Shown here piece after piece: positions 1 through 64,000 of a stretch of DNA of 64,000 bases. The stretch is from an uncultured virus (IMG/VR IMGVR_UViG_3300031787_000080). Lineage: Duplodnaviria > Heunggongvirae > Uroviricota > Caudoviricetes. Positions within the stretch are counted from its first letter, which is position 1, and each line of letters opens with the position of its first letter. The translations under genes and the position numbers were made by a program. Where the stretch lies: the IMG/VR virus record IMGVR_UViG_3300031787_000080, one strand, 5' to 3'. The notes below the pieces were generated by a model that made no database searches, had not been told where the DNA came from, and worked only from the letters and a program-made list of their open reading frames with translations.

Positions 1-657
1 GATCAGCCTGCGGTAATTTTATCTAAACGACATCAGCGTTGGTACAAAAATGGCCTTAAACATCGCGATGGAGATCAACCTGCTGAAATTTTGCCTGACG
101 GAACTAAGAAATATTGGCAGAATGATGAGCTTCATCGTGACGGAGATAAACCAGCAGTCATCAAGGAAGATGGTACTCAAATATGGTATAAAAACAATCA
201 GCGCCATCGCGATGGTGATCAACCTGCCGTAATTCATTCTGACGGATTAACAATGTGGCTCAAGCATGGCGAAATTCATCGCGATGGTGACAAGCCAGCG
301 GTGATTGATCCTTGTGGCGTACAAATGTGGTACAAAAACGACCGCAAACATCGTGACGGCGATCAGCCCGCAATGATTGAAGCCGACGGAACTCTAAGGT
401 ATTATCAACATGATGCCTTGCACAGAGATGGTGATCAGCCTGCAGTAATTTATCCTGACGGTGGACAAAGTTGGTACCAAAATGACACTCTTCACCGCGG
501 TGGGGACAAACCAGCAATGATTGACAGCGATGGTGTGCAATATTGGTATCAATACGGCAAACCCAAGCGCGAAGGGGGCAAGCCCACTGTAGTATACCCC
601 GATGGCTCTATACGTAATTATCGATTTGGGGACAAGTCAACTCCGAACTTATTTTAA
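1..657 (+). CDS. Repeat protein (W/Y-x-x-x-x-x-HRDGDQPAxI repeats), 5'-truncated by window edge
   Basis: Frame 1 is open from base 1; ~24-aa repeats HRDGD(K/Q)PA(V/M)I occur many times. Confidence 0.8.
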   Translation, partial: DQPAVILSKRHQRWYKNGLKHRDGDQPAEILPDGTKKYWQNDELHRDGDKPAVIKEDGTQIWYKNNQRHRDGDQPAVIHSDGLTMWLKHGEIHRDGDKPAVIDPCGVQMWYKNDRKHRDGDQPAMIEADGTLRYYQHDALHRDGDQPAVIYPDGGQSWYQNDTLHRGGDKPAMIDSDGVQYWYQYGKPKREGGKPTVVYPDGSIRNYRFGDKSTPNLF

Positions 658-750
658 AAAATCCCCTAAATTTTTCGAGAAAATTGCCTATAATAAATTG
701 GTAAAAGGACCAAACAGCGAAATGCTGTTTTCAAATAAAACAAAAACACT

Positions 751-1194
751 ATGAAGAACATTCTTTTGACTCTCGTTGCCCTCGTGGCTTTCGGCACTAT
801 GAGCTTTGCTCAATCGACCACCACGACTCGTCAGTCGGACGGCTTTACTGCTCAAAGTCAAAGCGTTGAACTGACCTCGACTAGCCTGAATCTTGTCTAT
901 CTTCGAGACGGTTATGACAATTATGCTGCGTTCACTCTTCCCATGTATACTTTTTCTGGGACTGGTGGCCGTCTGAAGCTGAATACTTTCGGGGCTTTTG
1001 ACCCGAATAACATTGAGCGACGTGCTTATCTCAGCACTGGTCTTTCTTTCGATGTCGTTGATCAAGACGGCTGGAAGCTGACCGTTTTTGGTGGGCCGAA
1101 GGGCTTTAATGTTGCGGACAACTTCCGTTTCCAAGACGGTAATCGTGGATGGGTGTACGGCGTCGGCATTTCACTCCCCCTCTCTTCCAACTAA
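751..1194 (+). CDS. Secreted/outer-membrane beta-rich protein
   Basis: Sec-type signal peptide MKNILLTLVALVAFGTMSFA; alternating beta-strand pattern near C-terminus (WVYGVGISLP). Confidence 0.6.
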   Translation: MKNILLTLVALVAFGTMSFAQSTTTTRQSDGFTAQSQSVELTSTSLNLVYLRDGYDNYAAFTLPMYTFSGTGGRLKLNTFGAFDPNNIERRAYLSTGLSFDVVDQDGWKLTVFGGPKGFNVADNFRFQDGNRGWVYGVGISLPLSSN

Positions 1195-1219
1195 GACCAA
1201 CAACACACTCAAGTAGACT

Positions 1220-1259
1220 AATCATCCCCGAATCATTTCTGATTAGGGGATGATTTTTT
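1220..1259 (+). terminator. Intrinsic terminator
   Basis: AATCATCCCC...GGGGATGATT stem followed by T-run. Confidence 0.7.
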
Positions 1260-1554
1260 GTATAAAATTCATGTGAGCGAGATTGAACATTCATGTCTTC
1301 TGACAAAAGCTATTGATCGTCTGAAAGACGCGGCTAAATTTACCCCAGAATTCGCCCGAGGAGGAATGATCGCAAAATACATAGCGGAAGTGTCTTGTAT
1401 TTTCGAGCCAAACAAGGTTGTTCGCGGAAATGTTTTATACGCTGTTGAAAAAGCATCTAAGAATTTCGAGCATGATGCGCGTTGCATCGATATAATTTTA
1501 TCAGCTATACAGCATATAGAAATGAATTTATGGATTTCAAATAATAGTCGATAA
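1258..1554 (+). CDS. Hypothetical protein
   Basis: 98-aa ORF, start uncertain. Confidence 0.45.
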   Translation: MYKIHVSEIEHSCLLTKAIDRLKDAAKFTPEFARGGMIAKYIAEVSCIFEPNKVVRGNVLYAVEKASKNFEHDARCIDIILSAIQHIEMNLWISNNSR

Positions 1555-1658
1555 TTTCTGATCGTGCAACTTTTTTGATATTCTGATCGTATTATAATTG
1601 AGATAACGAACTGTATCTTATTTTCAAGTCGAGGGGGCGCAAGCCCCCTTTTTCCTTT

Positions 1659-1695
1659 AAAAATCCCCTATTTTCATATTCTGATCGGATATATG
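1659..1695 (+). promoter_or_regulatory. Representative copy of the phage promoter motif AAAAATCCCC-N~15-GATCGGATATAT (about 80 copies in window)
   Basis: Recurs just upstream of start codons, e.g. 2384, 3401, 4888, 5415, 9469, 13523, 14493, 25209, 28912, 33242, 47552, 56883; reversed at 59332, 62234, 63683 ahead of minus-strand genes. Confidence 0.85.
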
Positions 1696-1699
1696 CGAT

Positions 1700-1996
1700 A
1701 TGCCTAAGAGCCAAATCACCCCGATCCCAAGCATGGATGTAAAGATTTCATATGAAAGAGTCCCGAATACGAAGTATGTGAATTTTTTTGCCACTTGCGC
1801 ACTGGGACGAAAACAGATCGCAACCATGAAAAAGGAACGATACTCTTTCTATCTCGTGGGTGGCTATAAAAGAAGTGTGACATATTATCTTGATATGGAA
1901 GATCAGATTGAGTTTAATAGCATTGCAGAACGTCTTAAATGCGAAAGACAACCCTGGCGAATTGCCCAACATATTGAAGAAGGAGGCTGGGAATGA
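1700..1996 (+). CDS. Hypothetical protein
   Basis: ATG directly after promoter motif. Confidence 0.7.
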   Translation: MPKSQITPIPSMDVKISYERVPNTKYVNFFATCALGRKQIATMKKERYSFYLVGGYKRSVTYYLDMEDQIEFNSIAERLKCERQPWRIAQHIEEGGWE

Positions 1997-2268
1997 AAAA
2001 AGTTTACAGACTCCCAGTTTACGACATTGTTGTTGAAATAGACAAAAAAGGCGGGACTATTGTATCCTCCCTGAAGGAGGATAATCCTTTTCATAAAAAC
2101 CATACAATTGATGAAGATGAGATCATGCACGATGAATTCGATGCTTGTATGGATGGGATTGAAGCTTTAATTCTTTCTTGTGCCTGTAATGGCATTAATA
2201 TTGCTTTACCTGAGTTTGTCAAATCCGTACAAGATGCTGTTTCTGCTGCAGAAAATCATTTTCTTTAA
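1993..2268 (+). CDS. Hypothetical protein
   Basis: ATGA overlap with upstream gene. Confidence 0.7.
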   Translation: MKKVYRLPVYDIVVEIDKKGGTIVSSLKEDNPFHKNHTIDEDEIMHDEFDACMDGIEALILSCACNGINIALPEFVKSVQDAVSAAENHFL

Positions 2269-2425
2269 TTTTCTGGAAACTTTTTTGATATTCTGATCGT
2301 ATTATAATTGGAACACAAAAGAGAAAAAGATAAATTTCGACGAGATGAGAGCAAGCTGGGGGCGCAAGCCCCCATTGCTATTTAAAAATCCCTCTTTTTC
2401 ATTGTCCTGATCGGATATATGAACT

Positions 2426-2830
2426 ATGATTAATAAAATCAAAGAAATTTTTGAATGGGCAAAGTCAGATGTGCCCAACGTGGGCGATATGCCGTACACT
2501 GAAGGATATGTCGATGGACTGCGCATGGCGAAAGAGGCTGTTTTGGACATCCTTGGTGATGTGGAAGAACCGCTGAATGAAGAAGAACCAAAGCTCTCTT
2601 TAAAAATCGAGGGATTCGAGACAAGAGAACAGGCTGAAGCTTTTGTTTCATGGTATACAGGACAAGGCGAACAAGATGCAATTTTTTGGTTTGATGCCCG
2701 AGTAAATGAAGGCAATCTAGATGTTAACTTTATGCCCGTAGATAGTAAGCAAACATTTCCTTTGAAATTTGAAAACAATGAAGCAAAAGTTGTTCTTGAA
2801 ATGTGCAAACCAGATTTTGACGAAGAATAA
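2426..2830 (+). CDS. Hypothetical acidic protein
   Basis: ATG directly after promoter motif. Confidence 0.7.
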   Translation: MINKIKEIFEWAKSDVPNVGDMPYTEGYVDGLRMAKEAVLDILGDVEEPLNEEEPKLSLKIEGFETREQAEAFVSWYTGQGEQDAIFWFDARVNEGNLDVNFMPVDSKQTFPLKFENNEAKVVLEMCKPDFDEE

Positions 2831-3248
2831 TAAAGCAGACCCGAAAGTGACTCATTGTGAGCTTTGCGAAGTTGGCAAAAAGTGGCTTGAAAGAAAAGGA
2901 TATGTAGTTGCATTTTCTGAGTTAAGAAACATCCTAATGCATCAACACCCAGATGTGATTGGTTGGAGCTGCAGGGGTGTCTCTTGTTTGATCGAAGTTA
3001 AAATTTCGAGGTCGGATTATAATCGCGATGCTAAAAAGCCTCATGTCATTTCTCCAACCGTGGGTAAATCGCGATACTATTTAGTTCCGAAAGGATTGAT
3101 TAAACCTTGCGAAATACGCGATGGATGGGGATTATTGGAGTATGACGGAAAGCGCGTGCATAAAACAGTGGATTCACCCGAACATTTAAAACGATCTGTA
3201 AATGACGAGTGCGCAATGTTAGTTTACGCATTGAGGAATCGGAGATGA
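2769..3248 (+). CDS. PD-(D/E)XK nuclease-like protein (MmcB-like); true start probably downstream
   Basis: PDVIGW...IEVKISRSDY..D.KK motif, RYYLVP, WGLL. Confidence 0.65.
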   Translation: MKTMKQKLFLKCANQILTKNNKADPKVTHCELCEVGKKWLERKGYVVAFSELRNILMHQHPDVIGWSCRGVSCLIEVKISRSDYNRDAKKPHVISPTVGKSRYYLVPKGLIKPCEIRDGWGLLEYDGKRVHKTVDSPEHLKRSVNDECAMLVYALRNRR

Positions 3249-3441
3249 AAACAAAAGAAAAAATCACAAACATTATGGGAAAAGCTTTGTGTCTGCTAGG
3301 TAAACATAACTGGTCATGGTACGAAGGATTGTCTTTTCGAGATGGAATGTATCAACGATGCAAAAGATGCAAGAGAGTGAATCCTAAAACTTGGTGACTT
3401 AAAAATCCCCTTTTTTCTTTTTCTGATCGGATATATGAAAC

Positions 3442-3885
3442 ATGAATAAAATCATGGTATCTGATGATCTTGGAAGATTTTGCTTTGTAGCCGAAGGCAG
3501 CCCCGATCATAAAAAGTTTCAAGATGCGAATGCGAATTTCGTGGATGAAAAATTAGAAACATGGTCCAAGCCATTTGATGATTATGAGCTTTTAATATAC
3601 AATGTTCCGAATGGCCGAGAATATGTTGATCTCGAACATTACGTGTTGTCAATTGATAGTTTTTCTTGTTTGCGAAGTGTTTATCATACAGACGGTATCG
3701 AAGGCGTAAGAAAAGAAATGCGATACCAATGTTTGCTTGACTACTATAGAGCTTCTGTTAGGAACCAATATATTAGAGAAGGTAAAATTCAAGAACATGA
3801 AACCATGACTGATCAAGAAATTTTCAAAGCTGTTCTTGGGGATATGACCAAATACACATTTAATAAAGCGAAACTGTTGAGTTAA
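3442..3885 (+). CDS. Hypothetical protein, paralog family A
   Basis: Shares W..PFDD..LIY.N and YQCL.DY with 4931 and 5458 ORFs. Confidence 0.7.
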   Translation: MNKIMVSDDLGRFCFVAEGSPDHKKFQDANANFVDEKLETWSKPFDDYELLIYNVPNGREYVDLEHYVLSIDSFSCLRSVYHTDGIEGVRKEMRYQCLLDYYRASVRNQYIREGKIQEHETMTDQEIFKAVLGDMTKYTFNKAKLLS

Positions 3886-3891
3886 ACGATC

Positions 3892-4521
3892 ATGCAAATT
3901 AAGTACCCCAGAACCATGCATCTGCCCTGGAGCAATCCATCTTCAGATGACAAAGTTATCAAAAGCCTTGAGTTTTTCGAGGGGCAAGATATTGTTGTGA
4001 CTGAAAAAATGGACGGAGAAAATACAACGATGTATTGTGATTTTATTCACGCAAGATCGTTAGAGTATGCTCGCGGAGATGATCGCGGGTTCGTGAAATC
4101 ACTTCAGGCGCAGATTGGATATAAAATTCCCGATGGTTGGAGAATTTGTGGAGAAAATCTTTATGCCAAGCATTCAATCCATTATAACAACTTGCCAAGT
4201 TTCTTTTTGGTGTTTTCTGTATGGGATGAGAATAACGTTTGTCTTTCATGGGATAAAACCGTAGATTTCGCAAAGTCGCTTGATTTGCAAATGGTTCCTG
4301 TTTTGTATCGAGGAGAATGGAATGAGAAAGTTGTCCGATCATTATATAAAGAAGGAACAGAAGGATATGTTGTAAGACGATCAGATTCCTTTCATTATGA
4401 CGAATTTCAGAATTGTGTTGCCAAATACGTTCGCGCCAATCATGTGACAACAGATAAGCACTGGCGACATACTCAAATTATTCCAAATCAACTTAGGGAG
4501 CAAAATCTCCCCGTTTTTTAA
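3892..4521 (+). CDS. ATP-dependent RNA ligase family protein
   Basis: KYPRT.HLPWS, motif I VTEKMDGEN, CGENLYAKHSI, EGYVVR, AKYVR. Confidence 0.85.
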   Translation: MQIKYPRTMHLPWSNPSSDDKVIKSLEFFEGQDIVVTEKMDGENTTMYCDFIHARSLEYARGDDRGFVKSLQAQIGYKIPDGWRICGENLYAKHSIHYNNLPSFFLVFSVWDENNVCLSWDKTVDFAKSLDLQMVPVLYRGEWNEKVVRSLYKEGTEGYVVRRSDSFHYDEFQNCVAKYVRANHVTTDKHWRHTQIIPNQLREQNLPVF

Positions 4522-4544
4522 ATAATGATCGGATATATAAGACA

Positions 4545-4889
4545 ATGAATGATTCTGCTGATAATTTCTCCGAGCCGCAAGAATTCGGCACCAAGCCGTT
4601 CATTTATTTTGAAGAGGGCGAGCCAGAAGACTACCCTCAAAGATATGGAGTAGTTCTTGTGCTTTCTGATTTTGCCCTGGCGGCAAAAGGGCTCGGCCCT
4701 GAAGACAAAGATGAATTACTAATTCGAGGCGCAGTGAGTTATCGTGAATGTCTTAATATGGCCAGGGCTAAATGGAAACAAACCGTATTTTTTAAAGGTA
4801 AGGAAGGGAAAATGTATTCGAAAATCTCCATTGAAGGCCCCGATGTGAGAACTACATGGAATAGACCCGAAACCCCGATCATTCCATAA
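4545..4889 (+). CDS. Hypothetical protein
   Basis: ATG after promoter motif. Confidence 0.7.
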   Translation: MNDSADNFSEPQEFGTKPFIYFEEGEPEDYPQRYGVVLVLSDFALAAKGLGPEDKDELLIRGAVSYRECLNMARAKWKQTVFFKGKEGKMYSKISIEGPDVRTTWNRPETPIIP

Positions 4890-4930
4890 AAAATCCCCTC
4901 TTTTCAGAATTCTGATCGGATATAAAAGGC

Positions 4931-5416
4931 ATGAATGATTTAATTCTCGTATATCTGGGCGAAGAAATTGTGAGCGTGGTTGAAGAAAATTCCGACATGC
5001 ACAAAAGATACATTCAAAGAAACAAAGAATCAGCTCAAAAACGCATTACTGATTGGCGAAAACGCTTTGATGATGCTCATATGATTTATCATAATTTTGC
5101 TCGGCATGGAAATAATCTGGCCGAATTCCTTGATAACGATTGTTCGCATTATTGTGATGCTTATATAACATATAAAGAAAAAGGCCTTGATGCTGCTCGG
5201 GATTCATTGCCGTTTCAATGTCTTTATGATGTGAATTTCCATAACACAGCATTACGTCTTTATTATAAACAAAATAAAATTAAAGATTTTTATAAATTCT
5301 TATCAAAATTCACTGATGAAGAATTCTATCGTGTTACTTTTGGCGAACCTGAAAATGATGGTGAGTTTCAGTTCGTGAAAGCACCTTATAATGTTGAGCC
5401 ACCGATCATTCCATAA
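4931..5416 (+). CDS. Hypothetical protein, paralog family A
   Basis: MNDLILV start shared with 5458. Confidence 0.75.
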   Translation: MNDLILVYLGEEIVSVVEENSDMHKRYIQRNKESAQKRITDWRKRFDDAHMIYHNFARHGNNLAEFLDNDCSHYCDAYITYKEKGLDAARDSLPFQCLYDVNFHNTALRLYYKQNKIKDFYKFLSKFTDEEFYRVTFGEPENDGEFQFVKAPYNVEPPIIP

Positions 5417-5457
5417 AAAATCCCCTCTTTTCGTAAGACTGATCGTATATAAAAGAC

Positions 5458-5940
5458 ATGAATGATTTAATTCTCGTATCTCGCGGCAATAAGCCGCTGT
5501 GTGTAGTAGATGAAAGCTCTGATTTGTATCAAGAACTTGTCAGAGAAAACGAAGAGGCTATGCAAGGTGAAATTAATCACTGGTTAACGCCCTTTGATGA
5601 TGAATCTTTGATTTATTACAATTTTAACGAGTGGCCCGAAACAGAAAGCCTTACCGAATACATTGGAAACTTAACGCTTGGTTCACATGCGGCTTTCTAC
5701 AAAGATATGCTTAAAGAAAAGGGTATTGAAGCAGTGAAGAAATCACTTAAATACCGATGTCTTTATGATTATCATCTTGCCACAGTCGGCTATGATATTT
5801 TTCTTAAACAAGATGAAATCAAGGATTTCAAAAAGTTTGCAAAAACTTTAACTCCTAAAGATATTTTCATACAACTGTACGGAGACACTTCAAAATTGTT
5901 CAAGTTCACTGCAATCCCCTACAATACTTTTCCCGAGTAA
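5458..5940 (+). CDS. Hypothetical protein, paralog family A
   Basis: MNDLILV start shared with 4931. Confidence 0.75.
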   Translation: MNDLILVSRGNKPLCVVDESSDLYQELVRENEEAMQGEINHWLTPFDDESLIYYNFNEWPETESLTEYIGNLTLGSHAAFYKDMLKEKGIEAVKKSLKYRCLYDYHLATVGYDIFLKQDEIKDFKKFAKTLTPKDIFIQLYGDTSKLFKFTAIPYNTFPE

Positions 5941-5947
5941 ATAAAAT

Positions 5948-6556
5948 ATGAGCACATTTTTTACTGCCGATTGGCACTTATCAGAAACACGATTGGAAAT
6001 TATGTCGCGAGACATTTTTGACAGCCCCGAACACATGAATGAATCTTTGATTAATCTTCATAACATCAACTCAAAAGTTAAGAAGAATGACGAAGTATAT
6101 GTGATCGGAGATGTGATTTTTCGAGATGCTAATGTCGAAGAAACTCTTCCTTTGATCGAAAGATTTAACGGAAGAAAGATTCTTATTCGAGGAAATCATG
6201 ATCGTCACATAACAGATGAACAGTTTAGCCCATTTTTCGAGGAAATCATCCCCGAGGGAGAAGGCATTGAAATGATGATCGGAGATATTCCTTGTTATTT
6301 AACACACTATCCAACTCGGGGGAAGAAATATAAGTATAATCTAGTTGGGCACATTCATGGTGCATGGAAACACCAACTGAATATGCTTAATGTTGGAGTC
6401 GATGTTCATCATTTTTGCCCCGTAAATGAAAAGTTTGTTTCAAAGTATTTCACAGCAATTACTGAATACTATGATGAAGATGTTTGGGTGGCATATAATG
6501 AAATCAACTCGCGATATCGAAACAATCGAGGAAAGAAAGGTACATATTTCCCATGA
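5948..6556 (+). CDS. Calcineurin-like metallophosphoesterase
   Basis: DWH, GD, GNHD, H, GHIH motifs. Confidence 0.85.
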   Translation: MSTFFTADWHLSETRLEIMSRDIFDSPEHMNESLINLHNINSKVKKNDEVYVIGDVIFRDANVEETLPLIERFNGRKILIRGNHDRHITDEQFSPFFEEIIPEGEGIEMMIGDIPCYLTHYPTRGKKYKYNLVGHIHGAWKHQLNMLNVGVDVHHFCPVNEKFVSKYFTAITEYYDEDVWVAYNEINSRYRNNRGKKGTYFP

Positions 6557-6903
6557 GATCAGAAGAATTTGATGAATATATGAGAGAAATTAGCAACGAA
6601 TTGCGCGTAACGCTAAAGCTGCCACCAAAGTATTTAAAAGGCTTTGAACCCGAACATTGGTCATTTACGCAATTAGAGCCGCTTAGTTTTGAAAAGCAAC
6701 AAAAAATCAAGGAGCATTTCAGTAAAGAAATCCGAGACGCGCTTGACGACTATCTGAGTATTAAGGAAGAGTACCCCGATTGTGTGTGGGCTATTCTCAA
6801 CTCAATTAAAAGGCAGGCCTCAAGATATGGAAACAAAACTCTCTGGAGAGAAATTTTCGCCCCTCACCTCGAAGAAGAAAAACTCAAAGAAATTTTCCCC
6901 TAA
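6553..6903 (+). CDS. Hypothetical protein
   Basis: ATGA overlap. Confidence 0.65.
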   Translation: MRSEEFDEYMREISNELRVTLKLPPKYLKGFEPEHWSFTQLEPLSFEKQQKIKEHFSKEIRDALDDYLSIKEEYPDCVWAILNSIKRQASRYGNKTLWREIFAPHLEEEKLKEIFP

Positions 6904-6932
6904 ATTTCGAGTTATCCTTTGATATAAAAGGC

Positions 6933-7211
6933 ATGGACAAAGAAGCCATTAAACTAGCCATCTTGCCCCGTGGATCAAAACTAATCGAGGGTGAAGAAAT
7001 TAAGTATTATCTTGTTCTCGGGATCGTGGCCACGAACAAGGACATCAACTGGGAAAAAGACTTTGTGACTATGGAAAGCGCAATCGGCTCGCCGATCACA
7101 GATAAAATTGAGAAAATGACCAAGATGAAACTTGATGAAGATTGCGGAGACGCGAATTCTGTGTTAATGAAACTTCATAACACCAACAGAAACGAACTTG
7201 AAGAACTCTAA
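6933..7211 (+). CDS. Hypothetical protein
   Basis: ATG after promoter variant. Confidence 0.65.
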   Translation: MDKEAIKLAILPRGSKLIEGEEIKYYLVLGIVATNKDINWEKDFVTMESAIGSPITDKIEKMTKMKLDEDCGDANSVLMKLHNTNRNELEEL

Positions 7212-7504
7212 TGGAACAAGACGTTTCTCAATATATTTTCATCTCACAAGAAAGCATTGACAAAGCTAAGAAACTTATGAAAAAAGCTCCAGAATCATTA
7301 GAAGATTGGGCAGAAGAAAATTCGCGGAAAGAACGCCGATTAGAAACTCGACGCAGATACTATCGTGAAAACAAAATTCAAATCAATGTTCGACGTAAAG
7401 AACGAAAAGAAGAAATTCGAGCTGAACAGATTAGAACAGAAAAAGAACTATCGGACAAGCTTCAAATGACACTAAATTTTGATTCTGATCGTAGTAATAA
7501 TTAA
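7211..7504 (+). CDS. Hypothetical basic coiled-coil protein
   Basis: TAATG coupling. Confidence 0.6.
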   Translation: MEQDVSQYIFISQESIDKAKKLMKKAPESLEDWAEENSRKERRLETRRRYYRENKIQINVRRKERKEEIRAEQIRTEKELSDKLQMTLNFDSDRSNN

Positions 7505-7505
7505 G

Positions 7506-8738
7506 ATGAGAAGTTTTTTGTCTCAGGATTTATATAAAATTACGATGAGCCAAGCAGTTTGGCGACTGTTTCCTAATGCCTGGGTGAAATATCACTATAA
7601 GCTTCGAACAAAAAACGTCAATCTTGCCCCGATTAAAGATCGAATTGATCGCAAAATTCATCAACTTCAAGGTATTGGGCCGACGGCGCTAGAAATCAAC
7701 TTTCTTCGATCATTGGGATATTTTGATCCGTCATTTTTGGCATCATTGGCACATTTCAAACTGAACCCAGATGCGTATGTGAAAACAAGCGTGGATCAAG
7801 GGCATTTTGATCTCGTGATCGAAGGACCTTGGTATGATACGATCTTCTTCGAAGTTATGCTGTTGCAAATCATCTCGGAAACATATTTCGAAGATCACGC
7901 CCGCGAACACCCAGAGGTTTTCGAGGAAGGCAGACAGCGATTGAATGAAAAAATCGAGCACTTGCTTCACATCTACGATCAGTATACAGATCATTACGAA
8001 AGTCTAAGGGACCTTGAGGGCGGGGGAGAACTCAATCCTTTCTGCCTGATGGAATTCGGCACTCGTCGAGCTTTTTCAGAATCGTGGCAAGGAGAAGTTG
8101 TTGAAACACTTGCGCAAAAACTTCCGCGTGAAATGTTCCTCGGTACATCAAACGTGTATTGGGCACAACAACTTGGGCTTAAGCCACAAGGCACGATGGC
8201 GCACGAATATATCTGTGCTCATGGAGCGCTTTATCCCTTGCATGAGGCGCAAAAGCAAGCTTTCTACAATTGGAACAAGGTGTTCCAAGGCAAGCTCGGA
8301 ACCGCGCTTTCAGATACATTCACTTTTGATCAATTCCTAAGAGACTTTGATTCGGGCTTGGCCAACTTGTTTACAGGAGCTAGGCACGACTCTGGTGATC
8401 CGTTCGAGTGGGGCCACAAACTCATTGAACACTATCGAACACTGGGAATCAACACTCATACCAAAGTGGCTGTGTGGAGCGATAATCTAGATATCGAGCT
8501 GGCAGAAAAGCTTTGGAAAACTTTTGCCCCGAAAATTAAAACATCATTCGGGATCGGGACCAATTTGACTAATGACATGGGGTTAAAGCCTTTGTCACAA
8601 GTCATTAAGCTTACTCATGTGAACAACATGCCAGTGATTAAGATTAGTGATGAACCCGAGAAAGTGATGTGCGAAGATGAAACATACAAGGCCTGGGCTT
8701 TGCGACTATTTACAGAAATTTTACCAAATCAATCATGA
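7506..8738 (+). CDS. pncB: Nicotinate phosphoribosyltransferase
   Basis: DLYK.TM.QA, EFGTRR, GTSN, GTMAHE, RHDSGDP, FGIGTNLTND, KISD.P.K motifs. Confidence 0.92.
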   Translation: MRSFLSQDLYKITMSQAVWRLFPNAWVKYHYKLRTKNVNLAPIKDRIDRKIHQLQGIGPTALEINFLRSLGYFDPSFLASLAHFKLNPDAYVKTSVDQGHFDLVIEGPWYDTIFFEVMLLQIISETYFEDHAREHPEVFEEGRQRLNEKIEHLLHIYDQYTDHYESLRDLEGGGELNPFCLMEFGTRRAFSESWQGEVVETLAQKLPREMFLGTSNVYWAQQLGLKPQGTMAHEYICAHGALYPLHEAQKQAFYNWNKVFQGKLGTALSDTFTFDQFLRDFDSGLANLFTGARHDSGDPFEWGHKLIEHYRTLGINTHTKVAVWSDNLDIELAEKLWKTFAPKIKTSFGIGTNLTNDMGLKPLSQVIKLTHVNNMPVIKISDEPEKVMCEDETYKAWALRLFTEILPNQS

Positions 8739-9157
8739 TCGTAGAAACTCCTCAGTTAAACGAAAGCGAACTTAATAATGAACAGCTCACATATTGGGCA
8801 TACTTTACGTATCTGCCCCATATCGGACACTATTACCAACAATTTGCCTCATCGCAGATGGTCAAACATAAAGTGATTTCAGGAGTGATGCTTTTTTCAA
8901 GCCCCGAAGAATGTGAACGAGTATGTTCGTGGTCAGGAGCAGCTATAGGATCGGGGGCAGTGGAAATTACATTTCAAGAAGCCAAAGATCATTCGATCAT
9001 GTCTCAAAAAGAGTATCCTCATATTACTCCAGTGATTTTCTTCTGTGACGGCATGATCGAGGCTTCATTTTTCGAAGAACACTCTATGGATGAAATTAAA
9101 AATCTTTCAGAATCAATTAAAGATAAAATGATCCCGAGTAAATTTGTATACGTGTAA
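8735..9157 (+). CDS. Hypothetical protein
   Basis: ATGA overlap with pncB. Confidence 0.65.
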   Translation: MIVETPQLNESELNNEQLTYWAYFTYLPHIGHYYQQFASSQMVKHKVISGVMLFSSPEECERVCSWSGAAIGSGAVEITFQEAKDHSIMSQKEYPHITPVIFFCDGMIEASFFEEHSMDEIKNLSESIKDKMIPSKFVYV

Positions 9158-9224
9158 AAATCCCCTATTCTTGTGGCCCAATTTGAATGTATAAAGGGAT
9201 GAATACATTTATGGGAGGCGTGTT

Positions 9225-9470
9225 TTGAACTACGCTTGGGAAGTGACCGTTGACGATGTTTTTTATGCTATCAATGCAAATGACATAAAAATCTCGTGGG
9301 AAAACGCAAACAAAATTCATGACATGCTTGATCATGATGAAGTCGTAGCTGCTGCGCTTTATGGCGAAGACATGGACGATCAGGCCGCATATGCAAGCGA
9401 TGAAATTCGCAATCAAGTCTTTGACGAAAGTGGAAACTTGCGCACAGAGTTTGCCTTCGCAGGGGGATAA
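9225..9470 (+). CDS. Hypothetical acidic protein
   Basis: GGAGG SD before TTG start. Confidence 0.65.
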   Translation: MNYAWEVTVDDVFYAINANDIKISWENANKIHDMLDHDEVVAAALYGEDMDDQAAYASDEIRNQVFDESGNLRTEFAFAGG

Positions 9471-9510
9471 AAATCCCCTGTTTTCTTTCTTCTGATCGGA
9501 TATATAAATC

Positions 9511-9948
9511 ATGACGCCAAGCGAACAACAATACAAAGAAGCTTCTTACAGTGTCCTTTTCCAGAAAGGATGTGTGATCAAAGACGAACGAGACATCATC
9601 AAGTATTATTCAAATACACTGAACGCAGATTATACGGAAACCAAACGAGCCTTAAAAGACCTCCAAGCCAATGGTATTAATATTGGGGAAAGCTCTTTGC
9701 CCTCTGATGGATATGGTTCTGTATTTAATGGAACTGACGCAAATAATATTGAAATTGAGTATATGAGCGCCACGATAGTGTCTAATTCAGGTGCTAAGTA
9801 TTTTTGGGCCGTGCAAGTAGGATCATTGTCCAAGGTCATCAAACTCTTGACAAATCCAATGTCTTTAGAGGACGCCTTGTTTGTTTTGGCTCAGAGACTT
9901 GAACGAGTCAATGACAGCCAAGAACTTGCTTACAACTCGGGACTGTAA
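9511..9948 (+). CDS. Hypothetical protein, paralog family B
   Basis: LFQKGCVI/LLQSGCVI and TIVSN shared with 10608. Confidence 0.75.
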   Translation: MTPSEQQYKEASYSVLFQKGCVIKDERDIIKYYSNTLNADYTETKRALKDLQANGINIGESSLPSDGYGSVFNGTDANNIEIEYMSATIVSNSGAKYFWAVQVGSLSKVIKLLTNPMSLEDALFVLAQRLERVNDSQELAYNSGL

Positions 9949-9989
9949 AAAATCCCCCATATTCATAATCCCAATCGGATATATAAAGC

Positions 9990-10565
9990 ATGGCTAAATA
10001 CACGTTCACAACTTATCGACGAAAGCAAGGCACATCTGAATTCACGGTAGTAAATCAAGAAACCCTTGATCGTTATTCTGATTATCGCAATTGTAGTGTG
10101 CTTGATGATTTTGTGATTGTTCACAATCATAAAACTGGCACATATCATAATTTTTGCCGAAAAGACTTCTATGGCGATGTTGATGGGCAAATTATTTTCG
10201 GATGCAATCTATTTGGAGTTCCTGTTGTTGAACACAAAGATGATATGCAAATTCATTCTGTGACTTTCGCACAGGTAGCGACGTCGTGGCGCAATCGAGA
10301 CGTCTGTGTTCATTTTGACCGCAGCATTCATCCGCAAGATTTTCAAGATGTCCATGCCCTCATCGCCGCTATTGAAAATGCGCTTAAGAACATTCATGGA
10401 CAAAGCCAAGCTGCCAACCATGGAAGAATGTTGGCATGCGGAGGAGAAAATGCATATAGAGCCTATAACATGGGGGAAGTTTATTTTGCAATTTACCTTA
10501 TACATCAGCGAACTGGCGCAAGAGTTGTCACACTTAATAATCGCGTGGGGATTTTTTACTACTAA
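9990..10565 (+). CDS. Hypothetical protein
   Basis: After promoter; C-terminal YRAY..GE..F resembles 11536 ORF. Confidence 0.7.
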   Translation: MAKYTFTTYRRKQGTSEFTVVNQETLDRYSDYRNCSVLDDFVIVHNHKTGTYHNFCRKDFYGDVDGQIIFGCNLFGVPVVEHKDDMQIHSVTFAQVATSWRNRDVCVHFDRSIHPQDFQDVHALIAAIENALKNIHGQSQAANHGRMLACGGENAYRAYNMGEVYFAIYLIHQRTGARVVTLNNRVGIFYY

Positions 10566-10607
10566 AAAATCCCCGATTTTCACCACTCCAATCGGATATA
10601 TAATCAC

Positions 10608-11132
10608 ATGAACTTTGCTCACGAACTTAAAGCCAAGGTGTGTTGCATCCTTTTACAATCGGGATGTGTAATTCGTAACCCAGATGACATCATACAAACA
10701 TATAGCCAACGAATTGACGCTGATTTTCGAGCCACGGAAATGGCTTATGAAGATTTCAAACAAAATGGAATTGACCTAGAGGCATCGTCAACGATTGAAG
10801 ATGGAACCGAGGGCGCATTTGATGGCTCATTTAATGAGCCTCTTCAAGTCCCTTATATTAAGTGCACGATTGTTTCCAACACGGGCATATCTTATCCTTT
10901 CGCGGCTCAAACAGGAGGAAAACTTGATAACTCACTATCGGCTATTATGAAACTTCTTTGTTCTAATCATGATATTAATGAGTCTCTTGAAGAACTCAAG
11001 ACGCGATTAGAAGATGTTAAGAAGCAAACTCAGAAAATCGAGCGTGATGGACCCTACAAAGCCATGTTTGAAAGAGACTATGAGCTTATGCTCGATAGTC
11101 ACTTGGCCTATGAGAGTTATTGCTATCTCTAA
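10608..11132 (+). CDS. Hypothetical protein, paralog family B
   Basis: Similar to 9511. Confidence 0.75.
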   Translation: MNFAHELKAKVCCILLQSGCVIRNPDDIIQTYSQRIDADFRATEMAYEDFKQNGIDLEASSTIEDGTEGAFDGSFNEPLQVPYIKCTIVSNTGISYPFAAQTGGKLDNSLSAIMKLLCSNHDINESLEELKTRLEDVKKQTQKIERDGPYKAMFERDYELMLDSHLAYESYCYL

Positions 11133-11144
11133 AACAAAACAGAC

Positions 11145-11552
11145 ATGATTAAAAAACTAACAAAAGCACTCGAAAATAAAGCACAATTAAACTTTTCCGA
11201 TGAAACCTTGGCACATATGCAACTAGGTCTCGCGATGATGCAAGCCGCGCAAATTTACCGTGACGCGATTAAAGCACTTCTTTCAGATCATGACGAAGAG
11301 GTTTTCGATGAAAGAATCAAAAGTGCCATGAATGAACACAACATCTGTGCATTAACGACTTTGATTGACTATATGTATGATGGTGGAGAAAACTATCTTG
11401 ATGTGAATCTCAGTCACCTTACAGATGAAGAAGTTGAAAAAATGCCACTATCAGAAACAAACATGTATCACTTCCTGTTTATCCCCGTGAAGAAAAATCC
11501 CCTAAATTTTTCACTAACAATGAATATAAAAGCCAATGATGAACCCCAATAA
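11145..11552 (+). CDS. Hypothetical protein
   Basis: 135-aa ORF in gene run. Confidence 0.65.
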   Translation: MIKKLTKALENKAQLNFSDETLAHMQLGLAMMQAAQIYRDAIKALLSDHDEEVFDERIKSAMNEHNICALTTLIDYMYDGGENYLDVNLSHLTDEEVEKMPLSETNMYHFLFIPVKKNPLNFSLTMNIKANDEPQ

Positions 11553-12099
11553 TCTCGCACTTTATAAAGCATCCACAGAGTATTTTAAGCAAGACCCTAA
11601 AACACTCCAGTTTTACTCTGTGGATTTTGAAGATGACGACACATTGCGCACATTACAAGGCATCGGATCAGTTGTTGTCCGCACGCACCCGCGCACTGAA
11701 CTGATTTCTTTCTATGCTGATTTTCGCAACAAAGAATTGCAATATGCGCTCGGAGTTAAAATGCTCGGGGTTAATTTTGCCACGATCAGAGAACTAACTC
11801 CCAATTGCAGCTTTTTTGATGATGAATGTACGTTCTATTTTCATGCCGAAAATCCAGATCAATTAGGAGATGTATATTTCCAAGAATACAGACGATATCA
11901 CAATCTTAGAGACAATTTAGCACAAACATCAAAGCTCAGTCGAAAGAAAATCGCTAAAGAGCTTGAACATTTTGATTCTTATGAAGAATATCGAGCTTTT
12001 CGAGCTGGGGCAATTTTCTTCGTGATCTTTAACATCTGCCGAAAGTATAATATGACTTTTGTGCAAATCCCTTCATGCAGACTGGATCGAGCTTTTTAA
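11536..12099 (+). CDS. Hypothetical protein
   Basis: After promoter embedded in upstream gene. Confidence 0.7.
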   Translation: MMNPNNLALYKASTEYFKQDPKTLQFYSVDFEDDDTLRTLQGIGSVVVRTHPRTELISFYADFRNKELQYALGVKMLGVNFATIRELTPNCSFFDDECTFYFHAENPDQLGDVYFQEYRRYHNLRDNLAQTSKLSRKKIAKELEHFDSYEEYRAFRAGAIFFVIFNICRKYNMTFVQIPSCRLDRAF

Positions 12100-12100
12100 A

Positions 12101-12529
12101 ATGCAGACATTTCTTCCATATCCTGATTTTAAGAAAAGCGCACAGTCTCTCGATTATAGACGATTGCAAAACCAGATCGTTGAATGCCACCAATTGCTTA
12201 AAGCTCTCACGAGCCCCGAGCCAAGAGGGTGGCGAAACCACCCAGCTGCACTTATGTGGAAGGGGCATGAAAAGGCGTTAGCACAATATGCTGAAGCGTG
12301 CTGGGATGAATGGAAAAATCGAGGCTACGGCCCCGATCACAAATCCATTGTTAAAATTCGAGAAATAGCGCAAGCACTTCGATCAACAGACGAATCGCCC
12401 CGATGGATCGGTGATGAAGAATTTCATGCTTCTCATCGGGGAAATCTACTAAGAAAAGATTTGGCTTATTATAGCCAATACAACTGGACAGAAAGCCCCG
12501 ATCTGGAGTATATCTGGCCAACACCATAA
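12101..12529 (+). CDS. Pyrimidine dimer DNA glycosylase family (MSMEG_6728-like)
   Basis: MQTFLPY.DF..SA..LD.RRL..Q.VE, HPA..MW.G, HASHR.NLLRKD..YY. Confidence 0.8.
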   Translation: MQTFLPYPDFKKSAQSLDYRRLQNQIVECHQLLKALTSPEPRGWRNHPAALMWKGHEKALAQYAEACWDEWKNRGYGPDHKSIVKIREIAQALRSTDESPRWIGDEEFHASHRGNLLRKDLAYYSQYNWTESPDLEYIWPTP

Positions 12530-12544
12530 AAGAGAACAAACATA

Positions 12545-12736
12545 ATGACCGATAACGAACGACAAGAACTAGAACTCTTCCTTAAAGACATTGAAGTGCT
12601 TCAGGAAACTTTCACCACATTGCCCGATAAGATGCAAAGCACTATCGGCAAGGACATGGCGATTCAGATGGGCGATATTATGCAAGAGATTAAACGACTC
12701 AAAGCAGAAACGCTTGTTGAGCTAGGGTTGGTTTAA
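12545..12736 (+). CDS. Hypothetical protein
   Basis: Small ORF in gene run. Confidence 0.6.
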   Translation: MTDNERQELELFLKDIEVLQETFTTLPDKMQSTIGKDMAIQMGDIMQEIKRLKAETLVELGLV

Positions 12737-12741
12737 TTGAC

Positions 12742-13101
12742 ATGACAGAGCAGCAACAAATCAAACTTTTTCAAGAAATAGTCAAGATGGCAGCCAGTAA
12801 TCCAACTGCTCATGAATTGGGTGAGTCCGTTGCTGAGTTGTTAAAAGAGAATAACGCGCTCGAATGGTGGGACAAAAAAACCAACCGCACCACATTCACC
12901 AAAGAAGAACAAGAGGTTATTCACGCAGTAAAAAGTGGTTGGCAGTTTTATCGAATGGATGGTAAAAACTGGTATTGGATGAATGATGTGGAAGACCCAT
13001 GGACATGCCCGCGCATGCCGAATATAAGATATGTTTCTACGCGAATGATAAACAGGCTAAAAGCCTGCGGGCAGTTTCCCAAAAACTACAAATTCGCTTA
13101 A
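12742..13101 (+). CDS. Hypothetical protein
   Basis: ORF in gene run. Confidence 0.65.
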   Translation: MTEQQQIKLFQEIVKMAASNPTAHELGESVAELLKENNALEWWDKKTNRTTFTKEEQEVIHAVKSGWQFYRMDGKNWYWMNDVEDPWTCPRMPNIRYVSTRMINRLKACGQFPKNYKFA

Positions 13102-13116
13102 AAATCAATTCATATC

Positions 13117-13524
13117 ATGATCCTGTATCACATTAGCCATCAATACCTCGGGGAAAATCCAACTTTTTCCCCGAAAATCCCCGATCACCCAATGCCAGGG
13201 GAAAATGAAACCATCCCTCGAATTTGCACGGCTCCAACAATCTCGGGATGTTATCTTGCAATTTTGTCAGATTTCTATCTGCTCGCCAAAGAAGGACAAG
13301 ACATCCCCGAATATTTCGTCTATGCAACTGAAACTGACAAAGCTGTTTTCGCAGGGGAAAATGTCCCCGATTCCAACATAACAGGAGAACACTGGATTAA
13401 GGAGCCAACACAATTTCATCTAATAGGCAAAGCACCTAGAATCAAAATCACAATGAAAAGATATGCCCAGAAACCATTTCTTAACCAACTCAGAAAAACC
13501 GTGGATGAAACGATCACTTTCTAA
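13117..13524 (+). CDS. Hypothetical phage protein (LYHIS...PRICTAPTI motif)
   Basis: Conserved-looking motif; possibly ADP-ribosyltransferase-like fold, unverified. Confidence 0.65.
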   Translation: MILYHISHQYLGENPTFSPKIPDHPMPGENETIPRICTAPTISGCYLAILSDFYLLAKEGQDIPEYFVYATETDKAVFAGENVPDSNITGEHWIKEPTQFHLIGKAPRIKITMKRYAQKPFLNQLRKTVDETITF

Positions 13525-13565
13525 AAAATCCCCCTTTTCATAAACTCTGATCGGATATATAAATC

Positions 13566-13868
13566 ATGCCGAAATTCAAAGTTGATTTCATTGTTCAGAA
13601 CTTTCCCGATCCCGACGAGTCCGCATACCTAGCGACAAGAGAAGCTGTTCGCAATCAGCTCAAACATACTAAGGTCAAAACTAGGCAATGGAATAGGAGC
13701 ACTACAACTATTGTCTATACAGAATTTTGTGATGATGCTGTGATCGGATATGAAGACTGGAAAGAAAAGTATCTCGAAAGCCTGATCGAAGAAGTCAAAG
13801 AAAAGGGAGTCGTGATCCGAAGTGTTGAGATCACTGCCACATCTTACGAATACATTATCCAAGACTGA
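13566..13868 (+). CDS. Hypothetical protein, paralog family C
   Basis: KH.K..TR.W and DD.VIGY.D..EKYL shared with 14186. Confidence 0.75.
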   Translation: MPKFKVDFIVQNFPDPDESAYLATREAVRNQLKHTKVKTRQWNRSTTTIVYTEFCDDAVIGYEDWKEKYLESLIEEVKEKGVVIRSVEITATSYEYIIQD

Positions 13869-13875
13869 AAACACT

Positions 13876-14178
13876 ATGCCTAAAACTAACACTCAAGAAC
13901 TGCTTGATCAAATCGTAGAACAGTGCTTTAATCATCTAACCCCAGGTAAAAACATTCATCTTATCTACAGAGAAGGCAACCCAGTTCCATGGGAATTAAG
14001 AATTGATGATTTTGAAAGCTGGACACATTTGAAAAAAGGTATGTCTTTTATGGGAATGATGATGAAGGTAGCGCAAATTCTAGATTGCGAAAATGGCGAC
14101 CAAGAAGTATACAAGACTTATGGATGCCCCACTTGTGGCTGCGGCGACAAAGACATGTATACGCTTAAATTCTGGTGA
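13876..14178 (+). CDS. Hypothetical protein with CPTC motif
   Basis: ATG at 13876; GCPTCGCG. Confidence 0.65.
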   Translation: MPKTNTQELLDQIVEQCFNHLTPGKNIHLIYREGNPVPWELRIDDFESWTHLKKGMSFMGMMMKVAQILDCENGDQEVYKTYGCPTCGCGDKDMYTLKFW

Positions 14179-14185
14179 AAACACT

Positions 14186-14494
14186 ATGCCGAAAATCAAA
14201 ATTGAACTCCAAATTAAAGACTCGCAAAATCATACTAATCCGCCGCATGTCCTGATTAGAAATGTCTTTCGCGATCATATCAAGCACGCCAAGATTCAAA
14301 CAAGAAACTGGAGGGCATATGCTCGATGGGGCTACTACTGGATGATTCTGAAATTCAATGATGATACAGTGATCGGATATGATGATTTTAACGAAAAGTA
14401 TCTCCGCGAAATTTTGGATGAAATCGAACAAAATGGTGTATGTGTCCCGAAGGCGGAAGTCACTGTCAAATCCAAAGAAACGATCACTTTCTAA
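14186..14494 (+). CDS. Hypothetical protein, paralog family C
   Basis: Similar to 13566. Confidence 0.75.
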   Translation: MPKIKIELQIKDSQNHTNPPHVLIRNVFRDHIKHAKIQTRNWRAYARWGYYWMILKFNDDTVIGYDDFNEKYLREILDEIEQNGVCVPKAEVTVKSKETITF

Positions 14495-14535
14495 AAAATC
14501 CCCCTTTTCATAAACACTGATCGGATATATAAATC

Positions 14536-15201
14536 ATGAAAAACATTATTGACGTACATGGAAACAAAACCAGAGCCATTTATCATATCACCATACGCGG
14601 AACTGGTGCATGGGCTCAAATTGATGTTAGATCAACTGGCCCTAAAGCGATCCCAGAATATACGATTGCAGTGGATGAGCCAGATCAATTAGTTAGTTGT
14701 ATGACCAATGCGATTAATGCCGCAGAATTTCTAGTGCAGAAGGAAAGAGAAAAGGGTACGCTGTGCGCCAACATTTCGCCCAACAATACTTTCATTGCAA
14801 TTGACAACACATACCTTCGGGGCATTGATGTGAATACTATCGTTGAAATTTTGGAAACAGACTTCATTCACGCATGGATTGAAAAAACAAACAATAGACT
14901 GTCAGCTAACATTAAAGTCAATGTAGAAATGCCCATTTTAGAGTTGCTGGGTTGCACTACAATTGATTATCGCTTTGTGAGCAATAAACACACCTCAATC
15001 CCTAAGCGCCGAATCAACTTCCCCGAAGGATTTATGTTGCGAGAAAACTCAATCGGAGACTGCAAATACTCTCTTGAAAATCTCACAAGAACGAGCATGG
15101 ACGGTTGCTATATTGCCGATCTGCAAATTCCAGATTGGATGATGCCTCTCGTTGACGCATTCATGGACGAAAACGCAGATTGGGTTAACAATCATCCCTA
15201 A
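14536..15201 (+). CDS. Hypothetical protein, paralog family D
   Basis: NTFI.ID, ILELL, L.EN..G..KYSL, L.I..W.MP..D.FM.ENA shared with 15550. Confidence 0.75.
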   Translation: MKNIIDVHGNKTRAIYHITIRGTGAWAQIDVRSTGPKAIPEYTIAVDEPDQLVSCMTNAINAAEFLVQKEREKGTLCANISPNNTFIAIDNTYLRGIDVNTIVEILETDFIHAWIEKTNNRLSANIKVNVEMPILELLGCTTIDYRFVSNKHTSIPKRRINFPEGFMLRENSIGDCKYSLENLTRTSMDGCYIADLQIPDWMMPLVDAFMDENADWVNNHP

Positions 15202-15241
15202 AAATCCCCCATTTCACAAACCCCAATCGGATATATAAATC

Positions 15242-15550
15242 ATGCCAAAAGTTAACCTTACTGAACACGATACCACAATTCTTAGAGAAGCCAAAGCCTC
15301 CTTAGAACGACTTGCTGAAATGATCGGGCCAACTGGGTTTTACCCCATCAACTTGGCTAATCAAATCCAAGGTATCTTGGACAAAGCCGAACAAACCAAG
15401 ACCGCAACCCCCGAGCTGATCGAACTTGCCCGACAACAATACCAGCAAGAAGGATATGTTGAAATTGATGACAACGCGGAAGTTTCCGAAGGCAAAGATC
15501 AAGGCGTCTATGTGCAAGCATGGGTGTGGGTAGGCAAAGGAGAAGAATAA
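15242..15550 (+). CDS. Hypothetical protein
   Basis: After promoter; EIDD.A.VS...G.YVQAWVWV tail. Confidence 0.7.
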   Translation: MPKVNLTEHDTTILREAKASLERLAEMIGPTGFYPINLANQIQGILDKAEQTKTATPELIELARQQYQQEGYVEIDDNAEVSEGKDQGVYVQAWVWVGKGEE

Positions 15551-16206
15551 TGGAAAACCATCTCGTTTACGGTGAAAAAGGAAAGACATATAGCATCACT
15601 TTGACTTTGCCTCGTCAAGATTGGCGATACGCTGACATTCACGTTGTTAATAACGCAAACTTACATCAACTGAATATGAACGTTGACCACATAGCAGAGC
15701 TTTCCGAAAAACTGATGTACGCCGTGAGGGCAATGAATCTTGTTGCGCAAAAAACCAGAAATGAAGCTCGTGACGAAGTGGCGAATGAATGGCCCGAAAT
15801 GACCCCATACAATACTTTTATTGATATTGATTACGATGAAGATATGACGGTCAAAATTCTGAGAGAGATTGAATATGAAACGATCAGCACATTCGTCCCC
15901 GAATGGCAAGCAAAACATCAAGAAAAAACCATGGGATCAAGACAGATCAAGCTGGATCAAACTATTGATATTCTTGAACTTTTGGACTTTAATAACCAAG
16001 AATATGAATGGGAGAGAGATGTGCCCCCTTATAAACGATCAGTAATGATCGGACCCAAAATCTATCTTCAAGAAAATGAAAAGGGGGAATATAAGTATTC
16101 ATTAGTTAAATTTGTCTGGGTAGGAGAGCGCTCAGTTAAAAATCTCCCTATTCAAAAATGGCTTATGCCGATCATTGATAAATTCATGAATGAAAACGCA
16201 AAGTAA
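15550..16206 (+). CDS. Hypothetical protein, paralog family D
   Basis: Similar to 14536. Confidence 0.75.
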   Translation: MENHLVYGEKGKTYSITLTLPRQDWRYADIHVVNNANLHQLNMNVDHIAELSEKLMYAVRAMNLVAQKTRNEARDEVANEWPEMTPYNTFIDIDYDEDMTVKILREIEYETISTFVPEWQAKHQEKTMGSRQIKLDQTIDILELLDFNNQEYEWERDVPPYKRSVMIGPKIYLQENEKGEYKYSLVKFVWVGERSVKNLPIQKWLMPIIDKFMNENAK

Positions 16207-16259
16207 ACAAAAAATCATAGCCATTTGAAGCAATCCCCGATCTGAATTATGATCGGGGA

Positions 16260-16377
16260 TTTTTTATGACTTTCTATCACGATCTTTTTTATGACTTTCT
16301 ATCACGATCTTTTTTATGACTTTCTATCACGATCTTTTTTATGACTTTCTATCACGATCTTTTTTATGACTTTCTAT
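16260..16377. repeat. Tandem repeat, 25-nt unit TTTTTTATGACTTTCTATCACGATC x4 plus a partial copy
   Basis: ATGAC at 16266, 16291, 16316, 16341, 16366. Confidence 0.95.
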
Positions 16378-16476
16378 GATCGGGTGCCACGGCGGGCTTA
16401 TTTTCTAAAAAAATCCCCTTTTTTCATCTGCTCGATATACTATATAAACTACCTTTAATCAGGAATCCACCAGATA

Positions 16477-18576
16477 ATGATTACTAACCAAACTAACAAG
16501 CCTGTTGAATCTCTTGGGGTTCAATCTGAAGCATTTTTCAACGTCAAGCAAGAAAACCTCGCGTTTATCTTTGGTATCCTCCGCAATAACCTTTACTCTG
16601 ATAAGCCCCTGGCTATTCTGCGAGAGTATTCTGCTAATGCCAAGGATGCTCATGCTGAAAATGGTTGCCCTGAGCGACCGTTTGTCGTCACGATGCCCAC
16701 GGCCTTGTCTCCGAATCTTAGCATCCGAGACTTTGGCAAGGGTCTGAGCGAAGAACAAGTCTATAATATTTTTGCATCGTATGGTGCGTCAACCAAGCGC
16801 GAAACCAATGACCAGATTGGGGGCTTTGGCATTGGCTCCAAGTCGGCTTTCTGTTATGTTAATGGTTTTACGATTGTTAGCATCTTTGAAGGCAAGAAGT
16901 CTACTTATCGTGCCTACATTGATGAAACCAATATCGGTAAAATCTCTCGAATGGGCGAGCCTACTGACACCGATGAAGAAAGTGGCCTTGAAATCATTGT
17001 TGAAATCAAGCAAAATGATATTCACTCTTTTGTTGCGGCTGGAAAGTCTCTCTTTAAGCACTTCAATCCCAAGCCGATTATTGTTTCTTGCCGCGATTTG
17101 AGCGAGTATATTGCTAACTATCGTCAGGGTGAAGTCTTGATCGAAGGCTCTGATTGGAGCATTGTGAAGCGTCAAAACTATGGTTCTTCCGAGGCTTATT
17201 GTGTTATGGGAGATATTCGCTATCCCATTCAGATCAACAAGATCACTTCTGATCGTAAGGGCTGGGTTGATTCACTTTATGGTAGCACAATCAACATTGT
17301 CACTCCGATTGGGTCTGTGAAGATGAGCGCAAGCCGTGAATCACTTGAGTATGACGAGGTTACAATTGACTTTCTTAACAAGTCTGTCGAACGAATCTAT
17401 GCCGAAGCCTGCCAAATGGTGACGAATGAACTCAAGAATTGCAAGACTCTTTGGGAAGCGCGAATTTACCTCAAGGAAATGGACAAAATTTACGGTAGCC
17501 TTAATGTTAAGGCTGAGTGGAATGGCGAACCTATTAAACTACCGCACGTCCATCTTGGGCCGAATGGTTCTGTTGGCGCGATTGAAGGTATTAGCCTTAT
17601 TCGACGAGCAGAAAAGACCCGTAACGGGGACCTAAAGTGGTGCCGATGTGCTGATATTGTGCCTTCTAAGAATGTCATTATCTTTACGGACAATGGCACG
17701 GTGAAGCGAAACACGCTCTTTTCGCGAATTAACAAGTACGTTGCTGACAACAACTTCGGGGGAACCTGCGTGCTTGCTCAATTCACTACGGCTGAGGCCC
17801 AGAAGGAGTTTGAGACTCACGAAGAAATCATCGGCGCGAATATCATTGATGTTGAAACCCTGGCTTATGTGCCTCCGATTCGTGCGAAGCGCATTAGCAC
17901 TGGTGCGCGTGATAAGCAAAAGTGTTCGGCTTTCACTTACAATGGCAAGACCTATGCCAGCGTGAAGTCTCAAGCCTGGGACCCCGTGGAAGTGGACCTT
18001 GTTAATGATGGCGGGGTTTATGTTTACATTGACAAATTCTTGCCAGTCGGTTTTAGTGGCTTTGGACACCTGAAAAAGATCATTGAAGCATTGGGAGAAT
18101 TAACTAATGAAACGATCATTGTTCACGGGTTCCGCGCAATGAAGAAAACCGAAAACCTTGGAAGCAATTGGGTTAGCCTTGAGGACAAAATCAAGAGTGT
18201 TATGCAAGATTGGGCCGCTGATGAGCAAACTAGCATGATGGTTGCTTCAAACTACGTCCATGATGAAACGGAAAGAATTTTTGATTATATTCAAGCGCAC
18301 CGTGACTTACTTGATGATTCAAGTGTCGCCGCTGAGTTTGTAGACTTTATCAGTGAGTTTCCGACTGTGGTTGATGAAAATGCTCTGGATAATCTGAAAT
18401 ACCTGTCTAATTATTCTTGTGATTTTTACAATACGTCTGATGTGGATGAGCATCGGAGTAAGTATAATGAACTCAAGAAAAAGGTCTGGGAAACTTATCC
18501 TATGCTGATATGCATTGCCCATAAGCATGAAGATCGGCGAGCTTTAGACTACATTGCTCTGGTGGACAAAAAGTAG
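16477..18576 (+). CDS. rIIA: rIIA-like protein (N-terminal GHKL/HATPase domain)
   Basis: LYSDK..A..REY..NA.DAH, IRDFG.GLS, Y..STK, GGFGIGSKS.F.Y; followed by rIIB-like gene. Confidence 0.85.
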   Translation: MITNQTNKPVESLGVQSEAFFNVKQENLAFIFGILRNNLYSDKPLAILREYSANAKDAHAENGCPERPFVVTMPTALSPNLSIRDFGKGLSEEQVYNIFASYGASTKRETNDQIGGFGIGSKSAFCYVNGFTIVSIFEGKKSTYRAYIDETNIGKISRMGEPTDTDEESGLEIIVEIKQNDIHSFVAAGKSLFKHFNPKPIIVSCRDLSEYIANYRQGEVLIEGSDWSIVKRQNYGSSEAYCVMGDIRYPIQINKITSDRKGWVDSLYGSTINIVTPIGSVKMSASRESLEYDEVTIDFLNKSVERIYAEACQMVTNELKNCKTLWEARIYLKEMDKIYGSLNVKAEWNGEPIKLPHVHLGPNGSVGAIEGISLIRRAEKTRNGDLKWCRCADIVPSKNVIIFTDNGTVKRNTLFSRINKYVADNNFGGTCVLAQFTTAEAQKEFETHEEIIGANIIDVETLAYVPPIRAKRISTGARDKQKCSAFTYNGKTYASVKSQAWDPVEVDLVNDGGVYVYIDKFLPVGFSGFGHLKKIIEALGELTNETIIVHGFRAMKKTENLGSNWVSLEDKIKSVMQDWAADEQTSMMVASNYVHDETERIFDYIQAHRDLLDDSSVAAEFVDFISEFPTVVDENALDNLKYLSNYSCDFYNTSDVDEHRSKYNELKKKVWETYPMLICIAHKHEDRRALDYIALVDKK

Positions 18577-18724
18577 TCTAGCATCGGGGAGCGGGCATAA
18601 TGCCTGTCTCCCCATTTTTATGACTTTCTGCGATTATGCAGCACGATTAATCTTTTTTTAAAAAAATCCCCTTTTTTCGCAGAGAAACTTGCTATAATAA
18701 AGTATCGGAGACGTAGAATAAGTA

Positions 18725-19978
18725 ATGAAGATCACCGCATGTATTTACCAAACTGGCGATAGCCTCACAATCGCTTTTGACAATGGAAGTCCGCTGACTA
18801 TCCATAGTTACGATGGCAATTTTAACAAGGCCGTTGAAGCCTATCGCAATGGGGATGTTGAAGAACTTTATAGTTTGATGAACATCCTCACATCTATCGA
18901 AAAGATGAGCGAATCTATTGATGACATTAAGGTTGTCGGCAATAGCGTTTATTATCGTGATGAAGAAATCCACAACGTTATTGTTGATCGGATTTTGGAC
19001 TTCCGTAATAATGGCTTTGACATTAAGCCGCTTGCGCGAATGTTGTCCAAGCTGATGCTGAACCCCTCTCGCCGCGCCGTGGAAGAACTCTACAAGTTCC
19101 TTGCCCACAAGAACCTTCCCGTCACCGATAATGGTAATTTTCTTGCCTATAAGGGCGTGACTTCGGATTATTGGAGCATTACGAGTGGTGATGCCAAGCT
19201 GATTAAGGGGACGGTTGATGATGGAGGCCGTATCTACAATGGTGTCGGTGAAGAAATCCAAATGCACCGCAATAAGGTGGATGACAATAAGGACAATCAC
19301 TGTTCTTATGGCCTTCATGCTGGTAGCCTTGAATACGCTGATAACTTCCGTAGTTACGGCGGCTACGGCGGAAAGCTGATGATCGTGGAAATTGACCCCG
19401 CTGATGTAGTGTCGATTCCTAGCGATTGTGGTTGCCAAAAGCTCCGAACTTGCCGCTATAAGGTTGTTGGCGAGTATGACGGACCTCTGACTCAGCCTCT
19501 GTACGAATCTAATTTTTCCACCGAAAATGACGATCTTTATGATGAAGATATTTTTGACGAAGATGATTGCAACGAAGGTGACTACGACTATACTGAGCCC
19601 GAGGATTTTGACAATGAAGATGATTTAGGTGTCGTCACCGACCAGTGTGGGAATGTTCTTAATGATGGCGATGTTTGTCTGTCTGATGACGGCAAGTTGT
19701 ACGCCTGGAATGAAAATAACAAGACGTTTGTTGACCTTGACGATTCTGAAAATGAGCTTGATAGCGCGATGTGGGAGAAGATGACCTATCTCGACCCCGA
19801 TGCCCGAAATGATAGTGACTTTTTGGTACTGATTGATGGCATGATCTACGAGGACTCTTTCGGCAATAAACTCAAGTGGAATGAGACGGCTGACTTGTTT
19901 GAATATGTCAATACAACGTCGTGGCCCAAGCCTACTTATCTTCAGGCAATTCGCAATAAGATTGTTCGCGTTCAGTGA
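18725..19978 (+). CDS. rIIB: rIIB-like protein with acidic C-terminal extension
   Basis: L..NPS...V.ELY.FL, G.FLAYK.V, M.R..VDD, CS.GLH, P.DVVSIP.D....K.R.C.Y.V. Confidence 0.88.
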   Translation: MKITACIYQTGDSLTIAFDNGSPLTIHSYDGNFNKAVEAYRNGDVEELYSLMNILTSIEKMSESIDDIKVVGNSVYYRDEEIHNVIVDRILDFRNNGFDIKPLARMLSKLMLNPSRRAVEELYKFLAHKNLPVTDNGNFLAYKGVTSDYWSITSGDAKLIKGTVDDGGRIYNGVGEEIQMHRNKVDDNKDNHCSYGLHAGSLEYADNFRSYGGYGGKLMIVEIDPADVVSIPSDCGCQKLRTCRYKVVGEYDGPLTQPLYESNFSTENDDLYDEDIFDEDDCNEGDYDYTEPEDFDNEDDLGVVTDQCGNVLNDGDVCLSDDGKLYAWNENNKTFVDLDDSENELDSAMWEKMTYLDPDARNDSDFLVLIDGMIYEDSFGNKLKWNETADLFEYVNTTSWPKPTYLQAIRNKIVRVQ

Positions 19979-19994
19979 ACAATCAAATAAGAAG

Positions 19995-20021
19995 AAAGGC
20001 CCCTAAAAGGGGCCTTTCTTT
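19995..20021 (+). terminator. Intrinsic terminator
   Basis: AAAGGCCCC TAAAA GGGGCCTTT CTTT. Confidence 0.75.
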
Positions 20022-20055
20022 ATGACTTTCTACGATTATGCGACAGCACAGCCGA

Positions 20056-20095
20056 TCACTCTCCAAGTCACTCTCCAAGTCACTCTCCAAGTCAC
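20056..20095. repeat. Tandem repeat TCACTCTCCAAG x3
   Basis: Three exact 12-nt units plus TCAC. Confidence 0.9.
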
Positions 20096-20140
20096 CAAAA
20101 ATCCCCTTTTTTCTGGCAAGCAACACAATATATAGAAGTA

Positions 20141-20440
20141 ATGAAAGTCCGAGTTTATCACAACCCCGATGATGTTTTTGATTTCACCAGCATTGAAGAT
20201 ATGATCGCTGTTGCAGACGTTGAGTGTGATGATATTGAGCACGCAATGGAATTGACCATGAGTATTGATGACGATTGGTGGAAGAACAGCGGTGTGACCA
20301 AGTTATTTGAGGATGAAATTTGTCGCAGCACGAATGCTGGCGATGCGATTGTGAACTTGGATACTAATAAGATTCATGTTGTTGAGTTGCTTGGTTTTCG
20401 CACGATTGAATCTGACGTAATCTTTACGGGGAAGGAATAA
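20141..20440 (+). CDS. Hypothetical protein
   Basis: After promoter. Confidence 0.7.
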   Translation: MKVRVYHNPDDVFDFTSIEDMIAVADVECDDIEHAMELTMSIDDDWWKNSGVTKLFEDEICRSTNAGDAIVNLDTNKIHVVELLGFRTIESDVIFTGKE

Positions 20441-20442
20441 CA

Positions 20443-20658
20443 ATGCACGGTATTTTGTTGCTTGGTTTTTTAATGATCGGCTTTGTGGTCATGGCTTGCG
20501 GCGTGACTGGTTGGATGATGGCTGGCGTGTTAAGTGACACTATTTTCAATGAGAAGTCCGAGATTGATTTTCATAAGCGAATGGCTTTGATCGGTTTTAT
20601 GATTATGGTGCTTACTGTTCTTATTGACTGGGCAATTGGAGGGTTCCCATGGGCGTGA
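20443..20658 (+). CDS. Small two-TM membrane protein
   Basis: Two hydrophobic segments. Confidence 0.65.
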   Translation: MHGILLLGFLMIGFVVMACGVTGWMMAGVLSDTIFNEKSEIDFHKRMALIGFMIMVLTVLIDWAIGGFPWA

Positions 20659-20981
20659 CACTTGAGTGTCGGTATTTGACCGAAGAGCGGAAGGGAGGAT
20701 ATGTAAATTTCATAAACGACAATTGTTTTATTTTTGCCAAGTTGCCAATTAATGATACTGGGATTGACGCGATTGGTAAAATGATTGTCCTTGAGGGTGA
20801 TATCAGTAAGGTTGAAGAAGATCAACTTTTTGATTGGATCACAGGTGATATGGGAAGCCGAAAATATCACGAAGTGAAGTTTGTTGGGTCTTTTCAGCCA
20901 ATTATCGAAGTAAAATACGAACCTTTGGAATTAGATCGGGTAAAAGAATATTTAAGTCTTTTGGAGAAAATCAATGGATAA
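20649..20981 (+). CDS. Hypothetical protein, paralog family E
   Basis: M.VTLEC, GGY...I..N.F.F.K.P shared with 21057. Confidence 0.7.
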   Translation: MGVTLECRYLTEERKGGYVNFINDNCFIFAKLPINDTGIDAIGKMIVLEGDISKVEEDQLFDWITGDMGSRKYHEVKFVGSFQPIIEVKYEPLELDRVKEYLSLLEKING

Positions 20982-21056
20982 TCTTGAAGCCATGACAGAT
21001 TCACAAACGAATATTTGTGATCGGAATTCTTGTTTTCTAACTGGCAGGAGTTTAAC

Positions 21057-21431
21057 ATGAGTGTAACGCTTGAGTGCAGTTTTCTGGATTTTGGTTATCG
21101 TCACCCACTGCGATTCGGTGTGTTGATGCTTGGCGGATATGCAAAATACATCGAGGGCAATTATTTTGTTTTTGTCAAGGTTCCTCCGCACATTGGATGT
21201 GAATTTGTCGGGAAAATGATTAGTGAGTCGCATTTTCCTGATGATATAAGTAGCATGCGTGATGATGCTTTTCTTCGGTTGTTTAAGAACGATGCAGTTA
21301 AAGGTGAGTTTCGCGAAGTAAAGGTTACATCATCATCATGGCGTCATCAAACTATCGAAGTTGACGATGAGCCAATGCATCCCGATAAGCTAAAAAAATT
21401 CATAAAATTATTAAAGGAAAGAAATGGATAA
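21057..21431 (+). CDS. Hypothetical protein, paralog family E
   Basis: AGGAG SD; similar to 20649. Confidence 0.7.
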   Translation: MSVTLECSFLDFGYRHPLRFGVLMLGGYAKYIEGNYFVFVKVPPHIGCEFVGKMISESHFPDDISSMRDDAFLRLFKNDAVKGEFREVKVTSSSWRHQTIEVDDEPMHPDKLKKFIKLLKERNG

Positions 21432-21804
21432 GTACGAACATCTTGAAACCATGACCGCGGAAGAATTGCGCTTCAGAATCCACTATTTGGAATCTGAGGT
21501 TGAAATGTTCCGTAGGCTTGGAAGAGACTTGCTTGAGCAGCGATTAAACTATCGTAGCTTAGTCAAGCATGCTATAGAAACGGGCGAATTAGATGAACTG
21601 GAGCGGGCCTTGTATGAAACTCAGAGAGATGTTTCTGCTGACCCGCATGCTCATAAAGTGCTGCCAAATTCTCAATCGACTGTTTACACAGACGAAAAAG
21701 TCACAGTTCAATGGGACCCCGCTTGTTTCAATTACATCAAAGTGTATTTGCCCAGTGAGTTTTCAAAAAAGAAAGTTCATGTTCGTGTTCGCGCTGTAGA
21801 ATAA
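21424..21804 (+). CDS. Hypothetical protein
   Basis: Overlapping start in gene run. Confidence 0.65.
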   Translation: MDKYEHLETMTAEELRFRIHYLESEVEMFRRLGRDLLEQRLNYRSLVKHAIETGELDELERALYETQRDVSADPHAHKVLPNSQSTVYTDEKVTVQWDPACFNYIKVYLPSEFSKKKVHVRVRAVE

Positions 21805-21840
21805 TCCCCTATTTTTTCACTCTGAGTTGATATAAAAGAC

Positions 21841-22173
21841 ATGGAAGAACTTTTGTTTAAGCATTATGACTCTTTGCTCGGGGAAGAAAAGGCAAAGGAA
21901 GCTCGTGCTATGGGCAATACTGAAGAAGCTCGGGGCTGGCTGGCTTCCGCGATTATTCTTAATGTTGAGGCCACGGACATTCACGAAAGTGAGCATGGGG
22001 ACCCGAAGCGTCCCGAAAAGCTATTAAGTGCAGCCAAGTTACTGTATGATATAAAAGAATGGCGTCATGCAGAGCGACTTGCTGCTGAAGGCATTTCTTT
22101 GAATGCAGATAGGGACACGTTGGTATCGCTTCGCTCGTTGATGTTGGCGTGCCAAATTATGCTAGGGGATTAA
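21841..22173 (+). CDS. Hypothetical helical protein
   Basis: After promoter. Confidence 0.7.
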   Translation: MEELLFKHYDSLLGEEKAKEARAMGNTEEARGWLASAIILNVEATDIHESEHGDPKRPEKLLSAAKLLYDIKEWRHAERLAAEGISLNADRDTLVSLRSLMLACQIMLGD

Positions 22174-22177
22174 TCCA

Positions 22178-22519
22178 GTGGAAAAACAAAGAATAAAGCA
22201 CGATCTTGTTCAGATGGAGTGGGGCAATTATTATGGCAGAGAAGTCATCAAGAATGCTTTGAAAATTGTCAATGACCCCGATCAGGCTGCGAGGAAAGAG
22301 GCCTCATGTTGTGTTCGTTGTTATTATGTTACTCAAGTCGGCGGTGCAGCTATGACAACTTGGTATTGTGGCATTTGTGGAGCGAAGGACATGCATGGTA
22401 GCACCAATACACCTTGTTTGTGCAAGGCGTGTGCGAAAGATAATGGATTGTGTTTTCGCTGCGGAGCGGACATGGAATTAAAGAATCGGAGAAAACAAAA
22501 ATGGACGATAACGGACTGA
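22178..22519 (+). CDS. Cys-rich zinc-binding protein
   Basis: Four CxxC pairs. Confidence 0.7.
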   Translation: MEKQRIKHDLVQMEWGNYYGREVIKNALKIVNDPDQAARKEASCCVRCYYVTQVGGAAMTTWYCGICGAKDMHGSTNTPCLCKACAKDNGLCFRCGADMELKNRRKQKWTITD

Positions 22520-22764
22520 CATTAAAGTTTTTTACAGTCGGGCGGTTTTCCAAAGCTGCTTGGAATGAAATGGCAACTAAGTTTTTTGACCCTGGGGTTC
22601 AAACTACTATCCCGTCTTACACTCGCGCTGAGGCTTTGCGAACGAAAAAAAGAATGGCTAACAAGAAGATCAACATCATCAATGGTGATGGTGAAGTAGT
22701 TGAGTCTGTCAACTTATACGATCACGTTGTCGTCAGGAATGCCAAGGGTAAGATCGTAGGCTAA
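22501..22764 (+). CDS. Hypothetical protein
   Basis: ATG at 22501. Confidence 0.55.
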   Translation: MDDNGLTLKFFTVGRFSKAAWNEMATKFFDPGVQTTIPSYTRAEALRTKKRMANKKINIINGDGEVVESVNLYDHVVVRNAKGKIVG

Positions 22765-22813
22765 GCCACTAAAAAATCCCCTATAAAATCGTGGGGATTT
22801 TCCTATATAAATT

Positions 22814-23077
22814 ATGATTGTTCATCAGAGTTCTTATCGGGGGTGGGACATCGAGATTCGTGAAGTTGATGGTGGGTTTACTGCTGTTTTCTCGAACGAG
22901 TTTGTTGAGAGTTCTTTCCCCGAAGGTGTTCAAAGTGTCAGTATTGAAGACTGCGTTCGGAAGGCACAGCGTTGCATTGATGTGAACGACTATCACGAGC
23001 CTCAGTATCGTTCTGCTTCTTATCGCGACGTTGAGCCTCCTGATATTGATGATTGGTTGATAGGTAAAGAAAAATGA
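22814..23077 (+). CDS. Hypothetical protein
   Basis: After palindromic promoter. Confidence 0.7.
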   Translation: MIVHQSSYRGWDIEIREVDGGFTAVFSNEFVESSFPEGVQSVSIEDCVRKAQRCIDVNDYHEPQYRSASYRDVEPPDIDDWLIGKEK

Positions 23078-23496
23078 AATGGTTTCCTCGATTTGCATGG
23101 CTGAAGAAGAATGGATTCACTTACAGGCAGGTCGAGGAATTTTCTATTCCTTTGATTGATGATTGTGTGGCGAAATTGTGTGCAGCTACGGGCACTCCGA
23201 TTGTCATCAGTAGTGTTTTACTGGGCGGTAAGTTAAGTGTTCGTGGCCGCTTGATTCGTCAAGTTAGGGTTGATGCTCGCGAGATTGATGGCTTTGATCG
23301 AGATACTCTGCCTCAGAGCGCGATCAAGTATTTCGATCAGTACGTGAATAGTGCTTCACAATCGGAGTTGCGTTACTCTGGCGAGTTTAATTGGGCTTTA
23401 ATTGATTTGGATAATCGGACTGTTCAGCATATTCTTGGGCAATATGCTGAACATCTTCGCGTCCTTCATCCTGGTTGCGAGTTTATTGTAATTTAA
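23074..23496 (+). CDS. Hypothetical protein
   Basis: ELRYSGEFNWALI resembles C-terminus of 33284 ORF. Confidence 0.7.
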   Translation: MKWFPRFAWLKKNGFTYRQVEEFSIPLIDDCVAKLCAATGTPIVISSVLLGGKLSVRGRLIRQVRVDAREIDGFDRDTLPQSAIKYFDQYVNSASQSELRYSGEFNWALIDLDNRTVQHILGQYAEHLRVLHPGCEFIVI

Positions 23497-23857
23497 CCGC
23501 GAGTCCTTGTTCAACTTCTTTTACATATCTATCAAAGAAGTTGGCTGTGATTCTTTTCATAATCGCAGGAGTGATTTCTTGTCCATGTGCCACTGCGTTA
23601 TAAATCTCTGGCAATTCATTGAAATCCTTTTCATACATACTTGGCATAACCATATCTTCCGCTGTCGCTGATTGAATAATATTCACAATAATGATTGGGT
23701 TTCTTTCTATTTCGTCGATCAGAAAGCGATAAGCATGCTTTTTGATATGATATAGAACTTGAATATAGTCATCTTCCTGGATGTTGTCTGTGGAGAGGTC
23801 ACAAATGGTTCCCCCGATCAATTTAACCAAAACTTCGCTCATTTGCTGCATTTGCAT
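23483..23857 (-). CDS. Hypothetical protein
   Basis: Reverse-strand AAAAAATCCCC motif at ~23880-23896 upstream of MQMQQM start. Confidence 0.6.
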   Translation of the reverse strand: MQMQQMSEVLVKLIGGTICDLSTDNIQEDDYIQVLYHIKKHAYRFLIDEIERNPIIIVNIIQSATAEDMVMPSMYEKDFNELPEIYNAVAHGQEITPAIMKRITANFFDRYVKEVEQGLAVKLQ

Positions 23858-23929
23858 TATGTATTTGTTTGTGACAGGAAAAATAGGGGATTTTTTGGAA
23901 TACATAGTGGAGAGGACAGGAGAAGAACA

Positions 23930-24649
23930 ATGGCTCTTACAACTGCAAGTACATTTCAACCTATCGCTGAGGCCATTGGCGCAGCTGATCACAACATACA
24001 GAGCACTTTAGACTTGGGTTCTGCCAGCAGCGCGGCGTCTAAGATTACAGATGCTCGCGAAGCGATTGGGGCTGAATCCCTTTTGGCAGCCGTGGCTGAC
24101 TTTGACGACATGAACACTTATGAGACGTCGATGCGCACATTGGAAAAGGACTTGGTTACACGTGTTCAACCAGCCGTGGCTGCTGCGATCACAGCGACAC
24201 AAGTCTATTTCCTTGCGGAAACGGGCGCAAATTTTAGAGATTATTTTAATGCAACTACTAGTGGGAAAACATTTACATTTAACACGGACTTCAATCGATT
24301 CCGCACTGCCTGGCGCAGAGTAAGAAATGAAGAGTTAATCGTTCCCATTGGTAGTGTTACTCGATCTGCTGGTGTTTGGCCGACGTCCTTGACCACCGAG
24401 CAAACATTCTCTTTGCCCAGTTTGCTTGAAGTTCGTGCTGGTAGTTTGATCGGGGCTGCTGCGATCACTCTGAATTTGACTTGTGTGCGTGCTGATGGGA
24501 CAAATGATCTGATCGTTTTGAGCATCCCTGCCGCTACGCCCGATGGAACTCGCTTTTCTATTGGTGGGACGCAGAAATACACGAGTGTTACAACGGTCAC
24601 TGCAACTGGTGGCACGAACGCTGATGTGCTCGAAGTCTGGATTCGTTAA
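23930..24649 (+). CDS. Ala/Thr-rich protein, possibly virion structural
   Basis: AGGAG SD, MALTT start, beta-rich C-terminus; lacks the common promoter. Confidence 0.7.
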   Translation: MALTTASTFQPIAEAIGAADHNIQSTLDLGSASSAASKITDAREAIGAESLLAAVADFDDMNTYETSMRTLEKDLVTRVQPAVAAAITATQVYFLAETGANFRDYFNATTSGKTFTFNTDFNRFRTAWRRVRNEELIVPIGSVTRSAGVWPTSLTTEQTFSLPSLLEVRAGSLIGAAAITLNLTCVRADGTNDLIVLSIPAATPDGTRFSIGGTQKYTSVTTVTATGGTNADVLEVWIR

Positions 24650-24745
24650 TTTTCTTGATCATGAGTCGATAGCAGAAGGGCGGAGATTTTCTCCGTCCTT
24701 TTTAATTTTCCCCTATTTTTCTAGGCTTTATTTGATATATAAAAC

Positions 24746-25021
24746 ATGAACGAAGTTTCAGAAAATCAAATTATCGTAGATTGTTATGTTTATGAACAGG
24801 ACCCTAATATGTGGTGTGTTCAGGGGCATCTGGTGACTGGAGGATTGTCTATGATGTTTACGGATGGTCTTGTAGACTGCACTGAGCATTTTGACGTGTA
24901 TGTTGACCATTTGCGCACAATGGCCGAAAGCCTTGGAATCCCTTTTGTTCTTGAAAAAGATGCCGTAGAGATTCGGCAAGAACTGGAAGAAGAAGAAATG
25001 GGAGAAGAAAATCATGATTAA
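24746..25021 (+). CDS. Hypothetical protein
   Basis: After promoter variant. Confidence 0.65.
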   Translation: MNEVSENQIIVDCYVYEQDPNMWCVQGHLVTGGLSMMFTDGLVDCTEHFDVYVDHLRTMAESLGIPFVLEKDAVEIRQELEEEEMGEENHD

Positions 25022-25211
25022 GGTCGGGCAAGTTGTTTACAACCGTGACAAATCTGAGGTTGGTGTTACCACTGGTTCTGGTCGTCGTTGTCAATCAAGT
25101 GGATGTTCTGGGTTTTGGATTATGGTTCGGTGGGATGATGGGAAAGTCACATGGCCTTGTCTAAAAGGAATGAAATTTGACCCTGATGCGAACTCTTGGC
25201 AAATTCTGTAA
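25014..25211 (+). CDS. Small hypothetical protein
   Basis: Overlapping start. Confidence 0.6.
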   Translation: MIKVGQVVYNRDKSEVGVTTGSGRRCQSSGCSGFWIMVRWDDGKVTWPCLKGMKFDPDANSWQIL

Positions 25212-25252
25212 AAAATCCCCTTTCTTCTTGATTGTGATCGGATATATAAAGT

Positions 25253-25408
25253 ATGCGATTTAAGATTATTGATTTCAAGCCGTACTTCATTTTCGATGAT
25301 GAAGATGAAGCCTATGGTTTTTACAATCGGATTCCCCGTTCTTTGCGGCGATTCTTCTTCTTTCAGTGTGTGGGCGGATATTACAACGCGGTGACGCTTC
25401 GCTACTAA
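25253..25408 (+). CDS. Small hypothetical protein (51 aa, below ORF-track cutoff)
   Basis: ATG directly after promoter, MRFKIIDFKPYF... Confidence 0.55.
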   Translation: MRFKIIDFKPYFIFDDEDEAYGFYNRIPRSLRRFFFFQCVGGYYNAVTLRY

Positions 25409-25414
25409 GAAAAT

Positions 25415-26026
25415 ATGACTTACATTGTTAAGCCTTTGTGGGAAATCATGGTCCCCTATGTTATGGGCGATCATGATGGAACAAATCCTGATTTACCGAA
25501 AAGAAATCGCAACATTCCCGTTCCCTATCATCAAGAATGGGATGAGTTTGTTCGCAATGTGACAGGCGGCTTAACGATTCATCGCGCTGCTCGTGGTCAG
25601 TGGGAAGATCGTGACGGAAAACTTTACAAGGAAATTATGATTCCTGTGCGGATTGCTTGCACACAAGAGCAGATCGCGGAAATCGCGGAATTTACAATTC
25701 AGCATTACAAGCAGAAGGCAGTTTTCGTTACCCTTGTTAGCGAAAAGACTCTGATCTTTTATGCCGATGGTGAAGCTCCTGAGCCAGACCCCAACACTAT
25801 CGTTGCCGTGGCGTTTTACTGGGATGACTTGGAAGATATTGGTGGTTGGTGCTCCGATCTCAGTAAGGAAAGCCTCGATTATGAACGCAAAGAGTCCCCT
25901 GGCTTACGCTTCAAGCCCATCTATGCCAGCGATAAAGGACGATGGGAAAACGACATGGAAGATTGGACGTCAGATTGGATAAATGAGCTTTGCTCTCGTC
26001 CTTTTGTATTTGATAAAAATGATTAA
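25415..26026 (+). CDS. Hypothetical phage protein
   Basis: LWEIMVP, H.EWD..VR...GGLTI, G.W, E.MIPVRIAC, HY.Q.AV. Confidence 0.75.
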   Translation: MTYIVKPLWEIMVPYVMGDHDGTNPDLPKRNRNIPVPYHQEWDEFVRNVTGGLTIHRAARGQWEDRDGKLYKEIMIPVRIACTQEQIAEIAEFTIQHYKQKAVFVTLVSEKTLIFYADGEAPEPDPNTIVAVAFYWDDLEDIGGWCSDLSKESLDYERKESPGLRFKPIYASDKGRWENDMEDWTSDWINELCSRPFVFDKND

Positions 26027-26501
26027 GCCTCAGAAACCAAGTGCCCGATTAGGATGGATAGCGCCGAATGGTGATTGGTATCCATGCGCTTATACTGCTC
26101 ATCGACATTTAGCCTCGATCATTGGGCAGAATCTATTCCCAGACACATACTTTCATGACGAACTTCTTTTAGAGCAAAATGGATGGGTTTCTGTTCGATC
26201 TGGTGGCATGATTAGTAATGGCAAAATGATCACGCCCGATCAGATGAATACATTAAGGCTAATCGTGGAAGAATTTGAATACATGGAAAGTGAAAATCCT
26301 AATATAAGTTGGGATGAAGAACTCTGTCGTAATCCAGAACTATATTTTCGCGTCCGCTGTTTCACTATGCCAACAGAAGGCATGAAGGCCAGCTTTGCCA
26401 AAACACTACGATCACGATTTGATTACTTATCGGGGAATGATCATTCCTTGGTTGAAGAATCAAGATTGTCACGAAGAAATAACGTTCATCCAGGGGATTA
26501 A
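26019..26501 (+). CDS. Hypothetical protein (GWIAPNG motif)
   Basis: ORF in gene run. Confidence 0.65.
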   Translation: MIKPQKPSARLGWIAPNGDWYPCAYTAHRHLASIIGQNLFPDTYFHDELLLEQNGWVSVRSGGMISNGKMITPDQMNTLRLIVEEFEYMESENPNISWDEELCRNPELYFRVRCFTMPTEGMKASFAKTLRSRFDYLSGNDHSLVEESRLSRRNNVHPGD

Positions 26502-26542
26502 AATATCCCCTTTCTTTTTGATTGTGATCGGATATATAAACC

Positions 26543-26902
26543 ATGGACTACAAGATCGAATTAAATGAATATTCTGGAATGCTTGTGGGGAATAGATGGT
26601 ACGAGATTGACATCTTCTATTTAAGCGGCGGATGTTTCGTAGTTGCCATTAACTTTTTGGGATTTTATTCAAAAGGAACAAAATTGTCTCAGCACGGCAA
26701 AAAAGAAGTTGTTAAGAAGGCTTGTGGCTCGGTCAATGATGTGAAAGATTTTGTTTTGGCACATTTTGAAATGGAACAATCCACACATGGTGGTGATGTT
26801 GAATTCACTGGGGCGATGATTGATAATGAAGTCCTGACCAAAAGCAAAATCCTTGGTTTTTCGCGGCGCGAAATTGTTATCCCTTCTGCGAGCTGCTGTT
26901 AA
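26543..26902 (+). CDS. Hypothetical protein
   Basis: After promoter. Confidence 0.65.
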   Translation: MDYKIELNEYSGMLVGNRWYEIDIFYLSGGCFVVAINFLGFYSKGTKLSQHGKKEVVKKACGSVNDVKDFVLAHFEMEQSTHGGDVEFTGAMIDNEVLTKSKILGFSRREIVIPSASCC

Positions 26903-27825
26903 CTTTTTTGATTATCATCATTAGGGTTGGGATCGGGGAAGTTTTCTTGATCTTGAACAAAGTCTCTCAAATCTTCGGTTCGATTAAACCATCCTGGGTT
27001 TGCTTTGGCATGAGGTCTCGTCTTCAAATAGGCCTCTCGAAGATTCGTGATTTTAATTGCCAGCTCTTGGTCTTTTTCAGGTGTACTTGCGTATTCCCAC
27101 GTAAGTTTCATCGTTGCAGGCCCAAGAACGCCTGTTTGTGGAGCCCCGACAATTCTTTGAAGCAGCCTTATAGCCCTTGTTGTTCCCCCATGATATCCCC
27201 AGTCGGCGAGGGCCACAGCAGTTCTTTCAGGAAGTTCATTTCCTCGAATGGGGTTCCAATACATCTTTTCCATAATTTTATGGGCTTCATTCGGGGTCAT
27301 TTTTCTCACGCTTTGTCTTGGTAAATCCATCGAATCTCGCCATTGATTGTATGTGTTTTGTGTGACGCCCATGTTTGTGGCCCCGCCTGGGTCAGCGGAT
27401 TTCTTTCTGTGGACAAATCCGCCTTCTGCTGGCAGCGTGAATTGTTTGAATTTTTTCAGATCGCCACGATTTGGTTTAACTTGTTTTGCTGGAGCTGGTT
27501 TAGTTGCTTGTTGTGGTGCAATAGGCTTGGATGTCTCTTTTCTGATCGGTTCTGGTGCTTTGGCTGCTGGCTGAACAAATTCTGTCGTGATCTTAACTGG
27601 TTCTCGATTTGAATCATAAGCGGGCGTCATTAATGCTTGGCCTGCAAGCATTGCTGGCACGCCGTACATCAGCGCTTTTGCAAATGGGTTTGTTCGTTTT
27701 TTTCTTGATTGAGCAAGTTTAACTGCGATGTCGTCAAGATAGTCAGCCTCTGTATAATGCCCGATATTATCAAGATGGCTGGCTATTCTATTCAGCTCTC
27801 CGATCATAGCAGTAACGTCTCTCAT
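26899..27825 (-). CDS. Glycoside hydrolase family 108 lysozyme with peptidoglycan-binding tail
   Basis: EGGF...DPGGATNMGVT, YW, D...HGG...AIR.LQ, G..GP.T, GWFNR. Confidence 0.85.
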   Translation of the reverse strand: MRDVTAMIGELNRIASHLDNIGHYTEADYLDDIAVKLAQSRKKRTNPFAKALMYGVPAMLAGQALMTPAYDSNREPVKITTEFVQPAAKAPEPIRKETSKPIAPQQATKPAPAKQVKPNRGDLKKFKQFTLPAEGGFVHRKKSADPGGATNMGVTQNTYNQWRDSMDLPRQSVRKMTPNEAHKIMEKMYWNPIRGNELPERTAVALADWGYHGGTTRAIRLLQRIVGAPQTGVLGPATMKLTWEYASTPEKDQELAIKITNLREAYLKTRPHAKANPGWFNRTEDLRDFVQDQENFPDPNPNDDNQKS

Positions 27826-27937
27826 ATTGGGCAATCTCCAGAACTTATATTTGGCGAAAATTCTGGCTCTCACCTTTGAGGCTAGACGACATTTGAAAAA
27901 TCCCTTATTTTCGAGGTTCTGATCGGATATATGAGCT

Positions 27938-28111
27938 ATGGACATTTTGCGTTCGCCTATGACTCTCAAACAAATCATTTCCATGTCTGAGAATGATGAA
28001 AATGGCTACGTTCATGGAATTGTGCCCTTTTCGCTTGATGAAATCATGAACAACGATTTCGAGGGTATGATGGATTTGTTTTCGGAAAGACTCACTGCCA
28101 CTGATCTTTAA
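27938..28111 (+). CDS. Small hypothetical protein (57 aa), possibly 5' part of a split gene
   Basis: ATG after promoter; TAA overlaps next ATG. Confidence 0.5.
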   Translation: MDILRSPMTLKQIISMSENDENGYVHGIVPFSLDEIMNNDFEGMMDLFSERLTATDL

Positions 28112-28386
28112 TGGATATTCATTACGAGGCTGTTGGCTTTGCTAATGGAATGATCTTGATTAAAGTTACTGGCGACCCTGAAACGATCATTGAGGGTGAA
28201 TTTGGTCTAAAGGATGAGTTTCCCTACAATCTTCAACCTGGCGACGAGGTTACTTGGAACGACCCCGATGATGGCCTTTGCAGTGTCACAGGTATTATTT
28301 CTGAGATTGAGTGGAATGGCGACTCTGCAACAATCATGTTTACCTCTGGTCAAGAGATTGAAGTATTGGCAGGAGAGCTTTCGTGA
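28111..28386 (+). CDS. Hypothetical protein
   Basis: TAATG coupling. Confidence 0.6.
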   Translation: MDIHYEAVGFANGMILIKVTGDPETIIEGEFGLKDEFPYNLQPGDEVTWNDPDDGLCSVTGIISEIEWNGDSATIMFTSGQEIEVLAGELS

Positions 28387-28913
28387 AGATTACTAAGTTT
28401 GCAGACATTCCTCAATACACCCGAGGGGCAAATTACGCAGTTAATGTTCCCTGGAGCCACTTGGAACGTGCGCTTGAAGCTTACAATGAGGGATGCACTA
28501 ATCTTTATCTGGACCCTGATTTCCAACGCGGTCATGTCTGGTCACTTGATAAGAAGATTGCTTATGTTACATACATTCTTCGCGGTGGTCAAGGCAGTCG
28601 TGAAATTAAGTTCAATCATCCTAATTGGTCAAATAGTGTCAAAGGAGATATGGTTCTTGTTGACGGTAAACAAAGACTTGAGGCTGTTCGTGGATTTCTT
28701 AGAGATGAATTCCCAATTTATGGTAGCTTGTTCAGTGAATTTACTGATGAATTGCGAATCATGCGATGCGATTTTGTTTTCCAAGTGAATGATTTGAAAA
28801 CCAGAGAGGAAGTTTTACAATGGTATCTTGACTTGAATAGCGGTGGTGTTGTTCACACCGAAGAAGAGCTTAATCGAGTCAGAGAAATGCTTGAAAAGGA
28901 AAAGGGGAATTAA
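28383..28913 (+). CDS. DUF262 (ParB/Srx-like) domain protein
   Basis: PDFQRGHVWS, VDGKQRL, LN.GG..H. Confidence 0.85.
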   Translation: MKITKFADIPQYTRGANYAVNVPWSHLERALEAYNEGCTNLYLDPDFQRGHVWSLDKKIAYVTYILRGGQGSREIKFNHPNWSNSVKGDMVLVDGKQRLEAVRGFLRDEFPIYGSLFSEFTDELRIMRCDFVFQVNDLKTREEVLQWYLDLNSGGVVHTEEELNRVREMLEKEKGN

Positions 28914-28953
28914 AAAATCCCCTTTTTCAGAATAATGATCGGATATAAGAAGC

Positions 28954-29301
28954 ATGAGTGAAGATTTTTTGAACGGTTTTGCTATCGGTGCTGTTGCGAT
29001 TATAGTTATTTGGGTTTGCTCGGCAATTAAGGCGAGTATTCCAAAACCTACAAACATGGGGTGGCTCGATGGATCGGGTGATTGGATTGAGGTGGTTCGT
29101 ATCGGTCACTCAGGAGTGACTGTGCGACATTGTGGGTATAATTCACGTAATTCACACTGGACATTTAGGCGCTGTGCAGAAGATGCTGGCTGGCCTCTTT
29201 CCAAGATGCTTGATTACCTGGGCCTTCCCGATGAAAAGACACTCAAGGAAGCTGACATGACCATGGGTGAATGGCTTTCACAAAAAAATAAAAATTCTTG
29301 A
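28954..29301 (+). CDS. Membrane-anchored hypothetical protein, paralog family F
   Basis: N-terminal TM; CA.DAGW...KM...LGLPDE..LKE..MT.GEWL shared with 29803. Confidence 0.75.
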   Translation: MSEDFLNGFAIGAVAIIVIWVCSAIKASIPKPTNMGWLDGSGDWIEVVRIGHSGVTVRHCGYNSRNSHWTFRRCAEDAGWPLSKMLDYLGLPDEKTLKEADMTMGEWLSQKNKNS

Positions 29302-29369
29302 AACTTTTCAAAGGTGATCGCCGTATAACAAAAGAACATACACAAAGCAAAAGCTTTAAGGACACAATT

Positions 29370-29438
29370 ATGACTCGCCGATATCTTTCACTGCTAGGAC
29401 TCTTATCGCTTTCTCTTGAGAAAGCGGCGATTAGCTGA
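29370..29438 (+). CDS. Leu-rich leader peptide MTRRYLSLLGLLSLSLEKAAIS (putative attenuator)
   Basis: TAAGGA SD; 7 Leu codons; followed by terminator then tRNA-Leu genes. Confidence 0.8.
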   Translation: MTRRYLSLLGLLSLSLEKAAIS

Positions 29439-29459
29439 TAGATTTTGCGATCAGTGTTT

Positions 29460-29500
29460 AATCCCCGATTTCTCTCAAGGAGTCGGGGATTTTTGTTTTT
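29460..29500 (+). terminator. Intrinsic terminator (attenuator) upstream of tRNA-Leu pair
   Basis: AATCCCCGATTTC/GGAGTCGGGGATT stem plus TTTGTTTTT. Confidence 0.85.
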
Positions 29501-29511
29501 GCGTTTCACAT

Positions 29512-29596
29512 ACCGCTCTGGAGTAGCCAAACTTGCTACAGGCAACAGTCTTAGAAACTGTCTCTTTTCTGGGTTGGAATCCCAGGGGCGGTACCA
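29512..29596 (+). tRNA. tRNA-Leu(TAG), atypical
   Basis: ACCGCTC/GGGCGGT acceptor, ACAGT-CT TAG AA-ACTGT, CCA; enlarged D region, short variable loop. Confidence 0.75.
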
Positions 29597-29647
29597 ATAT
29601 TGACAATAGAATAGAGGAAAGAGAAAATAGATTTTCGAGTGATAAAT

Positions 29648-29734
29648 GCGGACGTGGCGGAATTGGTTTACGCGCTACTTTGAGATGGTAGTCCCCGATT
29701 GGGGGTGTGGGTTCGAGTCCCACCGTCCGCACCA
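29648..29734 (+). tRNA. tRNA-Leu(GAG)
   Basis: Full cloverleaf, long variable arm, CCA. Confidence 0.95.
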
Positions 29735-29802
29735 AAAATCCCTCAAATTTTCGAGCCGCGATTGTATATATGAATTATGAATGATTTTCATGGGAGTGCT
29801 CT

Positions 29803-30159
29803 TTGTCTAGTTGGCTGATCGGGTTGATTATCACGTTCTTTGTGATTTATTTTTTCTTCGGGAGTCAAAACCTTGATGATGAAGAAGAAGATTTAGAGTA
29901 CTTACATTCTTGGAAAGATGGAAATGGCTTTACGACTAAAGTAATCCAAATCGGTCACGATAAGATCGTTGTAGAAAATTTTAGCAGAAAGCGCGGGCGA
30001 AAAGTTCGGGTGTGGACTGTTGAAGAATGCGCCAAAGACGCAGGATGGTCAGTTGAAAAGATGAGAGATCATCTTGGCCTTCCCGATGAAAGCGCTTTAA
30101 AAGAAGTTGAAATGACTCTTGGCGAGTGGCTTCACGAAAAGAATCAACATCAAAGATAG
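29803..30159 (+). CDS. Membrane-anchored hypothetical protein, paralog family F
   Basis: Similar to 28954. Confidence 0.75.
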   Translation: MSSWLIGLIITFFVIYFFFGSQNLDDEEEDLEYLHSWKDGNGFTTKVIQIGHDKIVVENFSRKRGRKVRVWTVEECAKDAGWSVEKMRDHLGLPDESALKEVEMTLGEWLHEKNQHQR

Positions 30160-30213
30160 AACCGATCAGTAAAAAATCCCCTGTTTTCGTGGGGGATTTT
30201 TGATAGATAAAGC

Positions 30214-30624
30214 ATGGCAACACGAGGCTGGGAGCCCACAGACTACAATCCGAACATTATTCGTGATGTTTCTAATCGAACCATTGAAGAATTTGAAAAC
30301 GATATTCGATTTTCTCGTGACTGGGGCTTCGTACAAAGTTATGGCCTTGAAAGAGCTACTCAGCTTCTGGGTCGAGCCCCAGATACCCGAGCAGTTGAAT
30401 TCTTTAATGAGTTCATGTCTCAGTATTCCCGAGCCGTCGAGCTTATGGAACAGCTAGGCATCAAAAAGAAGATTCTGAAAAAATTCAAGCGATATCCGAT
30501 TGCTCCTTGTCTTTATGCTGATTTGAATGAAGAATGTAATGATGTATTGACGGGATCGAAAATCGGTGGAATTCCTGACCAGCGCCAAGCTGGAAGTGCG
30601 CTGTCTTCAAGGCAATATTGTTAG
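30214..30624 (+). CDS. Hypothetical protein
   Basis: After palindromic promoter. Confidence 0.65.
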   Translation: MATRGWEPTDYNPNIIRDVSNRTIEEFENDIRFSRDWGFVQSYGLERATQLLGRAPDTRAVEFFNEFMSQYSRAVELMEQLGIKKKILKKFKRYPIAPCLYADLNEECNDVLTGSKIGGIPDQRQAGSALSSRQYC

Positions 30625-31339
30625 TCGCATCAAGGCAGCTTGGCCCAAGGATTCAAATGGTAAATATATGATATTCGTTGGCCAAATCAAAGTGCCTGGA
30701 CACATCGTCGCTCCCTGGGATTATATCATGGGCGAGAAAATAGACAAGTATGGAAATTATGATCGACCTCTTAATGGGTTTAGCCACGGGCAGAACATTT
30801 TTGAACAAGAGCATACTTATTTAATTTTTCGCAGTGCGCATGCACCAAATTTTGGAGACATGTTCGATTGTGCGATGGTGCATTCTCGCTTCGATGCCAA
30901 TGAATCGGTAAAGGAAGATAAATATATTGAGGCTGTGAAAAAAGCTATTCCGCAGTATCGCCGAAGCAACATGGAAGACAATTGTCCAATTTGGAGTGAT
31001 CGGTGTCACACGCTAACTGATTACCGAGTTAGCATGACGCTTGATTTAATTCGCGACTTTGAATGGGCAGGTGGGTTTGAAGGCAATGTATTTGATTACA
31101 TAGATTCGTGGAGAGAACACTTCGGTTCTTATGGCACAATTCAAATTTTTGGCGATCCAAGATCACAACAGACCCCACAGCGATTTGCTGAAACACGCAC
31201 TGTTTACCGTCCTCGAATGATGCGCCCGTGGCTTGGAATGACAGACCTAAAGCACGATTACACTTGGCAATATAATTTTTGTCACGAAGGTTTTCTGAGT
31301 GAATCAATTATGGGCAAAGTTGATGGAAGCTGTACCTAA
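30566..31339 (+). CDS. Hypothetical protein
   Basis: 257-aa ORF, start uncertain. Confidence 0.6.
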   Translation: MEFLTSAKLEVRCLQGNIVSRIKAAWPKDSNGKYMIFVGQIKVPGHIVAPWDYIMGEKIDKYGNYDRPLNGFSHGQNIFEQEHTYLIFRSAHAPNFGDMFDCAMVHSRFDANESVKEDKYIEAVKKAIPQYRRSNMEDNCPIWSDRCHTLTDYRVSMTLDLIRDFEWAGGFEGNVFDYIDSWREHFGSYGTIQIFGDPRSQQTPQRFAETRTVYRPRMMRPWLGMTDLKHDYTWQYNFCHEGFLSESIMGKVDGSCT

Positions 31340-31383
31340 TTAAAAATCCCCTGTTTTTCATGGGGGATTTTGATATATAAGGC

Positions 31384-31785
31384 ATGGCTGATTATTACAC
31401 CCATTTTTCCTTTGTCGTTGACGTTAAGAATCGTGAACAAGCAGACGGTTTGAAGAAAATGCTCACCCAGGCCAAAAATGAAGAGCTAAATGAAGAAACT
31501 TTGTACACTCCTTGGAGTTGTGAAACTAAGGACGATTTAACTAGCTTTTGGTTTCACTCTGATGATTGTGGTCAGGTTGATCTTATTGTTGACATTTTGG
31601 CTAAATGGCAAGAAGACTTCAATTACGATCAGCCCATTTGTTTTGAGTGGGCGAATACTTGTAGTAAGCCCAAACTGGATGCTTTTGGTGGTGGGTCAGT
31701 TCTGATTTACAAGGGCGAAGCTCATTACACGAACACTTTTGATTGGTTGACTAAAAAGAAAGCCGAACTTGGAATCGTTGACTGA
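31384..31785 (+). CDS. Hypothetical phage protein
   Basis: MADYYT.FS...WA.TCSKP.LD.FGGG. Confidence 0.75.
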   Translation: MADYYTHFSFVVDVKNREQADGLKKMLTQAKNEELNEETLYTPWSCETKDDLTSFWFHSDDCGQVDLIVDILAKWQEDFNYDQPICFEWANTCSKPKLDAFGGGSVLIYKGEAHYTNTFDWLTKKKAELGIVD

Positions 31786-31830
31786 CTAAAAAATCCCCTG
31801 TTTTTCAATAGGGGATTTGATATATCAATT

Positions 31831-31967
31831 GTGCCAAGAAGCACTTGAAGTGCAGTCTACGGATATGCCTTATTAGGGCATGTGATTACTGCGTAGGAAG
31901 GACAGGGTGTAATGAAGTACGGTCGCGACGAAAAGTTACATCGGGTTAAAATCCCAACTTGGCACCA
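31831..31967 (+). ncRNA. tRNA-like structured RNA ending in CCA
   Basis: GTGCCAAG/CTTGGCAC terminal stem, T-arm-like GGG TTAAAAT CCC, own promoter. Confidence 0.6.
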
Positions 31968-31989
31968 AATTGAAAAATGAGAATCTAAT

Positions 31990-32290
31990 CGGGGCGTGGC
32001 GAAATGGCAGACGCAGGGGACTTATAAAATGAGCACTTGTTTGTGAAAGCTGCAAGTGAATGCAATCAAATTCGGTGAAACCTTAACAGTTAGGCTGATG
32101 GCAATACCGAGCCAAGCTAACTCAAAACAGAGTTAGAAGGTGTAGAGACTAGATGGTTGCTGCCTAAGTCGAAAGATATGGCAAAGGTATAGTCCAGACC
32201 ACAAAATCCTTTGGGATCGTAGTGAAAGCTATAGTGGTATGAAAATCCCTTAGTAGCAATACTGTGTGGGTTCGAGTCCCACCGCCCCGA
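31990..32290 (+). tRNA. tRNA-Leu(TAA) interrupted by a group I intron
   Basis: Exons 31990-32013 and 32242-32290 join to give GGGGA-CT TAA AA-TCCCT arm, T arm and CGGGGCG/CGCCCCG acceptor. Confidence 0.92.
32014..32241 (+). mobile_element. Group I intron (228 nt, no ORF)
   Basis: Inserted after anticodon U, ends in G; core elements AAATTCGGTGAA (P), AATACCGAGC (Q), GTAGAGACTAGA (R), AGGTATAGTCCA (S). Confidence 0.9.
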
Positions 32291-32340
32291 TTAGGTTATA
32301 TATTGATTACTAATGCGCTTTGTGTGCTTTTAGTATAAGA

Positions 32341-32838
32341 ATGTTTGTGTCACGTTTGCAAAAATATACCCTAGAGGAGATAAAAGAAATAATATCTAAA
32401 TCAAAATCTTATGCTGAAGTAATTCGATCTATTGGTTTAATTCCTGCTGGTGGAAATTACAAAACATTGCAAAGTTTTGTACATGAATACCGAATTGATA
32501 CTTCGCATTTTCTGGGCTCAGCTTGGGGGCGAGGAAACCAATTGGATTATCTCCACAATAGCAATAGAAAATCATTAGAAGATGTTTTTTCGGGAAAAGT
32601 AGCTTATAAATCAAGCCATAAATTAAGGCTTCGGCTGATTAAAGAAGGATATTTTGAGCATAAATGCTATAAATGTGGACTAAAAGAGTGGCAAGGACAC
32701 GAAATACCCTTGGAATTAGAGCATATAAATGGAGATCATTGTGATAACAGTCTCGAAAACCTCATTATTCTTTGCCCCAACTGTCATGCTCAAACAGAAA
32801 CTTATGCTGGTAAAAACAAAAAAAGACGATTAGGTTAA
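32341..32838 (+). CDS. HNH homing endonuclease
   Basis: C..CG...W....PLELEHINGD..DN.LENL..LCPNCHAQT. Confidence 0.9.
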   Translation: MFVSRLQKYTLEEIKEIISKSKSYAEVIRSIGLIPAGGNYKTLQSFVHEYRIDTSHFLGSAWGRGNQLDYLHNSNRKSLEDVFSGKVAYKSSHKLRLRLIKEGYFEHKCYKCGLKEWQGHEIPLELEHINGDHCDNSLENLIILCPNCHAQTETYAGKNKKRRLG

Positions 32839-32878
32839 AAATCCCCTAAATTTTTCTTCAGATTTCGATAAATTAATT

Positions 32879-33127
32879 ATGATCGATGACAAAAGAACTT
32901 CAGAATGTGTTATTCTTCATATTGAAGTTGATGTTGAGTACCCTGAAGGAATGCATCTTGGGGTTGTTCTATCTGGTTTGCAAAACAATGCGAAAATTGC
33001 CATTACTGAACTTGATGACGATAGGGTCCAAATCACAGCAAATAGAATCACAGCAGTTGAACATTTTGTTACTGGAGAAATTTTAGAAGATTACCAGTGG
33101 AAAAAGAAAAAAGAATCTCCTCGATAA
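32879..33127 (+). CDS. Hypothetical protein
   Basis: After promoter variant. Confidence 0.6.
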   Translation: MIDDKRTSECVILHIEVDVEYPEGMHLGVVLSGLQNNAKIAITELDDDRVQITANRITAVEHFVTGEILEDYQWKKKKESPR

Positions 33128-33131
33128 ATGT

Positions 33132-33215
33132 GCCGCAGTGGTGGAATGGTAGACACGGCAAGCTCAAACCTTGCTGCCGAAAGGCGTGAAGGTTCGAATC
33201 CTTTTTGCGGCACCA
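33132..33215 (+). tRNA. tRNA-Leu(CAA)
   Basis: Full cloverleaf, long variable arm, CCA. Confidence 0.95.
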
Positions 33216-33283
33216 TATTTTCACATATGCATGACTATGTGAAAAATCCCCTGTTTTCTCTTTCTTGATCGGATATATAAATC

Positions 33284-33913
33284 ATGTTTAATATGAATGT
33301 GATTCTTTTCAAGAACAATTCTATCGAAGAAAATTATCTTTTCTCTGGTGAAAATTCTGAAGATGTTGCGAAAAAGGCAGAAAGCAAAATGATTGAAATT
33401 CTTCGTTCAGAAATGTCTAACTTTGACGAATACACGTCGGAAGATATTGACAACATTTTGGAAGATGGATATGAATCCTTTGGAAATGGAGCGGTTTTTA
33501 TTACGTGGCCTGACATTGTTGATGTTGATAAGGAGATTGATTCGGAAAATAATTTTGTTTTTCGTGGCACTATTGAATACTCCATCCCGCACATTGATTC
33601 AGAAGTAGTTCGCCTGTGCGCCGCACTAAATGAGCCCATTGAAGTTGGTCTACAGTGGGAATCACATTATCGCAATGGTAATGGCTACGCTGTCCGCGTT
33701 AATGCAGATATCTACTCAGTTGATGAAGAACTTGCTGCCGAGGAATTTAGTGATTATTGGGATTCAGGATGCGATGATGAAATTCGCTATTCTGGGGACT
33801 ACAATTGGTCCCTTTTGGGCAAAGACTATAAAGAGGCCATCAGTATTCTCCAAAAGTATGTTGATGAGCAAAAGCGTCGTTACCCAGGCTACGATATTAG
33901 AATTAGCAAATAA
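33284..33913 (+). CDS. Hypothetical acidic protein
   Basis: After promoter; C-terminus related to 23074. Confidence 0.7.
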   Translation: MFNMNVILFKNNSIEENYLFSGENSEDVAKKAESKMIEILRSEMSNFDEYTSEDIDNILEDGYESFGNGAVFITWPDIVDVDKEIDSENNFVFRGTIEYSIPHIDSEVVRLCAALNEPIEVGLQWESHYRNGNGYAVRVNADIYSVDEELAAEEFSDYWDSGCDDEIRYSGDYNWSLLGKDYKEAISILQKYVDEQKRRYPGYDIRISK

Positions 33914-33950
33914 TCCCCTGTTTTCTCTTTCTTGATCGAATATATAAATC

Positions 33951-34373
33951 ATGACAATTGACGGAAAGTTGCTTAAAAGACTAATGTGTAGCAACGAGGC
34001 TTTTGATATTTTGGGTGACATCGTAAGTTGGAATTCTGGAGGTTGCTGGATTCTTGCCGAAGCTCTGCGCCGATTCATTGGCGATCAGGCTACTATCGTG
34101 GCCATCGCTGATGATCGCTGCCAACACCAACATATTGTCGTGAAAGTGGGGAATTTGTATTATGACGCCGACGGAGAGTCGAACGAAGGGCGTCTGCTGC
34201 ATCGCTGGATGGATTATGAACGACTCCGTAATCCTCGAATCGTAGGTTTTGATCCAGAACTGGCCGCTGATTTAGAAATTCCTTGCGAAGAAGAACTTGT
34301 AACGCAAGTCTATAACTTGCTGAACTCGCGTCTGAAAAATCCCCTTTTTTCACAATCGGGAGCGCATATATAA
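33951..34373 (+). CDS. Hypothetical protein (GGC..LA.AL...H.....YDADG)
   Basis: After promoter; possible Cys-His-Asp triad. Confidence 0.7.
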   Translation: MTIDGKLLKRLMCSNEAFDILGDIVSWNSGGCWILAEALRRFIGDQATIVAIADDRCQHQHIVVKVGNLYYDADGESNEGRLLHRWMDYERLRNPRIVGFDPELAADLEIPCEEELVTQVYNLLNSRLKNPLFSQSGAHI

Positions 34374-34376
34374 ATC

Positions 34377-34583
34377 ATGGACCCATTTCTTTTTTATTCT
34401 ACCTATTTTATCTTGGGACTTGGTTTTATGTTCGCATTGATGGCAATCGGAGCGCATCACTATACCAATGGCCCATCTCGTGAACAAGAACAAAAACAAA
34501 GAATCAAGTTTATTATTCTATCAGTGCTTTTAATAGCTAGTGCAATTTTTCTGGGCCGTTATGCTGCGGGTCTGCTTTTTTGA
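34377..34583 (+). CDS. Small two-TM membrane protein
   Basis: Two hydrophobic segments. Confidence 0.65.
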   Translation: MDPFLFYSTYFILGLGFMFALMAIGAHHYTNGPSREQEQKQRIKFIILSVLLIASAIFLGRYAAGLLF

Positions 34584-34649
34584 TTTCATTCTCTTGAAAT
34601 GGTTTTAAAAAATCCCCTTTTTTCAGAAAACCAAATCAATATAAAAAAT

Positions 34650-34970
34650 ATGCGAATTCGACCGCAATCCGACCCGAACAAGGAATATCTCATCGACTTT
34701 TACTACCCGTATGGGAAGCAAGGACACAAGAAGAAGGGCACCAAGACTGTCTGCACTATCTCTGTCGGCCCTGTGGGTAGTCTCGACAAGGACAAGACCG
34801 AAGTCTCGACCACTACCGTTCGCCGACATAGTACCGATCAGGACAATCTTGTCGTAGCTCGTAATTATGCACTGGCCAAGGCCCTATCCCCGATTGAAGC
34901 TAGTGTCCGACAAGAGATTTGGGAACAGGCTCCGATTCGACGAGCAGACATTTCCCTGGAACTCGACTAA
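34650..34970 (+). CDS. Hypothetical protein
   Basis: ATG after promoter. Confidence 0.7.
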   Translation: MRIRPQSDPNKEYLIDFYYPYGKQGHKKKGTKTVCTISVGPVGSLDKDKTEVSTTTVRRHSTDQDNLVVARNYALAKALSPIEASVRQEIWEQAPIRRADISLELD

Positions 34971-34982
34971 ACTCCAAAAACA

Positions 34983-35018
34983 TTCTCATTGAGGGAGAAT
35001 TTAATCCCTCAATGAGAA
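34983..35018. terminator. Perfect 14-bp inverted repeat hairpin
   Basis: TTCTCATTGAGGGA/TCCCTCAATGAGAA followed by A-run. Confidence 0.6.
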
Positions 35019-35097
35019 AAAACAAAAAACTGCTAACAAAAAGCAGGTGATCGTCGTATAATAAGAGAAGAAACTGAAAAGCACAAAGAGCTATATT

Positions 35098-35220
35098 ATG
35101 AATCATCTCTTATCGACGACAATATGTGGAACAACAGGAACCTCAACAAGAGGAATCCTTTCCCTTGGCGTTATCGGCAAGGATAGTGATTCTGATTCAG
35201 GAGAACCCATCGAATCGTAG
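35098..35220 (+). CDS. Ser/Thr/Gly-rich leader peptide (40 aa, putative attenuator)
   Basis: MNHLLSTTICGTTGTSTRGILSLGVIGKDSDSDSGEPIES; followed by terminator and tRNA-Gly/Ser/Thr. Confidence 0.78.
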   Translation: MNHLLSTTICGTTGTSTRGILSLGVIGKDSDSDSGEPIES

Positions 35221-35240
35221 CTTTACTGTGATTACAGAAC

Positions 35241-35281
35241 AAAGAGGCTCGATTCGATAAGATCGAGCCTCTTTTCTTTTT
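35241..35281 (+). terminator. Intrinsic terminator (attenuator) upstream of tRNA-Gly/Ser/Thr
   Basis: AAAGAGGCTCGAT/ATCGAGCCTCTTT stem plus TCTTTTT. Confidence 0.88.
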
Positions 35282-35410
35282 AGATATGATGTCTGGGAAG
35301 AGAAAGATCGAATATTGAAAATTTCATACAGGTATAGATATAAAAGTGTTAGGGGGTGTTGGATCGATCTTTGATCGCAGGCCTCACCCCCTTGATCGAG
35401 ACACATTTTC

Positions 35411-35484
35411 GCGAGATTGGTATATGGGTTGTGCCCTAGCCTTCCAAGCTAGAGAAAAGGGTTCGAATCCCTTATCTCGCTCCA
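35411..35484 (+). tRNA. tRNA-Gly(TCC)
   Basis: Cloverleaf, CTAGC-CT TCC AA-GCTAG, U73, CCA. Confidence 0.93.
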
Positions 35485-35535
35485 ATTTAAGACACATTTC
35501 TTTGTGCTGCCAATGGGCAGCTTTCAAAAGAAAAC

Positions 35536-35622
35536 GGATGGGTGACAGAGCGATCTATTGTAGCGGTCTTGAAAACCGCCGTGCCAAAAGCACCGTGGGT
35601 TTGAATCCCACCCCATCCTCCA
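35536..35622 (+). tRNA. tRNA-Ser(TGA)
   Basis: Cloverleaf, long variable arm, CCA. Confidence 0.93.
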
Positions 35623-35720
35623 TTTTGTAACAAAATCATAAAATTCAAAGCAGGTGTAGCTCAGTGGTAGAGCGCCCGCCGCGAAGGTTGATGGTTGCAA
35701 TATCGATAAATAGATTATGT

Positions 35721-36137
35721 ATGGCAATAACAAAATACAAAGGAGCCGTCGGGCTAACTAATGTAATGGCCTGTCTTGTCAATCAAAAAGCAAAAATCTT
35801 TGTTCCAATAGACGAAGACTGTCAATATGACCTGGTGGTAGATTATCAAAATTATCTTTACAGAGTGCAAGTTAAATATGCTGAGGCAAAAAATGGCAAG
35901 ATCGTTGTAAAGACGCGCTCAACGAATAACTATTGTGAAATTCGTTATACTAAAGATCATTTTGACGTGATTGCTGTTTGGGACAATGTTGGCAAAAAAG
36001 CATATTTTATTTCATCGAATTTAATCACAGAAGGAATGACGGAAATGACCTTGAGATTAGATGCACCAAAAAACAATCAAACTAAAAACATAAGATTGGC
36101 TCGTAATTATGAGCAATTTAATGCTGCGGTCGCATAG
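35721..36137 (+). CDS. PD-(D/E)XK endonuclease, I-Ssp6803I/group I intron-associated type
   Basis: KG..G, P......YDLVVD......RVQVK, Y....FD..AVW, LR...PKNNQ...IR.A..Y. Confidence 0.85.
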   Translation: MAITKYKGAVGLTNVMACLVNQKAKIFVPIDEDCQYDLVVDYQNYLYRVQVKYAEAKNGKIVVKTRSTNNYCEIRYTKDHFDVIAVWDNVGKKAYFISSNLITEGMTEMTLRLDAPKNNQTKNIRLARNYEQFNAAVA

Positions 36138-36205
36138 TGGTCGATTGCACCTCTCTTGTAAAGAGGAACTCCACACCGTGGGTTCGAATCCCACCCGTAG
36201 CTCCA
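36123..36205 (+). tRNA. tRNA-Thr(TGT)
   Basis: GCTGCGG/CCGTAGC, CCTCT-CT TGT AA-AGAGG, CCA; 11-nt variable region. Confidence 0.9.
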
Positions 36206-36320
36206 TTTTTCGCACATATGTGTCAGGGGTTCGAATCCCCTCTCCTGCTTTGAGTTGAGTGATGATATCCGATCATAAAAAATCCCCCTTTTTCTCAATA
36301 GTGATCGGATATATAAAGTA

Positions 36321-36917
36321 TTGCTGTGAGCTAAATCAATTGACACAGCATGATGAAACCAAAATCATCTAAAAACAATAAGGTGCTCCATATACGTCTG
36401 GGAAAGATAAATTAGACGTGGACACACTGTGATGTGGACTAATCACAGCGCACTGGGGCATGTGTGCAAGCCCGAAAAGCCTATCTTTACTGATATAGTT
36501 AAAGAGAAAGAGCAGAGAGTTAAGGCTTAAAATAAACTCCATGCGTTCGTAAGGATGAACTCAAAGACGAGTTCAGTTATGACTAGGATACGAGAGGAGG
36601 GAGGCAATGAGTTTCTCTCCTCTCCCCGACAAAGCGATTTCCGACTGCTCATCGGAGAAGTGATCTAGTAAAACACTCAGAAAAACACTAGCGTAGGAAA
36701 TGCGTTAATCCCTGATTTTTTATCGGTTTTTAGAGACAAAAAACTGTTCGTATAGGGCTTGCGGTAAGCCTCTTGTTTTAGCTAGGTGATCCTGTATGTA
36801 AAAACCAAGCGGATGGAACAAATCAATTTGTTTTCGCGAGCAAATGATCCATTGACTTTGGGGAACAGCGTAAGAACGTTTCGCCATGAGGCTTTGAGCA
36901 AAGTCTCGTTCCCCAAA
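36321..36917 (+). ncRNA. Large (~600 nt) structured non-coding RNA candidate
   Basis: Own promoter, no plus-strand ORF of 60 aa or more, more than ten hairpins, abuts tRNA-Asp. Confidence 0.7.
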
Positions 36918-36931
36918 AATAAAAAGATTCT

Positions 36932-37008
36932 GGGTATGTAGTTCAGTTGGTTAGAGCACCTGCCTGTCACGCAGGAAGTCGCGAGTTCAAGTCTCGTCAT
37001 ATCCGCCA
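36932..37008 (+). tRNA. tRNA-Asp(GTC)
   Basis: Canonical cloverleaf, G73, CCA. Confidence 0.95.
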
Positions 37009-37028
37009 AAATTTCCAAAGGAGACAAA

Positions 37029-37244
37029 ATGAATAGACAAATAGAAAGCCTCGATCATCTGGTGTCTCTTGGGCTACTGACATCATATGAGTTTGTAAAC
37101 GTGTCAGCCAATAACATTGAGGGCGAGATTTCAGAACATCATAATTCTGATCGATTGAAACTCATATTCCCGAATGGGTTGGAAGTGAAGATCACTGCGA
37201 TCACAACAGGCATGGAAGAAGATGCTCTTTTGAGATTGGAATAA
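37029..37244 (+). CDS. Hypothetical protein
   Basis: AAGGAG SD. Confidence 0.7.
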   Translation: MNRQIESLDHLVSLGLLTSYEFVNVSANNIEGEISEHHNSDRLKLIFPNGLEVKITAITTGMEEDALLRLE

Positions 37245-37284
37245 AAATCCCCCATTTTCAGAAGAGTGATCGGATATAAGAAGT

Positions 37285-37542
37285 ATGGAAGCAAAGATTT
37301 ATCGCCAGGCTCATCCCCAGGATGAAAATCGTCTTTCTGTTGCCGCTGATATTTTTGCACGGCGGCACCGCCTTGAGATTTCTCACCACAGCGATTTGAA
37401 CTACACTGATCTAACTGGGGCAAACAATTTGGCTTTCCTTTGGGAACGCGCAAAGTGCCGAGCATTACTTATGCCCTTGAAGATCAGTGAAAAGCATCAA
37501 ATTTGGCTTGAGAACGACAAAATTGTTCTGACTCCTTACTGA
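37285..37542 (+). CDS. Hypothetical protein
   Basis: After promoter. Confidence 0.65.
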   Translation: MEAKIYRQAHPQDENRLSVAADIFARRHRLEISHHSDLNYTDLTGANNLAFLWERAKCRALLMPLKISEKHQIWLENDKIVLTPY

Positions 37543-37592
37543 CAATGGTCCCGCTTGGGAACACTATCGGCAAGACCAATCGTAGAACAAGT

Positions 37593-37883
37593 ATGAATAG
37601 TTCAGACAACATTCTTCAGGAACAAGAAATCGAAAGAATTCTCACGTCATTTATCCAATCGCGAAATCGACAAGAAAGAGAATGCTCATTGGAGGAATGC
37701 CAAGGGATTATTAATTGGGCAGCTGAAGTTATTGTGAATTACACAGCCTTGCAGCTTTTATTAAAAGGTCATGCGGAAATCGAAGATTTTGATGGTGATG
37801 ATGTTCGTCTCACCACTCCCGAAAACATTCAGTTTCATACTCCGCTGATGAATCAAATCGCGAGGCAAATTGAAGAACTTTAA
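37593..37883 (+). CDS. Hypothetical protein
   Basis: ORF in gene run, start uncertain. Confidence 0.6.
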   Translation: MNSSDNILQEQEIERILTSFIQSRNRQERECSLEECQGIINWAAEVIVNYTALQLLLKGHAEIEDFDGDDVRLTTPENIQFHTPLMNQIARQIEEL

Positions 37884-38080
37884 TAATTGATTTTCCAACG
37901 AAGCACCTTGGCAAGAGCTTTTTCTAACAGTTTTGGCTCCATGCCAAGAAGGACACGTGCCCTGAAACCACGTGTTAATGCTGAAAATATGGGGACAATC
38001 GGGAGAGACCGATAAAAAATCCCTCTTTTTTGGGGAATGAAATTCATATAAGAAATGTGAAGTGAAAGAAAAGTAAAAAG

Positions 38081-38221
38081 TTCGCCCGAATTAAATATCG
38101 GAACAATCCTTTCCTGAAGAGGTTTAGCACTAATTAGGATTAAAGACACTTGGAGTGGGAACTCTGTTTGAAAGAAGTAACATATACCCCGCAATGGTAA
38201 CAGACCTACCACCGAGGCGAA
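38081..38221 (+). ncRNA. Structured RNA candidate, family X copy 1
   Basis: Ends identical to 62331-62493; TTCGCC/GGCGAA closing stem. Confidence 0.65.
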
Positions 38222-38439
38222 AAATTGCTAGATAAATGGAAATCTAGCTCAACGAGCACAGACACCTTGTAGCTAAAAGCGTCGCATGTGAGAGCCATTG
38301 CGGAAGTGGTGTGACAATCGGGAGAGACCGATAAAAAATCCCCTTTTTTCGAGGGATAAAACAATATAAAAGATATCAGTGCAGTGCGGAGTGATAGCTA
38401 CACGAAGCACCTGGAAAAGCTAACCAGAGACACTGTGAT

Positions 38440-38524
38440 GCTACGGTGGTGTATAGAGCACAGCAGAACGAATTGACCTCGGTCATGCAGGGACGCAGGA
38501 GGCGACTTCGCTCGCCCCGTAGCT
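38440..38524 (+). ncRNA. tRNA-like element without a recognisable anticodon arm
   Basis: GCTACGG/CCGTAGC 7-bp stem plus GGCGA/TCGCC T-like arm. Confidence 0.5.
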
Positions 38525-38534
38525 ATAATTTTTC

Positions 38535-38622
38535 GGAGAGTAAACCAGTCAAGGATTGGGGCATCCTGGAAAGATGATCGGATGTGCGAACATCTACGGG
38601 GCAGGTCCGTTGCTCTCCTCCA
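38535..38622 (+). tRNA. tRNA-Ser(GGA), 8/4 structure
   Basis: GGAGAGTA/TGCTCTCC 8 bp, ACGG/CCGT 4-bp T stem, 6-bp D stem, CT GGA AA loop, CCA. Confidence 0.8.
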
Positions 38623-38639
38623 TTTTCATTCAAAAGAAC

Positions 38640-38725
38640 GGAACGTAATCCCGACAGGTGCTGGGCGATGTTTGCTAAACAATCGGCTTTGTAAAAGAAG
38701 TGGGGTTCGAGTCCTCTGCGTTCCT
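38640..38725 (+). tRNA. tRNA-Ser(GCT), 8/4 structure
   Basis: GGAACGTA/TGCGTTCC 8 bp, GGGG TTCGAGT CCTC, TT GCT AA loop; no encoded CCA. Confidence 0.78.
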
Positions 38726-38770
38726 AAAAAAATCCCCCTTTCTTTTTGTTCCTGGAGTGATATATAAAAC

Positions 38771-38971
38771 ATGAAAGATTTTGAAGACGTGGTTTTTGGA
38801 AGTTCCGATGAATGGAATGGGGCAGCTGGTATTGTGCCTGAGGACAAGTTTTACGTTTCTTATCCCGATTGTTCCATTCAGATTTGCGACACCGAAGGAG
38901 AGTGTGCGGCAATTCAAAGAGAATTCCGTGTTATGCACCGCCGAAACCCGATCACTGGCGAAGCAACTTAA
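38771..38971 (+). CDS. Hypothetical protein
   Basis: After promoter. Confidence 0.65.
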   Translation: MKDFEDVVFGSSDEWNGAAGIVPEDKFYVSYPDCSIQICDTEGECAAIQREFRVMHRRNPITGEAT

Positions 38972-39011
38972 AAATCCCCTTTCTTTCGTGGCCTAATCGG
39001 ATATATAAGAT

Positions 39012-39194
39012 ATGGAACGAGACTACCAAGTTGATATTAGTGCCACGGCTGTGGTGCGAACCTGTGTTGAAGTTCGGGCTTCCAGCCCCGAAGAGGCCGT
39101 AGGCTTGGCCATCGAAGTTGCTGAAAGCGGCAACGTGATCTGGAAGTATGACGGCGTAAACGATGGGACTATGATCGTTTTTAACGTGGAATAA
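39012..39194 (+). CDS. Hypothetical protein (V.A.S.EEA motif)
   Basis: After promoter. Confidence 0.65.
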   Translation: MERDYQVDISATAVVRTCVEVRASSPEEAVGLAIEVAESGNVIWKYDGVNDGTMIVFNVE

Positions 39195-39235
39195 AAAATC
39201 CCCTTTTTGTTCACAAGCAAAATCATATAAAAGAC

Positions 39236-39586
39236 ATGGGAAACACATCTTACAAACCCACGCTCGGATTCTATATCACTTTTGGTATTTTGAATCTTGT
39301 CACTTCGATTTTTTCAGGCTACGCCGTCTCGACTCTCTGGGAATGGTTTGTTGTTCCCCTTGGGGTTCCTAGCATCGGGCTTTTTCATGCGATTGGGCTC
39401 GTTGTCTTGGGGACTGTGTTCACGATGGGAATCACCCAAGTTCTTGCGATTCTTAACATGAACACTAGCGAGAATGTTTCACCAGAAGAGAGTTACACTC
39501 GTTTGAATGTTGTCCTCGGGTTTGTTGGCATTATGCTTCCCGCAATTGCTCTTGGCTCGGGATACATCTGCAAGATTTTGATGTAA
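39236..39586 (+). CDS. Membrane protein, paralog family G
   Basis: Three hydrophobic segments, LW.WF..P.G shared with 40411. Confidence 0.75.
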   Translation: MGNTSYKPTLGFYITFGILNLVTSIFSGYAVSTLWEWFVVPLGVPSIGLFHAIGLVVLGTVFTMGITQVLAILNMNTSENVSPEESYTRLNVVLGFVGIMLPAIALGSGYICKILM

Positions 39587-39631
39587 AACATTATCCAGGG
39601 GGAGTAATTCCCCCTGGAAGCGAGCATAAAC

Positions 39632-39898
39632 ATGAAATTCAAAGTTTGCAACATTCAACATGGCGAAGAAGATTTTTGTGTCATGGTGTCTATTCATCAA
39701 GACCCGATCAGTGATCTGACCGTAGTGCAATGCTTGGATTATGATATTGCTTCACAAGGCAAAACCGAAGAAGCTGCGATGATTCGATTTGAGCGATGTT
39801 TTATTGTCGCTATCGAAGCCTTTGAAAAATACGGCGTGAACTTTCGAGAAAGTCTTGCTGAAGCTCCGCCCGAATACTGGAAAGGCTGCCCGATTTAA
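39632..39898 (+). CDS. HicB-like fold hypothetical protein
   Basis: QCLDYDIASQG.T.E.A. Confidence 0.6.
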   Translation: MKFKVCNIQHGEEDFCVMVSIHQDPISDLTVVQCLDYDIASQGKTEEAAMIRFERCFIVAIEAFEKYGVNFRESLAEAPPEYWKGCPI

Positions 39899-39973
39899 GC
39901 TGATATGGCGCAGTGGTAGCGCATCTCCTTGGTAAGGAGAAGGCCGCGAGTTCAAATCTCGCTATCAGCTCCA
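39899..39973 (+). tRNA. tRNA-Thr(GGT)
   Basis: Canonical cloverleaf, CCA. Confidence 0.95.
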
Positions 39974-40015
39974 AAAAATCCCCCATTTTCTAAACTCTTA
40001 TCGGATATATAAGAT

Positions 40016-40357
40016 ATGAGCAATTACATCAAGAAGGCAGATGAAATTTACAAAGCAATCGAAGACCTGAGCCGAAATGACGATGGAGTTGAACGATTTA
40101 AGAAAGCCGAAGAAGATGATCTGATTGACGTTGAGGTTTATGGCAAGGACTTTCGTCACGCAAAGCATGGTGAAGGATGCTATGTTCTGCAAATCACGAT
40201 TTGCGATAAGGATTATTGCGCCGTTTGGTTCAACACTGTTGGCGGCGATTGGATTGAAATCAATCACTATGAATTTTCCGAATGGCGTCAGCTATACAAG
40301 AAGTATATTTCCAACACTTCTAATGATATTTTGGGCGATGATTTGGTGACCAATTGA
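40016..40357 (+). CDS. Hypothetical protein
   Basis: After promoter. Confidence 0.7.
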   Translation: MSNYIKKADEIYKAIEDLSRNDDGVERFKKAEEDDLIDVEVYGKDFRHAKHGEGCYVLQITICDKDYCAVWFNTVGGDWIEINHYEFSEWRQLYKKYISNTSNDILGDDLVTN

Positions 40358-40410
40358 AAATCGGGTAAAAAAATCCCCTTTTTTCATTCAATCAGAATCA
40401 TATAAGAAAT

Positions 40411-40779
40411 ATGGGTAATGATCCTGTAGTAATCAAAGTTCGGGCGTCGGCCTTTTTCGGATTTCTTTTCATGTCTGTTTTGGTGGGCATCTATCGAGCC
40501 TTCGTACTGACTCAAATTTGGCTTTGGTTTGCCACCCCTCATGGAGCCACGCCTTTGACGATCTTCCAGGCTATTGTGATTATGCTTGTAACCTCACTTC
40601 TGTCATATTCCAAGTCATTGTCAAATACTCAATATAAAGTCGAAGAAAAGACTGAGACTAAGCCGAATGAAAAGTTCAATGATTTTGTGAGTATTCTTTA
40701 CAGCAATCTCAACTCTTCCCTAGTGTTGATCACGTTCGTTTACATCACTTGTTTCGCCATCTACAAACTGGCCCCCTAA
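40411..40779 (+). CDS. Membrane protein, paralog family G
   Basis: Similar to 39236. Confidence 0.75.
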   Translation: MGNDPVVIKVRASAFFGFLFMSVLVGIYRAFVLTQIWLWFATPHGATPLTIFQAIVIMLVTSLLSYSKSLSNTQYKVEEKTETKPNEKFNDFVSILYSNLNSSLVLITFVYITCFAIYKLAP

Positions 40780-40827
40780 AAGATTTGTCCCCTGTAAACC
40801 AGGGGGCAAACTCCCCATAATATCACC

Positions 40828-41088
40828 ATGAATTCAGAAACCGAAAAGCAAGAAAGTATTCTTGTCGTGAAAGATCACAAGACGCTCAGAAATCATCCCG
40901 TGCCCGTGCTGAAAGCCTGGTTGAATAGATTTGTTGAGAATGGAGATCAAGTGACAATCAAACAAGTGGACGATGACATTCTATTTACTTGTCCTAATCG
41001 ATCACTTGAATTTTATGTTCTTAAACTTTGTGATGTGATCGATGAATTTGGATTTGCAAAAACACTCTTCCCCGAGGACACGATCTAA
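40828..41088 (+). CDS. Hypothetical protein
   Basis: ORF in gene run. Confidence 0.6.
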   Translation: MNSETEKQESILVVKDHKTLRNHPVPVLKAWLNRFVENGDQVTIKQVDDDILFTCPNRSLEFYVLKLCDVIDEFGFAKTLFPEDTI

Positions 41089-41132
41089 AAAATCCCCCTT
41101 TTTTGCACGACGAAACAGATATATAAAAAGTA

Positions 41133-41327
41133 ATGGTAATTTTCAACAAAGGTGATCGAGTTCAAATCTCCGCAAAAGAATCCACTTCCGTGGATGAATG
41201 GGGTAGAATCTCCTCGACTGGAACCGTGGAAAGCAACATCCCAGACCAAAATGGCGAAATCTTAGTGCATGCTGATGGCCTTTTGGCTATGATTAGTGTT
41301 CTGCCTACAGAATTGACGAAAATCTAA
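41133..41327 (+). CDS. Small SH3/KOW-like hypothetical protein
   Basis: F.KGDRV.I; after promoter. Confidence 0.6.
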   Translation: MVIFNKGDRVQISAKESTSVDEWGRISSTGTVESNIPDQNGEILVHADGLLAMISVLPTELTKI

Positions 41328-41345
41328 AACAACGTAAAACACCTT

Positions 41346-41423
41346 GGGGGTGTAGCTTAGTTGGACTAAAGCAAACCGCTCATAACGGTTAGATCGTGGG
41401 ATCGTAGCCCACCGCCCCCACCA
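41346..41423 (+). tRNA. tRNA with CAT anticodon (Ile2 or Met)
   Basis: AACCG-CT CAT AA-CGGTT, CCA; atypical T loop ATCGTAG. Confidence 0.88.
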
Positions 41424-41465
41424 AATTTCCCCTTTTTTCACCCGATCAGAATCATATAATAGATA

Positions 41466-41945
41466 ATGAACATCTCAGTTAGAAACGCAAAGGTTGACGC
41501 ACATAATTCCCAGGAAACTCTGTGCTTTTCGGCGCAAATAACCATTGATGACAAACTTGCTTTTTATGCCGAAAACAATGGCACTGGCGGAACTAATACT
41601 TATTATCTCAACACTGATGAAGATCAATCCGCACAATTCCTTGAAGATGCAGAGGAATTTGCTAAGAATCTAACTGGAGAAAATTTTGAAGCACTGGATT
41701 TGCTGATCGGGTCACTGGTAAGCGCATACACAACCGCGAACGAAAAGATTGACACGACCATTTTTATGATCGAAGATTCACAAGTTTACACCGTGGATTT
41801 TGGAAAGAATCTTACCCTGTTGGATATTGTAGGCTTTGTTAAAGACAATCCCAACGCAAAGGTTCTGAATATGCTGAATTTTTCAGACGCAGTTCGCGAA
41901 ATCGCCCTGGCAGATTTGAAGAACCAGGATTTTTCCCAAGTTTAA
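41466..41945 (+). CDS. Hypothetical protein
   Basis: SQET.CF.A...A.N.G.GG motif. Confidence 0.7.
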   Translation: MNISVRNAKVDAHNSQETLCFSAQITIDDKLAFYAENNGTGGTNTYYLNTDEDQSAQFLEDAEEFAKNLTGENFEALDLLIGSLVSAYTTANEKIDTTIFMIEDSQVYTVDFGKNLTLLDIVGFVKDNPNAKVLNMLNFSDAVREIALADLKNQDFSQV

Positions 41946-41990
41946 GAGAAAAATCCCCTAAGTTTTGGAAATCAAAAGGATATATAAAAC

Positions 41991-42572
41991 ATGAACCAGC
42001 TGCTTTCGGAAGAAGAACAACAAGATCGCGCAAGCTTCTTGAAGAAACAAAAGTTATCTCAAATCAAGACAATCGCGATCATTATGGTGATCGTGTTCAC
42101 TGGAATCTGGGGCACGACTAGTATCATCAAGAACCATCAAAACATGATTGCACAACAAAAAGCCGCGCAAGAACGACAAGCAAAGAAAGATCAAGAAGCT
42201 GCACGGCTCGCAGAACAATCGAAGGCTGAACAAGATTTTATCGAATCCTATAAAGGACGACTTGAAGCATGGGAGAACATTCTCGGCAATGACAACCCCA
42301 TTAAGGGCTGGCCCGTGCGCCGACGAGAATACATCATTCAAGACATTGCCAATAAAGAAGCAGAGATCACAAATATCTTGAGCAAAATTGGTTCAGCCAC
42401 AACTAGGACTGAACACAATAACGGAAACACATCGCTTGCTTACAACGTAGAACAGATGAGCGAACTGCAAAGTCAACTCAAAAAGGCTGAATACGAGCTT
42501 TATCTACTGAATACAGAACTCCGCCGCGATGAATACTTTGAAGGACGAATCGCTGGATACGATCTAAAATGA
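41991..42572 (+). CDS. Single-TM coiled-coil protein
   Basis: TM at aa ~27-44 then coiled coil. Confidence 0.7.
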   Translation: MNQLLSEEEQQDRASFLKKQKLSQIKTIAIIMVIVFTGIWGTTSIIKNHQNMIAQQKAAQERQAKKDQEAARLAEQSKAEQDFIESYKGRLEAWENILGNDNPIKGWPVRRREYIIQDIANKEAEITNILSKIGSATTRTEHNNGNTSLAYNVEQMSELQSQLKKAEYELYLLNTELRRDEYFEGRIAGYDLK

Positions 42573-42675
42573 TTAGCTTTTTCTATGTCATGTCGTTTGT
42601 AACGATCATAGCCATTGTTCTGATCGTAGCGTGGATTAAAGAAGTGATTCATCACTTCAAAAAGTAAAACAAAAT

Positions 42676-42751
42676 GCCCCAGTAGCTCAGTGGATAGAGC
42701 AGCGGCCTTCTAAGCCGTTTGTCGGAGGTTCGAGTCCTCTCTGGGGCACCA
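42676..42751 (+). tRNA. tRNA-Arg(TCT)
   Basis: Canonical cloverleaf, CCA. Confidence 0.95.
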
Positions 42752-42794
42752 AATTTTCCCCTTATTTCAAAACACTTTTATACTATATCAAAGT

Positions 42795-43505
42795 ATGAAG
42801 CTCTACACCACGCAACCAATTGAAGTGTGGAACAAACTCCAAGAACAAAAGATTCTGATCGCAGATGCGATGCTGGGAGAACACATCGATCAAGAATACG
42901 CAGAAAAGAATGGGTTTTCTATCGAAGATGATAGCTTCTATGCCGCCTATTCGTGGATGAAAGAGCAAATGGAACATCGAATTCCAGGCTACCAAGGTAA
43001 CTGGCCGTGGTGGGCATGGACGCATAAAATTGACATCCGATCAGAACGACATCTGTACCCAAAGGGAGAAGAATTTGTTATGATCGAACTCGAAATCCCC
43101 GATGAGAAAGTATTATGTTCTTGCTTCCAGGGATGGCACTCCGTTTTGAATCGACGCTATCTAGCGAAAACTATGATCGAAGAAGCCAAAGCCGATCAAG
43201 AATGGATGGAGATTACGAACATGGACACAGACCCCGAGAAACCCAAAATCTCACTCTACCAATTACGAAAGTATGCCAAGGGCGAAGAACCATGGCCCGA
43301 AACAATCGAAGATTCCCCCGAAAAAGCACGAAAGAAGCAAGAATATAAAGAAAAGCAAAAACGAACATGGGAAAATATCTTCGACATTGAATGGATGAAG
43401 AAATCACAGTACGAAGGCGGGGACCAGATTCAAGCCTGCTTTGAAGAACTAAACATCAACCAAGTCATCAAAGCAAAGATGTTCAAAGGGGCGCGAAAGT
43501 CATAA
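42795..43505 (+). CDS. DUF3841-family protein
   Basis: L.T.Q, AY.WM..QM..RI, P.WAW, E.EIPD..VL.S.F..WH..LN, W..IFD, IQA.F. Confidence 0.75.
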   Translation: MKLYTTQPIEVWNKLQEQKILIADAMLGEHIDQEYAEKNGFSIEDDSFYAAYSWMKEQMEHRIPGYQGNWPWWAWTHKIDIRSERHLYPKGEEFVMIELEIPDEKVLCSCFQGWHSVLNRRYLAKTMIEEAKADQEWMEITNMDTDPEKPKISLYQLRKYAKGEEPWPETIEDSPEKARKKQEYKEKQKRTWENIFDIEWMKKSQYEGGDQIQACFEELNINQVIKAKMFKGARKS

Positions 43506-43545
43506 AAATCCCCCTTTTGTTTACGATCAAATTCATATAATAGAT

Positions 43546-43755
43546 ATGAACGATTCAAATCGCTTTGAAGTAATCAGCTCAGGTCCATACAATTTGAAGA
43601 TTGTTGCGCAAACTATGACTGAGTGCATGGATATGATTCGACGAAACTCTGACATGGTGGACTTCTGGGCAGTTTTAGACCATTCTACGAAAACCGTGGT
43701 CGCTTTAAGCCAGGACTGGAAAGTCTTGCCAACATTCAAACCCGCAGTAAACTAA
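43546..43755 (+). CDS. Hypothetical protein
   Basis: After promoter; coupled to PARP gene. Confidence 0.6.
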   Translation: MNDSNRFEVISSGPYNLKIVAQTMTECMDMIRRNSDMVDFWAVLDHSTKTVVALSQDWKVLPTFKPAVN

Positions 43756-45035
43756 TGAAAGAATCTCGATATATTTTCGCTGACGTGAGCGCGAATAATA
43801 ACAAGTTTTGGAACATCAAAATTGAACCAAACTTCACGGTCGTAACTTCGTGGGGCCGAGTCGGAGATAACGCACAATCAAAGGAATTTCCCCACGGAAG
43901 CCTTGCAGACGCAGAAAAGTTCTTCGATAGGAAATGCCGCGAAAAGGAACGAAAAGGATACGTTAAGCAAAGAGTTCTGATCGGAGAATACACCACGCAA
44001 GATAACACTTCGCTTGCGTCAGTTGCCAAACAACAAATCAACACAAATAGCCCCGAATTAGATGAACTAATTGCCTTCCTGACTAAAGCAAACGTTCATA
44101 ACATTCTAACAGCAACAGCTATGGAATACGACACTTCAAAGGGAGTTTTTACAACGCCCCTCGGAGTTGTCACGAACGATGCCATTCAAGATGCACGAAG
44201 CATCTTGGCATCAATGGGCCTTCTTGTGCATAATCAAGATTGGAACTCCCCCGATTGGAATTCGCTCTTGTCTATGTACCTTACTGCCATCCCTCAAAAG
44301 ATTGGACGCAGAAAGCCAGACCCAAGAGAACTCTTCCCGAGCCTTCAAGCTATTCAAAATCAAAGCAAAATTCTTGACGACCTGGAAGCATCATTCCAAT
44401 CTGTCGTGAGCGCACCACTGACGCAGAAAGGGGATGACACAAACACGCCACAAGTGTTTGATGTGAAATTGCATCTTGTAGACGATCAAAGCATAATTCG
44501 ACGAATCAAAAACAAATACGACTCCACACGAAAGACCATGCACGCATCATATCATCTGGGGGTGAAACGAGTCTTTTCTGTCGAAATTAACGCGATGGCA
44601 AAGGCATATGGTGATCGGGGAAAGAACGTCGGCAACGTGATGGAACTCTGGCATGGGACACGAGCGGGGAACCTTTTGAGCATCCTTAAAGGCGGACTGC
44701 AAGTCCCACCCGCATCGAGCCCTCATGTGACGGGGAGAATGTTCGGGGATGGATTGTATTTTTCAGATCAGTCCACGAAAAGCCTCAATTATGCCTATGG
44801 AGCAGCACCAGGACAAAGAGGAGGAATTGAATCGTCCACGTTCATGTTTCTCGCAGATGTAGCAATGGGACGCCCATTTGTCCCAACGTCCTATACACGA
44901 CCGTCAAAGTACCCCGTGCAAGGACATGATTCAATATTTGCAAAAGCAGGACAATCAGGCGTACACAATAATGAAATGATCGTATACACCACCGATCAAT
45001 GCAACCTCACCTACCTGGTTGAATTCGGAAACTAA
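43755..45035 (+). CDS. WGR-domain poly(ADP-ribose) polymerase-like protein
   Basis: NNNKFW, WGRVG, EK..KGY; regulatory-like Y.T.IP; catalytic LWHGT, G.MFG.GLYFSD...KS.NY, NNE.IVY. Confidence 0.9.
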   Translation: MKESRYIFADVSANNNKFWNIKIEPNFTVVTSWGRVGDNAQSKEFPHGSLADAEKFFDRKCREKERKGYVKQRVLIGEYTTQDNTSLASVAKQQINTNSPELDELIAFLTKANVHNILTATAMEYDTSKGVFTTPLGVVTNDAIQDARSILASMGLLVHNQDWNSPDWNSLLSMYLTAIPQKIGRRKPDPRELFPSLQAIQNQSKILDDLEASFQSVVSAPLTQKGDDTNTPQVFDVKLHLVDDQSIIRRIKNKYDSTRKTMHASYHLGVKRVFSVEINAMAKAYGDRGKNVGNVMELWHGTRAGNLLSILKGGLQVPPASSPHVTGRMFGDGLYFSDQSTKSLNYAYGAAPGQRGGIESSTFMFLADVAMGRPFVPTSYTRPSKYPVQGHDSIFAKAGQSGVHNNEMIVYTTDQCNLTYLVEFGN

Positions 45036-45084
45036 AAAAATCCCCCGTTATCAAAAGGGGGATTTGATATAATAAAATACCACA

Positions 45085-45378
45085 ATGACCGTTAAACAAG
45101 CATTTGAAAAGGCCTTTGGACCAATCCCCGAAGGGGCTACTTGCCATATCGGGTGCCGCGACATGTACAAGAACATCGAAGTGGACGCTTGCTATCGCCA
45201 CATTGGTGAGACGTTCTTTTTGAACGTTCATAACAAGTTTGTTAGGTTCTGCGACCATTTTGCGTTTGGACCCGACATTAGCCACCGACCCGCGTCAGCG
45301 TTCCTCGGCTTCTTTGGGGGTGAGTATGATCGTGTGGTCGAAGAATGGATCGAATCTCAAAACGAAAAGCATAACTAA
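45085..45378 (+). CDS. Hypothetical protein
   Basis: After palindromic promoter. Confidence 0.65.
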   Translation: MTVKQAFEKAFGPIPEGATCHIGCRDMYKNIEVDACYRHIGETFFLNVHNKFVRFCDHFAFGPDISHRPASAFLGFFGGEYDRVVEEWIESQNEKHN

Positions 45379-45423
45379 AAAAAATCCCCCTTTTTTCAAA
45401 AGGGGATTGAATATATAGAAGAG

Positions 45424-46098
45424 ATGAGCATTTCTCAATCGCAAACCAATAGCATCAAGAACATCGTAAACGAGCTTGTGAAGAAGGGGACTTCCTTCAC
45501 CGCCCATGACATCACCCTGATTATGCGCGGCTCTGGCAATGACGTTACGCATAATTCCGTCAAGCCCGTTGTGCATGATTATATGCAGAGCGTAGGAAAG
45601 TATTCCAGTAAGCTGCGCACCTTCGGCCTCGCCGTGTTCGGCACGCTCGTCGCCATCCGCGCCATTGTCTATGGCCCGACTTCCACGGACATTGCCAATT
45701 ATGACCCGAATTCCATTCGGAATATTCTTGCCAATAATCAGGCACCCGTGACCTCCAACACGAATCAGCCCACGACTAGTTCTGCTCGTGGAACTAAGAC
45801 CACCAACACTCAAAACAAGGGAGTGATTAAGGTGGGTAGTGGTGGCCGTGTCCGCGTCCCGACCAAGTATGTAAACGCCCTTGGAGTGAACTGGCAAGGC
45901 AAGGAAGTTGGACCTTACGTTTACTACTCGAAAACCAGTGACGGCTTTATCGTCGCCAAGAATGACCAAGGTCAAGGATGGAAGTCCATCACCGTCGATC
46001 AATACGGAAACGTTCTGCTCCGAACCAATCTCAACGTAAGTAACTTTACGATTGAACAAGTTGGCTCCGACAAGATTGAAATTCGCGCAAGTCAATAA
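45424..46098 (+). CDS. Hypothetical, possibly DNA-binding (winged helix plus AbrB-like)
   Basis: FTAHDIT; G..GRVRVP and VD.YGN. Confidence 0.7.
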   Translation: MSISQSQTNSIKNIVNELVKKGTSFTAHDITLIMRGSGNDVTHNSVKPVVHDYMQSVGKYSSKLRTFGLAVFGTLVAIRAIVYGPTSTDIANYDPNSIRNILANNQAPVTSNTNQPTTSSARGTKTTNTQNKGVIKVGSGGRVRVPTKYVNALGVNWQGKEVGPYVYYSKTSDGFIVAKNDQGQGWKSITVDQYGNVLLRTNLNVSNFTIEQVGSDKIEIRASQ

Positions 46099-46274
46099 AC
46101 TGACTTAACACAATCGGCTATAGGCGGAAGTGATTTTATCACTTCCGCTTTTCTTTTATGAACACGATTTTTTATGACTTTATATCATGATCTTTTTTAT
46201 GACTTTCTATGATCGGGTGGCACGATTATAATAAAAATCCCCTTTCTTTTGTGGTCCAATCGGATATATAAATT

Positions 46275-46856
46275 GTGATTAATATCAGTAATTTCCGCGG
46301 TCCTATCGTCCAAATCGAACTTCGCCAGGGGAGTCTTTTGGAAGCAAAAGACTTAGACATCATTGTTAATGCTGCGAACTGTAAGATGCGCGGTGGCGGA
46401 GGATTAGACGGCGCGGTTCATGATGCTGCAGGCCCTAACCTTCTTGAAAAGCTGAAAGAACTTGCCCCCTACGGCAGCCCGACTTCCCATCCCGTTGTTA
46501 CAGATGGCTTTGAAACTGGATTTAAGAAAATCATTCACACTCCTGGTCCTGTGTGGGCTGATGGTGTTTCAGGCGAGCGCATTGCACTTCGGGCAACATA
46601 TGATTATGCTCTTGATGCCGCTAATGCGATCTGCAAAAACAAGAATTATAAATCAGTGGGGTTTGGTTCTATTAGCACAGGAATCTTTGGATTTCCTCTT
46701 GACCTTGCAATGCCCATCGCTCTTGGTGCCGTATCTGAATGGGTGCGGGTTGCGCAAAATGTTTATTTCAACAAAATTGTCTTTGTGATGTACGGGGAAG
46801 AAGAATACAACAAGTATAAAACAGCTTTTGACGCTATTAAAGCGTGGAACCCGTAA
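46275..46856 (+). CDS. Macrodomain ADP-ribose hydrolase
   Basis: IVNAAN...GGGGLDGAVH.AAG, IIHTPGPVW, ISTGIFGFP. Confidence 0.92.
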   Translation: MINISNFRGPIVQIELRQGSLLEAKDLDIIVNAANCKMRGGGGLDGAVHDAAGPNLLEKLKELAPYGSPTSHPVVTDGFETGFKKIIHTPGPVWADGVSGERIALRATYDYALDAANAICKNKNYKSVGFGSISTGIFGFPLDLAMPIALGAVSEWVRVAQNVYFNKIVFVMYGEEEYNKYKTAFDAIKAWNP

Positions 46857-47004
46857 AATATCGCCAAAATCAAAAGAACTCTAATATGGGTTCTTTTGAT
46901 TTTATAACGCTCTTCCATCGTGACGCATAAAAATAGAAAGTCATAAAAATCCCCGATTTTCGAGCGAAAACCTACTATAATAATTAAGGAAAATCGAGGA
47001 AACA

Positions 47005-47553
47005 ATGAAAACCCTGAGTGAATGGAAATCTTTCCTGAAGACAAATCCCTGCATGAACTCTCGATTTGCCAAGGCACGAGAAGAATGTCCCGATTTAATT
47101 AACAAAGAATTAAATCAATTGCCTGTCCCACCATTGGATTTGATTTTCGAGGCTGTAAGTCGTGCGTCTTGCGATCCAAACTTTGATCCTTACGAGCCTT
47201 TCGAGGCCCTTTTGCACGAAGACCCGATGCGGCGCATGCGGGCACTTTCAGAGGTTAACATGCGCATGGATCATATTTACACTCTGGTTCACAAAACACA
47301 TTGTCGAGGATGCTTAGCGAGAGGCAATTTTGAATACATTTGGCAAATCATCAAGCATTACTGCCCCGATCACGATATTGACTGGCCCGACATTGAATAT
47401 AAAAAATTCTCATTGAGTGATTATGTTCGTGACGTAACTAAAACGCTTAATAGTCGCATGTGTTACGATATTGGCTGCATGGATTCCATGAGTGAAGATT
47501 ATGGTCGAGAAGGCAAAGCGCAGCTTTTGCCACATGTGCTTGACGAGGGATAA
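47005..47553 (+). CDS. Hypothetical protein
   Basis: GAGG SD. Confidence 0.7.
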   Translation: MKTLSEWKSFLKTNPCMNSRFAKAREECPDLINKELNQLPVPPLDLIFEAVSRASCDPNFDPYEPFEALLHEDPMRRMRALSEVNMRMDHIYTLVHKTHCRGCLARGNFEYIWQIIKHYCPDHDIDWPDIEYKKFSLSDYVRDVTKTLNSRMCYDIGCMDSMSEDYGREGKAQLLPHVLDEG

Positions 47554-47594
47554 AAATCCCCTTATTTTCGAGGTTCTGATCGGATATATAAGCC

Positions 47595-47843
47595 ATGAAG
47601 TCTTGTGATTTCGAGCTTAGTGGCCAGTTATTGATCGACGAAAATCTTGCCCCCCAACACGATTTTGAAGGAAAGTGCTTTGGATTCAAGCTGCCTGATG
47701 GTCGTATTGTTCGAATGGTAATGGCCTTGGAGATTGAAAACCCAGACACGGGGAATTTCGAGTATTTTTCTGATTGTTCCAAGATGGAATCCATCGGGAT
47801 GACTCTTCTCGATTACTTTAAGTCTAATTTTACTTTGATCTGA
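47595..47843 (+). CDS. Hypothetical protein
   Basis: After promoter. Confidence 0.65.
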   Translation: MKSCDFELSGQLLIDENLAPQHDFEGKCFGFKLPDGRIVRMVMALEIENPDTGNFEYFSDCSKMESIGMTLLDYFKSNFTLI

Positions 47844-47860
47844 AGTGGAGAAGAATAAAA

Positions 47861-48250
47861 ATGTCTAAGTGGACCAAAGAAATTCCGACGGAACCTGGGT
47901 ATTATTGGTTCTACGGATGGTTTGAAAAAAACAGCTCTTACTACAAAAAAGACGGAAGTATGTATTTTGTCGAGGTTAGTAAAGCGGCAAATTCTCTTGT
48001 CTTCGTAACGAAAGGTACGTTTCTTTATCCCACAATGGCCCTTGGACAATGGTCTAAAGCTGATGTCCCCGATGTGCCCGATCTTGGTCCGCATTTTTAT
48101 GAGGGTTGTGAAGCATTGTTGATTGAAGATCAAGAGCGCCATATAGTCGCAAAAATAGATGCCCCCACCACCCGTGTGAAAACCCACCCGATTGGTGTTG
48201 ACCCAATTCATGCGGTGTGGCGGGCAATGGATGATCTTGAATTCATCTAA
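47861..48250 (+). CDS. Hypothetical protein (WT.E.PTEPGYYW)
   Basis: GGAG SD. Confidence 0.7.
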   Translation: MSKWTKEIPTEPGYYWFYGWFEKNSSYYKKDGSMYFVEVSKAANSLVFVTKGTFLYPTMALGQWSKADVPDVPDLGPHFYEGCEALLIEDQERHIVAKIDAPTTRVKTHPIGVDPIHAVWRAMDDLEFI

Positions 48251-48581
48251 AAATCCCCTTTCTATCGTTGCAGAAAATAATATAAAACCGAGGATACACA
48301 TTTTGATTTCAAAGCAACAAGCACTTGATTATAATACGAAAGAGTCTTTATTGATGCGTTACATTGATTCAAAGATTCTTCTCTATCGCGGTCGTATATT
48401 AGAGTTTTCGGTTGAGGGTCATTCTCAAGAATTGCTTGATAAGTTGATGCCATTGTATCAAGAAAATGGGTGGGATATCAAGCAAATTAATCGAAAAAAG
48501 ACAGGTGGACACAGCAAACATCGGTATTGGCGCGTAAAATAATCCCCCATTTTCCATAGCCGAAAATAATATAAAAAGAAC

Positions 48582-48657
48582 GGGTCAGTAGCTCAGCAGG
48601 TAGAGCAGCGGTCTTTTAAACCGCGGGTCGTGGGTTCGAGTCCCACCTGGCCCACCA
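48582..48657 (+). tRNA. tRNA-Lys(TTT)
   Basis: Canonical cloverleaf, CCA. Confidence 0.96.
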
Positions 48658-48673
48658 AATTTCCATCACTCTC

Positions 48674-48898
48674 ATGAACATATATTCAACCAGCGCAGAA
48701 GAAATCGTTTCGGCGATTGTCAAGCAGCAAAAGAACAAGCCGACATTTGTGCATGTTCAAGGTGATGACAGTTATGAATTTTACATGACTGATGCCAATG
48801 TGTTCCTGTGCTACGATTGGAATATTAACAAGGAATTTAAGGTCGAAACGATTGAAGAACTGATCGACGAAATCAATCGACTCAAGTCGTACACCTAA
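48674..48898 (+). CDS. Hypothetical protein
   Basis: ORF after tRNA. Confidence 0.6.
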   Translation: MNIYSTSAEEIVSAIVKQQKNKPTFVHVQGDDSYEFYMTDANVFLCYDWNINKEFKVETIEELIDEINRLKSYT

Positions 48899-48943
48899 TT
48901 TTCCCCCGTTTTTACACGATCAGAATCAATATATAAAGGTATC

Positions 48944-49852
48944 ATGGACGAATCGCAGATCATCTTTTATTCTGTTTTTCTGGGGTTGATTTTCTTGAGC
49001 ATTGCGATTTACGCATTGTGCCAACACCTAGACAAGAAAAAGAAAGTAGAAAGAGTAGAGCTTTATTCATTTATCAAAACTGGTCTGGCACAGACGGTTG
49101 ATATCAAAGTGTTTTTTTCTACAATTGAAACAATGGCTCATAAGCAGCGCTGGAGTTGTTATCAGGTATCTAGGGCGATTGCTGAAGTTACTTGCACTTC
49201 GATGCTTAATAAACCAATAGGATCAGCATTATTTTCCTGGATTGATATACCCCGCTTTGCTGTGTGGTATGCAGTAAATGTTTTTGCCAGCGAAAACACA
49301 AGAAAAATGGCATGCATCAATCCACTTACTGCAATTGACTACGCTCTATATGTTGACAAAATGCCTCACCACACAACCAGATCAGCAGCATGTAGACTAG
49401 GCGTTGTCCCGAACTATCTCGAAGCCCCATACAATACTTTTTTTGCTATTGATCGCAGCTTTGGTTACACTAATGTTGAAAAACAACATAATTATAGTTT
49501 GCCTTGGAAGGTTTTAGTGTCATCTGGCAGGTTCGCAATAGATTATGCATTAAAGGTTGATAAATCCCCCAACGAAGAAACTAGAGAGGCGGCATGCAGG
49601 CATTTTGTAACGGCGATGGAGTATGCTATTCAGATTGATCGAGGTCCTAATGAAAAAACTCGGAAGGCCTGTTGTGAAGATGCACGCTGCGCCTTTGAAT
49701 ATGCTTTTAATATAGATAAGTCGGCGCATCCTGATACGTATAGATCAGTTTGCGGTTTGCAGCTCCATCACGGCCTTGTTAGGTGGAAGCATGTTAAATT
49801 CAATGATTTAGTTAGACAATATGAAGCTTCGTTGGGTAAACCAAAGATTTAA
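48944..49852 (+). CDS. Membrane-anchored repeat protein (A..YA..VDK.P...TR.AAC)
   Basis: N-terminal TM; ~25-aa repeats. Confidence 0.75.
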   Translation: MDESQIIFYSVFLGLIFLSIAIYALCQHLDKKKKVERVELYSFIKTGLAQTVDIKVFFSTIETMAHKQRWSCYQVSRAIAEVTCTSMLNKPIGSALFSWIDIPRFAVWYAVNVFASENTRKMACINPLTAIDYALYVDKMPHHTTRSAACRLGVVPNYLEAPYNTFFAIDRSFGYTNVEKQHNYSLPWKVLVSSGRFAIDYALKVDKSPNEETREAACRHFVTAMEYAIQIDRGPNEKTRKACCEDARCAFEYAFNIDKSAHPDTYRSVCGLQLHHGLVRWKHVKFNDLVRQYEASLGKPKI

Positions 49853-49897
49853 CTTAATTTTCCCCGTTTTTGCACGATCAGAATCAATATATAAAGT

Positions 49898-50225
49898 ATG
49901 AGCAAAATCACAATTGGAATCTACAAGTCCGATGGCACTCTACTTGGTTACAAGGCAAGCCCCAAGTGGACACTCACTTCTGACAAAAGTGATGCCGAAC
50001 GCTACGTTTACAATCCAAGCGGGGATGGTTACAATTACAACATTGAGAAAGTGTTCCATATTGTCACGCGCAATCATGGGGCCTCTAAATTTCGTTTTCG
50101 ATGAAATCTTCAACATACTAAAGTCTCACAAAGGTTTGAGAATCGGATATGAGTTTGAGGATTCTGACGAGCCTGTAATCACACACATGATTGAAAGCTC
50201 GGGTGTCTACCAAATTTCCCCTTAA
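49898..50225 (+). pseudogene. Frameshifted paralog of 50255
   Basis: N-half in one frame, C-half in another; one extra base near 50076-50081. Confidence 0.75.
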
Positions 50226-50254
50226 TTTCTAAAAAGCAATCAATATATAAAGCA

Positions 50255-50584
50255 ATGAAGGACACAATTGCTATTGGCATTTACCACTCTGACGGAAAAC
50301 TTCTCGGATACAAAGTAGACACGTTTTGGTCACTTTCTCAAGACAAAGCTGATGCCAAGCCTCACATTTTTGATGAAAAAGGAGAAATCCCCGATAATAT
50401 TATTGGTAATCTAAGTCAGATTGTCACGCGCAATATGGGTCCTCTAGCCTTCTTCTCCGCAGAAACCGTGAACAAGATCAGTTCTCATAAGGGTCTCCGA
50501 GTGGGCTATGAACAAGATGGCTCCGACAAGCCTGTGATCACACACATGATCGAGGCTACAGGGGTTCATAAAATTTCCCCTTAA
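50255..50584 (+). CDS. Hypothetical protein, paralog family H
   Basis: After promoter variant. Confidence 0.75.
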   Translation: MKDTIAIGIYHSDGKLLGYKVDTFWSLSQDKADAKPHIFDEKGEIPDNIIGNLSQIVTRNMGPLAFFSAETVNKISSHKGLRVGYEQDGSDKPVITHMIEATGVHKISP

Positions 50585-50612
50585 TTCCAAACAAAACTCC
50601 CTATATAAAGAC

Positions 50613-51509
50613 ATGAGTAGAGTAAAGAGAGTTATTGATAATGGTCTGGTATCGAAAAACTCAGTGCCAAAGCACTTCCCCGATTCGATTCAATACGAGA
50701 CGATCATGGGAAGTGTGGCCTACGGAGTGTCTTCTGATACGTCGGATATGGATATTTATGGATTTTGTATCCCGCCCAAGCACATTGTCTTTCCTCACTT
50801 AGCGGGACATATCCCTGGCTTTGGTCAACAGCCTGAGAAATTCGAGCAATGGTCGGTGCATCATATCAAAGATGAAGAAAAAAATACCGAGTACGATTTT
50901 TGCATTTACAATATCGTCAAGTATTTTAGTTTGGTTATGGAAAACAATCCCAACATGGTGGATTCTCTTTTCACTCCACAAAACGCGATTTTGCACTGCT
51001 CTCCAATCGCTCAAATGGTGCGTGACGAACGTCATATCTTCTTGCATAAGGGAGCGTGGCACAAGTTCAAGGGCTATGCCTACTCGCAGATGCACAAAAT
51101 TCGATCAAAGGAGGCTCCGCAAGGCAAGCGAAAAGAGCTGGTGGAACAGTTTGGATTCGACGTGAAGTTTGCTTATCATGTTGTAAGATTGATTGACGAA
51201 GTTGAGCAAATTCTTGTTGAGGGCACTCTTGATCTTCAAAGAAATCGAGAACAGCTTAAATCTATTCGGAGAGGTGAATGGACTTTAGAGGAAATCGAGG
51301 AATACTTTACTCGTCGAGAAAAAGAACTTGAGCTGGCTTATGCTAACTCAAAGCTGCCTCACACGCCCGATGAAAAGCGAATCCGCCAGCTTTTGATGAA
51401 TTGCCTTGAGCATCATTACGGAAACCTATCAGACGCCGTAGTGGATGTTGACGCGGCCACGAGAACACTTCAGCAAGTTGCGCATCTAATTCGACAAGGG
51501 GGATTCTAA
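50613..51509 (+). CDS. Nucleotidyltransferase (Pol-beta superfamily, NrdC.11/RlaP-like)
   Basis: GS.AYG.....SD.DI.G, NPN, F.GYA.SQ, FD.KFAYH..RL, L..IR.G. Confidence 0.85.
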   Translation: MSRVKRVIDNGLVSKNSVPKHFPDSIQYETIMGSVAYGVSSDTSDMDIYGFCIPPKHIVFPHLAGHIPGFGQQPEKFEQWSVHHIKDEEKNTEYDFCIYNIVKYFSLVMENNPNMVDSLFTPQNAILHCSPIAQMVRDERHIFLHKGAWHKFKGYAYSQMHKIRSKEAPQGKRKELVEQFGFDVKFAYHVVRLIDEVEQILVEGTLDLQRNREQLKSIRRGEWTLEEIEEYFTRREKELELAYANSKLPHTPDEKRIRQLLMNCLEHHYGNLSDAVVDVDAATRTLQQVAHLIRQGGF

Positions 51510-51549
51510 AAATCCCCCGTTTTTTCTTTTTTGATCAATATATAATTCC

Positions 51550-51900
51550 GTGAGCATCAACAGATTGCAGCTATCACCATCGGTTCTCGAAAAGCTCGAT
51601 TCTCTAATTAATCGAGCTAAGGAAATTGAGAAGAACGCTCCTGATGACTATGACGAAAATGGAGTCATCATTGATTTTTTGGGAGACAACACAAAGACCA
51701 AGGCCCAATCAGCGATCAGTTTTTTCCGCGATTCTATTACAGAACGAGCAACACGCCTTTCTGAAAATCTTGTTGAAGCTATTGAGCAACAGGTTCCGCA
51801 ATTACCAGATCATCCTCTTGAAGCCTTTGATATCGCGAATCAACCCAAAAGCCCAATGAGAAACATGATGATTCGGAATGAAATTGATCTTCTTGATTGA
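51550..51900 (+). CDS. Hypothetical protein
   Basis: After promoter. Confidence 0.65.
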   Translation: MSINRLQLSPSVLEKLDSLINRAKEIEKNAPDDYDENGVIIDFLGDNTKTKAQSAISFFRDSITERATRLSENLVEAIEQQVPQLPDHPLEAFDIANQPKSPMRNMMIRNEIDLLD

Positions 51901-51943
51901 TAAAATTCCCCTTTGTTTTTGAATCCAATCGGATATATAAGAA

Positions 51944-52300
51944 GTGAAGTTCAATCAAGAAGCGCCTGGTGAATTTGTTTCGTCCTGTGGCAATTGGTGC
52001 ATTCAAGCATCCAATTCTAAGTTCCGCGCATTTAAGGTTTTCACTCAAATCAACCTTGGGCCTTTTGACACTTTTGAATTAGCAGTCGCGGGCATCGGCG
52101 ATTATGACCCCAGCACTTGCAGCCGCGATGAAGAATTCGATGTTGATGACCGTGTGCAAGTTCCCGCGCCCGTAGAGGGCGATTTGCACAATCATGAATT
52201 TGTTGGTACAATTGTGGGTTTTCGTGAAGATTATGCCCAGGTCGAAGATATGGAAGGTAATGTTTTCGATATTGAACCATGCAGACTCGAAAAGATTTAG
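51944..52300 (+). CDS. Hypothetical protein
   Basis: After promoter. Confidence 0.7.
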   Translation: MKFNQEAPGEFVSSCGNWCIQASNSKFRAFKVFTQINLGPFDTFELAVAGIGDYDPSTCSRDEEFDVDDRVQVPAPVEGDLHNHEFVGTIVGFREDYAQVEDMEGNVFDIEPCRLEKI

Positions 52301-52345
52301 TCAAAAAATCCCCTTAGTTCATGGTGCAAAAATCATATATTAAGG

Positions 52346-52657
52346 GTGGACAAGCGAGAACCCAGTAACCTTTTTGACGCTTTTAGCATTTGTGCAGAAA
52401 TTATTAAGCAAATGCTAGCAGGACGTTCGACTGCCGAAATCATCGACAGCATTGACGTGAATGAAGAACATCTTGCCAACATTGCCGCCGACATGATTGT
52501 TGTTTGTGGGTTGAATAATGATTTGGCGATGGTTCTTAATGATGGAGAAACTTACACAAACATCTCAGGGTGTTCTATTCGGCAAATGACCGAAGAGTTT
52601 GACGAAGATGGGGAGTTCGTTGAAGATACGTTCGGTGACCCTATCATCGTAATGTGA
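52346..52657 (+). CDS. Hypothetical protein
   Basis: After promoter. Confidence 0.65.
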   Translation: MDKREPSNLFDAFSICAEIIKQMLAGRSTAEIIDSIDVNEEHLANIAADMIVVCGLNNDLAMVLNDGETYTNISGCSIRQMTEEFDEDGEFVEDTFGDPIIVM

Positions 52658-52780
52658 GTAAATTGACAGGAAACTAATCGGGGCAATGAAGCCCTGATTT
52701 TTTATAACTTTCTACGATTGTGCGGCACGATCATTATAAAAATCCCCCTTATTAATCGGCTCAATTTACTATAATGATAT

Positions 52781-53119
52781 ATGTACCACGTAGACGATTG
52801 CGTTATCGGAAAAGAAATTGCAAGTCAGGCTGAATATCATATCAATGTTTATGACTATGACGTTCGGTTATGTTCCGATGGCTGTTGCATTGAGGCGCGG
52901 ACGGCAGCTGAACTTTGGAGCAACGACTGTAAAACTTTTCTAACCGAAGATGTGGATGGGTTTTGCAATAGTGGCGAGGCCGCTCAGAAGGTAATCAATT
53001 TGGCCAAGGCGCGTGGCCTCAATGTTCATCGAGGTAATACGGCGATCTATGTGGACGGCGATAGAGATTGTTCTAACGAATTGATTTACGGATTGAAAAA
53101 ATTTCCCCTAGATTACTGA
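52781..53119 (+). CDS. Hypothetical protein
   Basis: After promoter. Confidence 0.65.
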   Translation: MYHVDDCVIGKEIASQAEYHINVYDYDVRLCSDGCCIEARTAAELWSNDCKTFLTEDVDGFCNSGEAAQKVINLAKARGLNVHRGNTAIYVDGDRDCSNELIYGLKKFPLDY

Positions 53120-53143
53120 GACAAGAGGCATATATAAACTACC

Positions 53144-53884
53144 ATGACAATCGAACACGATAACATCGAAGAGCGAGTTGGAAAGGGAACTTTAATTCGT
53201 ATTTCCAAGCTGCTTACCATGGCGAAGGATAAGCGCACGAACGAGAATGAAGCCCATAGCGCTATGCAATCGGCTCTTGCGCTTTTGTCTCGGTATAACA
53301 TTACGGCTTCTGATGTTGAGAATTCGGGCATTTTCGAGGAAGCAGTGGGTTCTGAATCTTTTAATCCAACTGAAAATCGAAATCACTCCACATGGCGATC
53401 CCAGCTAATCAATTCCATCGCAAGCACTCACTTCTGTCATGTCTATCGACGAAACGGGGGCGAGTTTATTCTGACTGGTAAGGAAACTAATCGTGCCGCC
53501 GCGATGATGCTTTTTCAGTATCTTTCCGTCGTGATTGAAGAAAATGCCCTTCAGGCTGTCCGCGAATACGACGGATGGGAATCGAAAAAGACTTATGGCA
53601 ATGCCTATCGGCTTGGAATGGTGACTCGAATTAATGAACGACTTATTGACCAAAAGCGCCAAATTATTCAAGAGGCTTCATCCAATAACACTGAAATTGT
53701 TGCTGTCAATCCTTATGAACAGGCCGAAAAAGAAAATCAAGCCTATGTCAAATCGAAGGGCGTAAAACTGTCGTCACACGCCTCAAGCAGTAATCTTGGA
53801 AGTGGCGCGGGTTGGCATCGAGGGCGCAAAGATGGCGAGCGCGTTGGGCTTACCGCTGGGCGAGCACTAGGATATAAAAAGTGA
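53144..53884 (+). CDS. DUF2786-domain protein
   Basis: RI.KLL..A....NENEA..A...A..LL.RYNI; W...L...IA...FC; Y..G; G...GR.DG. Confidence 0.8.
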   Translation: MTIEHDNIEERVGKGTLIRISKLLTMAKDKRTNENEAHSAMQSALALLSRYNITASDVENSGIFEEAVGSESFNPTENRNHSTWRSQLINSIASTHFCHVYRRNGGEFILTGKETNRAAAMMLFQYLSVVIEENALQAVREYDGWESKKTYGNAYRLGMVTRINERLIDQKRQIIQEASSNNTEIVAVNPYEQAEKENQAYVKSKGVKLSSHASSSNLGSGAGWHRGRKDGERVGLTAGRALGYKK

Positions 53885-54309
53885 GAGATACGCAAAAAGC
53901 CAAATTTTACAAATTCGAGGACTATATCATCAAGCGATTCCTCCAAAAAGAACTACATGATGGACTTGAATTTCGAGAAATCGAAGGGCTTGTTGGAAGA
54001 ATCTGCCATTCTTATAATGTCCGCCCGCCAAAGATAAAGGTCGGTCGGCAGAATTCGAGCAAAGCCTACTACAAAACGATTGACCATAGTATCACGCTTC
54101 CGCCATGGGCTCAGAGAACATGGACGGTAGTCCATGAAACAGCTCATGCAATTACTTATGGGAAAGGATATAAGGACCCTGGGCACGATGGTGATTTTGT
54201 TGGAGTATGGGTAGAGCTTTTTTCAAGAATGTATGACATCCCCAAGGAAACTCTTGAGTCGGAAGTTAAGCTGGCGGGATTGAGATATGTCAAATTTTCC
54301 CCCAAATAA
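53881..54309 (+). CDS. SprT-like zinc metallopeptidase
   Basis: MRD.Q, ITLP.WA....VVHETAH...H...F. Confidence 0.78.
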   Translation: MRDTQKAKFYKFEDYIIKRFLQKELHDGLEFREIEGLVGRICHSYNVRPPKIKVGRQNSSKAYYKTIDHSITLPPWAQRTWTVVHETAHAITYGKGYKDPGHDGDFVGVWVELFSRMYDIPKETLESEVKLAGLRYVKFSPK

Positions 54310-54334
54310 ATCAGAAAGAAATCATATATAAGAC

Positions 54335-54550
54335 ATGAACACCAAGCAAAATCAGGTCGCAGATGACATTTATAATCGGCTTTCCAGTTCCGCGCCTGGG
54401 TTTTATCGATATTGGTCTGATACGGTTGACCGATCAGTGGCCCAAGCACTAATCAAAAAGGGACCATTTTTCAGTTACGGCAATTCTTGGCGATTCAAGG
54501 CCGAAAGTCTCGGGGCTGGAATGTATCGTGTCAAGATCATTGAAGCCTAG
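54335..54550 (+). CDS. Hypothetical protein
   Basis: After promoter variant. Confidence 0.6.
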   Translation: MNTKQNQVADDIYNRLSSSAPGFYRYWSDTVDRSVAQALIKKGPFFSYGNSWRFKAESLGAGMYRVKIIEA

Positions 54551-54621
54551 TCCCGATCAGGCCATCTTCATAAAAATCCCTTATTTTTATCGTTTCGATT
54601 CGATATAAAAAGGGAGGCTAA

Positions 54622-55074
54622 ATGATTACCCTTTTCAAGTTCGAGACCGAAGATGACGGCACGATTATCATTCCGATGGAGAAAATCGGAGTCACTATCA
54701 AGGACCTACAAGATGCCTTCAAGGAGGCAAAAGAACACGCCCAAGACGAATATGATGTAGAGCTGACCAAAGACACGATTTTCACAGTCGAAGAAGTCCA
54801 CGGCCTGAAAGATTTTCTTGAGAAATACACTCTAATCGAGCGTCCGACGGCGAAGGCTGGCAAACCGTTCTCTAAAGCCGTTTTTGACCCTGATTTGCAT
54901 ACCCTTCCCGAAGTTGCAGACCAGAACCAAGTCTGGACCTGGACCGATTGTGATGATGGCGGAAGTTATCTGATTCAAGGATACCATCATGCCAATCGCT
55001 TGGGCTATATCTTTACTGAAAACAAAGATGGAGAACCAGTGCCGATTGATGGAAACTCCTACTTTGTAGACTAG
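54622..55074 (+). CDS. Hypothetical protein
   Basis: GGGAGG SD; VWT.....G.H..NRLGY..T. Confidence 0.7.
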   Translation: MITLFKFETEDDGTIIIPMEKIGVTIKDLQDAFKEAKEHAQDEYDVELTKDTIFTVEEVHGLKDFLEKYTLIERPTAKAGKPFSKAVFDPDLHTLPEVADQNQVWTWTDCDDGGSYLIQGYHHANRLGYIFTENKDGEPVPIDGNSYFVD

Positions 55075-55194
55075 GTGACTGGGAACAAGAAAGGGGGAAG
55101 TAACTCCCTCTTTCTTTATGACTTTCCGTGATTATGCGCCACGATCATTAAAAATCCCCTATATCTTATATTCCAATCGGATATATAAGATATA

Positions 55195-55365
55195 ATGAAA
55201 ACCAAACATGTTTTTCGAGTTTACCCCAAGAATGCAACATCTTCCGAGGATGCTTTGGTAATTGAGAAAACCATAAGCCCGAAATCTGTCCTTCGAGTAA
55301 TGGGAAACCTTCTTGGCAAGTATAATGCTTCAGAAGTGGCTTTATTGAAATCCGAGGACAAATAA
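55195..55365 (+). CDS. Small hypothetical protein (56 aa)
   Basis: ATG after promoter. Confidence 0.55.
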   Translation: MKTKHVFRVYPKNATSSEDALVIEKTISPKSVLRVMGNLLGKYNASEVALLKSEDK

Positions 55366-55442
55366 GACTTTTTTAACAAAAAGTCCCAAAATCATAGGAC
55401 GATTTTGTTTTTTGATCGTATAATAGATAAGGACACTTTATT

Positions 55443-55535
55443 ATGAAGACCCACACCACATCAAATACGAATATGGTCTTCACCCGACGCAATTCCGCGA
55501 CGGGCGTCCAACAACGCTGTCGGCGTTCCGCTTAA
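55443..55535 (+). CDS. Leader peptide MKTHTTSNTNMVFTRRNSATGVQQRCRRSA (putative attenuator)
   Basis: TATAAT and TAAGGA SD; QQRCRR matches the downstream Gln/Gln/Arg/Arg/Cys tRNAs. Confidence 0.75.
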   Translation: MKTHTTSNTNMVFTRRNSATGVQQRCRRSA

Positions 55536-55624
55536 GTCGGGCTGACACGTTACCACCTGCAAGTAACTTCTTTTTCGAAGAATTAGCCCGCTCTCTGAGC
55601 GAGACGTCGATTATCATCTCGTGC

Positions 55625-55698
55625 TCGGGGATCGTCTAGAGGCAGGACTCTGGTCTCTGGAACCAGAAGCGGTGGTTCGAATCCATCTCTCCGAGCCA
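55625..55698 (+). tRNA. tRNA-Gln(CTG)
   Basis: U1-A72, CTGGT-CT CTG GA-ACCAG, G73, CCA. Confidence 0.93.
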
Positions 55699-55705
55699 GC
55701 TTCAC

Positions 55706-55791
55706 TGGGTCTTAGGCGAATTGGTAGAGCCGCCTGTCTTTGGAACAGGACTCCTGAAAAGGTGGAGGTTCGAATCCTCCCGACCCAGCCA
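55706..55791 (+). tRNA. tRNA-Gln(TTG), long variable region
   Basis: CCTGT-CT TTG GA-ACAGG, T arm, G73, CCA. Confidence 0.85.
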
Positions 55792-55863
55792 ATTAAAGGC
55801 TTTATGCATTTTGAAAAAATAATTAAAAAAGGCTTTCTTAACAGAAGTACATAATTAAAACGA

Positions 55864-56649
55864 GTGATTCAAACTTCCAATAAGAAAACAAGAGTAAAGC
55901 GCAGTCGAATTTGGACGATGCCTAAAGACGAGTTCGCTCAACTAGTGGCCTCAAGTCAAACTTATGTCGAAATTCTCCGAGCCATTAACTACACCATACG
56001 AGGAGGAGCTTTTCGAATTTTAAAAGAACGAATTGCGACAGAAATGATCGACGATTCACATATATTAAAGAATGGAAGGCAAACCATTTATGCCCATAGA
56101 TTCAATACTCGGTCAGATGACGATATATTTTGCGAAAATTCTACATACAATAGTGGCCCTGCCCTGAAAAAGAGAATGATTAAGCTAGGCTTACCTGAAG
56201 AATGCACAAAATGTGGGCTTGGTGCAACATGGAATGATGAACCTCTATCTCTGCAAGTAGACCATATCAATGGGGTGCGCAACGATAACAGATTAGAGAA
56301 TTTGAGGCTTCTGTGCCCAAATTGTCATTCTCAAACCGAAAATTTTGCTGGCAGAAAGTTGAACGCAAAAAACAAATCATGTCCAGAATGCTGCGCTAAG
56401 ATCAGTGGATACCGTAAAGATCAGAGATGCCAATCTTGTGCCAATAAGATCAGGTCTAGAGAAATGCAACTAATATCAAAACCATCAAAAGACGAGCTTC
56501 AAGATATGTTGTGGAAAATGCCCGCGACTAGGATTGCTAAGATATACAATGTGTCCGATAAAACAGTTGGTAATTGGGCTAAATCCTACAAAATTGACAA
56601 ACCGAGCCGTGGACACTGGGTCAAAAAAAATACTCCCCCCCCCTTGTAG
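55864..56649 (+). CDS. HNH homing endonuclease with C-terminal Zn-finger/HTH
   Basis: C..CG....WN...L.LQVDHING...DNRLENLR.LCPNCHSQT; IAK.YNVSD..V..W. Confidence 0.9.
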   Translation: MIQTSNKKTRVKRSRIWTMPKDEFAQLVASSQTYVEILRAINYTIRGGAFRILKERIATEMIDDSHILKNGRQTIYAHRFNTRSDDDIFCENSTYNSGPALKKRMIKLGLPEECTKCGLGATWNDEPLSLQVDHINGVRNDNRLENLRLLCPNCHSQTENFAGRKLNAKNKSCPECCAKISGYRKDQRCQSCANKIRSREMQLISKPSKDELQDMLWKMPATRIAKIYNVSDKTVGNWAKSYKIDKPSRGHWVKKNTPPPL

Positions 56650-56715
56650 CTTAATGGATAGAGCGCAGCACTTCGGATGCTGATGTTATGGGTTCGAGTC
56701 CTATCGAGGGGGCCA
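56640..56715 (+). tRNA. tRNA-Arg(TCG)
   Basis: CAGCA-CT TCG GA-TGCTG, CCA. Confidence 0.93.
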
Positions 56716-56726
56716 AAATTTAAAAC

Positions 56727-56802
56727 ACGCCTGTAGCTCAGTGGATAGAGCATCAGCTTGCGGAGCTGAGGGTCGGAGGTTCGAACCCTCTCAGGCGTGC
56801 CA
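56727..56802 (+). tRNA. tRNA-Arg(GCG)
   Basis: TCAGC-TT GCG GA-GCTGA, CCA. Confidence 0.93.
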
Positions 56803-56808
56803 ATATAC

Positions 56809-56883
56809 GGCCACGTACCCAAATGGTTAAGGGCTCCCTCTGCAAAAGGGATGTTGCGAGTTCGATTCTCGCCGTGGCCTCCA
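56809..56883 (+). tRNA. tRNA-Cys(GCA)
   Basis: TCCCT-CT GCA AA-AGGGA, U73, CCA. Confidence 0.95.
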
Positions 56884-56927
56884 AAAATCCCCTATATTTT
56901 TGTCACAATCGGATATATAGTTAGAGA

Positions 56928-57494
56928 ATGACCCAGATTCAAATCGAAGCCGCGAAGCAAATGAAAAAGGCCTGCTATCGGAGTCGCGGGACCTTAATCA
57001 AAGCAATTCTGGCTTATGTCGAATACCTGATGCGATGTTCGGATTGCCCGCGCAATTGGCCCAAGCACAATCAAGTGAACGTTTCTGCCGAAACTCTAAA
57101 GTCTCTTGCGTGGCTTTACGGCAATTATCATACTGCGGTTTTAGGACAGAAGTTAAACAACCTTCAGTTTTGGATTGAAGAAAGTGGTCGTCAAATCCCG
57201 AGCGAATCTATCGAAGACTATCATGTAAACTCTCTTGACAATAGGATGCTTACCCGAAGAGAGATTTGGGCTGGTGAGATTTTGAGTCACTTGGTTTTTG
57301 CGATTGTCTTTCCCGAAGAAATGGCTCAGACGGGGCTGACTGCTGATGGAATGAATCAAAGATTCGCGGAACTTGATTATGATTTTAACTTGGTGCTTGA
57401 AGATGCTTCAGAAGGCTACGGGACGATTTGCGCATGGATGTCTAAATCAACATCGGTTGAAGTCTTGCGAGACATCTGGCACTTAAACAAGTAA
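56928..57494 (+). CDS. Hypothetical protein
   Basis: After promoter. Confidence 0.7.
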   Translation: MTQIQIEAAKQMKKACYRSRGTLIKAILAYVEYLMRCSDCPRNWPKHNQVNVSAETLKSLAWLYGNYHTAVLGQKLNNLQFWIEESGRQIPSESIEDYHVNSLDNRMLTRREIWAGEILSHLVFAIVFPEEMAQTGLTADGMNQRFAELDYDFNLVLEDASEGYGTICAWMSKSTSVEVLRDIWHLNK

Positions 57495-57613
57495 GTTGAT
57501 AAAAATACCCCTGTCCACCAAGGGGTATTTTTTATTACTTTCTACGATTATGGTTCACGATCATTATAAAAAATCCCCTGTTTTCGAGAAATCAAAACAA
57601 TATATAAAATAGA

Positions 57614-57853
57614 ATGTTGATTCAAGTGTATGACAGTCTTGACGGCAATTATGTCGGCGGCATCTACAAAGTCACTCGCAATGATGGCGGAGACCAATCG
57701 CAACACCAATTCATTGATGCTTGGGCTCGTGCTGTGGAACAAGCGAAAAGCATTGGAGAGGATTGGGGAGAAGATGACATTTTCGAGGCTCTGAAAGAGT
57801 TTGGTTGGGAAGTCGTGCTTCCAGCCATTGACATTTTGCCAGTACAATACTAA
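57614..57853 (+). CDS. Hypothetical protein
   Basis: After promoter. Confidence 0.65.
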   Translation: MLIQVYDSLDGNYVGGIYKVTRNDGGDQSQHQFIDAWARAVEQAKSIGEDWGEDDIFEALKEFGWEVVLPAIDILPVQY

Positions 57854-57854
57854 A

Positions 57855-58184
57855 ATGACCGCAAAACAAGCAAAAGAAATTCAACAAGAAGTCATTGTGA
57901 AGCAAAACAATGATAACGCAAGCATCATCGACAATCTTCTTGAAAAGGGTATTTTTAAGAAGATTGAAGACGCGGCTAGGGATGGTAGAAATTCAACTCG
58001 TATTGGGCGTCCTTACCACGATACTGGTTTTGAAACTCCAGAATTCCGTTGTGGCGACTTTAGCCTAAATTATGTTTTGGGCTTCATTGACAACAATGCG
58101 ATGCGCGAGATTATCATTCAAAAACTCAAAAACCTGGGATATACTGTGTCTGTTGAGGCCTCTAGTTTGATAATTGAGTGGTAA
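57855..58184 (+). CDS. Hypothetical protein
   Basis: MTA..A...I.DAA.DG...LK.LGY.V....I.W pattern. Confidence 0.7.
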   Translation: MTAKQAKEIQQEVIVKQNNDNASIIDNLLEKGIFKKIEDAARDGRNSTRIGRPYHDTGFETPEFRCGDFSLNYVLGFIDNNAMREIIIQKLKNLGYTVSVEASSLIIEW

Positions 58185-58232
58185 AAATCCTTTCTTTTCA
58201 TTGATGCAATCGGATATATGATTTAGGTCACG

Positions 58233-58517
58233 ATGAGAAACGAAGACGCCTCTAGCATTAATTTTGACATTGATAAGCCCTTTCATGTATTTATTTGCGA
58301 TGGATGTCGGGAGGCTGGCCCGTATACTCAATATGGCATAAGTCATCTTGACGCTGCTGGTCGCTTTGCAGAACGATGGAACAAGAATCTTATGTCATGC
58401 TCTAAATCGCATTATGGCTATGGGAAACAATGGGAGGAAGCCCCCCGTAAACCTGAACAGTACGCAAACCATCACTATTTCCAAGACGAGCGAGGCAACA
58501 AACTCTTGATTATCTAA
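58233..58517 (+). CDS. Hypothetical protein with CxxC
   Basis: After promoter variant. Confidence 0.6.
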   Translation: MRNEDASSINFDIDKPFHVFICDGCREAGPYTQYGISHLDAAGRFAERWNKNLMSCSKSHYGYGKQWEEAPRKPEQYANHHYFQDERGNKLLII

Positions 58518-58611
58518 CCAAGAGTTTGTTGCAATATAATTATTTTTCACGACAAAATGATCGTGCCGCATAACCATAGAAAGTTATAAAAAAGAAGGGG
58601 GCAGTGCCCCC

Positions 58612-59298
58612 TTAGTGTTTGAGAAAAGCAATATCTTTCTTATGCTTGGGATTGAAGCACAGACGACAGGCCGCGCAATTTGTTTTCTTATCACTTCCTT
58701 TATGAAGTGCCAAGTCATAAGGGCAAAGAGTCGTATTATCGTCCTGGTCTGCAATCGTATCAATGACTTGCGCGGTTCGGAATCCGTTATCCTTCGCAAT
58801 CTTGCGCTCAATCGGAGACTCTACAGAGGCCACAATATGTAGGTTTTCGGGGAAACTTCCCTTGGCATAACTGAAGCCCGCCGCAATCATACAACGCACG
58901 TCATGAGTATACGTCCATACCGTCACGTCGGGATTCTGCTTGCACCATTCAATAACTTCCGTTAGATACGGCACGTCTAGCGCATGAACACCGTTCCCGT
59001 CAGAAGTAAAGAAGTCGCCAGAAGTATGCAAACGAACCAATCTGGCACCTTTTGAAGTCAGGCGGTCAAGGTCATCATGCCGCGCCGCAGACTTTTTTTG
59101 TTGCTGATTTACAAGAAACTTCCGAGTGTAACACCCTCCGCCCTTACTCGGCAAGTGAGGACAGGTGCCAGGACAGGTGCCTTCACCCTTGCCAGCATCC
59201 CCGACAGGGCGATAAGTCGTCGCCACCTTATTGAGTTTATCCTTGGGGTCGCTCAGTTTGGAGTTCTGCGACCAAGGAGAAATCAAAGTCGTGTTCAT
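58612..59298 (-). CDS. Gp88-like Cys-rich (radical-SAM-like fold) phage protein
   Basis: NSKL, TCP..CP....GCY, VRLH.SGDF, W.YT, SVE, CP, C..C.LC; reverse promoter at ~59303-59341. Confidence 0.7.
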   Translation of the reverse strand: MNTTLISPWSQNSKLSDPKDKLNKVATTYRPVGDAGKGEGTCPGTCPHLPSKGGGCYTRKFLVNQQQKKSAARHDDLDRLTSKGARLVRLHTSGDFFTSDGNGVHALDVPYLTEVIEWCKQNPDVTVWTYTHDVRCMIAAGFSYAKGSFPENLHIVASVESPIERKIAKDNGFRTAQVIDTIADQDDNTTLCPYDLALHKGSDKKTNCAACRLCFNPKHKKDIAFLKH

Positions 59299-59415
59299 GC
59301 TTTATATATCCGATTGTGCTACGGCAGAAAGGGGATTTTTTATGACTTTCTAAGGTTATGTGCCACGATCATAAAAAATCCCTTGCTTTTTGTGTTTCAA
59401 GCGGATATATAAGAT

Positions 59416-59892
59416 ATGTTGATTTTGCCTAAGTTTCACAGCCGATTTGGTGATAAGGGTTTTGCACGCACGCTAGGCAGGCTTATCAGATTTTATTTTT
59501 GGCCTGTTGCCTTTTTTGTCATTTCTCTTGTCTGCCGATTTCAGACTAACCATCATGCAGCGTTTATCTTTAGTGTAGCCACACTGGGAGTGGTAATCGT
59601 TCTGTGCGTTTTATCGGGGTTCGTTGCAAAACTTTCTGAGTCAAGCAATGAACAAGTAGATGCTTTTTGGGCTTTTCTTTCGCATACGGCAAAGGGCATT
59701 TCTGTTGGGTTTTCGCTTTCTGTTTTGAGTTTCATCTTGTGCGTGGCAAGCGTTGTAATTTATAACACCCAAGTCAATGACTTGGTGTCTATAACTCTAT
59801 CGTCTCTTATCGTGGCAAATCTTGTGGTAATGGGCTCTATCGTAAAAGAAACCTTTGAAGACATCGTGCTTGCTTTTAGGGAGCAAAAATAA
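59416..59892 (+). CDS. Four-TM membrane protein
   Basis: Four hydrophobic segments. Confidence 0.7.
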   Translation: MLILPKFHSRFGDKGFARTLGRLIRFYFWPVAFFVISLVCRFQTNHHAAFIFSVATLGVVIVLCVLSGFVAKLSESSNEQVDAFWAFLSHTAKGISVGFSLSVLSFILCVASVVIYNTQVNDLVSITLSSLIVANLVVMGSIVKETFEDIVLAFREQK

Positions 59893-59986
59893 TGCGACAC
59901 TATATCATTTTTATGACTTTCTACGATTGTGTGGCACGATCATAAAAAATCCCCCTAATAAAGCTGAGTAATCGGATATATAATGT

Positions 59987-60066
59987 GGGGCAAATAGCTC
60001 AGTAAAGACATATGGGAATGTAACAGTAGAGGTTTCCGCGTATGTTCAAATCCTGTTGCTCCACCA
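59987..60066 (+). ncRNA. tRNA-like RNA with Ala identity (G3:U70, A73, CCA), no anticodon arm
   Basis: GGGGCAA/TTGCTCC-A-CCA, TAGCTCAG, GTTCAAATC; own promoter. Confidence 0.6.
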
Positions 60067-60107
60067 AAAATCCCCTATATTTTCCGCGTTCATGCCATAT
60101 ATAAACT

Positions 60108-60290
60108 ATGGCAAAATACACTGTCACCTGCTACAATCCTCACTGCGGCCAAAATGGTCAAGTCATCAATAAAATTGACGTTGACGAGGCTAACGAAAAT
60201 CTACTCGTAGAAAACTTTGGTCAAGGAGGAGAAGATGAAGAAGATTTTTGTGAAGAGTGCGGAATGTTAGGGGTTTTGGAAGAAGCCTAA
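60108..60290 (+). CDS. Small zinc-ribbon protein
   Basis: C.N..C and C..CG. Confidence 0.65.
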   Translation: MAKYTVTCYNPHCGQNGQVINKIDVDEANENLLVENFGQGGEDEEDFCEECGMLGVLEEA

Positions 60291-60299
60291 AACCATTTT

Positions 60300-60647
60300 T
60301 TGAGGAAAAAATCGAAGGAGAAAATCGAAGTGAACAACCAAACCGTAACAATCCCGCAGGTGGGCATGGGAGCCACTCAATGCGTCGGCTCTGACCGACG
60401 AGCGTATACAGTCGTTGAAATTATCAATGACCGAAAAATTGTCCTCCAGCGAGACAAGGTAAAGCGCATCGACTCGAACGGTTTTAGCACAGAACAAAAG
60501 TACTCTTATGAACCAAACCCCAATGGTCACGAAGTTGTTGTGACTTTACGCAAGAATGGACGATGGTGCGAGGTTGGAGAGGCCATCGACAACGGAGTTC
60601 AATATGTAGTTGGGCATCGAAAAGAATACGACGACCCGCACTTCTAA
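60300..60647 (+). CDS. Hypothetical phage protein
   Basis: P.VGMGAT...GSDR.AYTV...LRKNGRW...G.R.EY.DP.F. Confidence 0.75.
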   Translation: MRKKSKEKIEVNNQTVTIPQVGMGATQCVGSDRRAYTVVEIINDRKIVLQRDKVKRIDSNGFSTEQKYSYEPNPNGHEVVVTLRKNGRWCEVGEAIDNGVQYVVGHRKEYDDPHF

Positions 60648-60784
60648 AACAAAAGCAAAAGACAATGGTATCTAAGAAAATGATGCCATTGTCTTTTGCG
60701 AAAAAATCGAAAAATCGTGGCACACAATCGCAGAAAGTCATAAAAAATCCCTTATCTTTGAGATTCTAATCGGATATATAAATT

Positions 60785-60997
60785 ATGAAGAAGTTTCTCC
60801 TTTTCGCTGGCGAATATACTCCCGAGGGAGGAATGAAAGATTTTCAGGCCTCTGATGACAATGTCGATGCTCTTTACAGAATTTTGTCTTACGAAATGGT
60901 CAAGCATGATTGGCGATGGTGGCATATTGTTGATAGAGACACTATGAACATTGTTTCAGACAGCAAGTTCCCCGAAGATGGTCCGACCCGAGTGTAA
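60785..60997 (+). CDS. Hypothetical protein, paralog family I
   Basis: MKKFLLFAG...WWHIV shared with 60999. Confidence 0.75.
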   Translation: MKKFLLFAGEYTPEGGMKDFQASDDNVDALYRILSYEMVKHDWRWWHIVDRDTMNIVSDSKFPEDGPTRV

Positions 60998-60998
60998 A

Positions 60999-61196
60999 AT
61001 GAAGAAGTTTCTCCTTTTCGCTGGCTCTTTCCCAAATGAGGGGCAAGGCTGGCGAGATTATAAGTTCACAGCAGATACGATAGGGGAGGTTCACGCCTTC
61101 CTTGCCAACTACATGGTAAACGAAATGGTGGGCTGGTGGCATATTGTATCTGCGGAAACGATGGAAATTGTAGATAATAACAAGCCGATTCATTGA
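60999..61196 (+). CDS. Hypothetical protein, paralog family I
   Basis: Tandem duplicate of 60785. Confidence 0.75.
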   Translation: MKKFLLFAGSFPNEGQGWRDYKFTADTIGEVHAFLANYMVNEMVGWWHIVSAETMEIVDNNKPIH

Positions 61197-61315
61197 TAAG
61201 GGCAATTCGTTGAAAAGCGAAAAGTCCTTTTTTCACGCCTTAATGATCGTGCCGCACAATCGTAGAAAGTCATAAAAAATGGGGGCCAATCCCCCATTTT
61301 TTATCTTAGTCCTTT

Positions 61316-62191
61316 TTAGGCCGTCGCCAGTTCTTTCTTTGCTTCCAGGCTCTTGGCCTTGCCTCGGCCCATAATGAAGTTTGCGGCTTTCCCCGCAAGT
61401 CCTGCGGCCTGCACGACCATTTTGGGGTCGTCATTCAGAACCTTGAGCCAGCCCTGAATATAGGCCTGGGTGTTCTCGGTGTCATTGTCGATGCCGATTT
61501 CTTGGCAGAGAAAGGCGGCTGTGAGTTCTGCTACCAGTTCCTCGCGGCTGTAACCTTCCTTGTCAAGCGTTGAGATTTGCATGACTTCGGGTCGAGCCAA
61601 TCGGGATTCGTGGCCCGTCGCGTGACCAAGTTCATGGAATAAGGTCGCGTAATAGGCTTCGGAACTGACAAAAGATTCGATAATAGGCATTTGGACCCAA
61701 TCGCCATAAGGCGAATAACAGGCACGATTTCCACCGTGACGAATCTCAGGCACCAGCGGCATTTCTTGGACCACTTCCTCACAACGTTCGATGCGGCGAT
61801 TGTCTTTCAGTTCCTCAATCGGCGGCAGGTCGAGCCCTTCGGTTTGCTCCACATTGAAAACATAAAATTGCTTCAATACGGGGTAGGAACCTGTCTTGCC
61901 AGTCTTATCATCCTCATAACTCACCTGCTTCCAGAACACAATCGGTGTGCCCTTCTCGCCCTTCTTGATTCGCCCGCCCATCTTGTTGATTTGATTGCAA
62001 GTCATCCAGCGCGGGTCGGCAAAGGTAGACATTGACAAAAGCAGAAGGTTGAGCCCGCTATACTTGGTTCCGCTACTGGGGTTGCAGGGTCGAATCACCG
62101 ACCAGGGTCGCTTCCAAGCAACGTTTCCGCTCTTTAGGCCCTCGATGATGGTGTTGGTTACGATTTCGTAGACTTCGGACTTCTTCTTCAT
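61316..62191 (-). CDS. ardC: ArdC-like ssDNA-binding antirestriction protein
   Basis: W.RPW, Y.G.N...L, W.T..Q....G..I.KGEKG, VFN..Q, A.Y.P..D...MP, HELGH.TGH..RL.R, Y..EELVAE, AYI..WL..L. Confidence 0.9.
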   Translation of the reverse strand: MKKKSEVYEIVTNTIIEGLKSGNVAWKRPWSVIRPCNPSSGTKYSGLNLLLLSMSTFADPRWMTCNQINKMGGRIKKGEKGTPIVFWKQVSYEDDKTGKTGSYPVLKQFYVFNVEQTEGLDLPPIEELKDNRRIERCEEVVQEMPLVPEIRHGGNRACYSPYGDWVQMPIIESFVSSEAYYATLFHELGHATGHESRLARPEVMQISTLDKEGYSREELVAELTAAFLCQEIGIDNDTENTQAYIQGWLKVLNDDPKMVVQAAGLAGKAANFIMGRGKAKSLEAKKELATA

Positions 62192-62330
62192 TAGTCTGCC
62201 TCTCTTTATATATCCGATTAGACTACGATAGAAAGGGGATTTTTTATGGCTTTCTGAGATTATGGGCCACGATCATTAAAAATCCCCTTTTCAAGTAAAT
62301 TCATATAATATAATAGAAAGAAAGGCAAAA

Positions 62331-62493
62331 TTCGCCCGAATTAAATATCGGATTAATGAAGCGAACACATGAATAAATCATGTGGTGACATTGAAAATAA
62401 AGAGGCCGTAAAGATAAGACTTGGCATCCAAGTCAATGCCGTGAAGCCAAGGGCCAACGACATCTGGTGGAGCCTTACCACCACCGAGGCGAA
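62331..62493 (+). ncRNA. Structured RNA candidate, family X copy 2
   Basis: Ends identical to 38081-38221; own promoter. Confidence 0.65.
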
Positions 62494-62671
62494 AAATTAC
62501 TTGACAATCGGAAAAATCCCCCTTTTCCACTAACACAATCGGATATATAAGCAGGTGTCCAGGGGGCGGTGAAAGTCCGCAAGGCGGCTGCAGAGTCATG
62601 AATCTGCAGTGCGGCTGGTTTCCTCTGCGCTTGCGCAAGACCACCCTGGCGAGCCTTCACAAGAGAGAAAT

Positions 62672-62884
62672 ATGCACGAGTTTGGTATAACTTTCCAAAA
62701 CATCCATGGCGAAACATATGACAGCCCCGAATATGTTGGTCTTACGCTGCCGTTTCGCCCAAATGTTGGTGATGAAATCCTGATTGTGGGGGCAGGAGGA
62801 AAATCCTACAGAGTCTTGAAAGTTGAATATTGCGCTGGGCCATCGTTTGGTGACTTTCTTCTCACCGTCGAACCCGTGGTGTAA
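62672..62884 (+). CDS. Hypothetical protein
   Basis: LPF.P.VGD.I motif. Confidence 0.6.
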   Translation: MHEFGITFQNIHGETYDSPEYVGLTLPFRPNVGDEILIVGAGGKSYRVLKVEYCAGPSFGDFLLTVEPVV

Positions 62885-62925
62885 AAAATCCCCTATATCT
62901 TTTCATCACAAAAGATATAACAAGT

Positions 62926-63162
62926 ATGCTGGAACAGCTGACTCTTGAACATCACGGCGACTTTCATTGCGTGCGTGAGTTTTGGGATTGTGAATGTGAT
63001 GATGATTACATTCGGGGCAATGATGACCACAAGTGCGAAAAGTGCGGCATTGAACGCGATGATGCGCCAAACTCTCGACTGACCGAAGTGATTGAACGCT
63101 ATCCCGATTTGGAGAACGTTCCCTGGGTCATTGACCAAGCGTCCAAGAGCTTCATTCACTAA
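62926..63162 (+). CDS. Small Cys-rich protein
   Basis: FWDCEC...YI....C..CG....D.P.SR..EV. Confidence 0.7.
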   Translation: MLEQLTLEHHGDFHCVREFWDCECDDDYIRGNDDHKCEKCGIERDDAPNSRLTEVIERYPDLENVPWVIDQASKSFIH

Positions 63163-63257
63163 AGGTTCAAACAAAAAAGAGGGCATTGCCCTCTTTTTTA
63201 TAACTTTCCATGATTATGGGCCACGATCATTAAAAATGGAAACAAAAAAATGAGACC

Positions 63258-63440
63258 CTATAAGGGCCTCTCGGAGATTTCTTTCTTCCATTCGGTAATG
63301 GTTCGATACCATCCTGGGTACGTATCGGTTTTCCATCCGCCTTGGTATCTAAAGATATTACAAACCGCCACCCAGCCGTGACCATTGTGATAGCCAATTT
63401 GCTTCGAGCCGTCTGACAAAACCGTGGTTTGGATTCTCAT
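63258..63440 (-). CDS. Small hypothetical protein
   Basis: ATGA overlap with upstream minus-strand gene. Confidence 0.55.
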   Translation of the reverse strand: MRIQTTVLSDGSKQIGYHNGHGWVAVCNIFRYQGGWKTDTYPGWYRTITEWKKEISERPL

Positions 63441-63649
63441 TGCGACTTTGCATTGCTGCGAACTTGGCAGCAGTGACAGGGAAAAAACATGTTATTCACC
63501 AAAATCATAAGAATGGCGACATTAAGCCAATCTTGAGTATCAAGTGGAATGCCCAGCGAGAAAACAGAATTACACAGCACAAGAAGAGCCAACGGGATGA
63601 GAGTGATTGTGTTATTGATGATATTGTTCTTGATGGTCGAAAAACTCAC
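63437..63649 (-). CDS. Small membrane protein
   Basis: Reverse promoter at ~63654-63691; two hydrophobic segments. Confidence 0.6.
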   Translation of the reverse strand: MSFSTIKNNIINNTITLIPLALLVLCNSVFSLGIPLDTQDWLNVAILMILVNNMFFPCHCCQVRSNAKSQ

Positions 63650-63738
63650 ACTTTATATATCCGATTAGACCACGAAAAACAAGGGATTTTTCAATAATCG
63701 TGACACATAATCTCAGAAAGTTATAAAAAATCCGCTTC

Positions 63739-63999
63739 CTAAAAGGAAACGGATTTGAGTGTGTCTAGTATGGCTTCGTTCGATTTGATTTCGGCTTCCA
63801 TTTCTTTAAGTCTTTGTTTAGCCCGAGGTATCGAATCCGATAAACGCCTAATTCTATCCTTTCTCCACTTTTCAAGATTCCCCCGCAAAATGTCATTGTC
63901 CAAAATCGCTTTCACCACCAAGTCCTGAAGTTCTTGAGGCACTTGAAACGACTGGCGTCCAGGTCCATGTTTATTGGGCTCCCATCCTTTGAAACGCCA
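63739..63999 (-). CDS. Hypothetical protein, 5'-truncated by window edge
   Basis: Frame stays open to the window end; coiled-coil tail. Confidence 0.55.
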   Translation of the reverse strand, partial: WRFKGWEPNKHGPGRQSFQVPQELQDLVVKAILDNDILRGNLEKWRKDRIRRLSDSIPRAKQRLKEMEAEIKSNEAILDTLKSVSF

Positions 64000-64000
64000 T

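Follow-up and report, generated by a model that had tools for sequence, protein, structure and literature searches.

Leader-peptide transcription attenuators are known from amino-acid biosynthetic operons of enterobacteria, where they are represented by trpL, leuL, thrL, ilvL, hisL and pheL. The classical attenuator comprises a codon-rich short ORF, RNA segments pairing as 1:2, 2:3 or 3:4 and an intrinsic terminator, and the position of the ribosome decides which pairing forms. In Escherichia coli, the pheST attenuator with its pheM leader controls phenylalanyl-tRNA synthetase. T-box riboswitches bind the uncharged tRNA directly via a specifier codon and do not need a ribosome. In leaders of the mgtL and mgtP type (Salmonella mgtA and mgtCBR), ribosomes that stall at particular codons determine whether Rho-dependent termination occurs or which of alternative stem-loops forms. 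Finally, lambda pR'-tR' has a promoter closely before a terminator, which by default yields the short 6S RNA and is subject to Q antitermination.

Here we describe three loci of a large freshwater phage, all within one 64 kb stretch of its DNA, hereafter the window. Three tiny ORFs (leaders 1 to 3), first proposed in a sequence-only reading and present at the coordinates of Table 1, each lie 5' of tRNA genes and behind a TGATCG..TATAAY box, and each bears a dense in-frame run of codons decoded by the tRNAs just downstream. Leader-peptide attenuation acting on phage tRNA genes is our best reading of these loci, held with about as much belief as doubt. The mechanism itself is already known, and the novelty lies in its use on phage tRNA genes; no description of leader-peptide control of tRNA genes was found in the literature searched, in agreement with the sequence-only reading, which knew of none for phage tRNA genes. 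If true, a ribosome-operated transcription switch would be a new way to control tRNA supply.

Layout of the leader loci

The TGATCG(N0-4)TATAAY box, here termed class B, has five occurrences in the window where 0.11 would be expected (0/100 shuffles reach five), and three of these boxes precede the leaders, as had been claimed. The motif said to be common to two leaders was also recovered: TAAGGACAC is found directly 5' of the ATG of leaders 1 and 3 and nowhere else in the window, although 6/100 shuffles give at least two occurrences. In leader 3 it begins 4 nt past the -10 box and therefore lies at or near the predicted RNA 5' end. All three leaders have the rare class-B box followed by a 5' UTR, with AAGGA before the ATG in leaders 1 and 3 and no clear Shine-Dalgarno site in leader 2. 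Most genes of this DNA start a few bases 3' of a AAAAATCCCC-type promoter, and the internal genes of the window carry AGGAGG-type ribosome sites. Close relatives for comparing leader ORFs and tRNA identity were not found in our searches; in a distant relative (rIIA 38% identical) the tRNAs stand directly behind TGnTAATAT-type promoters, without leader ORFs.

Table 1. Features of the three leader loci (positions in the window).
Feature	Position	Strand	Remarks
Class-B promoter-like box, leader 1	29315..29329	+	TGATCG-N3-TATAAC; 1 of 5 window matches
TAAGGACAC, leader 1	29357..29365	+	Shine-Dalgarno-like AAGGA 7 nt 5' of ATG
Leader ORF 1	29370..29438	+	22 aa, Leu-rich
Leader 1 segments 1 and 2	29406..29433	+	29406-29414 : 29419-29427, 9 bp, no ribosome
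Leader 1 segments 3 and 4, terminator	29459..29501	+	29460-29473 : 29478-29491 (14 bp) and T run
tRNA-like element	29512..29596	+	acceptor stem, encoded CCA, anticodon loop CUUAGAA (UAG, Leu box)
Sigma-70-like site, possible independent promoter	29600..29628	+	TTGACA-17-GAAAAT; 10/12 positions
tRNA-Leu(GAG)	29648..29734	+	
Class-B promoter-like box, leader 2	35048..35062	+	CTAACA-18-TATAAT, 10/12
Leader 2 segment 1	35087..35094	+	5' UTR just before ATG; pairs 35217-35224 in full-length fold
Leader ORF 2	35098..35220	+	40 aa, rich in Gly, Ser, Thr
Leader 2 segment 2	35209..35224	+	last four codons and stop; antiterminator with 35244-35258 (9 + 6 bp)
Leader 2 intrinsic terminator	35241..35283	+	35241-35254 : 35261-35274 (14 bp) and T run
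tRNA-Gly(TCC)	35411-35484	+	
tRNA-Ser(TGA)	35536-35622	+	
PD-(D/E)XK endonuclease ORF	within 35411..36205	+	between tRNA-Ser(TGA) and tRNA-Thr(TGT)
tRNA-Thr(TGT)	36123-36205	+	
Class-B promoter-like box, leader 3	55413..55424	+	box motif match
TAAGGACAC, leader 3	55428..55436	+	
Leader ORF 3	55443..55535	+	30 aa, end ..QQRCRRSA
Long hairpin, leader 3	55519..55611	+	from within last codons to 14 nt 5' of tRNA-Gln
tRNA-Gln(CTG), tRNA-Gln(TTG), HNH endonuclease ORF, tRNA-Arg(TCG), tRNA-Arg(GCG), tRNA-Cys(GCA)	55625..56883	+	

Three further class-B boxes, two in the window and one just upstream, each open a short transcript that ends at a terminator, and neither a matched ORF nor a tRNA goes with them; cassettes of promoter and terminator must accordingly be present in this DNA for a different reason. 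Within 86 kb, five of the six class-B boxes have a strong hairpin and T run within about 50-215 nt, a layout familiar from constitutive short transcripts awaiting antitermination. Such terminators might be overcome by an antitermination factor of the phage or by an RNA element acting in cis, in the way that lambda Q acts at pR'-tR'; the tRNA clusters and the genes behind the other class-B cassettes would then be under temporal control, and the ORFs would be irrelevant. We consider this very unlikely, as we identified neither an antiterminator protein nor a conserved RNA element, the leader RNAs when compared had nothing in common beyond the promoter box and TAAGGACAC, and the codon matching and the ribosome-position switch of leader 1 would be left unexplained.

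The sequence-only reading had also placed no AAAAATCCCC promoter between any leader and its tRNAs. This is correct inside the leader 3 cluster, where no AAAAATCCCC occurs and the next one is at 56883, but fails for the proposed "Leu/Leu" cluster, whose tRNA-Leu(CAA) lies 3.4 kb off, behind four AAAAATCCCC promoters (30172, 31342, 31789, 32837); its codon, TTG, is absent from leader 1. The leader 1 terminator is followed by the tRNA-like element (UAG) and then tRNA-Leu(GAG). The former starts 11 nt past the T run and is sub-threshold, with 25 bits in the Rfam tRNA model against a gathering score of 29, and was missed by ARAGORN at default settings. A sigma-70-like site sits between the two and thus 3' of the terminator, and sites of such quality are near background (56 found vs 38.8 +/- 7.6 expected). 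A promoter in that position is what the sequence-only reading had named as speaking against itself, and leader 1 has this one candidate.

Codon matching to the downstream tRNAs

The match of the leaders to their downstream tRNAs exceeds chance. Concerning overall composition, the 812 other ORFs of 18-50 aa in the window served as the control: the Leu content of leader 1 (7/21 residues) is reached by 1/812 ORFs, the Gly, Ser and Thr content of leader 2 (19/39) by 5/812 and the Gln, Arg and Cys content of leader 3 (8/29) by 47/812. The amino-acid enrichment claimed for each cluster is thereby borne out, marginally so for leader 3, and off-diagonal pairings of leaders and clusters are unremarkable. 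Specifically, codons 6-16 of leader 1 include seven for Leu (CTT, CTG, CTA, CTC, TTA, CTT, CTT). Leader 1 also resembles a small hydrophobic peptide, RR being followed by the Leu-rich stretch, and read as such a peptide its Leu content would be explained by itself. Codons 6-19 of leader 2 (S T T I C G T T G T S T R G) include ten cognate to tRNA-Gly(UCC), tRNA-Ser(UGA) and tRNA-Thr(UGU), and a further run, D S D S D S G, comes after them. In leader 3, codons 23-28 (CAA CAA CGC TGT CGG CGT; QQRCRR) are all cognate to the five downstream tRNAs, and codons 15-16 (CGA CGC) are likewise of cognate type.

When stop-free codon windows from the six reading frames of the 64 kb stretch were scored, the leader 3 run (6/6 cognate) was the only one of its kind among 97,143 and the leader 2 run (10/14) the only one among 69,607, while the leader 1 run (6/14) was equalled by 40/69,607. 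Both unique maxima are located at most 260 nt from the right cluster. Counts of cognate triplets in the ORF frame and the other two frames are 6/2/2 for leader 1, 13/2/2 for leader 2 and 8/4/4 for leader 3. Permuting upstream regions against tRNA sets over the window's 11 units reached the observed sum in 6/5000 cases, and none of the 18 units that served as controls, taken from three other phages and passed through the identical pipeline, scores as high as leader 2 or 3. That ordinary spurious small ORFs upstream of tRNAs resemble the downstream sets by accident is therefore already disfavoured and seems to us extremely improbable, given the composition, frame, permutation and codon-window tests taken together, the position of two of the three runs as unique maxima among roughly 70,000-97,000 windows, and the control phages; what speaks for it is that three cases from one genome were picked by eye, that the composition of leader 3 is marginal and that Leu richness, as in leader 1, is common among hydrophobic peptides.

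Terminators and alternative pairings

The terminators of leaders 1 and 2 are the two longest-stemmed, and strongest, of 10 + strand terminator-like sites between 28000 and 47900, and all three leader RNAs are much more stably folded than their shuffles (z = -5.0, -6.1 and -4.4 for leaders 1, 2 and 3). In leader 1, the segment able to switch partner (29418-29433) can instead take up the 5' arm of the terminator (29459-29474) over 14 bp in three helices, and the energy of this duplex (-14.4 kcal/mol) is reached by 14/1000 shuffles. On ribosome-free RNA, the predicted probability of the arm being paired is 0.17. It rises to 0.81 when the A site is at Leu codons 6-12 and is 0.14 for a ribosome standing at the stop; the antiterminator pairing is predicted only with a ribosome placed on the Leu codons, and 0/300 dinucleotide shuffles show as large a switch. 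For the leader 2 antiterminator, the duplex energy is -19.9 kcal/mol, reached by 0/1000 shuffles. When the translated part is treated as unavailable, the probability that its arm is paired is 0.85 as long as the A site lies no further than 35194, and 0.22 from 35209 to the stop. The arm stays paired (0.66-0.85) when only the ribosome footprint is masked; the switch is conditional, because it is seen only under the former assumption. The proposed folding of alternative structures thus yielded 14 bp stems with T runs and antiterminators that beat shuffles for leaders 1 and 2. No + strand intrinsic terminator was found after leader 3, and strict attenuation is for this reason not supported there. 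As a whole, the anatomy of an attenuator (short ORF, cognate codon run, terminator and exclusive, ribosome-position-dependent antiterminator pairing) is real for leader 1 and plausible for leader 2, and the attenuator interpretation extends to leader 3 in its codon run but not in a terminator.

We infer that the three ORFs are translated as sensor ORFs, in which stalling ribosomes would let the codon runs report decoding speed at exactly those codons that the tRNAs encoded downstream can read. With no ribosome on leader 1, or one at the ORF end, 1:2 and 3:4 would form and RNA polymerase would stop at the terminator. A ribosome held on Leu codons 6-12 would free segment 2, which would capture the terminator 5' arm and permit transcription into the tRNA-like element and tRNA-Leu. 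In leader 2, the antiterminator would form unless the leading ribosome covers the last four codons in time, and therefore any delay on Gly, Ser, Thr or Asp codons would lead to read-through into tRNA-Gly, tRNA-Ser and tRNA-Thr. The outcome would be negative feedback, scarce cognate tRNA causing more tRNA transcription; the sequence-only reading had proposed that the shortage might arise from starvation or from host anticodon nucleases.

The leader 2 region is covered by a mismatch-free contig in each of four RNA-library runs (35096-35265, 35079-35332, 35082-35355 and 35121-35278), taken from four coded studies that possibly form one campaign. Two of these contigs extend across the terminator, one by 49 nt and the other by 72 nt; contigs carry neither strand nor ends and may merge transcripts, and DNA may be present in RNA libraries. 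Leader 2 also carries five ANGGA-like motifs, as read from the fold output. Contigs, motifs and strong folding, together with the ORF-less class-B boxes giving short terminated RNAs and the sigma-70-like site before tRNA-Leu, would suit class-B units that function as RNA, either as small structured RNA genes of roughly 160-215 nt from promoter to terminator or as the 5' leaders of tRNA precursors, with ORFs and codons incidental and the tRNAs expressed via terminator leakage or their own promoters. This is unlikely, as it does not explain why matched triplets concentrate in the open frame (most clearly in leader 2), why the best codon windows of the 64 kb are located exactly 5' of matching tRNA sets, or the permutation result.

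Under the attenuation reading, leader 3 would contain a like sensor run without an intrinsic terminator and its output step would differ, the candidates being Rho-dependent termination or control of tRNA-Gln 5' processing or folding. Its long hairpin has no T run and is therefore not a terminator. With a ribosome over the run or over the stop, minimum-free-energy folding predicts that the 3' arm can pair instead with the tRNA-Gln 5' leader and first tRNA bases. It may also be that all three ORFs are translated and purposely codon-matched but serve an output other than transcription attenuation: the position of the ribosome on the leader might govern how the tRNA precursor is processed or folded and how stable it is, or the peptides might serve to read out or time the function of the phage tRNAs. 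The strongest run, that of leader 3, lacks a terminator, and the base of this very hairpin is built from the last codons of that ORF; however, the strong terminators and exclusive antiterminators of leaders 1 and 2 would be needless under a processing-only model, the alternative fold of leader 3 is a prediction without shuffle control, and the modelled stall lowers tRNA maturation, which is an odd logic. On balance, this account is unlikely.

Comparison with known systems

The lambda pR'-tR' layout agrees with that of the three class-B cassettes lacking ORFs, although we identified neither a Q-like factor nor a binding element here and a Q model makes no use of codon content. T-boxes likewise exert transcription attenuation by reading the state of one specific tRNA and control genes for that amino acid; the phage leaders, in contrast, would need a ribosome, and no T-box match was found at them. 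Leaders of the mgtL and mgtP type may be a model for leader 3, which has a terminal codon run in a short ORF and alternative hairpins without an intrinsic terminator, a likeness by layout, since a rut site or Rho dependence cannot be judged from sequence. The pheST attenuator shares with the phage loci the control of a translation-apparatus component by a leader peptide for the matching amino acid, but acts on a bacterial synthetase protein gene and not on tRNA genes. For E. coli K-12 pheV (tRNA-Phe), the one such gene inspected, the 105-nt upstream spacer has a promoter-like TTGACG..TTTAAT and no leader ORF.

The trpL-type attenuators are matched by leaders 1 and 2 in the short ORF with relevant codons followed by alternative segments and a terminator, and thrL and ilvL, as leaders 2 and 3, address several amino acids per leader. 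Unlike them, leader 3 is without a terminator, and the phage leaders stand outside the Rfam leader families, in which no sequence membership was found. The phage elements also differ in that the genes controlled are tRNA genes instead of biosynthetic enzymes, and the quantity sensed would be the product class itself, namely decoding capacity, resulting in direct feedback.

Codon content of the three leaders

The three short ORFs that the sequence-only reading had proposed as leader peptides were verified at their positions (table below), and the leader observation is real and non-random: the match between their codons and the downstream tRNAs was borne out by ORF composition, frame counts, codon-run windows and a permutation pipeline. 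L1 precedes a tRNA-like element and tRNA-Leu(GAG), L2 the tRNAs Gly(TCC), Ser(TGA) and Thr(TGT), and L3 two tRNA-Gln, two tRNA-Arg and tRNA-Cys(GCA). Residue composition was compared with the 812 other ORFs of 18-50 aa in the window, and in this comparison all leaders were unremarkable for the amino-acid sets of the other clusters. Codon runs are more telling than residue composition. They were scored with standard wobble for the downstream anticodons, over stop-free windows in the six frames of the window. Codons 23-28 of L3 are cognate in six of six cases, a score that no other of the 97,143 stop-free windows of six codons attains, while L2 presents 10 cognate codons in 14, likewise alone among 69,607 windows. 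For L1, 6/14 codons are cognate counting the tRNA-like element, a score equalled by 40 of 69,607 windows. Counts of cognate triplets in the ORF frame and in the other two frames were 13/2/2 for L2, 6/2/2 for L1 and 8/4/4 for L3.

In the pipeline, each tRNA-upstream region was scored against each tRNA set. The sum of own-set scores over the 11 units of the window was reached by 6/5000 permutations, and L1, L2 and L3 were the units whose own score clearly exceeded every foreign score. Nothing comparable was found in 18 control units from three other phages, namely Xanthomonas phage X1 (11 units, permutation 1585/5000), Rhizobium phage RHph_I1_18 (3 units) and L114, a contig of a distant relative (4 units); two further loci, L111 (one tRNA) and L112 (no tRNA), were left out of the scoring. 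Since the control phages are few and unrelated, codon-matched leaders may still occur elsewhere. In our view, chance is excluded as the source of the codon match for L2 and L3, and it is unlikely for L1.

Positions of the leaders and of other features, with composition of the leaders against 812 control ORFs
Feature	Position	Particulars
Leader L1 (22 aa)	29370-29438	Leu: 7/21 residues, reached by 1/812
Leader L2 (40 aa)	35098-35220	Gly, Ser, Thr: 19/39 residues, reached by 5/812; Gly, Ser, Thr, Asp: 22/39 residues, reached by 1/812
Leader L3 (30 aa)	55443-55535	Gln, Arg, Cys: 8/29 residues, reached by 47/812
L1 intrinsic terminator	29460-29473 : 29478-29491	followed by T run
tRNA-like element	29512-29596	11 nt past L1 terminator
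L2 intrinsic terminator	35241-35254 : 35261-35274	followed by T run
L2 RNA contigs, four runs	35096-35265; 35079-35332; 35082-35355; 35121-35278	mismatch-free
Class-A motif AAAAATCCCC, examples	1659; 9469; 33242; 56883	61 sites in all in the window
Near-identical class-B cassettes	1555-1660; 2265-2385; ~2.1 kb upstream of the window	third copy in L049, another locus
NAPRTase	7479-8738	
Group I intron match	32013-32216	58 bits, gathering 50; RNA contigs cover 31840-32296
PARP-like	43755-45035	with WGR and regulatory domains
RlaP-type nucleotidyltransferase	50613-51509	
HNH endonuclease ORF	55864-56649	in the Gln...Arg cluster of tRNAs; shares bases with the start of tRNA-Arg(TCG)
tRNA-Arg(TCG)	56640-56715	

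Predicted switches at the leaders

The Leu/Leu cluster first proposed behind L1 did not hold for tRNA-Leu(CAA), as four class-A motifs and several genes lie between them and TTG is absent from L1. In the tRNA-like element, the acceptor stem has 7 bp, CCA is encoded and the anticodon loop reads UAG (Leu box); its score with the Rfam tRNA model is 25 bits (gathering 29), and its D arm and T loop are aberrant. An AAGGA stands 7 nt before the ATG of L1. Without a ribosome, L1 RNA is predicted to fold into a long imperfect hairpin (29360-29459) that takes in the start codon and a Shine-Dalgarno-like GGACAC and has a 9-bp helix (29406-29414 : 29419-29427) at its top. For switch modelling, the transcript was folded up to the terminator loop with a 30-nt ribosome footprint masked. 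The 5' arm of the terminator was predicted to be free without a ribosome (probability of being paired 0.17), likewise free with the A site from codon 13 to the stop (0.14-0.33, with 0.14 at the stop), and captured at ~0.8 with the A site on codons 2-12, where five Leu codons lie (0.81 on the Leu codons). The predicted capturing partner, 29418-29433, forms 14 bp in three helices. The size of this switch was reached by 0/300 dinucleotide shuffles of the ORF-to-terminator stretch, and the energy of the antiterminator duplex by 14/1000 shuffles. The predicted pairing is the textbook attenuator arrangement of alternative segments 1:2, 2:3 and 3:4, with 3:4 as the terminator. The equilibrium probability of the finished terminator was rejected as a switch measure, being flat (~0.62) at every ribosome position because the terminator is too stable. 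Modelling thus suggests strong in silico support for attenuation at L1; against it, the ORF may encode no more than a small hydrophobic peptide.

Promoters past the terminators had been named beforehand as evidence against attenuation. At L2, no promoter match was found between the terminator and tRNA-Gly (35284-35410). At L1, a candidate lies between the terminator and tRNA-Leu(GAG), a sigma-70-like TTGACA-17-GAAAAT at 29600-29628 (10/12 positions). This site speaks against attenuation; however, its quality is near background (56 such sites found, 38.8 +/- 7.6 expected). It cannot serve the tRNA-like element at 29512, before which there is no room for a promoter.

At L2, the segment 35209-35224 spans the final four codons plus the stop codon, and its predicted duplex with 35244-35258 (9 + 6 bp, -19.9 kcal/mol) was reached by 0/1000 shuffles. 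When the full-length transcript is folded, this segment is predicted to take another partner, 35087-35094 immediately 5' of the ATG, and the terminator is formed. With masking of the footprint only, the terminator arm was predicted to be paired in all states (0.66-0.85); with the translated part taken as unavailable (polysome assumption), the predicted pairing was 0.85 as long as the A site had not passed 35194, dropping to 0.22 once it lay between 35209 and the stop. Termination would then follow when the ribosome keeps up through the whole ORF, and any delay on the codon runs would lead to read-through. The modelled switch of L2 depends on this assumption and makes a weaker case than that of L1; in silico support for attenuation is here fair. 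Among ten + strand terminator-like sites in 28000-47900, the L1 and L2 terminators have the longest stems (14 pairs each).

RNA libraries were searched over 28800-38800 as assembled contigs from four runs of four coded studies, possibly of one campaign. Such contigs carry no strand, true ends or levels and may merge overlapping transcripts, and RNA libraries may hold DNA. The L2 leader was covered by a mismatch-free contig in all four runs, and two contigs bridge the terminator end, by 49 and 72 nt. The contigs start 17-20 nt past the -10 box or later, with no strand or true ends to these positions. Two of them stop near the terminator at different places, 35265 and 35278, no DNA run being compared. 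The L2 stretch is therefore present and bridged in RNA libraries, which is compatible with abundant leader RNA and read-through. No contigs fell on the L1 leader or on the protein genes beside L2 in 28800-38800, a gap in cover that says nothing either way.

L3 has an AAGGA 9 nt before its ATG. Of the terminators proposed for two leaders, those of L1 and L2 were recovered; the scan for + strand intrinsic terminators found none behind L3. A T run at 55562-55569 was rejected as a terminator, the preceding stem having 5 bp with 2 G-C pairs. The QQRCRR codons at the 3' end of the ORF are predicted to form the base of a long hairpin, 55519-55611, with 14 nt between its end and tRNA-Gln. When a ribosome occupies the run or the stop codon, the minimum free energy fold exchanges this hairpin for one in which the original 3' arm pairs with the 5' leader and first bases of the tRNA, a prediction made with no shuffle control. 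Candidates for the output of L3 are Rho-dependent termination and control of precursor processing.

Promoter-like motifs, other transcripts and relatives

The window sequence is found again, 100% identical, in contigs from several metagenome records, the longest of 378,848 bases, and its source is a large phage. It has a GC content of 42% and encodes rIIA-like, NAPRTase, PARP-like, RlaP-type nucleotidyltransferase and homing-endonuclease proteins; the NAPRTase, PARP-like and RlaP-type genes, standing among tRNA genes, make up an NAD and RNA-repair flavoured set. ARAGORN and Rfam both give the same 15 tRNA genes, which lie on the + strand within 29.6-56.9 kb. An 86-kb stretch assembled from overlapping loci held the same 15 tRNAs, no further one, and one additional class-B box.

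Knowledge of this phage's own promoter rules is only partial. The class-A motif occurs at 61 sites in the window (0.4 expected), 55 of them on the + strand. In its typical layout, AAAAATCCCC is followed after ~20 nt by (GATCGG)ATATATAA and, 3-5 nt further, by the ATG; most genes thus appear to be nearly without a 5' leader. Judged from this layout, class A is a putative phage-specific promoter-like motif which would yield nearly leaderless mRNAs. In some copies, AAAAATCCCC is also the 5' arm of a hairpin whose other arm is GGGGATTTTT. The class-B box, TGATCG(N0-4)TATAAY, holds the core common to class A and lacks AAAAATCCCC. Five class-B boxes lie in the window (0.11 expected) and a sixth copy just upstream. 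Three of the six precede L1, L2 and L3. The other three are near-identical over ~35 nt; behind each come 50-75 nt of variable sequence, then a conserved G+C hairpin (GCAA-type loop) plus T run, then a class-A promoter. They hold no matched ORF and no tRNA. These cassettes probably give short terminated transcripts, and their occurrence without ORFs, as class-B promoter plus terminator, stands against attenuation.

The six remaining tRNAs stand outside leader units, and their upstream ORFs show no codon match. Those for Leu-CAA, Thr-GGT, Met and Arg-TCT lie at most ~20 nt past the stop codon of the upstream ORF. tRNA-Lys is directly 3' of a class-A-like promoter, so that transcription would begin at the mature 5' end or close to it, and tRNA-Asp (36932) comes after a candidate abundant untranslated RNA (36237-36931). 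Several tRNAs are found 0-20 nt from the stop of a protein ORF with a class-A motif immediately after (33132, 39899, 41346, 42676, 48582).

The stretch 36237-36931, between a class-A motif at 36278 and tRNA-Asp, is represented by mismatch-free RNA contigs (36237-36880, 36453-36805, 36335-36811) with word depths of 53, 142 and 84 in three runs. Its sole + strand ORF of at least 40 aa is 36786-36941, no Rfam match was found at E up to 1, and its fold z is -3.1 (20 shuffles). With ~600 nt, and lying next to tRNA genes, it is a large non-coding RNA candidate. RNA contigs in all four runs also cover 38062-38386 around a class-A motif at 38334 with no ATG after it, and this may be another non-coding transcript. 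In 35650-36250, the 5' part of a tRNA (acceptor and D arm, from ~35650) is split from a 3' part at ~36223-36250 (T arm and acceptor, partial Rfam match of 19 bits), with a PD-(D/E)XK endonuclease ORF and the intact tRNA-Thr(TGT) between them, an arrangement suggestive of a mobile insertion into a tRNA gene.

Concerning relatives, megablast of 29000-37500 against GenBank phages gave tRNA-level matches only, and tblastn with two window proteins gave GenBank relatives of at most 55% identity. IMG/VR protein scans found no relative at first, then one 38%-identity fragment and later the distant contig L114, while promoter-pattern searches of IMG/VR returned no match and then two chance ones. Metagenome contigs yielded 107 stretches, and all leader-region matches (60 alignment rows) were 100% identical to the window; by megablast, 67 of 108 loci match the window, the rest being single-site matches taken as chance, like the 25 single-site matches in species genomes. 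The L2 peptide gave no candidate in the protein collection. In the distant relative (rIIA 38% identical), TGnTAATAT-type promoters stand directly before the tRNAs and leaders are missing, another point against attenuation.

Proposed attenuation of tRNA genes and known systems

The best explanation of these data is that ribosomes on the leaders sense the decoding of cognate codons and thereby gate tRNA transcription, a reading to which we give an even chance of being right. From the attenuator architecture first proposed, the leaders have the codon runs, and L1 and L2 the predicted exclusive antiterminator pairing (L2 on the polysome assumption). A class-B box, a candidate promoter, lies ahead of each leader, and strandless RNA-library contigs cover that of L2. 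Against attenuation, L3 has no + strand intrinsic terminator and L2 no clear ribosome-binding site, and translation of the ORFs is putative.

The role of phage tRNAs is debated between codon compensation and the replacement of tRNAs that host defences, or the phage itself, destroy, and to our knowledge their regulation is largely unstudied. A broader proposal, which we regard as unlikely, is that a jumbo phage controls its own tRNA genes through codon-resolved sense-and-respond circuits, in which a codon test-track ORF gates each cluster and a decoding shortfall switches on only the matching tRNAs. The shortfall could arise from early host-tRNA mismatch, starvation or anticodon-nuclease cleavage of host tRNAs, and L3 would be the same sensor with an output other than an intrinsic terminator. 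The leader-switch idea is unexpected and directly testable with reporters, and matched codon runs upstream of tRNA clusters offer a searchable signature for other phages and bacteria.

Rfam leader families (Leu_leader, Thr_leader, Trp_leader, His_leader and others) gave no match at gathering in the window; in E-value scans, the hairpin of the L2 terminator drew the sole leader-family match, to Thr_leader on the wrong strand, with 22.7 bits (gathering 55). The T-box model, with its specifier loop and antiterminator bulge, had no match in the Rfam scans. An attenuator-like leader had been expected at E. coli tRNA-Phe genes; pheV, the one gene considered, has none. The full-text literature search, older subscription papers being beyond its scope, returned no description of leader-peptide control of tRNA genes in the portions of text it covered, PMC3082878 included; within those portions it agrees with the sequence-only reading that such control was not described for phage tRNA genes. 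If true, this would be the first case known to us of tRNA transcription set by the decoding rate of cognate codons, and classical attenuation would be extended from enzymes to tRNAs themselves. The phage leaders are not sequence members of any Rfam leader or T-box family; their putative mechanism most resembles leader-peptide attenuation of amino-acid operons, together with the pheST attenuator.

Follow-up and report, generated by a model that had tools for sequence, protein, structure and literature searches.

The window analysed here is a 64,000-nt stretch of DNA from an uncultured virus of the Caudoviricetes (IMG/VR record IMGVR_UViG_3300031787_000080). A gene at 28954-29301 is followed by a short leader open reading frame (ORF), a series of potential hairpins ending in an intrinsic terminator, and tRNA-Leu genes. 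An earlier note had read this arrangement as a Leu attenuator, and all the elements that it listed are present where it placed them. A promoter-like region at 29288..29329 (+ strand) comprises an A-tract, TTGAAA and then GGTGATCGCCGTATAAC; it includes a -10-like TATAAC at 29324-29329 and an exact match to GATCGNNNTATAA at 29316. The region aligns with a stretch before a second leader, associated with Gly/Ser tRNAs (GGTGATCGTCGTATAAT, ~35046-35062), and its sequence suggests that it functions as a promoter.

Further downstream, a Shine-Dalgarno-like AAGGA (29358..29362, +) lies 7 nt before the ATG of the leader ORF. The window contains seven copies of AAGGACAC, where 1.4 would be expected; besides the copy here, one lies upstream of the small ORF that precedes the tRNA-Gln genes. 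The leader ORF (29370..29438, +) consists of 22 codons and a TGA stop, with the ATG at 29370 and the TGA at 29436-29438, and would encode MTRRYLSLLGLLSLSLEKAAIS. A putative ribosome-binding site, a start codon and a short ORF, as expected of a leader peptide, can therefore all be recognized in the DNA. The ORF is also enriched in a candidate control codon, that for Leu. As the earlier note had counted, seven of its 22 codons specify Leu (positions 6, 8, 9, 11, 12, 14 and 16), and five codon types are used (CTT three times, CTG, CTA, CTC and TTA once each). The use of five different Leu codons is usual for this phage, and because CTN makes up 66% of the Leu codons in phage genes, the 6/7 CTN codons of the leader are unremarkable alone. 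The anticodons TAG and GAG of the genes downstream read 6 of 21 leader codons (binomial P = 2e-4 versus gene codon usage), and the cognate-codon match of the leader had an empirical P of 0.005 against 4634 small ORFs.

The end of the leader overlaps a set of alternative RNA structures, and a 146-nt region folds with a z-score of -4.3. Hairpin 1:2 (29406..29427, +; -10.4 kcal/mol) is a candidate protector and possibly a pause site. The earlier note had described a perfect hairpin with a TT loop at 29407-29426. A hairpin is indeed predicted there, but it has eight Watson-Crick pairs, one U-G pair and a 4-nt loop, since a 2-nt loop is impossible. Hairpin 1:2 forms the tip of a long hairpin (29371-29453) that appears in the minimum-energy fold at about -26 kcal/mol. 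Region 2, the putative 5' strand of the antiterminator (29415..29432, +), overlaps codons 16-21 and can pair with 29460-29479, as had been proposed, in a duplex of -14.3 kcal/mol. The complete antiterminator structure (29415-29479) encloses a small hairpin that contains the stop codon (29434..29455, +; -4.9 kcal/mol) and has an energy of -20.9 kcal/mol versus -20.6 kcal/mol for the terminator. The two structures are mutually exclusive and energetically competitive, which speaks for the earlier note on its own question of whether the antiterminator could compete. The terminator itself, formed by regions 3:4 (29460..29500, +), was found by a terminator scan and conforms to the earlier description, with a stem of 14 pairs (29460-29491) followed by TTTTTGTTTTT. 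An intrinsic terminator is thus located between the ORF and the genes that would be regulated.

The first of these genes is a non-canonical tRNA-shaped gene (29512..29596, +), which begins 12 nt after the end of the terminator. No promoter box is present in the intervening DNA, so this gene could be reached by read-through alone. Its minimum-energy fold is a cloverleaf with a 7-bp acceptor stem, an encoded CCA, a T-loop of TTGGAAT and TAG in a 7-nt anticodon loop. The earlier note had assigned it to tRNA-Leu(TAG), but the gene is not a standard tRNA-Leu. It was missed by ARAGORN at default settings and matched only at the relaxed threshold -ps80, with a different anticodon arm; it scored 25 bits with the Rfam tRNA model versus a cut-off of 29, with the anticodon UAG in the alignment; and it has a short variable region, where a canonical tRNA-Leu has a long variable arm, and extra bases before the D arm. 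tRNA-Leu(GAG) (29648..29734, +), by comparison with these thresholds, is a standard gene found by ARAGORN and scoring 57.6 bits with Rfam, as the earlier note had expected. Between the two genes lies a match to the sigma-70 promoter consensus at 10/12 positions (TTGACA, a 17-nt spacer and GAAAAT; 29600..29628, +). The sub-threshold score of the first gene behind the terminator, and the fact that tRNA-Leu(GAG) has this promoter-like site of its own, both weigh against an attenuator reading. Two further Leu tRNA genes were found downstream, again as claimed: tRNA-Leu(TAA) at 31989-32291, split by a 218-nt group I intron, and the standard tRNA-Leu(CAA) at 33132-33215 (ARAGORN).

We considered whether the hairpin is an ordinary gene-end terminator of the upstream gene (28954-29301) that happens to follow an incidental small ORF. 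The Leu-rich frame would then be a by-product of CT-rich sequence, and the 2:3 complementarity would come from two similar adjacent hairpins. Consistent with this explanation, the terminator scan found no terminator between the stop of the upstream gene (29301) and the leader, and equal Leu-richness arises in 3 of the 995 small ATG ORFs of the window, two besides the leader. Region 1 also resembles region 3, and region 2 resembles region 4, so a duplicated hairpin could have produced the 2:3 complementarity without selection. Moreover, the AAAAATCCCC box, which is common in this phage and makes hairpins at ordinary gene ends as well, is similar to the terminator's 5' arm. However, a gene-end terminator does not account for a tRNA-shaped gene that starts so soon after the T-run and lacks its own promoter box. 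Nor does it account for the strength of the antiterminator. When the 45 nt upstream of the terminator were dinucleotide-shuffled 2000 times, the antiterminator gain was -4.5 +/- 2.6, and only four shuffles reached the observed gain of -15.3.

The other terminators of the phage served as a natural control. Phage-wide counts were made on a near-identical 379-kb phage record, which contains 67 terminator-like hairpins. The metric counts 45 nt upstream of each hairpin; an earlier 90-nt version gave a gain of 0 at the Leu site because it included the protector hairpin, hence the shorter version. Four of the 67 hairpins lie <=250 nt upstream of a tRNA gene, and their antiterminator potentials rank 1, 2, 3 and 66 (hypergeometric P = 8e-5), with the Leu site at rank 2. 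The top three potentials are thus all found directly upstream of tRNA blocks, a coincidence that is again not expected if the Leu hairpin merely ends the preceding gene.

The two other high-ranking sites belong to units of similar layout. Unit G (35033..35283, +) consists of a promoter-like site (35033-35062), a 40-codon ORF (ATG at 35098 to TAG at 35218-35220), an antiterminator strand at the ORF end, and a terminator at 35241-35274 with a T-run, and it precedes tRNA-Gly(TCC), Ser(TGA), Thr(TGT) and Asp(GTC). It ranks first among the 67 hairpins, and 16 of 39 codons are cognate to these tRNAs (P = 8e-5). The promoter and 5' leader sequence are common to the Leu and G units, but the encoded peptides differ, each matching its own tRNAs. 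Unit W is the leader of a Trp-led block of twelve tRNA genes and has a weak codon match (P = 0.07 to 0.29). In all three units, the ORF has a Shine-Dalgarno-like site, and its stop codon lies at or just after the antiterminator 5' strand. A possible further unit, Q (55443..55535, +), is a 30-codon ORF ending in VQQRCRRSA that precedes two tRNA-Gln genes, Arg(TCG), Arg(GCG) and Cys(GCA); 8 of 29 codons are cognate (P = 8e-4; empirical P = 0.03; adjusted P = 0.06). No strong terminator was found at unit Q or at units K, Y and D.

We then scanned the 21 tRNA block heads of the phage; four of them had, upstream, a small ORF with cognate-codon enrichment at an adjusted P<0.05 (binomial 0.019). When only the 14 heads with a candidate ORF were counted, 4/14 reached an adjusted P<0.05 versus 8/252 mismatched pairings (binomial tail 8e-4), and 7/14 reached an adjusted P<0.1 versus 19/252 (binomial tail 3e-5). 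The small-ORF signal was unconvincing at the Leu-TAA, Leu-CAA, Thr-GGT, Met, Arg-TCT and Lys-TTT (48582) heads. The 32-residue ORF ahead of tRNA-Arg(TCT) is a small membrane peptide, and the His leader ORF (MSDDHHH...) runs into the tRNA-His gene with no intervening terminator. The recurrence of cognate-codon enrichment at other tRNA blocks, and its absence in mismatched pairings, is a further point against an incidental ORF, and we regard a plain gene-end terminator as unlikely.

To follow the predicted structures during translation, we imposed ribosome footprints on the nascent RNA and took the minimum-energy fold for each A-site codon, a check that the earlier note had suggested and that came out largely as it anticipated. 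The antiterminator was the minimum-energy fold with codons 1-12 in the A site, including Leu codons 6, 8, 9, 11 and 12, and was lost when the ribosome covered codons 13-19 or the stop. A ribosome on the last codons or on the stop masked region 2, as did a ribosome on Leu codons 14 and 16. Stalling at Leu codons 6, 8, 9, 11 and 12 is therefore predicted to free the antiterminator, as had been claimed for Leu codons in general, but stalling at codons 14 and 16 is not. In ribosome-free RNA with unlimited pairing, the long hairpin 29371-29453 sequesters region 2. At a pairing span of 60-80 nt, ribosome-free RNA formed the antiterminator too, indicating that the protector relies on long-range pairs. 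In the equilibrium fold of the full-length RNA, the terminator was kept at every ribosome position, so any switch would necessarily be kinetic. For units G and W, a dependence on ribosome position appeared only under the span limit: at 60-80 nt, the antiterminator was lost only with the ribosome at the ORF end, and at unlimited span it was kept wherever the ribosome stood, even on the stop codon.

This behavior of units G and W at unlimited span is also what might be seen if the element were a real attenuator whose signal is something other than ribosome stalling, with an ORF that has no sensing role. Such a signal could come from a protein of phage or host origin, from binding of a small RNA or a tRNA to the leader, or from the timing of infection. 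The alternative structures are well supported independently, the codon match of unit W is weak, and the Leu site bears a faint likeness to a PyrR site (RF00515; 29405-29497), which at 27.3 bits versus a gathering threshold of 54 (E = 0.92) extends to the three-hairpin layout only. However, cmscan over 28800-33400 returned no T-box, riboswitch or leader family, including Leu_leader, at E<=1. The Shine-Dalgarno-like sites and the position of the stops relative to the antiterminator strand in 3/3 units also point to a translated ORF, and the composition of the leaders varies in step with their own tRNAs. A signal that bypasses the ribosome is thus improbable in our estimation. We give still less credence to the idea that the ORF product functions as a micro-protein, its N-terminus being basic and its core (LSLLGLLSLSL) hydrophobic, while the hairpins stabilize or end its mRNA: the good Shine-Dalgarno site, the signal-peptide-like composition and the small membrane peptides near other phage tRNA genes, e.g., before tRNA-Arg(TCT), are in keeping with it, but the hydrophobic stretch spans only 11 residues, and the antiterminator, the stop-codon position and the quite different, non-hydrophobic peptides of the parallel units are left unexplained.

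We favor, as the likelier account, a transcription attenuator of the leader-peptide kind, mediated by the ribosome and gating phage tRNA genes, and every computational test that we ran fits, and so supports, a 1:2 / 2:3 / 3:4 switch of this kind. In the attenuator model, transcription would start near the promoter-like site at 29324-29329, and the 22-codon leader would be translated while RNA polymerase advances. With plenty of charged tRNA to read CUN and UUA codons, the ribosome would reach the last codons or the TGA and cover region 2; the 3:4 terminator (29460-29500) would then form, and transcription would end 12 nt short of the tRNA genes. Were the ribosome instead to lag or stall on Leu codons 6-12, region 2 would be free to pair with region 3 (29460-29479). 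This 2:3 pairing would block the terminator and let the polymerase enter the TAG tRNA-shaped gene and then tRNA-Leu(GAG). From the sequence elements, their energies and rarity, and the parallels within the phage, all observed here, we infer that the leader is translated, that the 3:4 hairpin terminates transcription, and that termination responds to stalling, with slow decoding as the biological signal. Given a Leu-rich leader and a switchable terminator before tRNA-Leu genes, this giant lake phage probably makes more of these tRNAs when Leu codons are read slowly. The result would be a feedback loop in which slow decoding of CUN leads to a greater supply of CUN-reading tRNAs; slow decoding might be triggered when host tRNAs are scarce or damaged.

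We also searched for relatives of the element. Four separate studies yielded contigs with no differences over 28950-29800. A blastn search of a phage collection returned only tRNA-Leu look-alikes at 74-79% identity. Queries of viral contigs with neighboring proteins or tRNA stretches gave one 16-residue match, one 38% rIIA match and otherwise nothing, and a search with the promoter 15-mer gave 40 single chance matches, one of them on a contig with two unrelated tRNAs. Among metagenome contigs, three copies were identical, and one further, distant contig lacked tRNAs; the sole match among genome contigs was a chance one inside a Flavobacteriaceae gene. Proteins 89% and 84% identical to the product of the upstream gene exist, and no diverged relative usable for covariation was present among the phage collection or the viral, metagenome and genome contigs. 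E. coli pheV is a tRNA-Phe gene, and Phe also has classical attenuators (pheA, pheST). As a candidate precedent with a Phe leader, pheV was set aside: its 105-nt upstream region in K-12 holds no Phe-rich ORF. PMC7049720 gives pheU and pheV as monocistronic with leaders of 3-4 nt, and PMC3082878 restates a pheL attenuation model. Our literature search, within the portions of text accessible to it, turned up no account of tRNA genes under leader-peptide attenuation.

More tentatively, and at slightly less than even chances, the Leu unit belongs to a phage-wide set of codon-matched leader-peptide attenuators whose members together monitor decoding capacity as a distributed sensor. Such a set would have at least three units (Leu; Gly/Ser/Thr/Asp; and the Trp-led block of twelve) and may reach seven with the Gln/Arg/Cys, Lys, His and Tyr leaders included. 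In the His case, a second mechanism could operate, in which ribosome position controls the folding or processing of a tRNA precursor. Should the set be real, each tRNA block would be switched on when ribosomes read its codons slowly, e.g., after host tRNAs are cleaved by anticodon nucleases or become depleted during infection. How phages regulate their own tRNA genes is poorly understood, and debate turns on codon usage and on how phages escape host defenses that target tRNAs. If our reading is true, the phage gauges decoding speed directly and tunes its tRNA supply codon by codon, and the element offers a simple and portable part (~200 bp) with which to read out how available a chosen tRNA is.

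Several known systems invite comparison. T-box leaders, found before Gram-positive aminoacyl-tRNA synthetase genes, work without an ORF, by direct binding of uncharged tRNA. Like a T-box, the Leu unit would use a terminator/antiterminator switch to report on one tRNA species and feed back on the translation apparatus; unlike a T-box, it carries a putatively translated leader ORF, and the T-box model was among those without a match in the cmscan search above. The leader-peptide attenuators trpL, hisL, leuL, thrL, ilvL and pheL belong to enterobacterial amino-acid operons, and in their classical form combine a short ORF rich in control codons with a 1:2 protector, a 2:3 antiterminator and a 3:4 intrinsic terminator. 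The Leu unit has this same combination, and its stop lies where a ribosome completing the leader would mask region 2. It differs from trpL-type attenuators in being phage borne and in having its Leu codons interspersed (LSLLGLLSLSL) rather than in a pure run. Some attenuators are multivalent, such as the thr leader (Thr, Ile) and the ilvGMEDA leader (Ile, Val, Leu). Unit G, which mixes codons for the Gly, Ser, Thr and Asp of its downstream tRNAs, and unit Q, which ends in QQRCRR before Gln, Gln, Arg, Arg and Cys tRNAs, resemble these, whereas the Leu unit would sense a single amino acid. Unlike in multivalent attenuators, the control codons here match the tRNA genes that follow and not an enzyme pathway. 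The same departure separates the Leu unit from the trpL type, in that its terminator precedes tRNA genes and not biosynthetic enzymes; the genes downstream neither make nor charge the sensed amino acid. If the model holds, tRNA genes are a new target for an attenuator, and a textbook mechanism extends to a new class of target genes.

We recovered every element of the classical Leu attenuator that the earlier note had placed before tRNA-Leu(TAG) and tRNA-Leu(GAG), here called unit L. A -10-like region (29313-29329, GGTGATCGCCGTATAAC), which has a near-identical copy before another small ORF at ~35046-35062, is followed by a Shine-Dalgarno-like AAGGA (29358-29362) and by a leader ORF (ATG 29370, TGA 29436-29438) for the peptide MTRRYLSLLGLLSLSLEKAAIS. 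Leu occupies codons 6, 8, 9, 11, 12, 14, and 16, with the codons claimed (CTT three times, CTG, CTA, CTC, and TTA). The hairpin at 29407-29426 is present (-10.4 kcal/mol), although its loop is effectively 4 nt rather than the TT first described. After a small hairpin (29434-29455, -4.9 kcal/mol) comes the terminator (29460-29491; 14 pairs, -20.6 kcal/mol), then TTTTTGTTTTT. As proposed, the 5′ strand of the antiterminator (region 2, 29415-29432) pairs with 29460-29479, giving -14.3 kcal/mol for the duplex and -20.9 kcal/mol for the entire 29415-29479 structure.

We then modeled each ribosome position by folding the nascent RNA (ending at 29479) while excluding 30 nt around the A-site codon from pairing. 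With the ribosome at codons 1-12, the antiterminator was the minimum-energy structure, and 13-17 bases of the terminator 5′ arm were paired upstream; with the ribosome at codons 13-19 or at the stop codon, the antiterminator was absent. Limiting the pairing span to 60 or 80 nt gave essentially the same codon pattern, the exception being a stray value of 12 at codon 18 with the 60-nt span. The claim that Leu stalls free the antiterminator therefore holds for codons 6, 8, 9, 11, and 12, where stalling would lead to read-through, but not for codons 14 and 16, where a stalled ribosome would mask region 2 just as one finishing the leader ORF would, allowing termination. At equilibrium, the complete RNA kept the terminator for every ribosome position, so the choice between terminator and antiterminator must be kinetic, as it is in classical attenuators. 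Ribosome-free RNA with a limited span also formed the antiterminator; termination would then need a ribosome at the ORF end in time.

Both the leader composition and the pairing were unusual when compared with chance. Among the window's 995 ATG ORFs with 12-40 codons, only 3 contain 6 or more Leu at a Leu content of 32% or higher. Of the leader's 21 codons, 6 are read by anticodons TAG and GAG, where codon usage over 99,211 gene codons would predict 4.4% (P = 2e-4; empirical P = 0.005 against 4634 small ORFs of the phage). CTN makes up 66% of Leu codons in phage genes, so the leader's choice among Leu codons is not unusual by itself. For the terminator 5′ arm (region 3) with 45 nt upstream, the antiterminator gain was -15.3 kcal/mol, compared with -4.5 ± 2.6 kcal/mol in shuffles, 4 of 2000 of which reached it. 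When all 90 nt of the leader were free, region 2 was taken up in a long hairpin (29371-29453, about -26 kcal/mol), which reduced this gain to 0.

To place unit L among its sisters, we used G001, a virus record of 378,848 bp that is identical to the window over 28900-30300 (window position = G001 position + 11,592), and ranked its 67 terminator-like hairpins by the energy gain of 5′ arm pairing with the 45 nt upstream. The unit L terminator ranked second; first was a terminator before tRNA-Gly(TCC) and Ser(TGA) (unit G, window 35241-35274), and third was one before tRNA-Trp (unit W, G001 312836-312866). Only 4 of the 67 hairpins have a tRNA gene within the next 250 nt; they hold ranks 1, 2, 3, and 66 (hypergeometric P = 8e-5 for ranks 1-3; Mann-Whitney P = 0.046), and the rank-66 hairpin comes after another tRNA-shaped sequence. 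A promoter-like site and a Shine-Dalgarno-like AAGAG are also present in each of units G and W, together with a small ORF whose final codons overlap or just precede the antiterminator 5′ strand. With unlimited span, both retained the antiterminator for all ribosome positions, stop included; with a span of 60-80 nt, it was lost only with the ribosome at the last codons.

Leader codons also matched the tRNAs downstream in other units. In the unit G ORF (40 codons, ATG 35098), 16 of 39 codons are cognate to the four tRNAs that follow (Gly-TCC, Ser-TGA, Thr-TGT, and Asp-GTC; P = 8e-5 against gene codon usage, P = 0.0016 against small ORFs). In unit Q, the ORF (ATG 55443) before Gln, Gln, Arg, Arg, and Cys tRNAs ends in QQRCRR, six consecutive cognate codons, and 8 of its 29 codons are cognate (P = 8e-4 and 0.03, respectively). 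The match was weak for the Trp-block ORF of unit W (P 0.07 to 0.29), and all 12 mismatched leader/block pairings among units L, G, Q, and W gave P ≥ 0.11 under both tRNA-set definitions. Small ORFs also precede two tRNA-Lys genes (MRHNILKRKPKHY) and tRNA-Tyr (MESDYHYTIG). Another, MSDDHHHSTKLHMASVAQWQST (22 codons, G001 324692-324760, or 4692-4760 of its stretch L031), carries a run of three His codons, HHH being found at 69 of 757,696 six-frame positions. This ORF begins 39 nt upstream of tRNA-His(GTG), extends into that tRNA gene before it ends, has no intervening terminator, and may reflect a different, processing-based tRNA control.

Because some small ORFs were first noticed via composition, a fixed-rule scan covered all 21 tRNA block heads. 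ORFs with ATG and 10-60 codons, with an end between 300 nt ahead of the head tRNA and 40 nt into it, and outside long ORFs, were scored against tRNAs within 2 kb, with P corrected for ORF number. Four of 21 heads had adjusted P < 0.05 (binomial 0.019; Fisher 0.02, with 7 ORF-less heads set to P = 1). Of the 14 heads that had a candidate ORF, 4 were at P < 0.05 and 7 at P < 0.1, whereas scoring those ORFs against the disjoint codon sets of other heads gave 8/252 and 19/252 (binomial tails 8e-4 and 3e-5).

The first of the two target genes was less secure than the earlier note assumed. tRNA-Leu(GAG) (29648-29734) is standard. For the "tRNA-Leu(TAG)" (29512-29596), the minimum-energy fold is a cloverleaf; its acceptor stem has 7 bp, TAG lies in a loop of 7 nt, and CCA is encoded. 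Additional bases stand ahead of the D arm, the variable region is short, and the T-loop reads TTGGAAT. ARAGORN needed a relaxed threshold to detect this gene and assigned the anticodon arm differently, and Rfam scored it at 25 bits against a cut-off of 29, with UAG aligned as the anticodon. It is therefore only a putative leucine acceptor. tRNA-Leu(GAG) may also be transcribed separately, since a sigma-70-like match (TTGACA, 17 nt, GAAAAT; 29600-29628) stands between it and the TAG gene. The other Leu tRNAs are present, as noted: tRNA-Leu(CAA) at 33132-33215 and tRNA-Leu(TAA) at 31989-32291, the latter interrupted by a group I intron of 218 nt that follows the first base of the anticodon (Rfam Intron_gpI, 58 bits; ARAGORN intron mode), the site also occupied by the intron of tRNA-Leu(UAA) in cyanobacteria and plastids. 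This tRNA is followed by an HNH-like ORF (32320-32838; weak Pfam HNH_3 match, E = 0.006).

ARAGORN found 34 tRNA genes in G001, 15 of them in the window. Between tRNA-Thr(TGT) and tRNA-Asp(GTC), 36206-36931 is without a long ORF and contains, near 36755-36785, a hairpin resembling a terminator. A pair of neighboring tRNA genes (G001 294691-294858, or 14691-14858 of its stretch L029), labeled tRNA-Pyl by ARAGORN, carry anticodon CTA and are amber suppressors. Ahead of the pair lie a further tRNA-shaped sequence and a terminator; this hints at TAG read-through or recoding during part of the phage life cycle. The leaders of unit G and of the Lys unit (K) terminate in TAG.

The window comes from a giant freshwater phage. 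Over 52,408 positions shared with G001, all 84 mismatches are confined to 11692-12847, a local hypervariable gene region of 1.2 kb; the first 11,592 bases of the window had no match to the G001 end in a position-by-position, ungapped comparison. Contigs of four studies are letter-identical across 28950-29800, and no diverged relative of the region was found in phage, viral, metagenome, or genome contig collections. For the upstream gene (28954-29301), proteins with 89% and 84% identity exist. It and the gene at 29803-30159 are paralogues (41% identity; common C-terminal motif GW..KM.D.LGLPDE..LKE..MT.GEWL), so the tRNA unit sits between duplicated genes. The phage also encodes a PARP-like protein (Pfam WGR, PARP_reg, and PARP catalytic domains; 43755-45035) and a nicotinate phosphoribosyltransferase (7479-8738), which suggests NAD-related functions.

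Most window genes are preceded by a phage-specific two-part motif (~60 copies; for example, 28914-28956, 33243-33286, and 13525-13568). Part one is AAAA(A/T)CCC(C), with 64 regex hits; part two, in most cases about 19-20 nt later, is a (T)GATCGGATATATAA-like box that stands 3-8 nt ahead of start codons and in a few copies forms the 5′ arm of a hairpin (30173, 31343, 31790, 45037, and 45381). The motif is probably a phage-specific promoter that would give nearly leaderless mRNAs.

Overall, the attenuator interpretation is supported by every available computational test, with corrections on three points: stalling at Leu codons 14 and 16, the non-canonical TAG gene, and a possible separate GAG promoter. 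On balance, we hold with moderate confidence that unit L is a working leader-peptide attenuator. Across 28800-33400, no Rfam leader, T-box, or riboswitch family matched at E ≤ 1, and a PyrR-site match (27.3 bits against a cut-off of 54) is a three-hairpin shape only. E. coli pheV was checked for a Phe leader as a possible precedent and lacks one, and our full-text literature searches turned up no description of leader-peptide attenuation of tRNA genes. Unit L shares its layout and predicted logic with classical leader-peptide attenuators, and its sister units resemble the thr and ilv leaders, which are multivalent. Unit L differs from these leaders in its predicted target, tRNA genes in a phage.

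Follow-up and report, generated by a model that had tools for sequence, protein, structure and literature searches.

The DNA between positions 35033 and 35283 of the 64,000-nucleotide stretch analysed here (the window) probably is a ribosome-mediated leader-peptide transcription attenuator that gates read-through into the genes for tRNA-Gly(UCC), tRNA-Ser(UGA) and tRNA-Thr(UGU) of a jumbo phage with a genome of 379 kb. The sequence features, the alternative folds, the codon statistics and the presence of RNA in metatranscriptomes were all observed directly. They support the original attenuator interpretation in part, and this reading is strengthened since sister modules in the same phage and a genome-wide association between leaders and tRNA genes survive controls. 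To our knowledge, the reason for which phages have tRNA genes, and the time at which these are used, are an open question, and the regulation of these genes has hardly been studied. A leader that probes how particular codons are decoded and sets free the matching tRNAs would, if true, be a direct and self-correcting answer to this question. It would also make the idea of codon-usage compensation testable with simple reporters, turn the phage into a natural sensor of isoacceptor supply, and extend textbook leader-peptide attenuation to a new gene class and to viruses.

The leader ORF and its codons

The leader transcript is predicted to start from a promoter on the plus strand at 35033-35063 (CTAACA-18-TATAAT, a sigma70-like match at 10 of 12 positions) that includes the motif AGGTGATCGTCGTATAATA at 35045-35063. 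The first ATG 3' of the predicted transcription start is the predicted start codon of an ORF of 40 codons plus TAG (35098-35220, plus strand) that encodes the peptide MNHLLSTTICGTTGTSTRGILSLGVIGKDSDSDSGEPIES. Seven nt 5' of this ATG lies the Shine-Dalgarno-like AAAGAG (35085-35090, a weak match), and the same context, ACAAAGAG-N7-ATG, is found in front of a 43-codon ORF preceding tRNA-Trp in the nearest record, G001. As judged from these signals, the leader transcript would carry an ORF with a start codon and a ribosome-binding site at its 5' end.

Translation bears out the composition given in the original prediction, 7 Ser, 6 Thr and 6 Gly among 40 amino acids, as well as the counts of the codons said to match the next three tRNAs: GGA and ACA occur four times each and TCA and TCG twice each, in addition to three GAT, three ATC and two GGC codons. 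Altogether, 13 of the 40 codons are read by tRNA-Gly(UCC), tRNA-Ser(UGA) and tRNA-Thr(UGU), as compared to a baseline of 8.6% in 329 long ORFs. Among 1316 short ORFs with 30-60 codons, 3 have such a share, as have 3 of 2018 phage short ORFs of like length and 0.15% of 4791 windows of 40 codons taken within genes; the empirical tail probability against the same-genome null is 0.0015. Moreover, the enrichment in codons cognate to the supply of the operon is confined to the frame of the leader, with only 2/40 cognate codons in either of the other plus-strand frames and 3-5 of about 40 when the opposite strand is read. The claim that the match reaches down to the anticodon fared less well than the frame-specific codon match itself: with the peptide held fixed, the synonymous codon choice yields P values of 0.011-0.028, and a match beyond the amino-acid level is only modestly supported (P about 0.01-0.04).

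Some smaller details of the original prediction fit less well. The AGT and TCC/TCT codons of the leader had been assigned to tRNAs farther downstream; neither the window nor the nearest whole record has a gene for a tRNA-Ser with a GCU or GGA anticodon. The match of the ATA codon requires that the CAU tRNA is an Ile2 tRNA, and the remaining matches to distant tRNAs carry little information because the phage has 34 tRNAs. An ORF of this length is not unusual in itself, since a second plus-strand frame and one minus-strand frame are open as well (three of six frames), and a Pfam search with the leader peptide matched no family.

Terminator, antiterminator and transcripts

An intrinsic terminator at 35241-35283 (-21.7 kcal/mol), composed of a 14-bp stem at 35241-35274 with a 6-nt loop and a T tract, separates the leader ORF from the tRNA genes. 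Its 5' side, region 3 (35244-35258), can alternatively pair with region 2 (35209-35224), the 5' strand of the putative antiterminator, which holds the leader stop codon TAG (35218-35220). The complementarity between ATCGAATCG (35209-35217) and CGATTCGAT (35250-35258) that had been pointed out originally is confirmed, and it is larger than stated: the antiterminator comprises 15 bp with one 1-nt bulge only. At -20.6 kcal/mol it is nearly isoenergetic with the terminator. When the 3' arm of the terminator is withheld, the fold reaches -25.5 kcal/mol (z -3.5), and none of 200 shuffled sequences was as stable. Similarly, when random genomic 40-mers were folded with the 5' half of the terminator, only 17 of 4000 were as stable as the real upstream 40-mer, corresponding to an empirical tail probability of 0.004 against the same-genome null. 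The proposed alternative pairing of 35209-35217 with GATTCTGAT (35188-35196) exists and is weak: region 1 (35186-35198, GTGATTCTGATTC; codons Asp-Ser-Asp-Ser) gives a best 1:2 fold of -6.3 kcal/mol, and in the full-length fold GATTC at 35194-35198 pairs with GAATC at 35212-35216. Due to this weakness, an untranslated leader would default to read-through.

We modelled the masking of the leader RNA by a ribosome. A ribosome that has one of codons 1-33 in its A site would let the antiterminator form and exclude the terminator; from codon 36 to the stop, the antiterminator would be blocked, region 2 being covered once the stop codon is reached. In all states modelled, the terminator prevails at equilibrium, and the switch must be kinetic. 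We suggest the following mechanism, in which translation of the leader, its coupling to RNA polymerase, the response to tRNA supply and the feedback are inferred. The promoter at 35033-35063 would produce a transcript whose first ATG opens the 40-codon ORF rich in GGA, ACA/ACG and TCA/TCG. If this ORF is read quickly up to the TAG at 35218, the ribosome would cover 35209-35224, the terminator at 35241-35274 would form and transcription would stop. If charged cognate tRNAs are scarce, the ribosome would lag at any of codons 1-33 and leave 35209-35224 free to pair with the newly made 35244-35258; no terminator would form, and the polymerase would continue into the tRNA genes. The tRNAs produced in this way would relieve the shortage, thus closing a negative feedback loop.

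Read-through may not be the only source of these tRNAs. The original prediction had pointed to a TTGAAA..ATAAAA stretch as a possible independent promoter, and the sequence supports this: a candidate promoter on the plus strand at 35315-35344 (TTGAAA-18-TATAAA) matches sigma70 at 10 of 12 positions, and such sites occur 0.143 times per kb and strand, i.e. 0.019 are expected in 35281-35411. Its -10 region is similar to a variant, ATATAAAAG, that is found in promoters of this phage; the candidate has no AAAAATCCCC box (PWM score -18.9) and is not a canonical phage promoter. The tRNA genes may therefore not depend on read-through alone, and the circumstance that had been named as speaking against the attenuator, a strong constitutive promoter of their own behind the terminator, is partly realised; the likely internal promoter may add ungated expression. 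The spacer before tRNA-Gly also contains a hairpin at 35351-35392 (AGGGGGTG...CACCCCCT), and as a whole it folds unremarkably (z -0.78).

RNA from the region is present in three metatranscriptome runs as mismatch-free contigs covering 35079-35332, 35082-35355 and 35096-35265. They begin just 3' of the predicted start site, with the restriction that contigs cannot show ends, strand or level and that DNA carry-over is possible. Two of the three cross the terminator, and the contig of run X17 stops within the terminator hairpin at 35265. The RNA contigs of four runs leave 35356-35410 and the mature tRNAs uncovered, which proves nothing.

Sister modules and genome-wide association

The clearest sister of the Gly/Ser/Thr module, M0 (29312-29501, plus strand), has, as far as its sequence tells, the layout of a classical, textbook Leu leader attenuator. 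A promoter-like AGGTGATCGCCGTATAACA, nearly identical to the promoter motif of the Gly/Ser/Thr module, and the Shine-Dalgarno sequence AAGGA (29358-29362) precede a leader of 22 codons, 7 of them for Leu (29370-29438). Regions 1 (29406-29414), 2 (29418-29433) and 3 (29459-29474) and a terminator at 29460-29491 followed by a T tract could form a 1:2 hairpin of 9 bp that contains the Leu codons (-11.3 kcal/mol), a 2:3 helix of 14 bp (-20.3 kcal/mol) and a terminator helix of 14 bp (-20.6 kcal/mol). Only 9 nt after the T tract, a tRNA-like element begins (29524-29585, or 29511-29596 on manual reading) that has the anticodon loop CTTAGAA and scores 25 bits at a gathering threshold of 29. The gene for tRNA-Leu(gag) follows at 29648-29734, with a sigma70-like TTGACA-17-GAAAAT (29600) in front of it, from which this tRNA, too, may be made independently of read-through. 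M0 is not a PyrR site: it scores 27.3 bits against a gathering threshold of 54, and the likeness lies in the three-hairpin layout, not in membership.

A second sister, M2 (55414-55535, plus strand), consists of a GATCGTATAAT promoter, the Shine-Dalgarno sequence AAGGA and a 30-codon leader (55443-55535) that ends with Gln-Gln-Arg-Cys-Arg-Arg (55509-55526); the genes that follow encode two tRNA-Gln, an HNH ORF, two tRNA-Arg and one tRNA-Cys. Eight of the 30 codons are cognate to these tRNAs, and the run of six cognate codons is reached by just one of 2489 short ORFs, the M2 leader itself. No recognisable intrinsic terminator was found in M2. In two more modules, M3 (Trp block) and M4 (Lys), the antiterminator has only 7 bp and does not exceed random expectation (P 0.41 and 0.27, respectively). 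The motif AGGT..TATAAYA of the leader promoter recurs before the Leu module (29312) and before the Lys module of the nearest record. The leader promoter is not the canonical early promoter of the phage (PWM score -21.9 as compared to at least 26 for 47 instances). The modules have a common promoter motif and are sited in the early region among leaderless genes, most early genes of the phage being devoid of any leader.

The sister modules had been spotted by eye before a rule-based test for codon matches was written that took in all tRNA clusters. The genome-wide statistics were run on G001, which shares 81% of sampled words with the window and is 100% identical over 34900-36400. Nine of 45 upstream short ORFs matched the tRNAs that follow them at p<0.05 and 4 of 45 at p<0.01, as compared to 37 and 11 of 716 with mismatched tRNA sets; none of 2000 permutations reached the observed sum. 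The association persists when the Gly/Ser/Thr module is removed (P = 0.001), and P was at or below 0.008 in 9 of 10 parameter settings. ORFs on the minus strand and far upstream served as controls (P 0.35 and 0.88). ORFs just downstream of the tRNA clusters match their own cluster as well (P 0.002) if gene-overlapping ORFs are kept, thus indicating a local composition effect. With intergenic ORFs only, P is 0.001-0.003 upstream and about 0.11 downstream, where only 5 clusters with 12 ORFs are available. In 80 unrelated viral contigs the test is null (p<0.05 for 17 of 458 ORFs, z -0.71). Moreover, the leader compositions track their own tRNA block and not the other blocks, as seen in a leader-by-block matrix with permutations.

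It is tempting to speculate that the phage runs a codon-by-codon supply-and-demand circuit in which several tRNA blocks (Leu; Gly/Ser/Thr; Gln/Arg/Cys; perhaps also the Trp block and Lys) would each be controlled by a codon-matched leader of their own. We hold this wider idea tentatively, with somewhat less confidence than would be needed to call it probable. If true, the phage would sense during infection the codons on which host decoding lags and switch on the tRNA genes that match them, and leader-peptide attenuation would have been turned from the sensing of amino acids to the sensing of isoacceptors.

Three other explanations have to be weighed against the attenuator. The DNA at 35033-35283 might be an independent small unit, encoding a 40-residue protein or a small RNA of about 200 nt with its own terminator, while the tRNAs are expressed from 35315-35344 and the codon match has no regulatory role. 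The low chance expectation for TTGAAA-18-TATAAA, the strength of the terminator and the end of the X17 contig inside the hairpin agree with this, as do the five GGA triplets in about 100 nt, four of them in frame, which might also be read as a protein-binding motif of a small RNA. Such a unit, however, leaves unexplained why the codon enrichment is frame-specific, why a nearly isoenergetic antiterminator contains the stop codon, why the Leu module has a tRNA-like element 9 nt past its T tract, and why there is a genome-wide association; in addition, RNA contigs extend across the terminator in two of three cases and the peptide has no Pfam match. We therefore consider the small unit unlikely. 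Less likely still is a regulated terminator that is not codon-specific, be it a general sensor of coupling or the target of a phage antitermination factor that times tRNA expression. This would account for the well supported pair of antiterminator and terminator, for the weak 1:2 pairing, by which any delay or absence of a ribosome gives read-through, and for M2, which is codon-matched without a terminator and suggests that mechanisms may differ; but a non-specific sensor has no need for leaders that track only their own tRNA block.

Finally, it would be rather surprising if chance alone had placed a spurious ORF in a stop-poor stretch next to an ordinary terminator, with a fortuitous upstream complement that the frequent words GATTC, GAATC and TCGA had made likely. 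Three of six frames are indeed open, the phage has slightly more GAATC and GATTC than expected (463 and 483 occurrences, respectively, vs about 410), and the site was chosen post hoc. Yet the tail probabilities for codons (0.0015) and fold (0.004) come from same-genome nulls, independent modules of the same phage share the pattern, and 80 other viral contigs are null. Among these explanations, we favour the leader-peptide attenuator.

Known systems, relatives and the tRNA block

Ribosome-mediated leader-peptide attenuators control enterobacterial amino-acid operons and are represented by trpL, hisL, leuL and pheL and by the multivalent thrL and ilvL. The phage module resembles the trpL type in its promoter, its short codon-enriched ORF (predicted to be translated), its intrinsic terminator, the 2:3 and 3:4 hairpins that exclude each other and a stop codon at a site where a terminating ribosome would mask region 2; M0 also has the 1:2 hairpin holding the regulatory Leu codons. 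As in thrL and ilvL, several amino acids would be sensed together by the Gly/Ser/Thr module. The gated genes, in contrast, encode tRNAs rather than biosynthetic enzymes, and the output would therefore repair the decoding shortage itself, making isoacceptor supply the quantity that is effectively sensed. Further differences are the location in a phage, the weak 1:2 pairing and likely internal promoter of the Gly/Ser/Thr module, and its predicted default to read-through when untranslated, unlike trp. T-box riboswitches bind uncharged tRNA by a specifier codon and a conserved T-box bulge, act without translation and control synthetase and amino-acid genes. They share with the phage module a leader RNA in which a choice between antiterminator and terminator reports on tRNA status; the phage module differs by its codon-matched, presumably translated ORF and by the absence of a T-box match at both the gathering and a permissive threshold, and no stem I with a specifier was recognised.

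In neither sequence nor profile does the DNA resemble an Rfam leader family: Trp, His, Leu and Thr leaders gave no match at the gathering score in the window, the only near hit being Thr_leader opposite the terminator hairpin (minus strand, 22.7 bits, gathering 55), and a search over 34950-37000 at E<=5 gave no leader, T-box or group I intron. The mechanism of pheL is ribosome-mediated leader-peptide attenuation (PMC3082878). In the parts of the literature that were available to our search, no description of attenuators ahead of tRNA genes was found. The E. coli pheV gene was discarded as a candidate attenuated tRNA gene: TTGACG..TTTAAT looks like its promoter, and none of the ORFs of at least 20 codons upstream is rich in Phe.

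Diverged relatives of the leader module were not found in the collections searched. A 123-residue upstream ORF used as query retrieved one weak, unrelated locus. Scanning viral contigs for the anticodon arm of tRNA-Gly gave 119 stretches, and in a blastn comparison of 128 loci the similarity beyond the phage's own loci was confined to tRNAs, as it was in blastn against 50,697 phage records. The phage promoter motif was present in no other viral contig and in 65 metagenome stretches. These belong to the same phage, with 100% identity over 34600-36400 wherever this is covered; the exceptions are two small contigs that do not reach the leader module.

The tRNA block itself, on the plus strand, consists of tRNA-Gly(UCC) (35411-35484), tRNA-Ser(UGA) (35536-35622) and tRNA-Thr(UGU) (36123-36205, 57.3 bits). 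Reading TAG as a sense codon was rejected: it raises the coverage by long ORFs only from 0.814 to 0.843, despite two tRNA(CUA) genes. This tRNA-Thr(UGU) and an ORF for a PD-(D/E)XK endonuclease (35664/35724-36137; PF11645, E 6.6e-23) are flanked by two fragments that look like tRNA halves (about 35651-35690 and 36222-36250). A split or intron-bearing tRNA at 35651/36250 was recognised neither by ARAGORN, run with intron search, nor by Rfam, no group I intron was found, and no RNA contig is spliced there; the joints in RNA contigs belong to foreign tRNAs in which other letters lie between the two sides. The acceptor halves of the two fragments can pair at 6 of 7 positions.

The Gly/Ser/Thr module and its proposed mode of action

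We favour, with real reservations, the reading that the module at 35033-35283 is a predicted but genuine ribosome-mediated attenuator, belonging to a family of such modules that the phage carries; a candidate internal promoter, a weak 1:2 element, the heterogeneity of the sister modules and the failure to find relatives weaken this verdict. The module would work like the leader-peptide attenuators of enterobacteria, with the pheL mechanism, as described in PMC3082878, as the comparison case. It differs from the enterobacterial attenuators in the regulated product, which here consists of tRNA genes in a phage, and it belongs neither to the Rfam leader families nor to the T-box family. The attenuators thrL and ilvL are multivalent, a property that they have in common with the phage module. 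The titles and abstract openings returned by literature searches contained no description of an attenuator that gates tRNA genes in a phage, and no such leader was found for E. coli pheV.

The 40-codon leader ORF (35098-35220) contains seven codons for Ser and six each for Thr and Gly, among them four ACA, four GGA, two TCA and two TCG, and is followed by tRNA-Gly(UCC) at 35411, tRNA-Ser(UGA) at 35536 and tRNA-Thr(UGU) at 36123; what the original prediction stated about the sequence itself proved correct throughout. The additional matches proposed for the AGT and TCC/TCT codons fail, with a fitting tRNA-Ser being absent from the window and from the nearest whole phage record (G001). Under standard wobble, the three tRNAs read 13 of the 40 leader codons, compared with 8.6% of the codons in 329 long ORFs; 13 cognate codons are reached by 0.15% of 4791 40-codon windows within genes, and among 1316 short ORFs in the 30-60-codon length class, 3 attain the leader's cognate share (3 of 2018 over a wider length range). 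This enrichment is specific to the reading frame (2/40 in each of the other two frames, and 3-5 of about 40 codons when the opposite strand is read). The idea of matching at the level of the anticodon holds in part: given the leader peptide, synonymous choice does favour cognate codons, modestly so since P is only 0.028 with all-gene and 0.011 with early-gene codon usage, but most of the signal lies in the amino-acid composition.

Downstream of a promoter (35033-35062; CTAACA-18-TATAAT, a 10/12 sigma70-like match), the leader RNA can form a 14-bp terminator from regions 3 and 4 (35241-35274, with a T tract after it; -21.7 kcal/mol) or a nearly isoenergetic antiterminator from regions 2 and 3 (35209-35224 with 35244-35258; 15 bp with one bulge, -20.6 kcal/mol). 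The latter contains the leader TAG (35218-35220) in its 5' strand, and the predicted complementarity of ATCGAATCG (35209-35217) to CGATTCGAT (35250-35258) was confirmed. The antiterminator emerges once the 3' arm of the terminator is withheld from the fold (z -3.5; 0/200 shuffles equally stable); when 4000 random genomic 40-mers were put in the upstream position, 17 matched its stability in folding with the 5' half of the terminator, and the number of pairs formed with the terminator arm gives P = 0.023 against a same-genome null. At equilibrium the terminator wins in every case, and control must therefore be kinetic. In a simple masking model, in which the ribosome covers positions -15 to +14 around the A site, an A site at any of codons 1-33 lets the antiterminator form ahead of the synthesis of region 4; the antiterminator is partial at codons 34-35 and absent from codon 36 to the stop. 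Since the best 1:2 fold, the candidate anti-antiterminator, is so weak (within 35184-35226; -6.3 kcal/mol), a leader left untranslated would probably read through.

Logan contigs of four RNA runs (X15-X18) bear on transcription of the locus. Mismatch-free contigs of X15, X16 and X17, from three studies, cover 35079-35332, 35082-35355 and 35096-35265 at a depth of 2.5-7, and none of them covers the upstream gene (34653-34970); X18 has coverage of 34731-34967 and none of the leader. Such a pattern would be expected of an RNA with its 5' end right downstream of the TATAAT (35057-35062) and with partial read-through of the terminator, with the proviso that contigs are no proof of transcript ends, strand or level and that DNA carry-over is possible. 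The tRNA genes may, in addition, be served by a sigma70-like site of their own (TTGAAA-18-TATAAA, 35315-35344; 10/12): G001 has 108 such sites on both strands, so that 0.019 would be expected in the 131-nt spacer, and the -10 is similar to ATATAAAAG, a variant that occurs among the promoters of the phage itself. The AAAAATCCCC box of the early promoters was not found there (PWM score -18.9 versus at least 26 for real instances). A similar TTGACA-17-GAAAAT lies upstream of tRNA-Leu(GAG). Because of this candidate promoter, the attenuator may gate only part of tRNA expression, as is the case in bacterial operons with internal promoters.

Sister modules and a rule-based test of the codon match

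Modules of the same build turned up upstream of other tRNA genes of the phage. In the leucine module M0, a promoter-like AGGTGATCGCCGTATAACA (29312), nearly matching AGGTGATCGTCGTATAATA of the Gly/Ser/Thr module, and the SD sequence AAGGA precede the ORF 29370-29438 (MTRRYLSLLGLLSLSLEKAAIS), which has 7 Leu codons, 6 of them CTN. Region 1 (29406-29414, TCGCTTTCT) has Leu codons inside and forms 9 bp with region 2 (-11.3 kcal/mol), regions 2 and 3 (29418-29433 with 29459-29474) form 14 bp (-20.3), and the terminator (29460-29491; -20.6) is followed by TTTGTTTTT. The masking model gives read-through with the A site at codons 1-12, and Leu is found at codons 6, 8, 9, 11 and 12. M0 has the classical trp/leu attenuator design. 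A tRNA-like element starts just 9 nt past the T tract, and there is no space for a promoter ahead of it. This element scores 25 bits in Rfam over 29524-29585, below the gathering threshold of 29, and extends by manual reading over 29511-29596, with the anticodon loop CTTAGAA and a CCA end; tRNA-Leu(GAG) comes next, from 29648.

In M2, also within the window, a GATCGTATAAT promoter (55414) and AAGGA precede a 30-codon ORF (55443-55535) that ends in CAA CAA CGC TGT CGG CGT (Gln-Gln-Arg-Cys-Arg-Arg); on its 3' side lie two tRNA-Gln genes, an HNH ORF, tRNA-Arg(UCG), tRNA-Arg(GCG) and tRNA-Cys. Its 8/30 cognate codons are equalled by 79 of 2489 short ORFs, and its run of six cognate codons by one of the 2489, the M2 leader itself. 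No clear intrinsic terminator was found in M2, and the 3' end of the ORF pairs with the stretch directly 5' of tRNA-Gln. Two further modules lie outside the window (window coordinate = G001 coordinate + 11592): M3, before tRNA-Trp and the following block (G001 312544-312947), has a promoter, an SD sequence, the short ORF MKAMQVNNMEIIAAGAFNATAVVFAIPASPWYFEPGRKTETLT and a 14-bp terminator, and M4, before two tRNA-Lys genes (G001 295116-295315), has a promoter, an SD sequence, the short ORF MRHNILKRKPKHY and a hairpin. In both, the leader matches its tRNAs less well (P 0.057 for M3 and 0.031 for M4), and the antiterminator, of 7 bp, is not better than random. The leaders of M4 and of the Gly/Ser/Thr module both stop at TAG; with suppression in the latter, translation would continue across the terminator hairpin as far as the following TAG (35281). 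If TAG is read as sense, the long-ORF coverage of G001 rises from 0.814 to only 0.843. Two tRNAs with a CUA anticodon (amber suppressors, labelled Pyl by ARAGORN) are encoded outside the window at G001 294691-294763 and 294784-294858.

Because the sister modules were first spotted by eye, a rule-based test was run: for the 33 + strand tRNAs of G001, every ATG-ORF of 10-80 codons ending at most 300 nt upstream received as its score the fraction of codons that the following tRNAs (gaps <1000 nt) can read and was ranked against all short ORFs of like length. Among the upstream ORFs, 9/45 reached p<0.05 and 4/45 p<0.01, versus 37/716 and 11/716 when these ORFs were paired with disjoint tRNA sets. 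Summed over 19 tRNA heads, -ln(min p) was 52.7 versus 29.8 +/- 5.3 after permutation, a value reached by 0/2000 permutations, and 45.8 versus 27.5 +/- 5.2 (P 0.001) without the head of the Gly/Ser/Thr module. P was at most 0.008 in nine of ten parameter settings and 0.062 in one, and minus-strand ORFs gave no signal at the tRNA level (P 0.35).

With the tRNAs grouped into 12 clusters, the permutation P was 0.001 upstream of the cluster head on the + strand, 0.88 far upstream (300-900 nt) on the same strand, and 0.36 upstream on the minus strand. A codon match just downstream of the clusters on the + strand (P 0.002) was unexpected and counts against the attenuator reading; since the ORFs responsible mostly overlap real genes out of frame, it points to local composition. 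Upon removal of gene-overlapping short ORFs, the upstream signal was kept (P 0.001-0.003; 9 clusters, 18 ORFs), and P was about 0.11 downstream (5 clusters, 12 ORFs) and about 0.4 on the minus strand. The same pipeline gave a null result for 80 unrelated tRNA-array viral contigs (252 heads, z -0.71; 17/458 ORFs at p<0.05, 1 at p<0.01), 39 of 119 stretches with <2500 bases having been dropped.

Genome setting and neighbouring elements

The window represents the early part of a jumbo-phage genome, with nearly all genes on the + strand. G001 (378,848 bases) is 100% identical to it over 34900-36400 and has 81% of its sampled words in common; the window holds 15 tRNA genes and G001 34. The early-gene promoter is highly regular, with AAAAATCCCC, about 20 nt and then (AATCGG)ATATATAAA, and is present across the window (for example 33242-33290 and 36276-36322). 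The ATG mostly lies 4 nt 3' of TATAWA, which implies that early mRNAs are leaderless or nearly so. For a looser pattern, 51/52 matches fall within the first 60 kb of G001, and a PWM set of 47 instances at exact spacing is confined likewise, with one outlier. Some of these promoters also form a hairpin with GGGGGATTTTT. The canonical promoters at 59944-60010 and 62512-62560 lead, without an ATG, straight into structured-looking RNA starts, GGGGCAAATAGCTCAGT... (tRNA-like, with no ARAGORN call even with intron search) and GCAGGTGTCCAGGGGGCGGTGAAAGTCCGC..., respectively.

The stretch 36237-36880, which lies between a canonical promoter (36276) and tRNA-Asp (36932), contains no convincing ORF. RNA contigs reach their greatest depth in the region here (53 and 142 in two runs); Rfam gives no match at E<=5, and a terminator-like hairpin is present at 36755-36771. 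The stretch may encode a non-coding RNA of high abundance or else serve as a long leader of tRNA-Asp. A group I intron of 218 nt splits the anticodon loop of tRNA-Leu(UAA) (31989-32291), according to the intron search of ARAGORN and to Rfam (Intron_gpI at 32013-32216, 58.2 bits), and directly 5' of this gene 31831-31968 looks tRNA-like, with paired ends GTGCCAAG/CTTGGCAC and CCA. At 35651-36250, two tRNA-like halves, the acceptor strands of which pair at 6/7 positions, flank a PD-(D/E)XK endonuclease ORF (PF11645, E 6.6e-23) and the complete 83-nt tRNA-Thr(UGU), which shares 15 nt with the end of the ORF. Searches there gave no group I intron, no call of an intron-bearing tRNA and no spliced RNA contig. 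A mobile cassette of endonuclease and tRNA may have interrupted a tRNA gene at this locus, or the insert may be an intervening sequence of a kind not yet known.

CGATCG, GGATCC and GCGATCGC do not occur in G001 (about 57, 57 and 2 expected) and GATC is as frequent as expected, which suggests avoidance of host restriction sites. The samples containing the phage are mostly labelled freshwater metagenome, and four are labelled fungus metagenome. Finally, the early region encodes a nicotinate phosphoribosyltransferase (7479-8738), an RlaP-type nucleotidyltransferase (50613-51509) and a protein with WGR, PARP-regulatory and PARP-catalytic domains (43755-45035), a domain set that is unusual for a phage.
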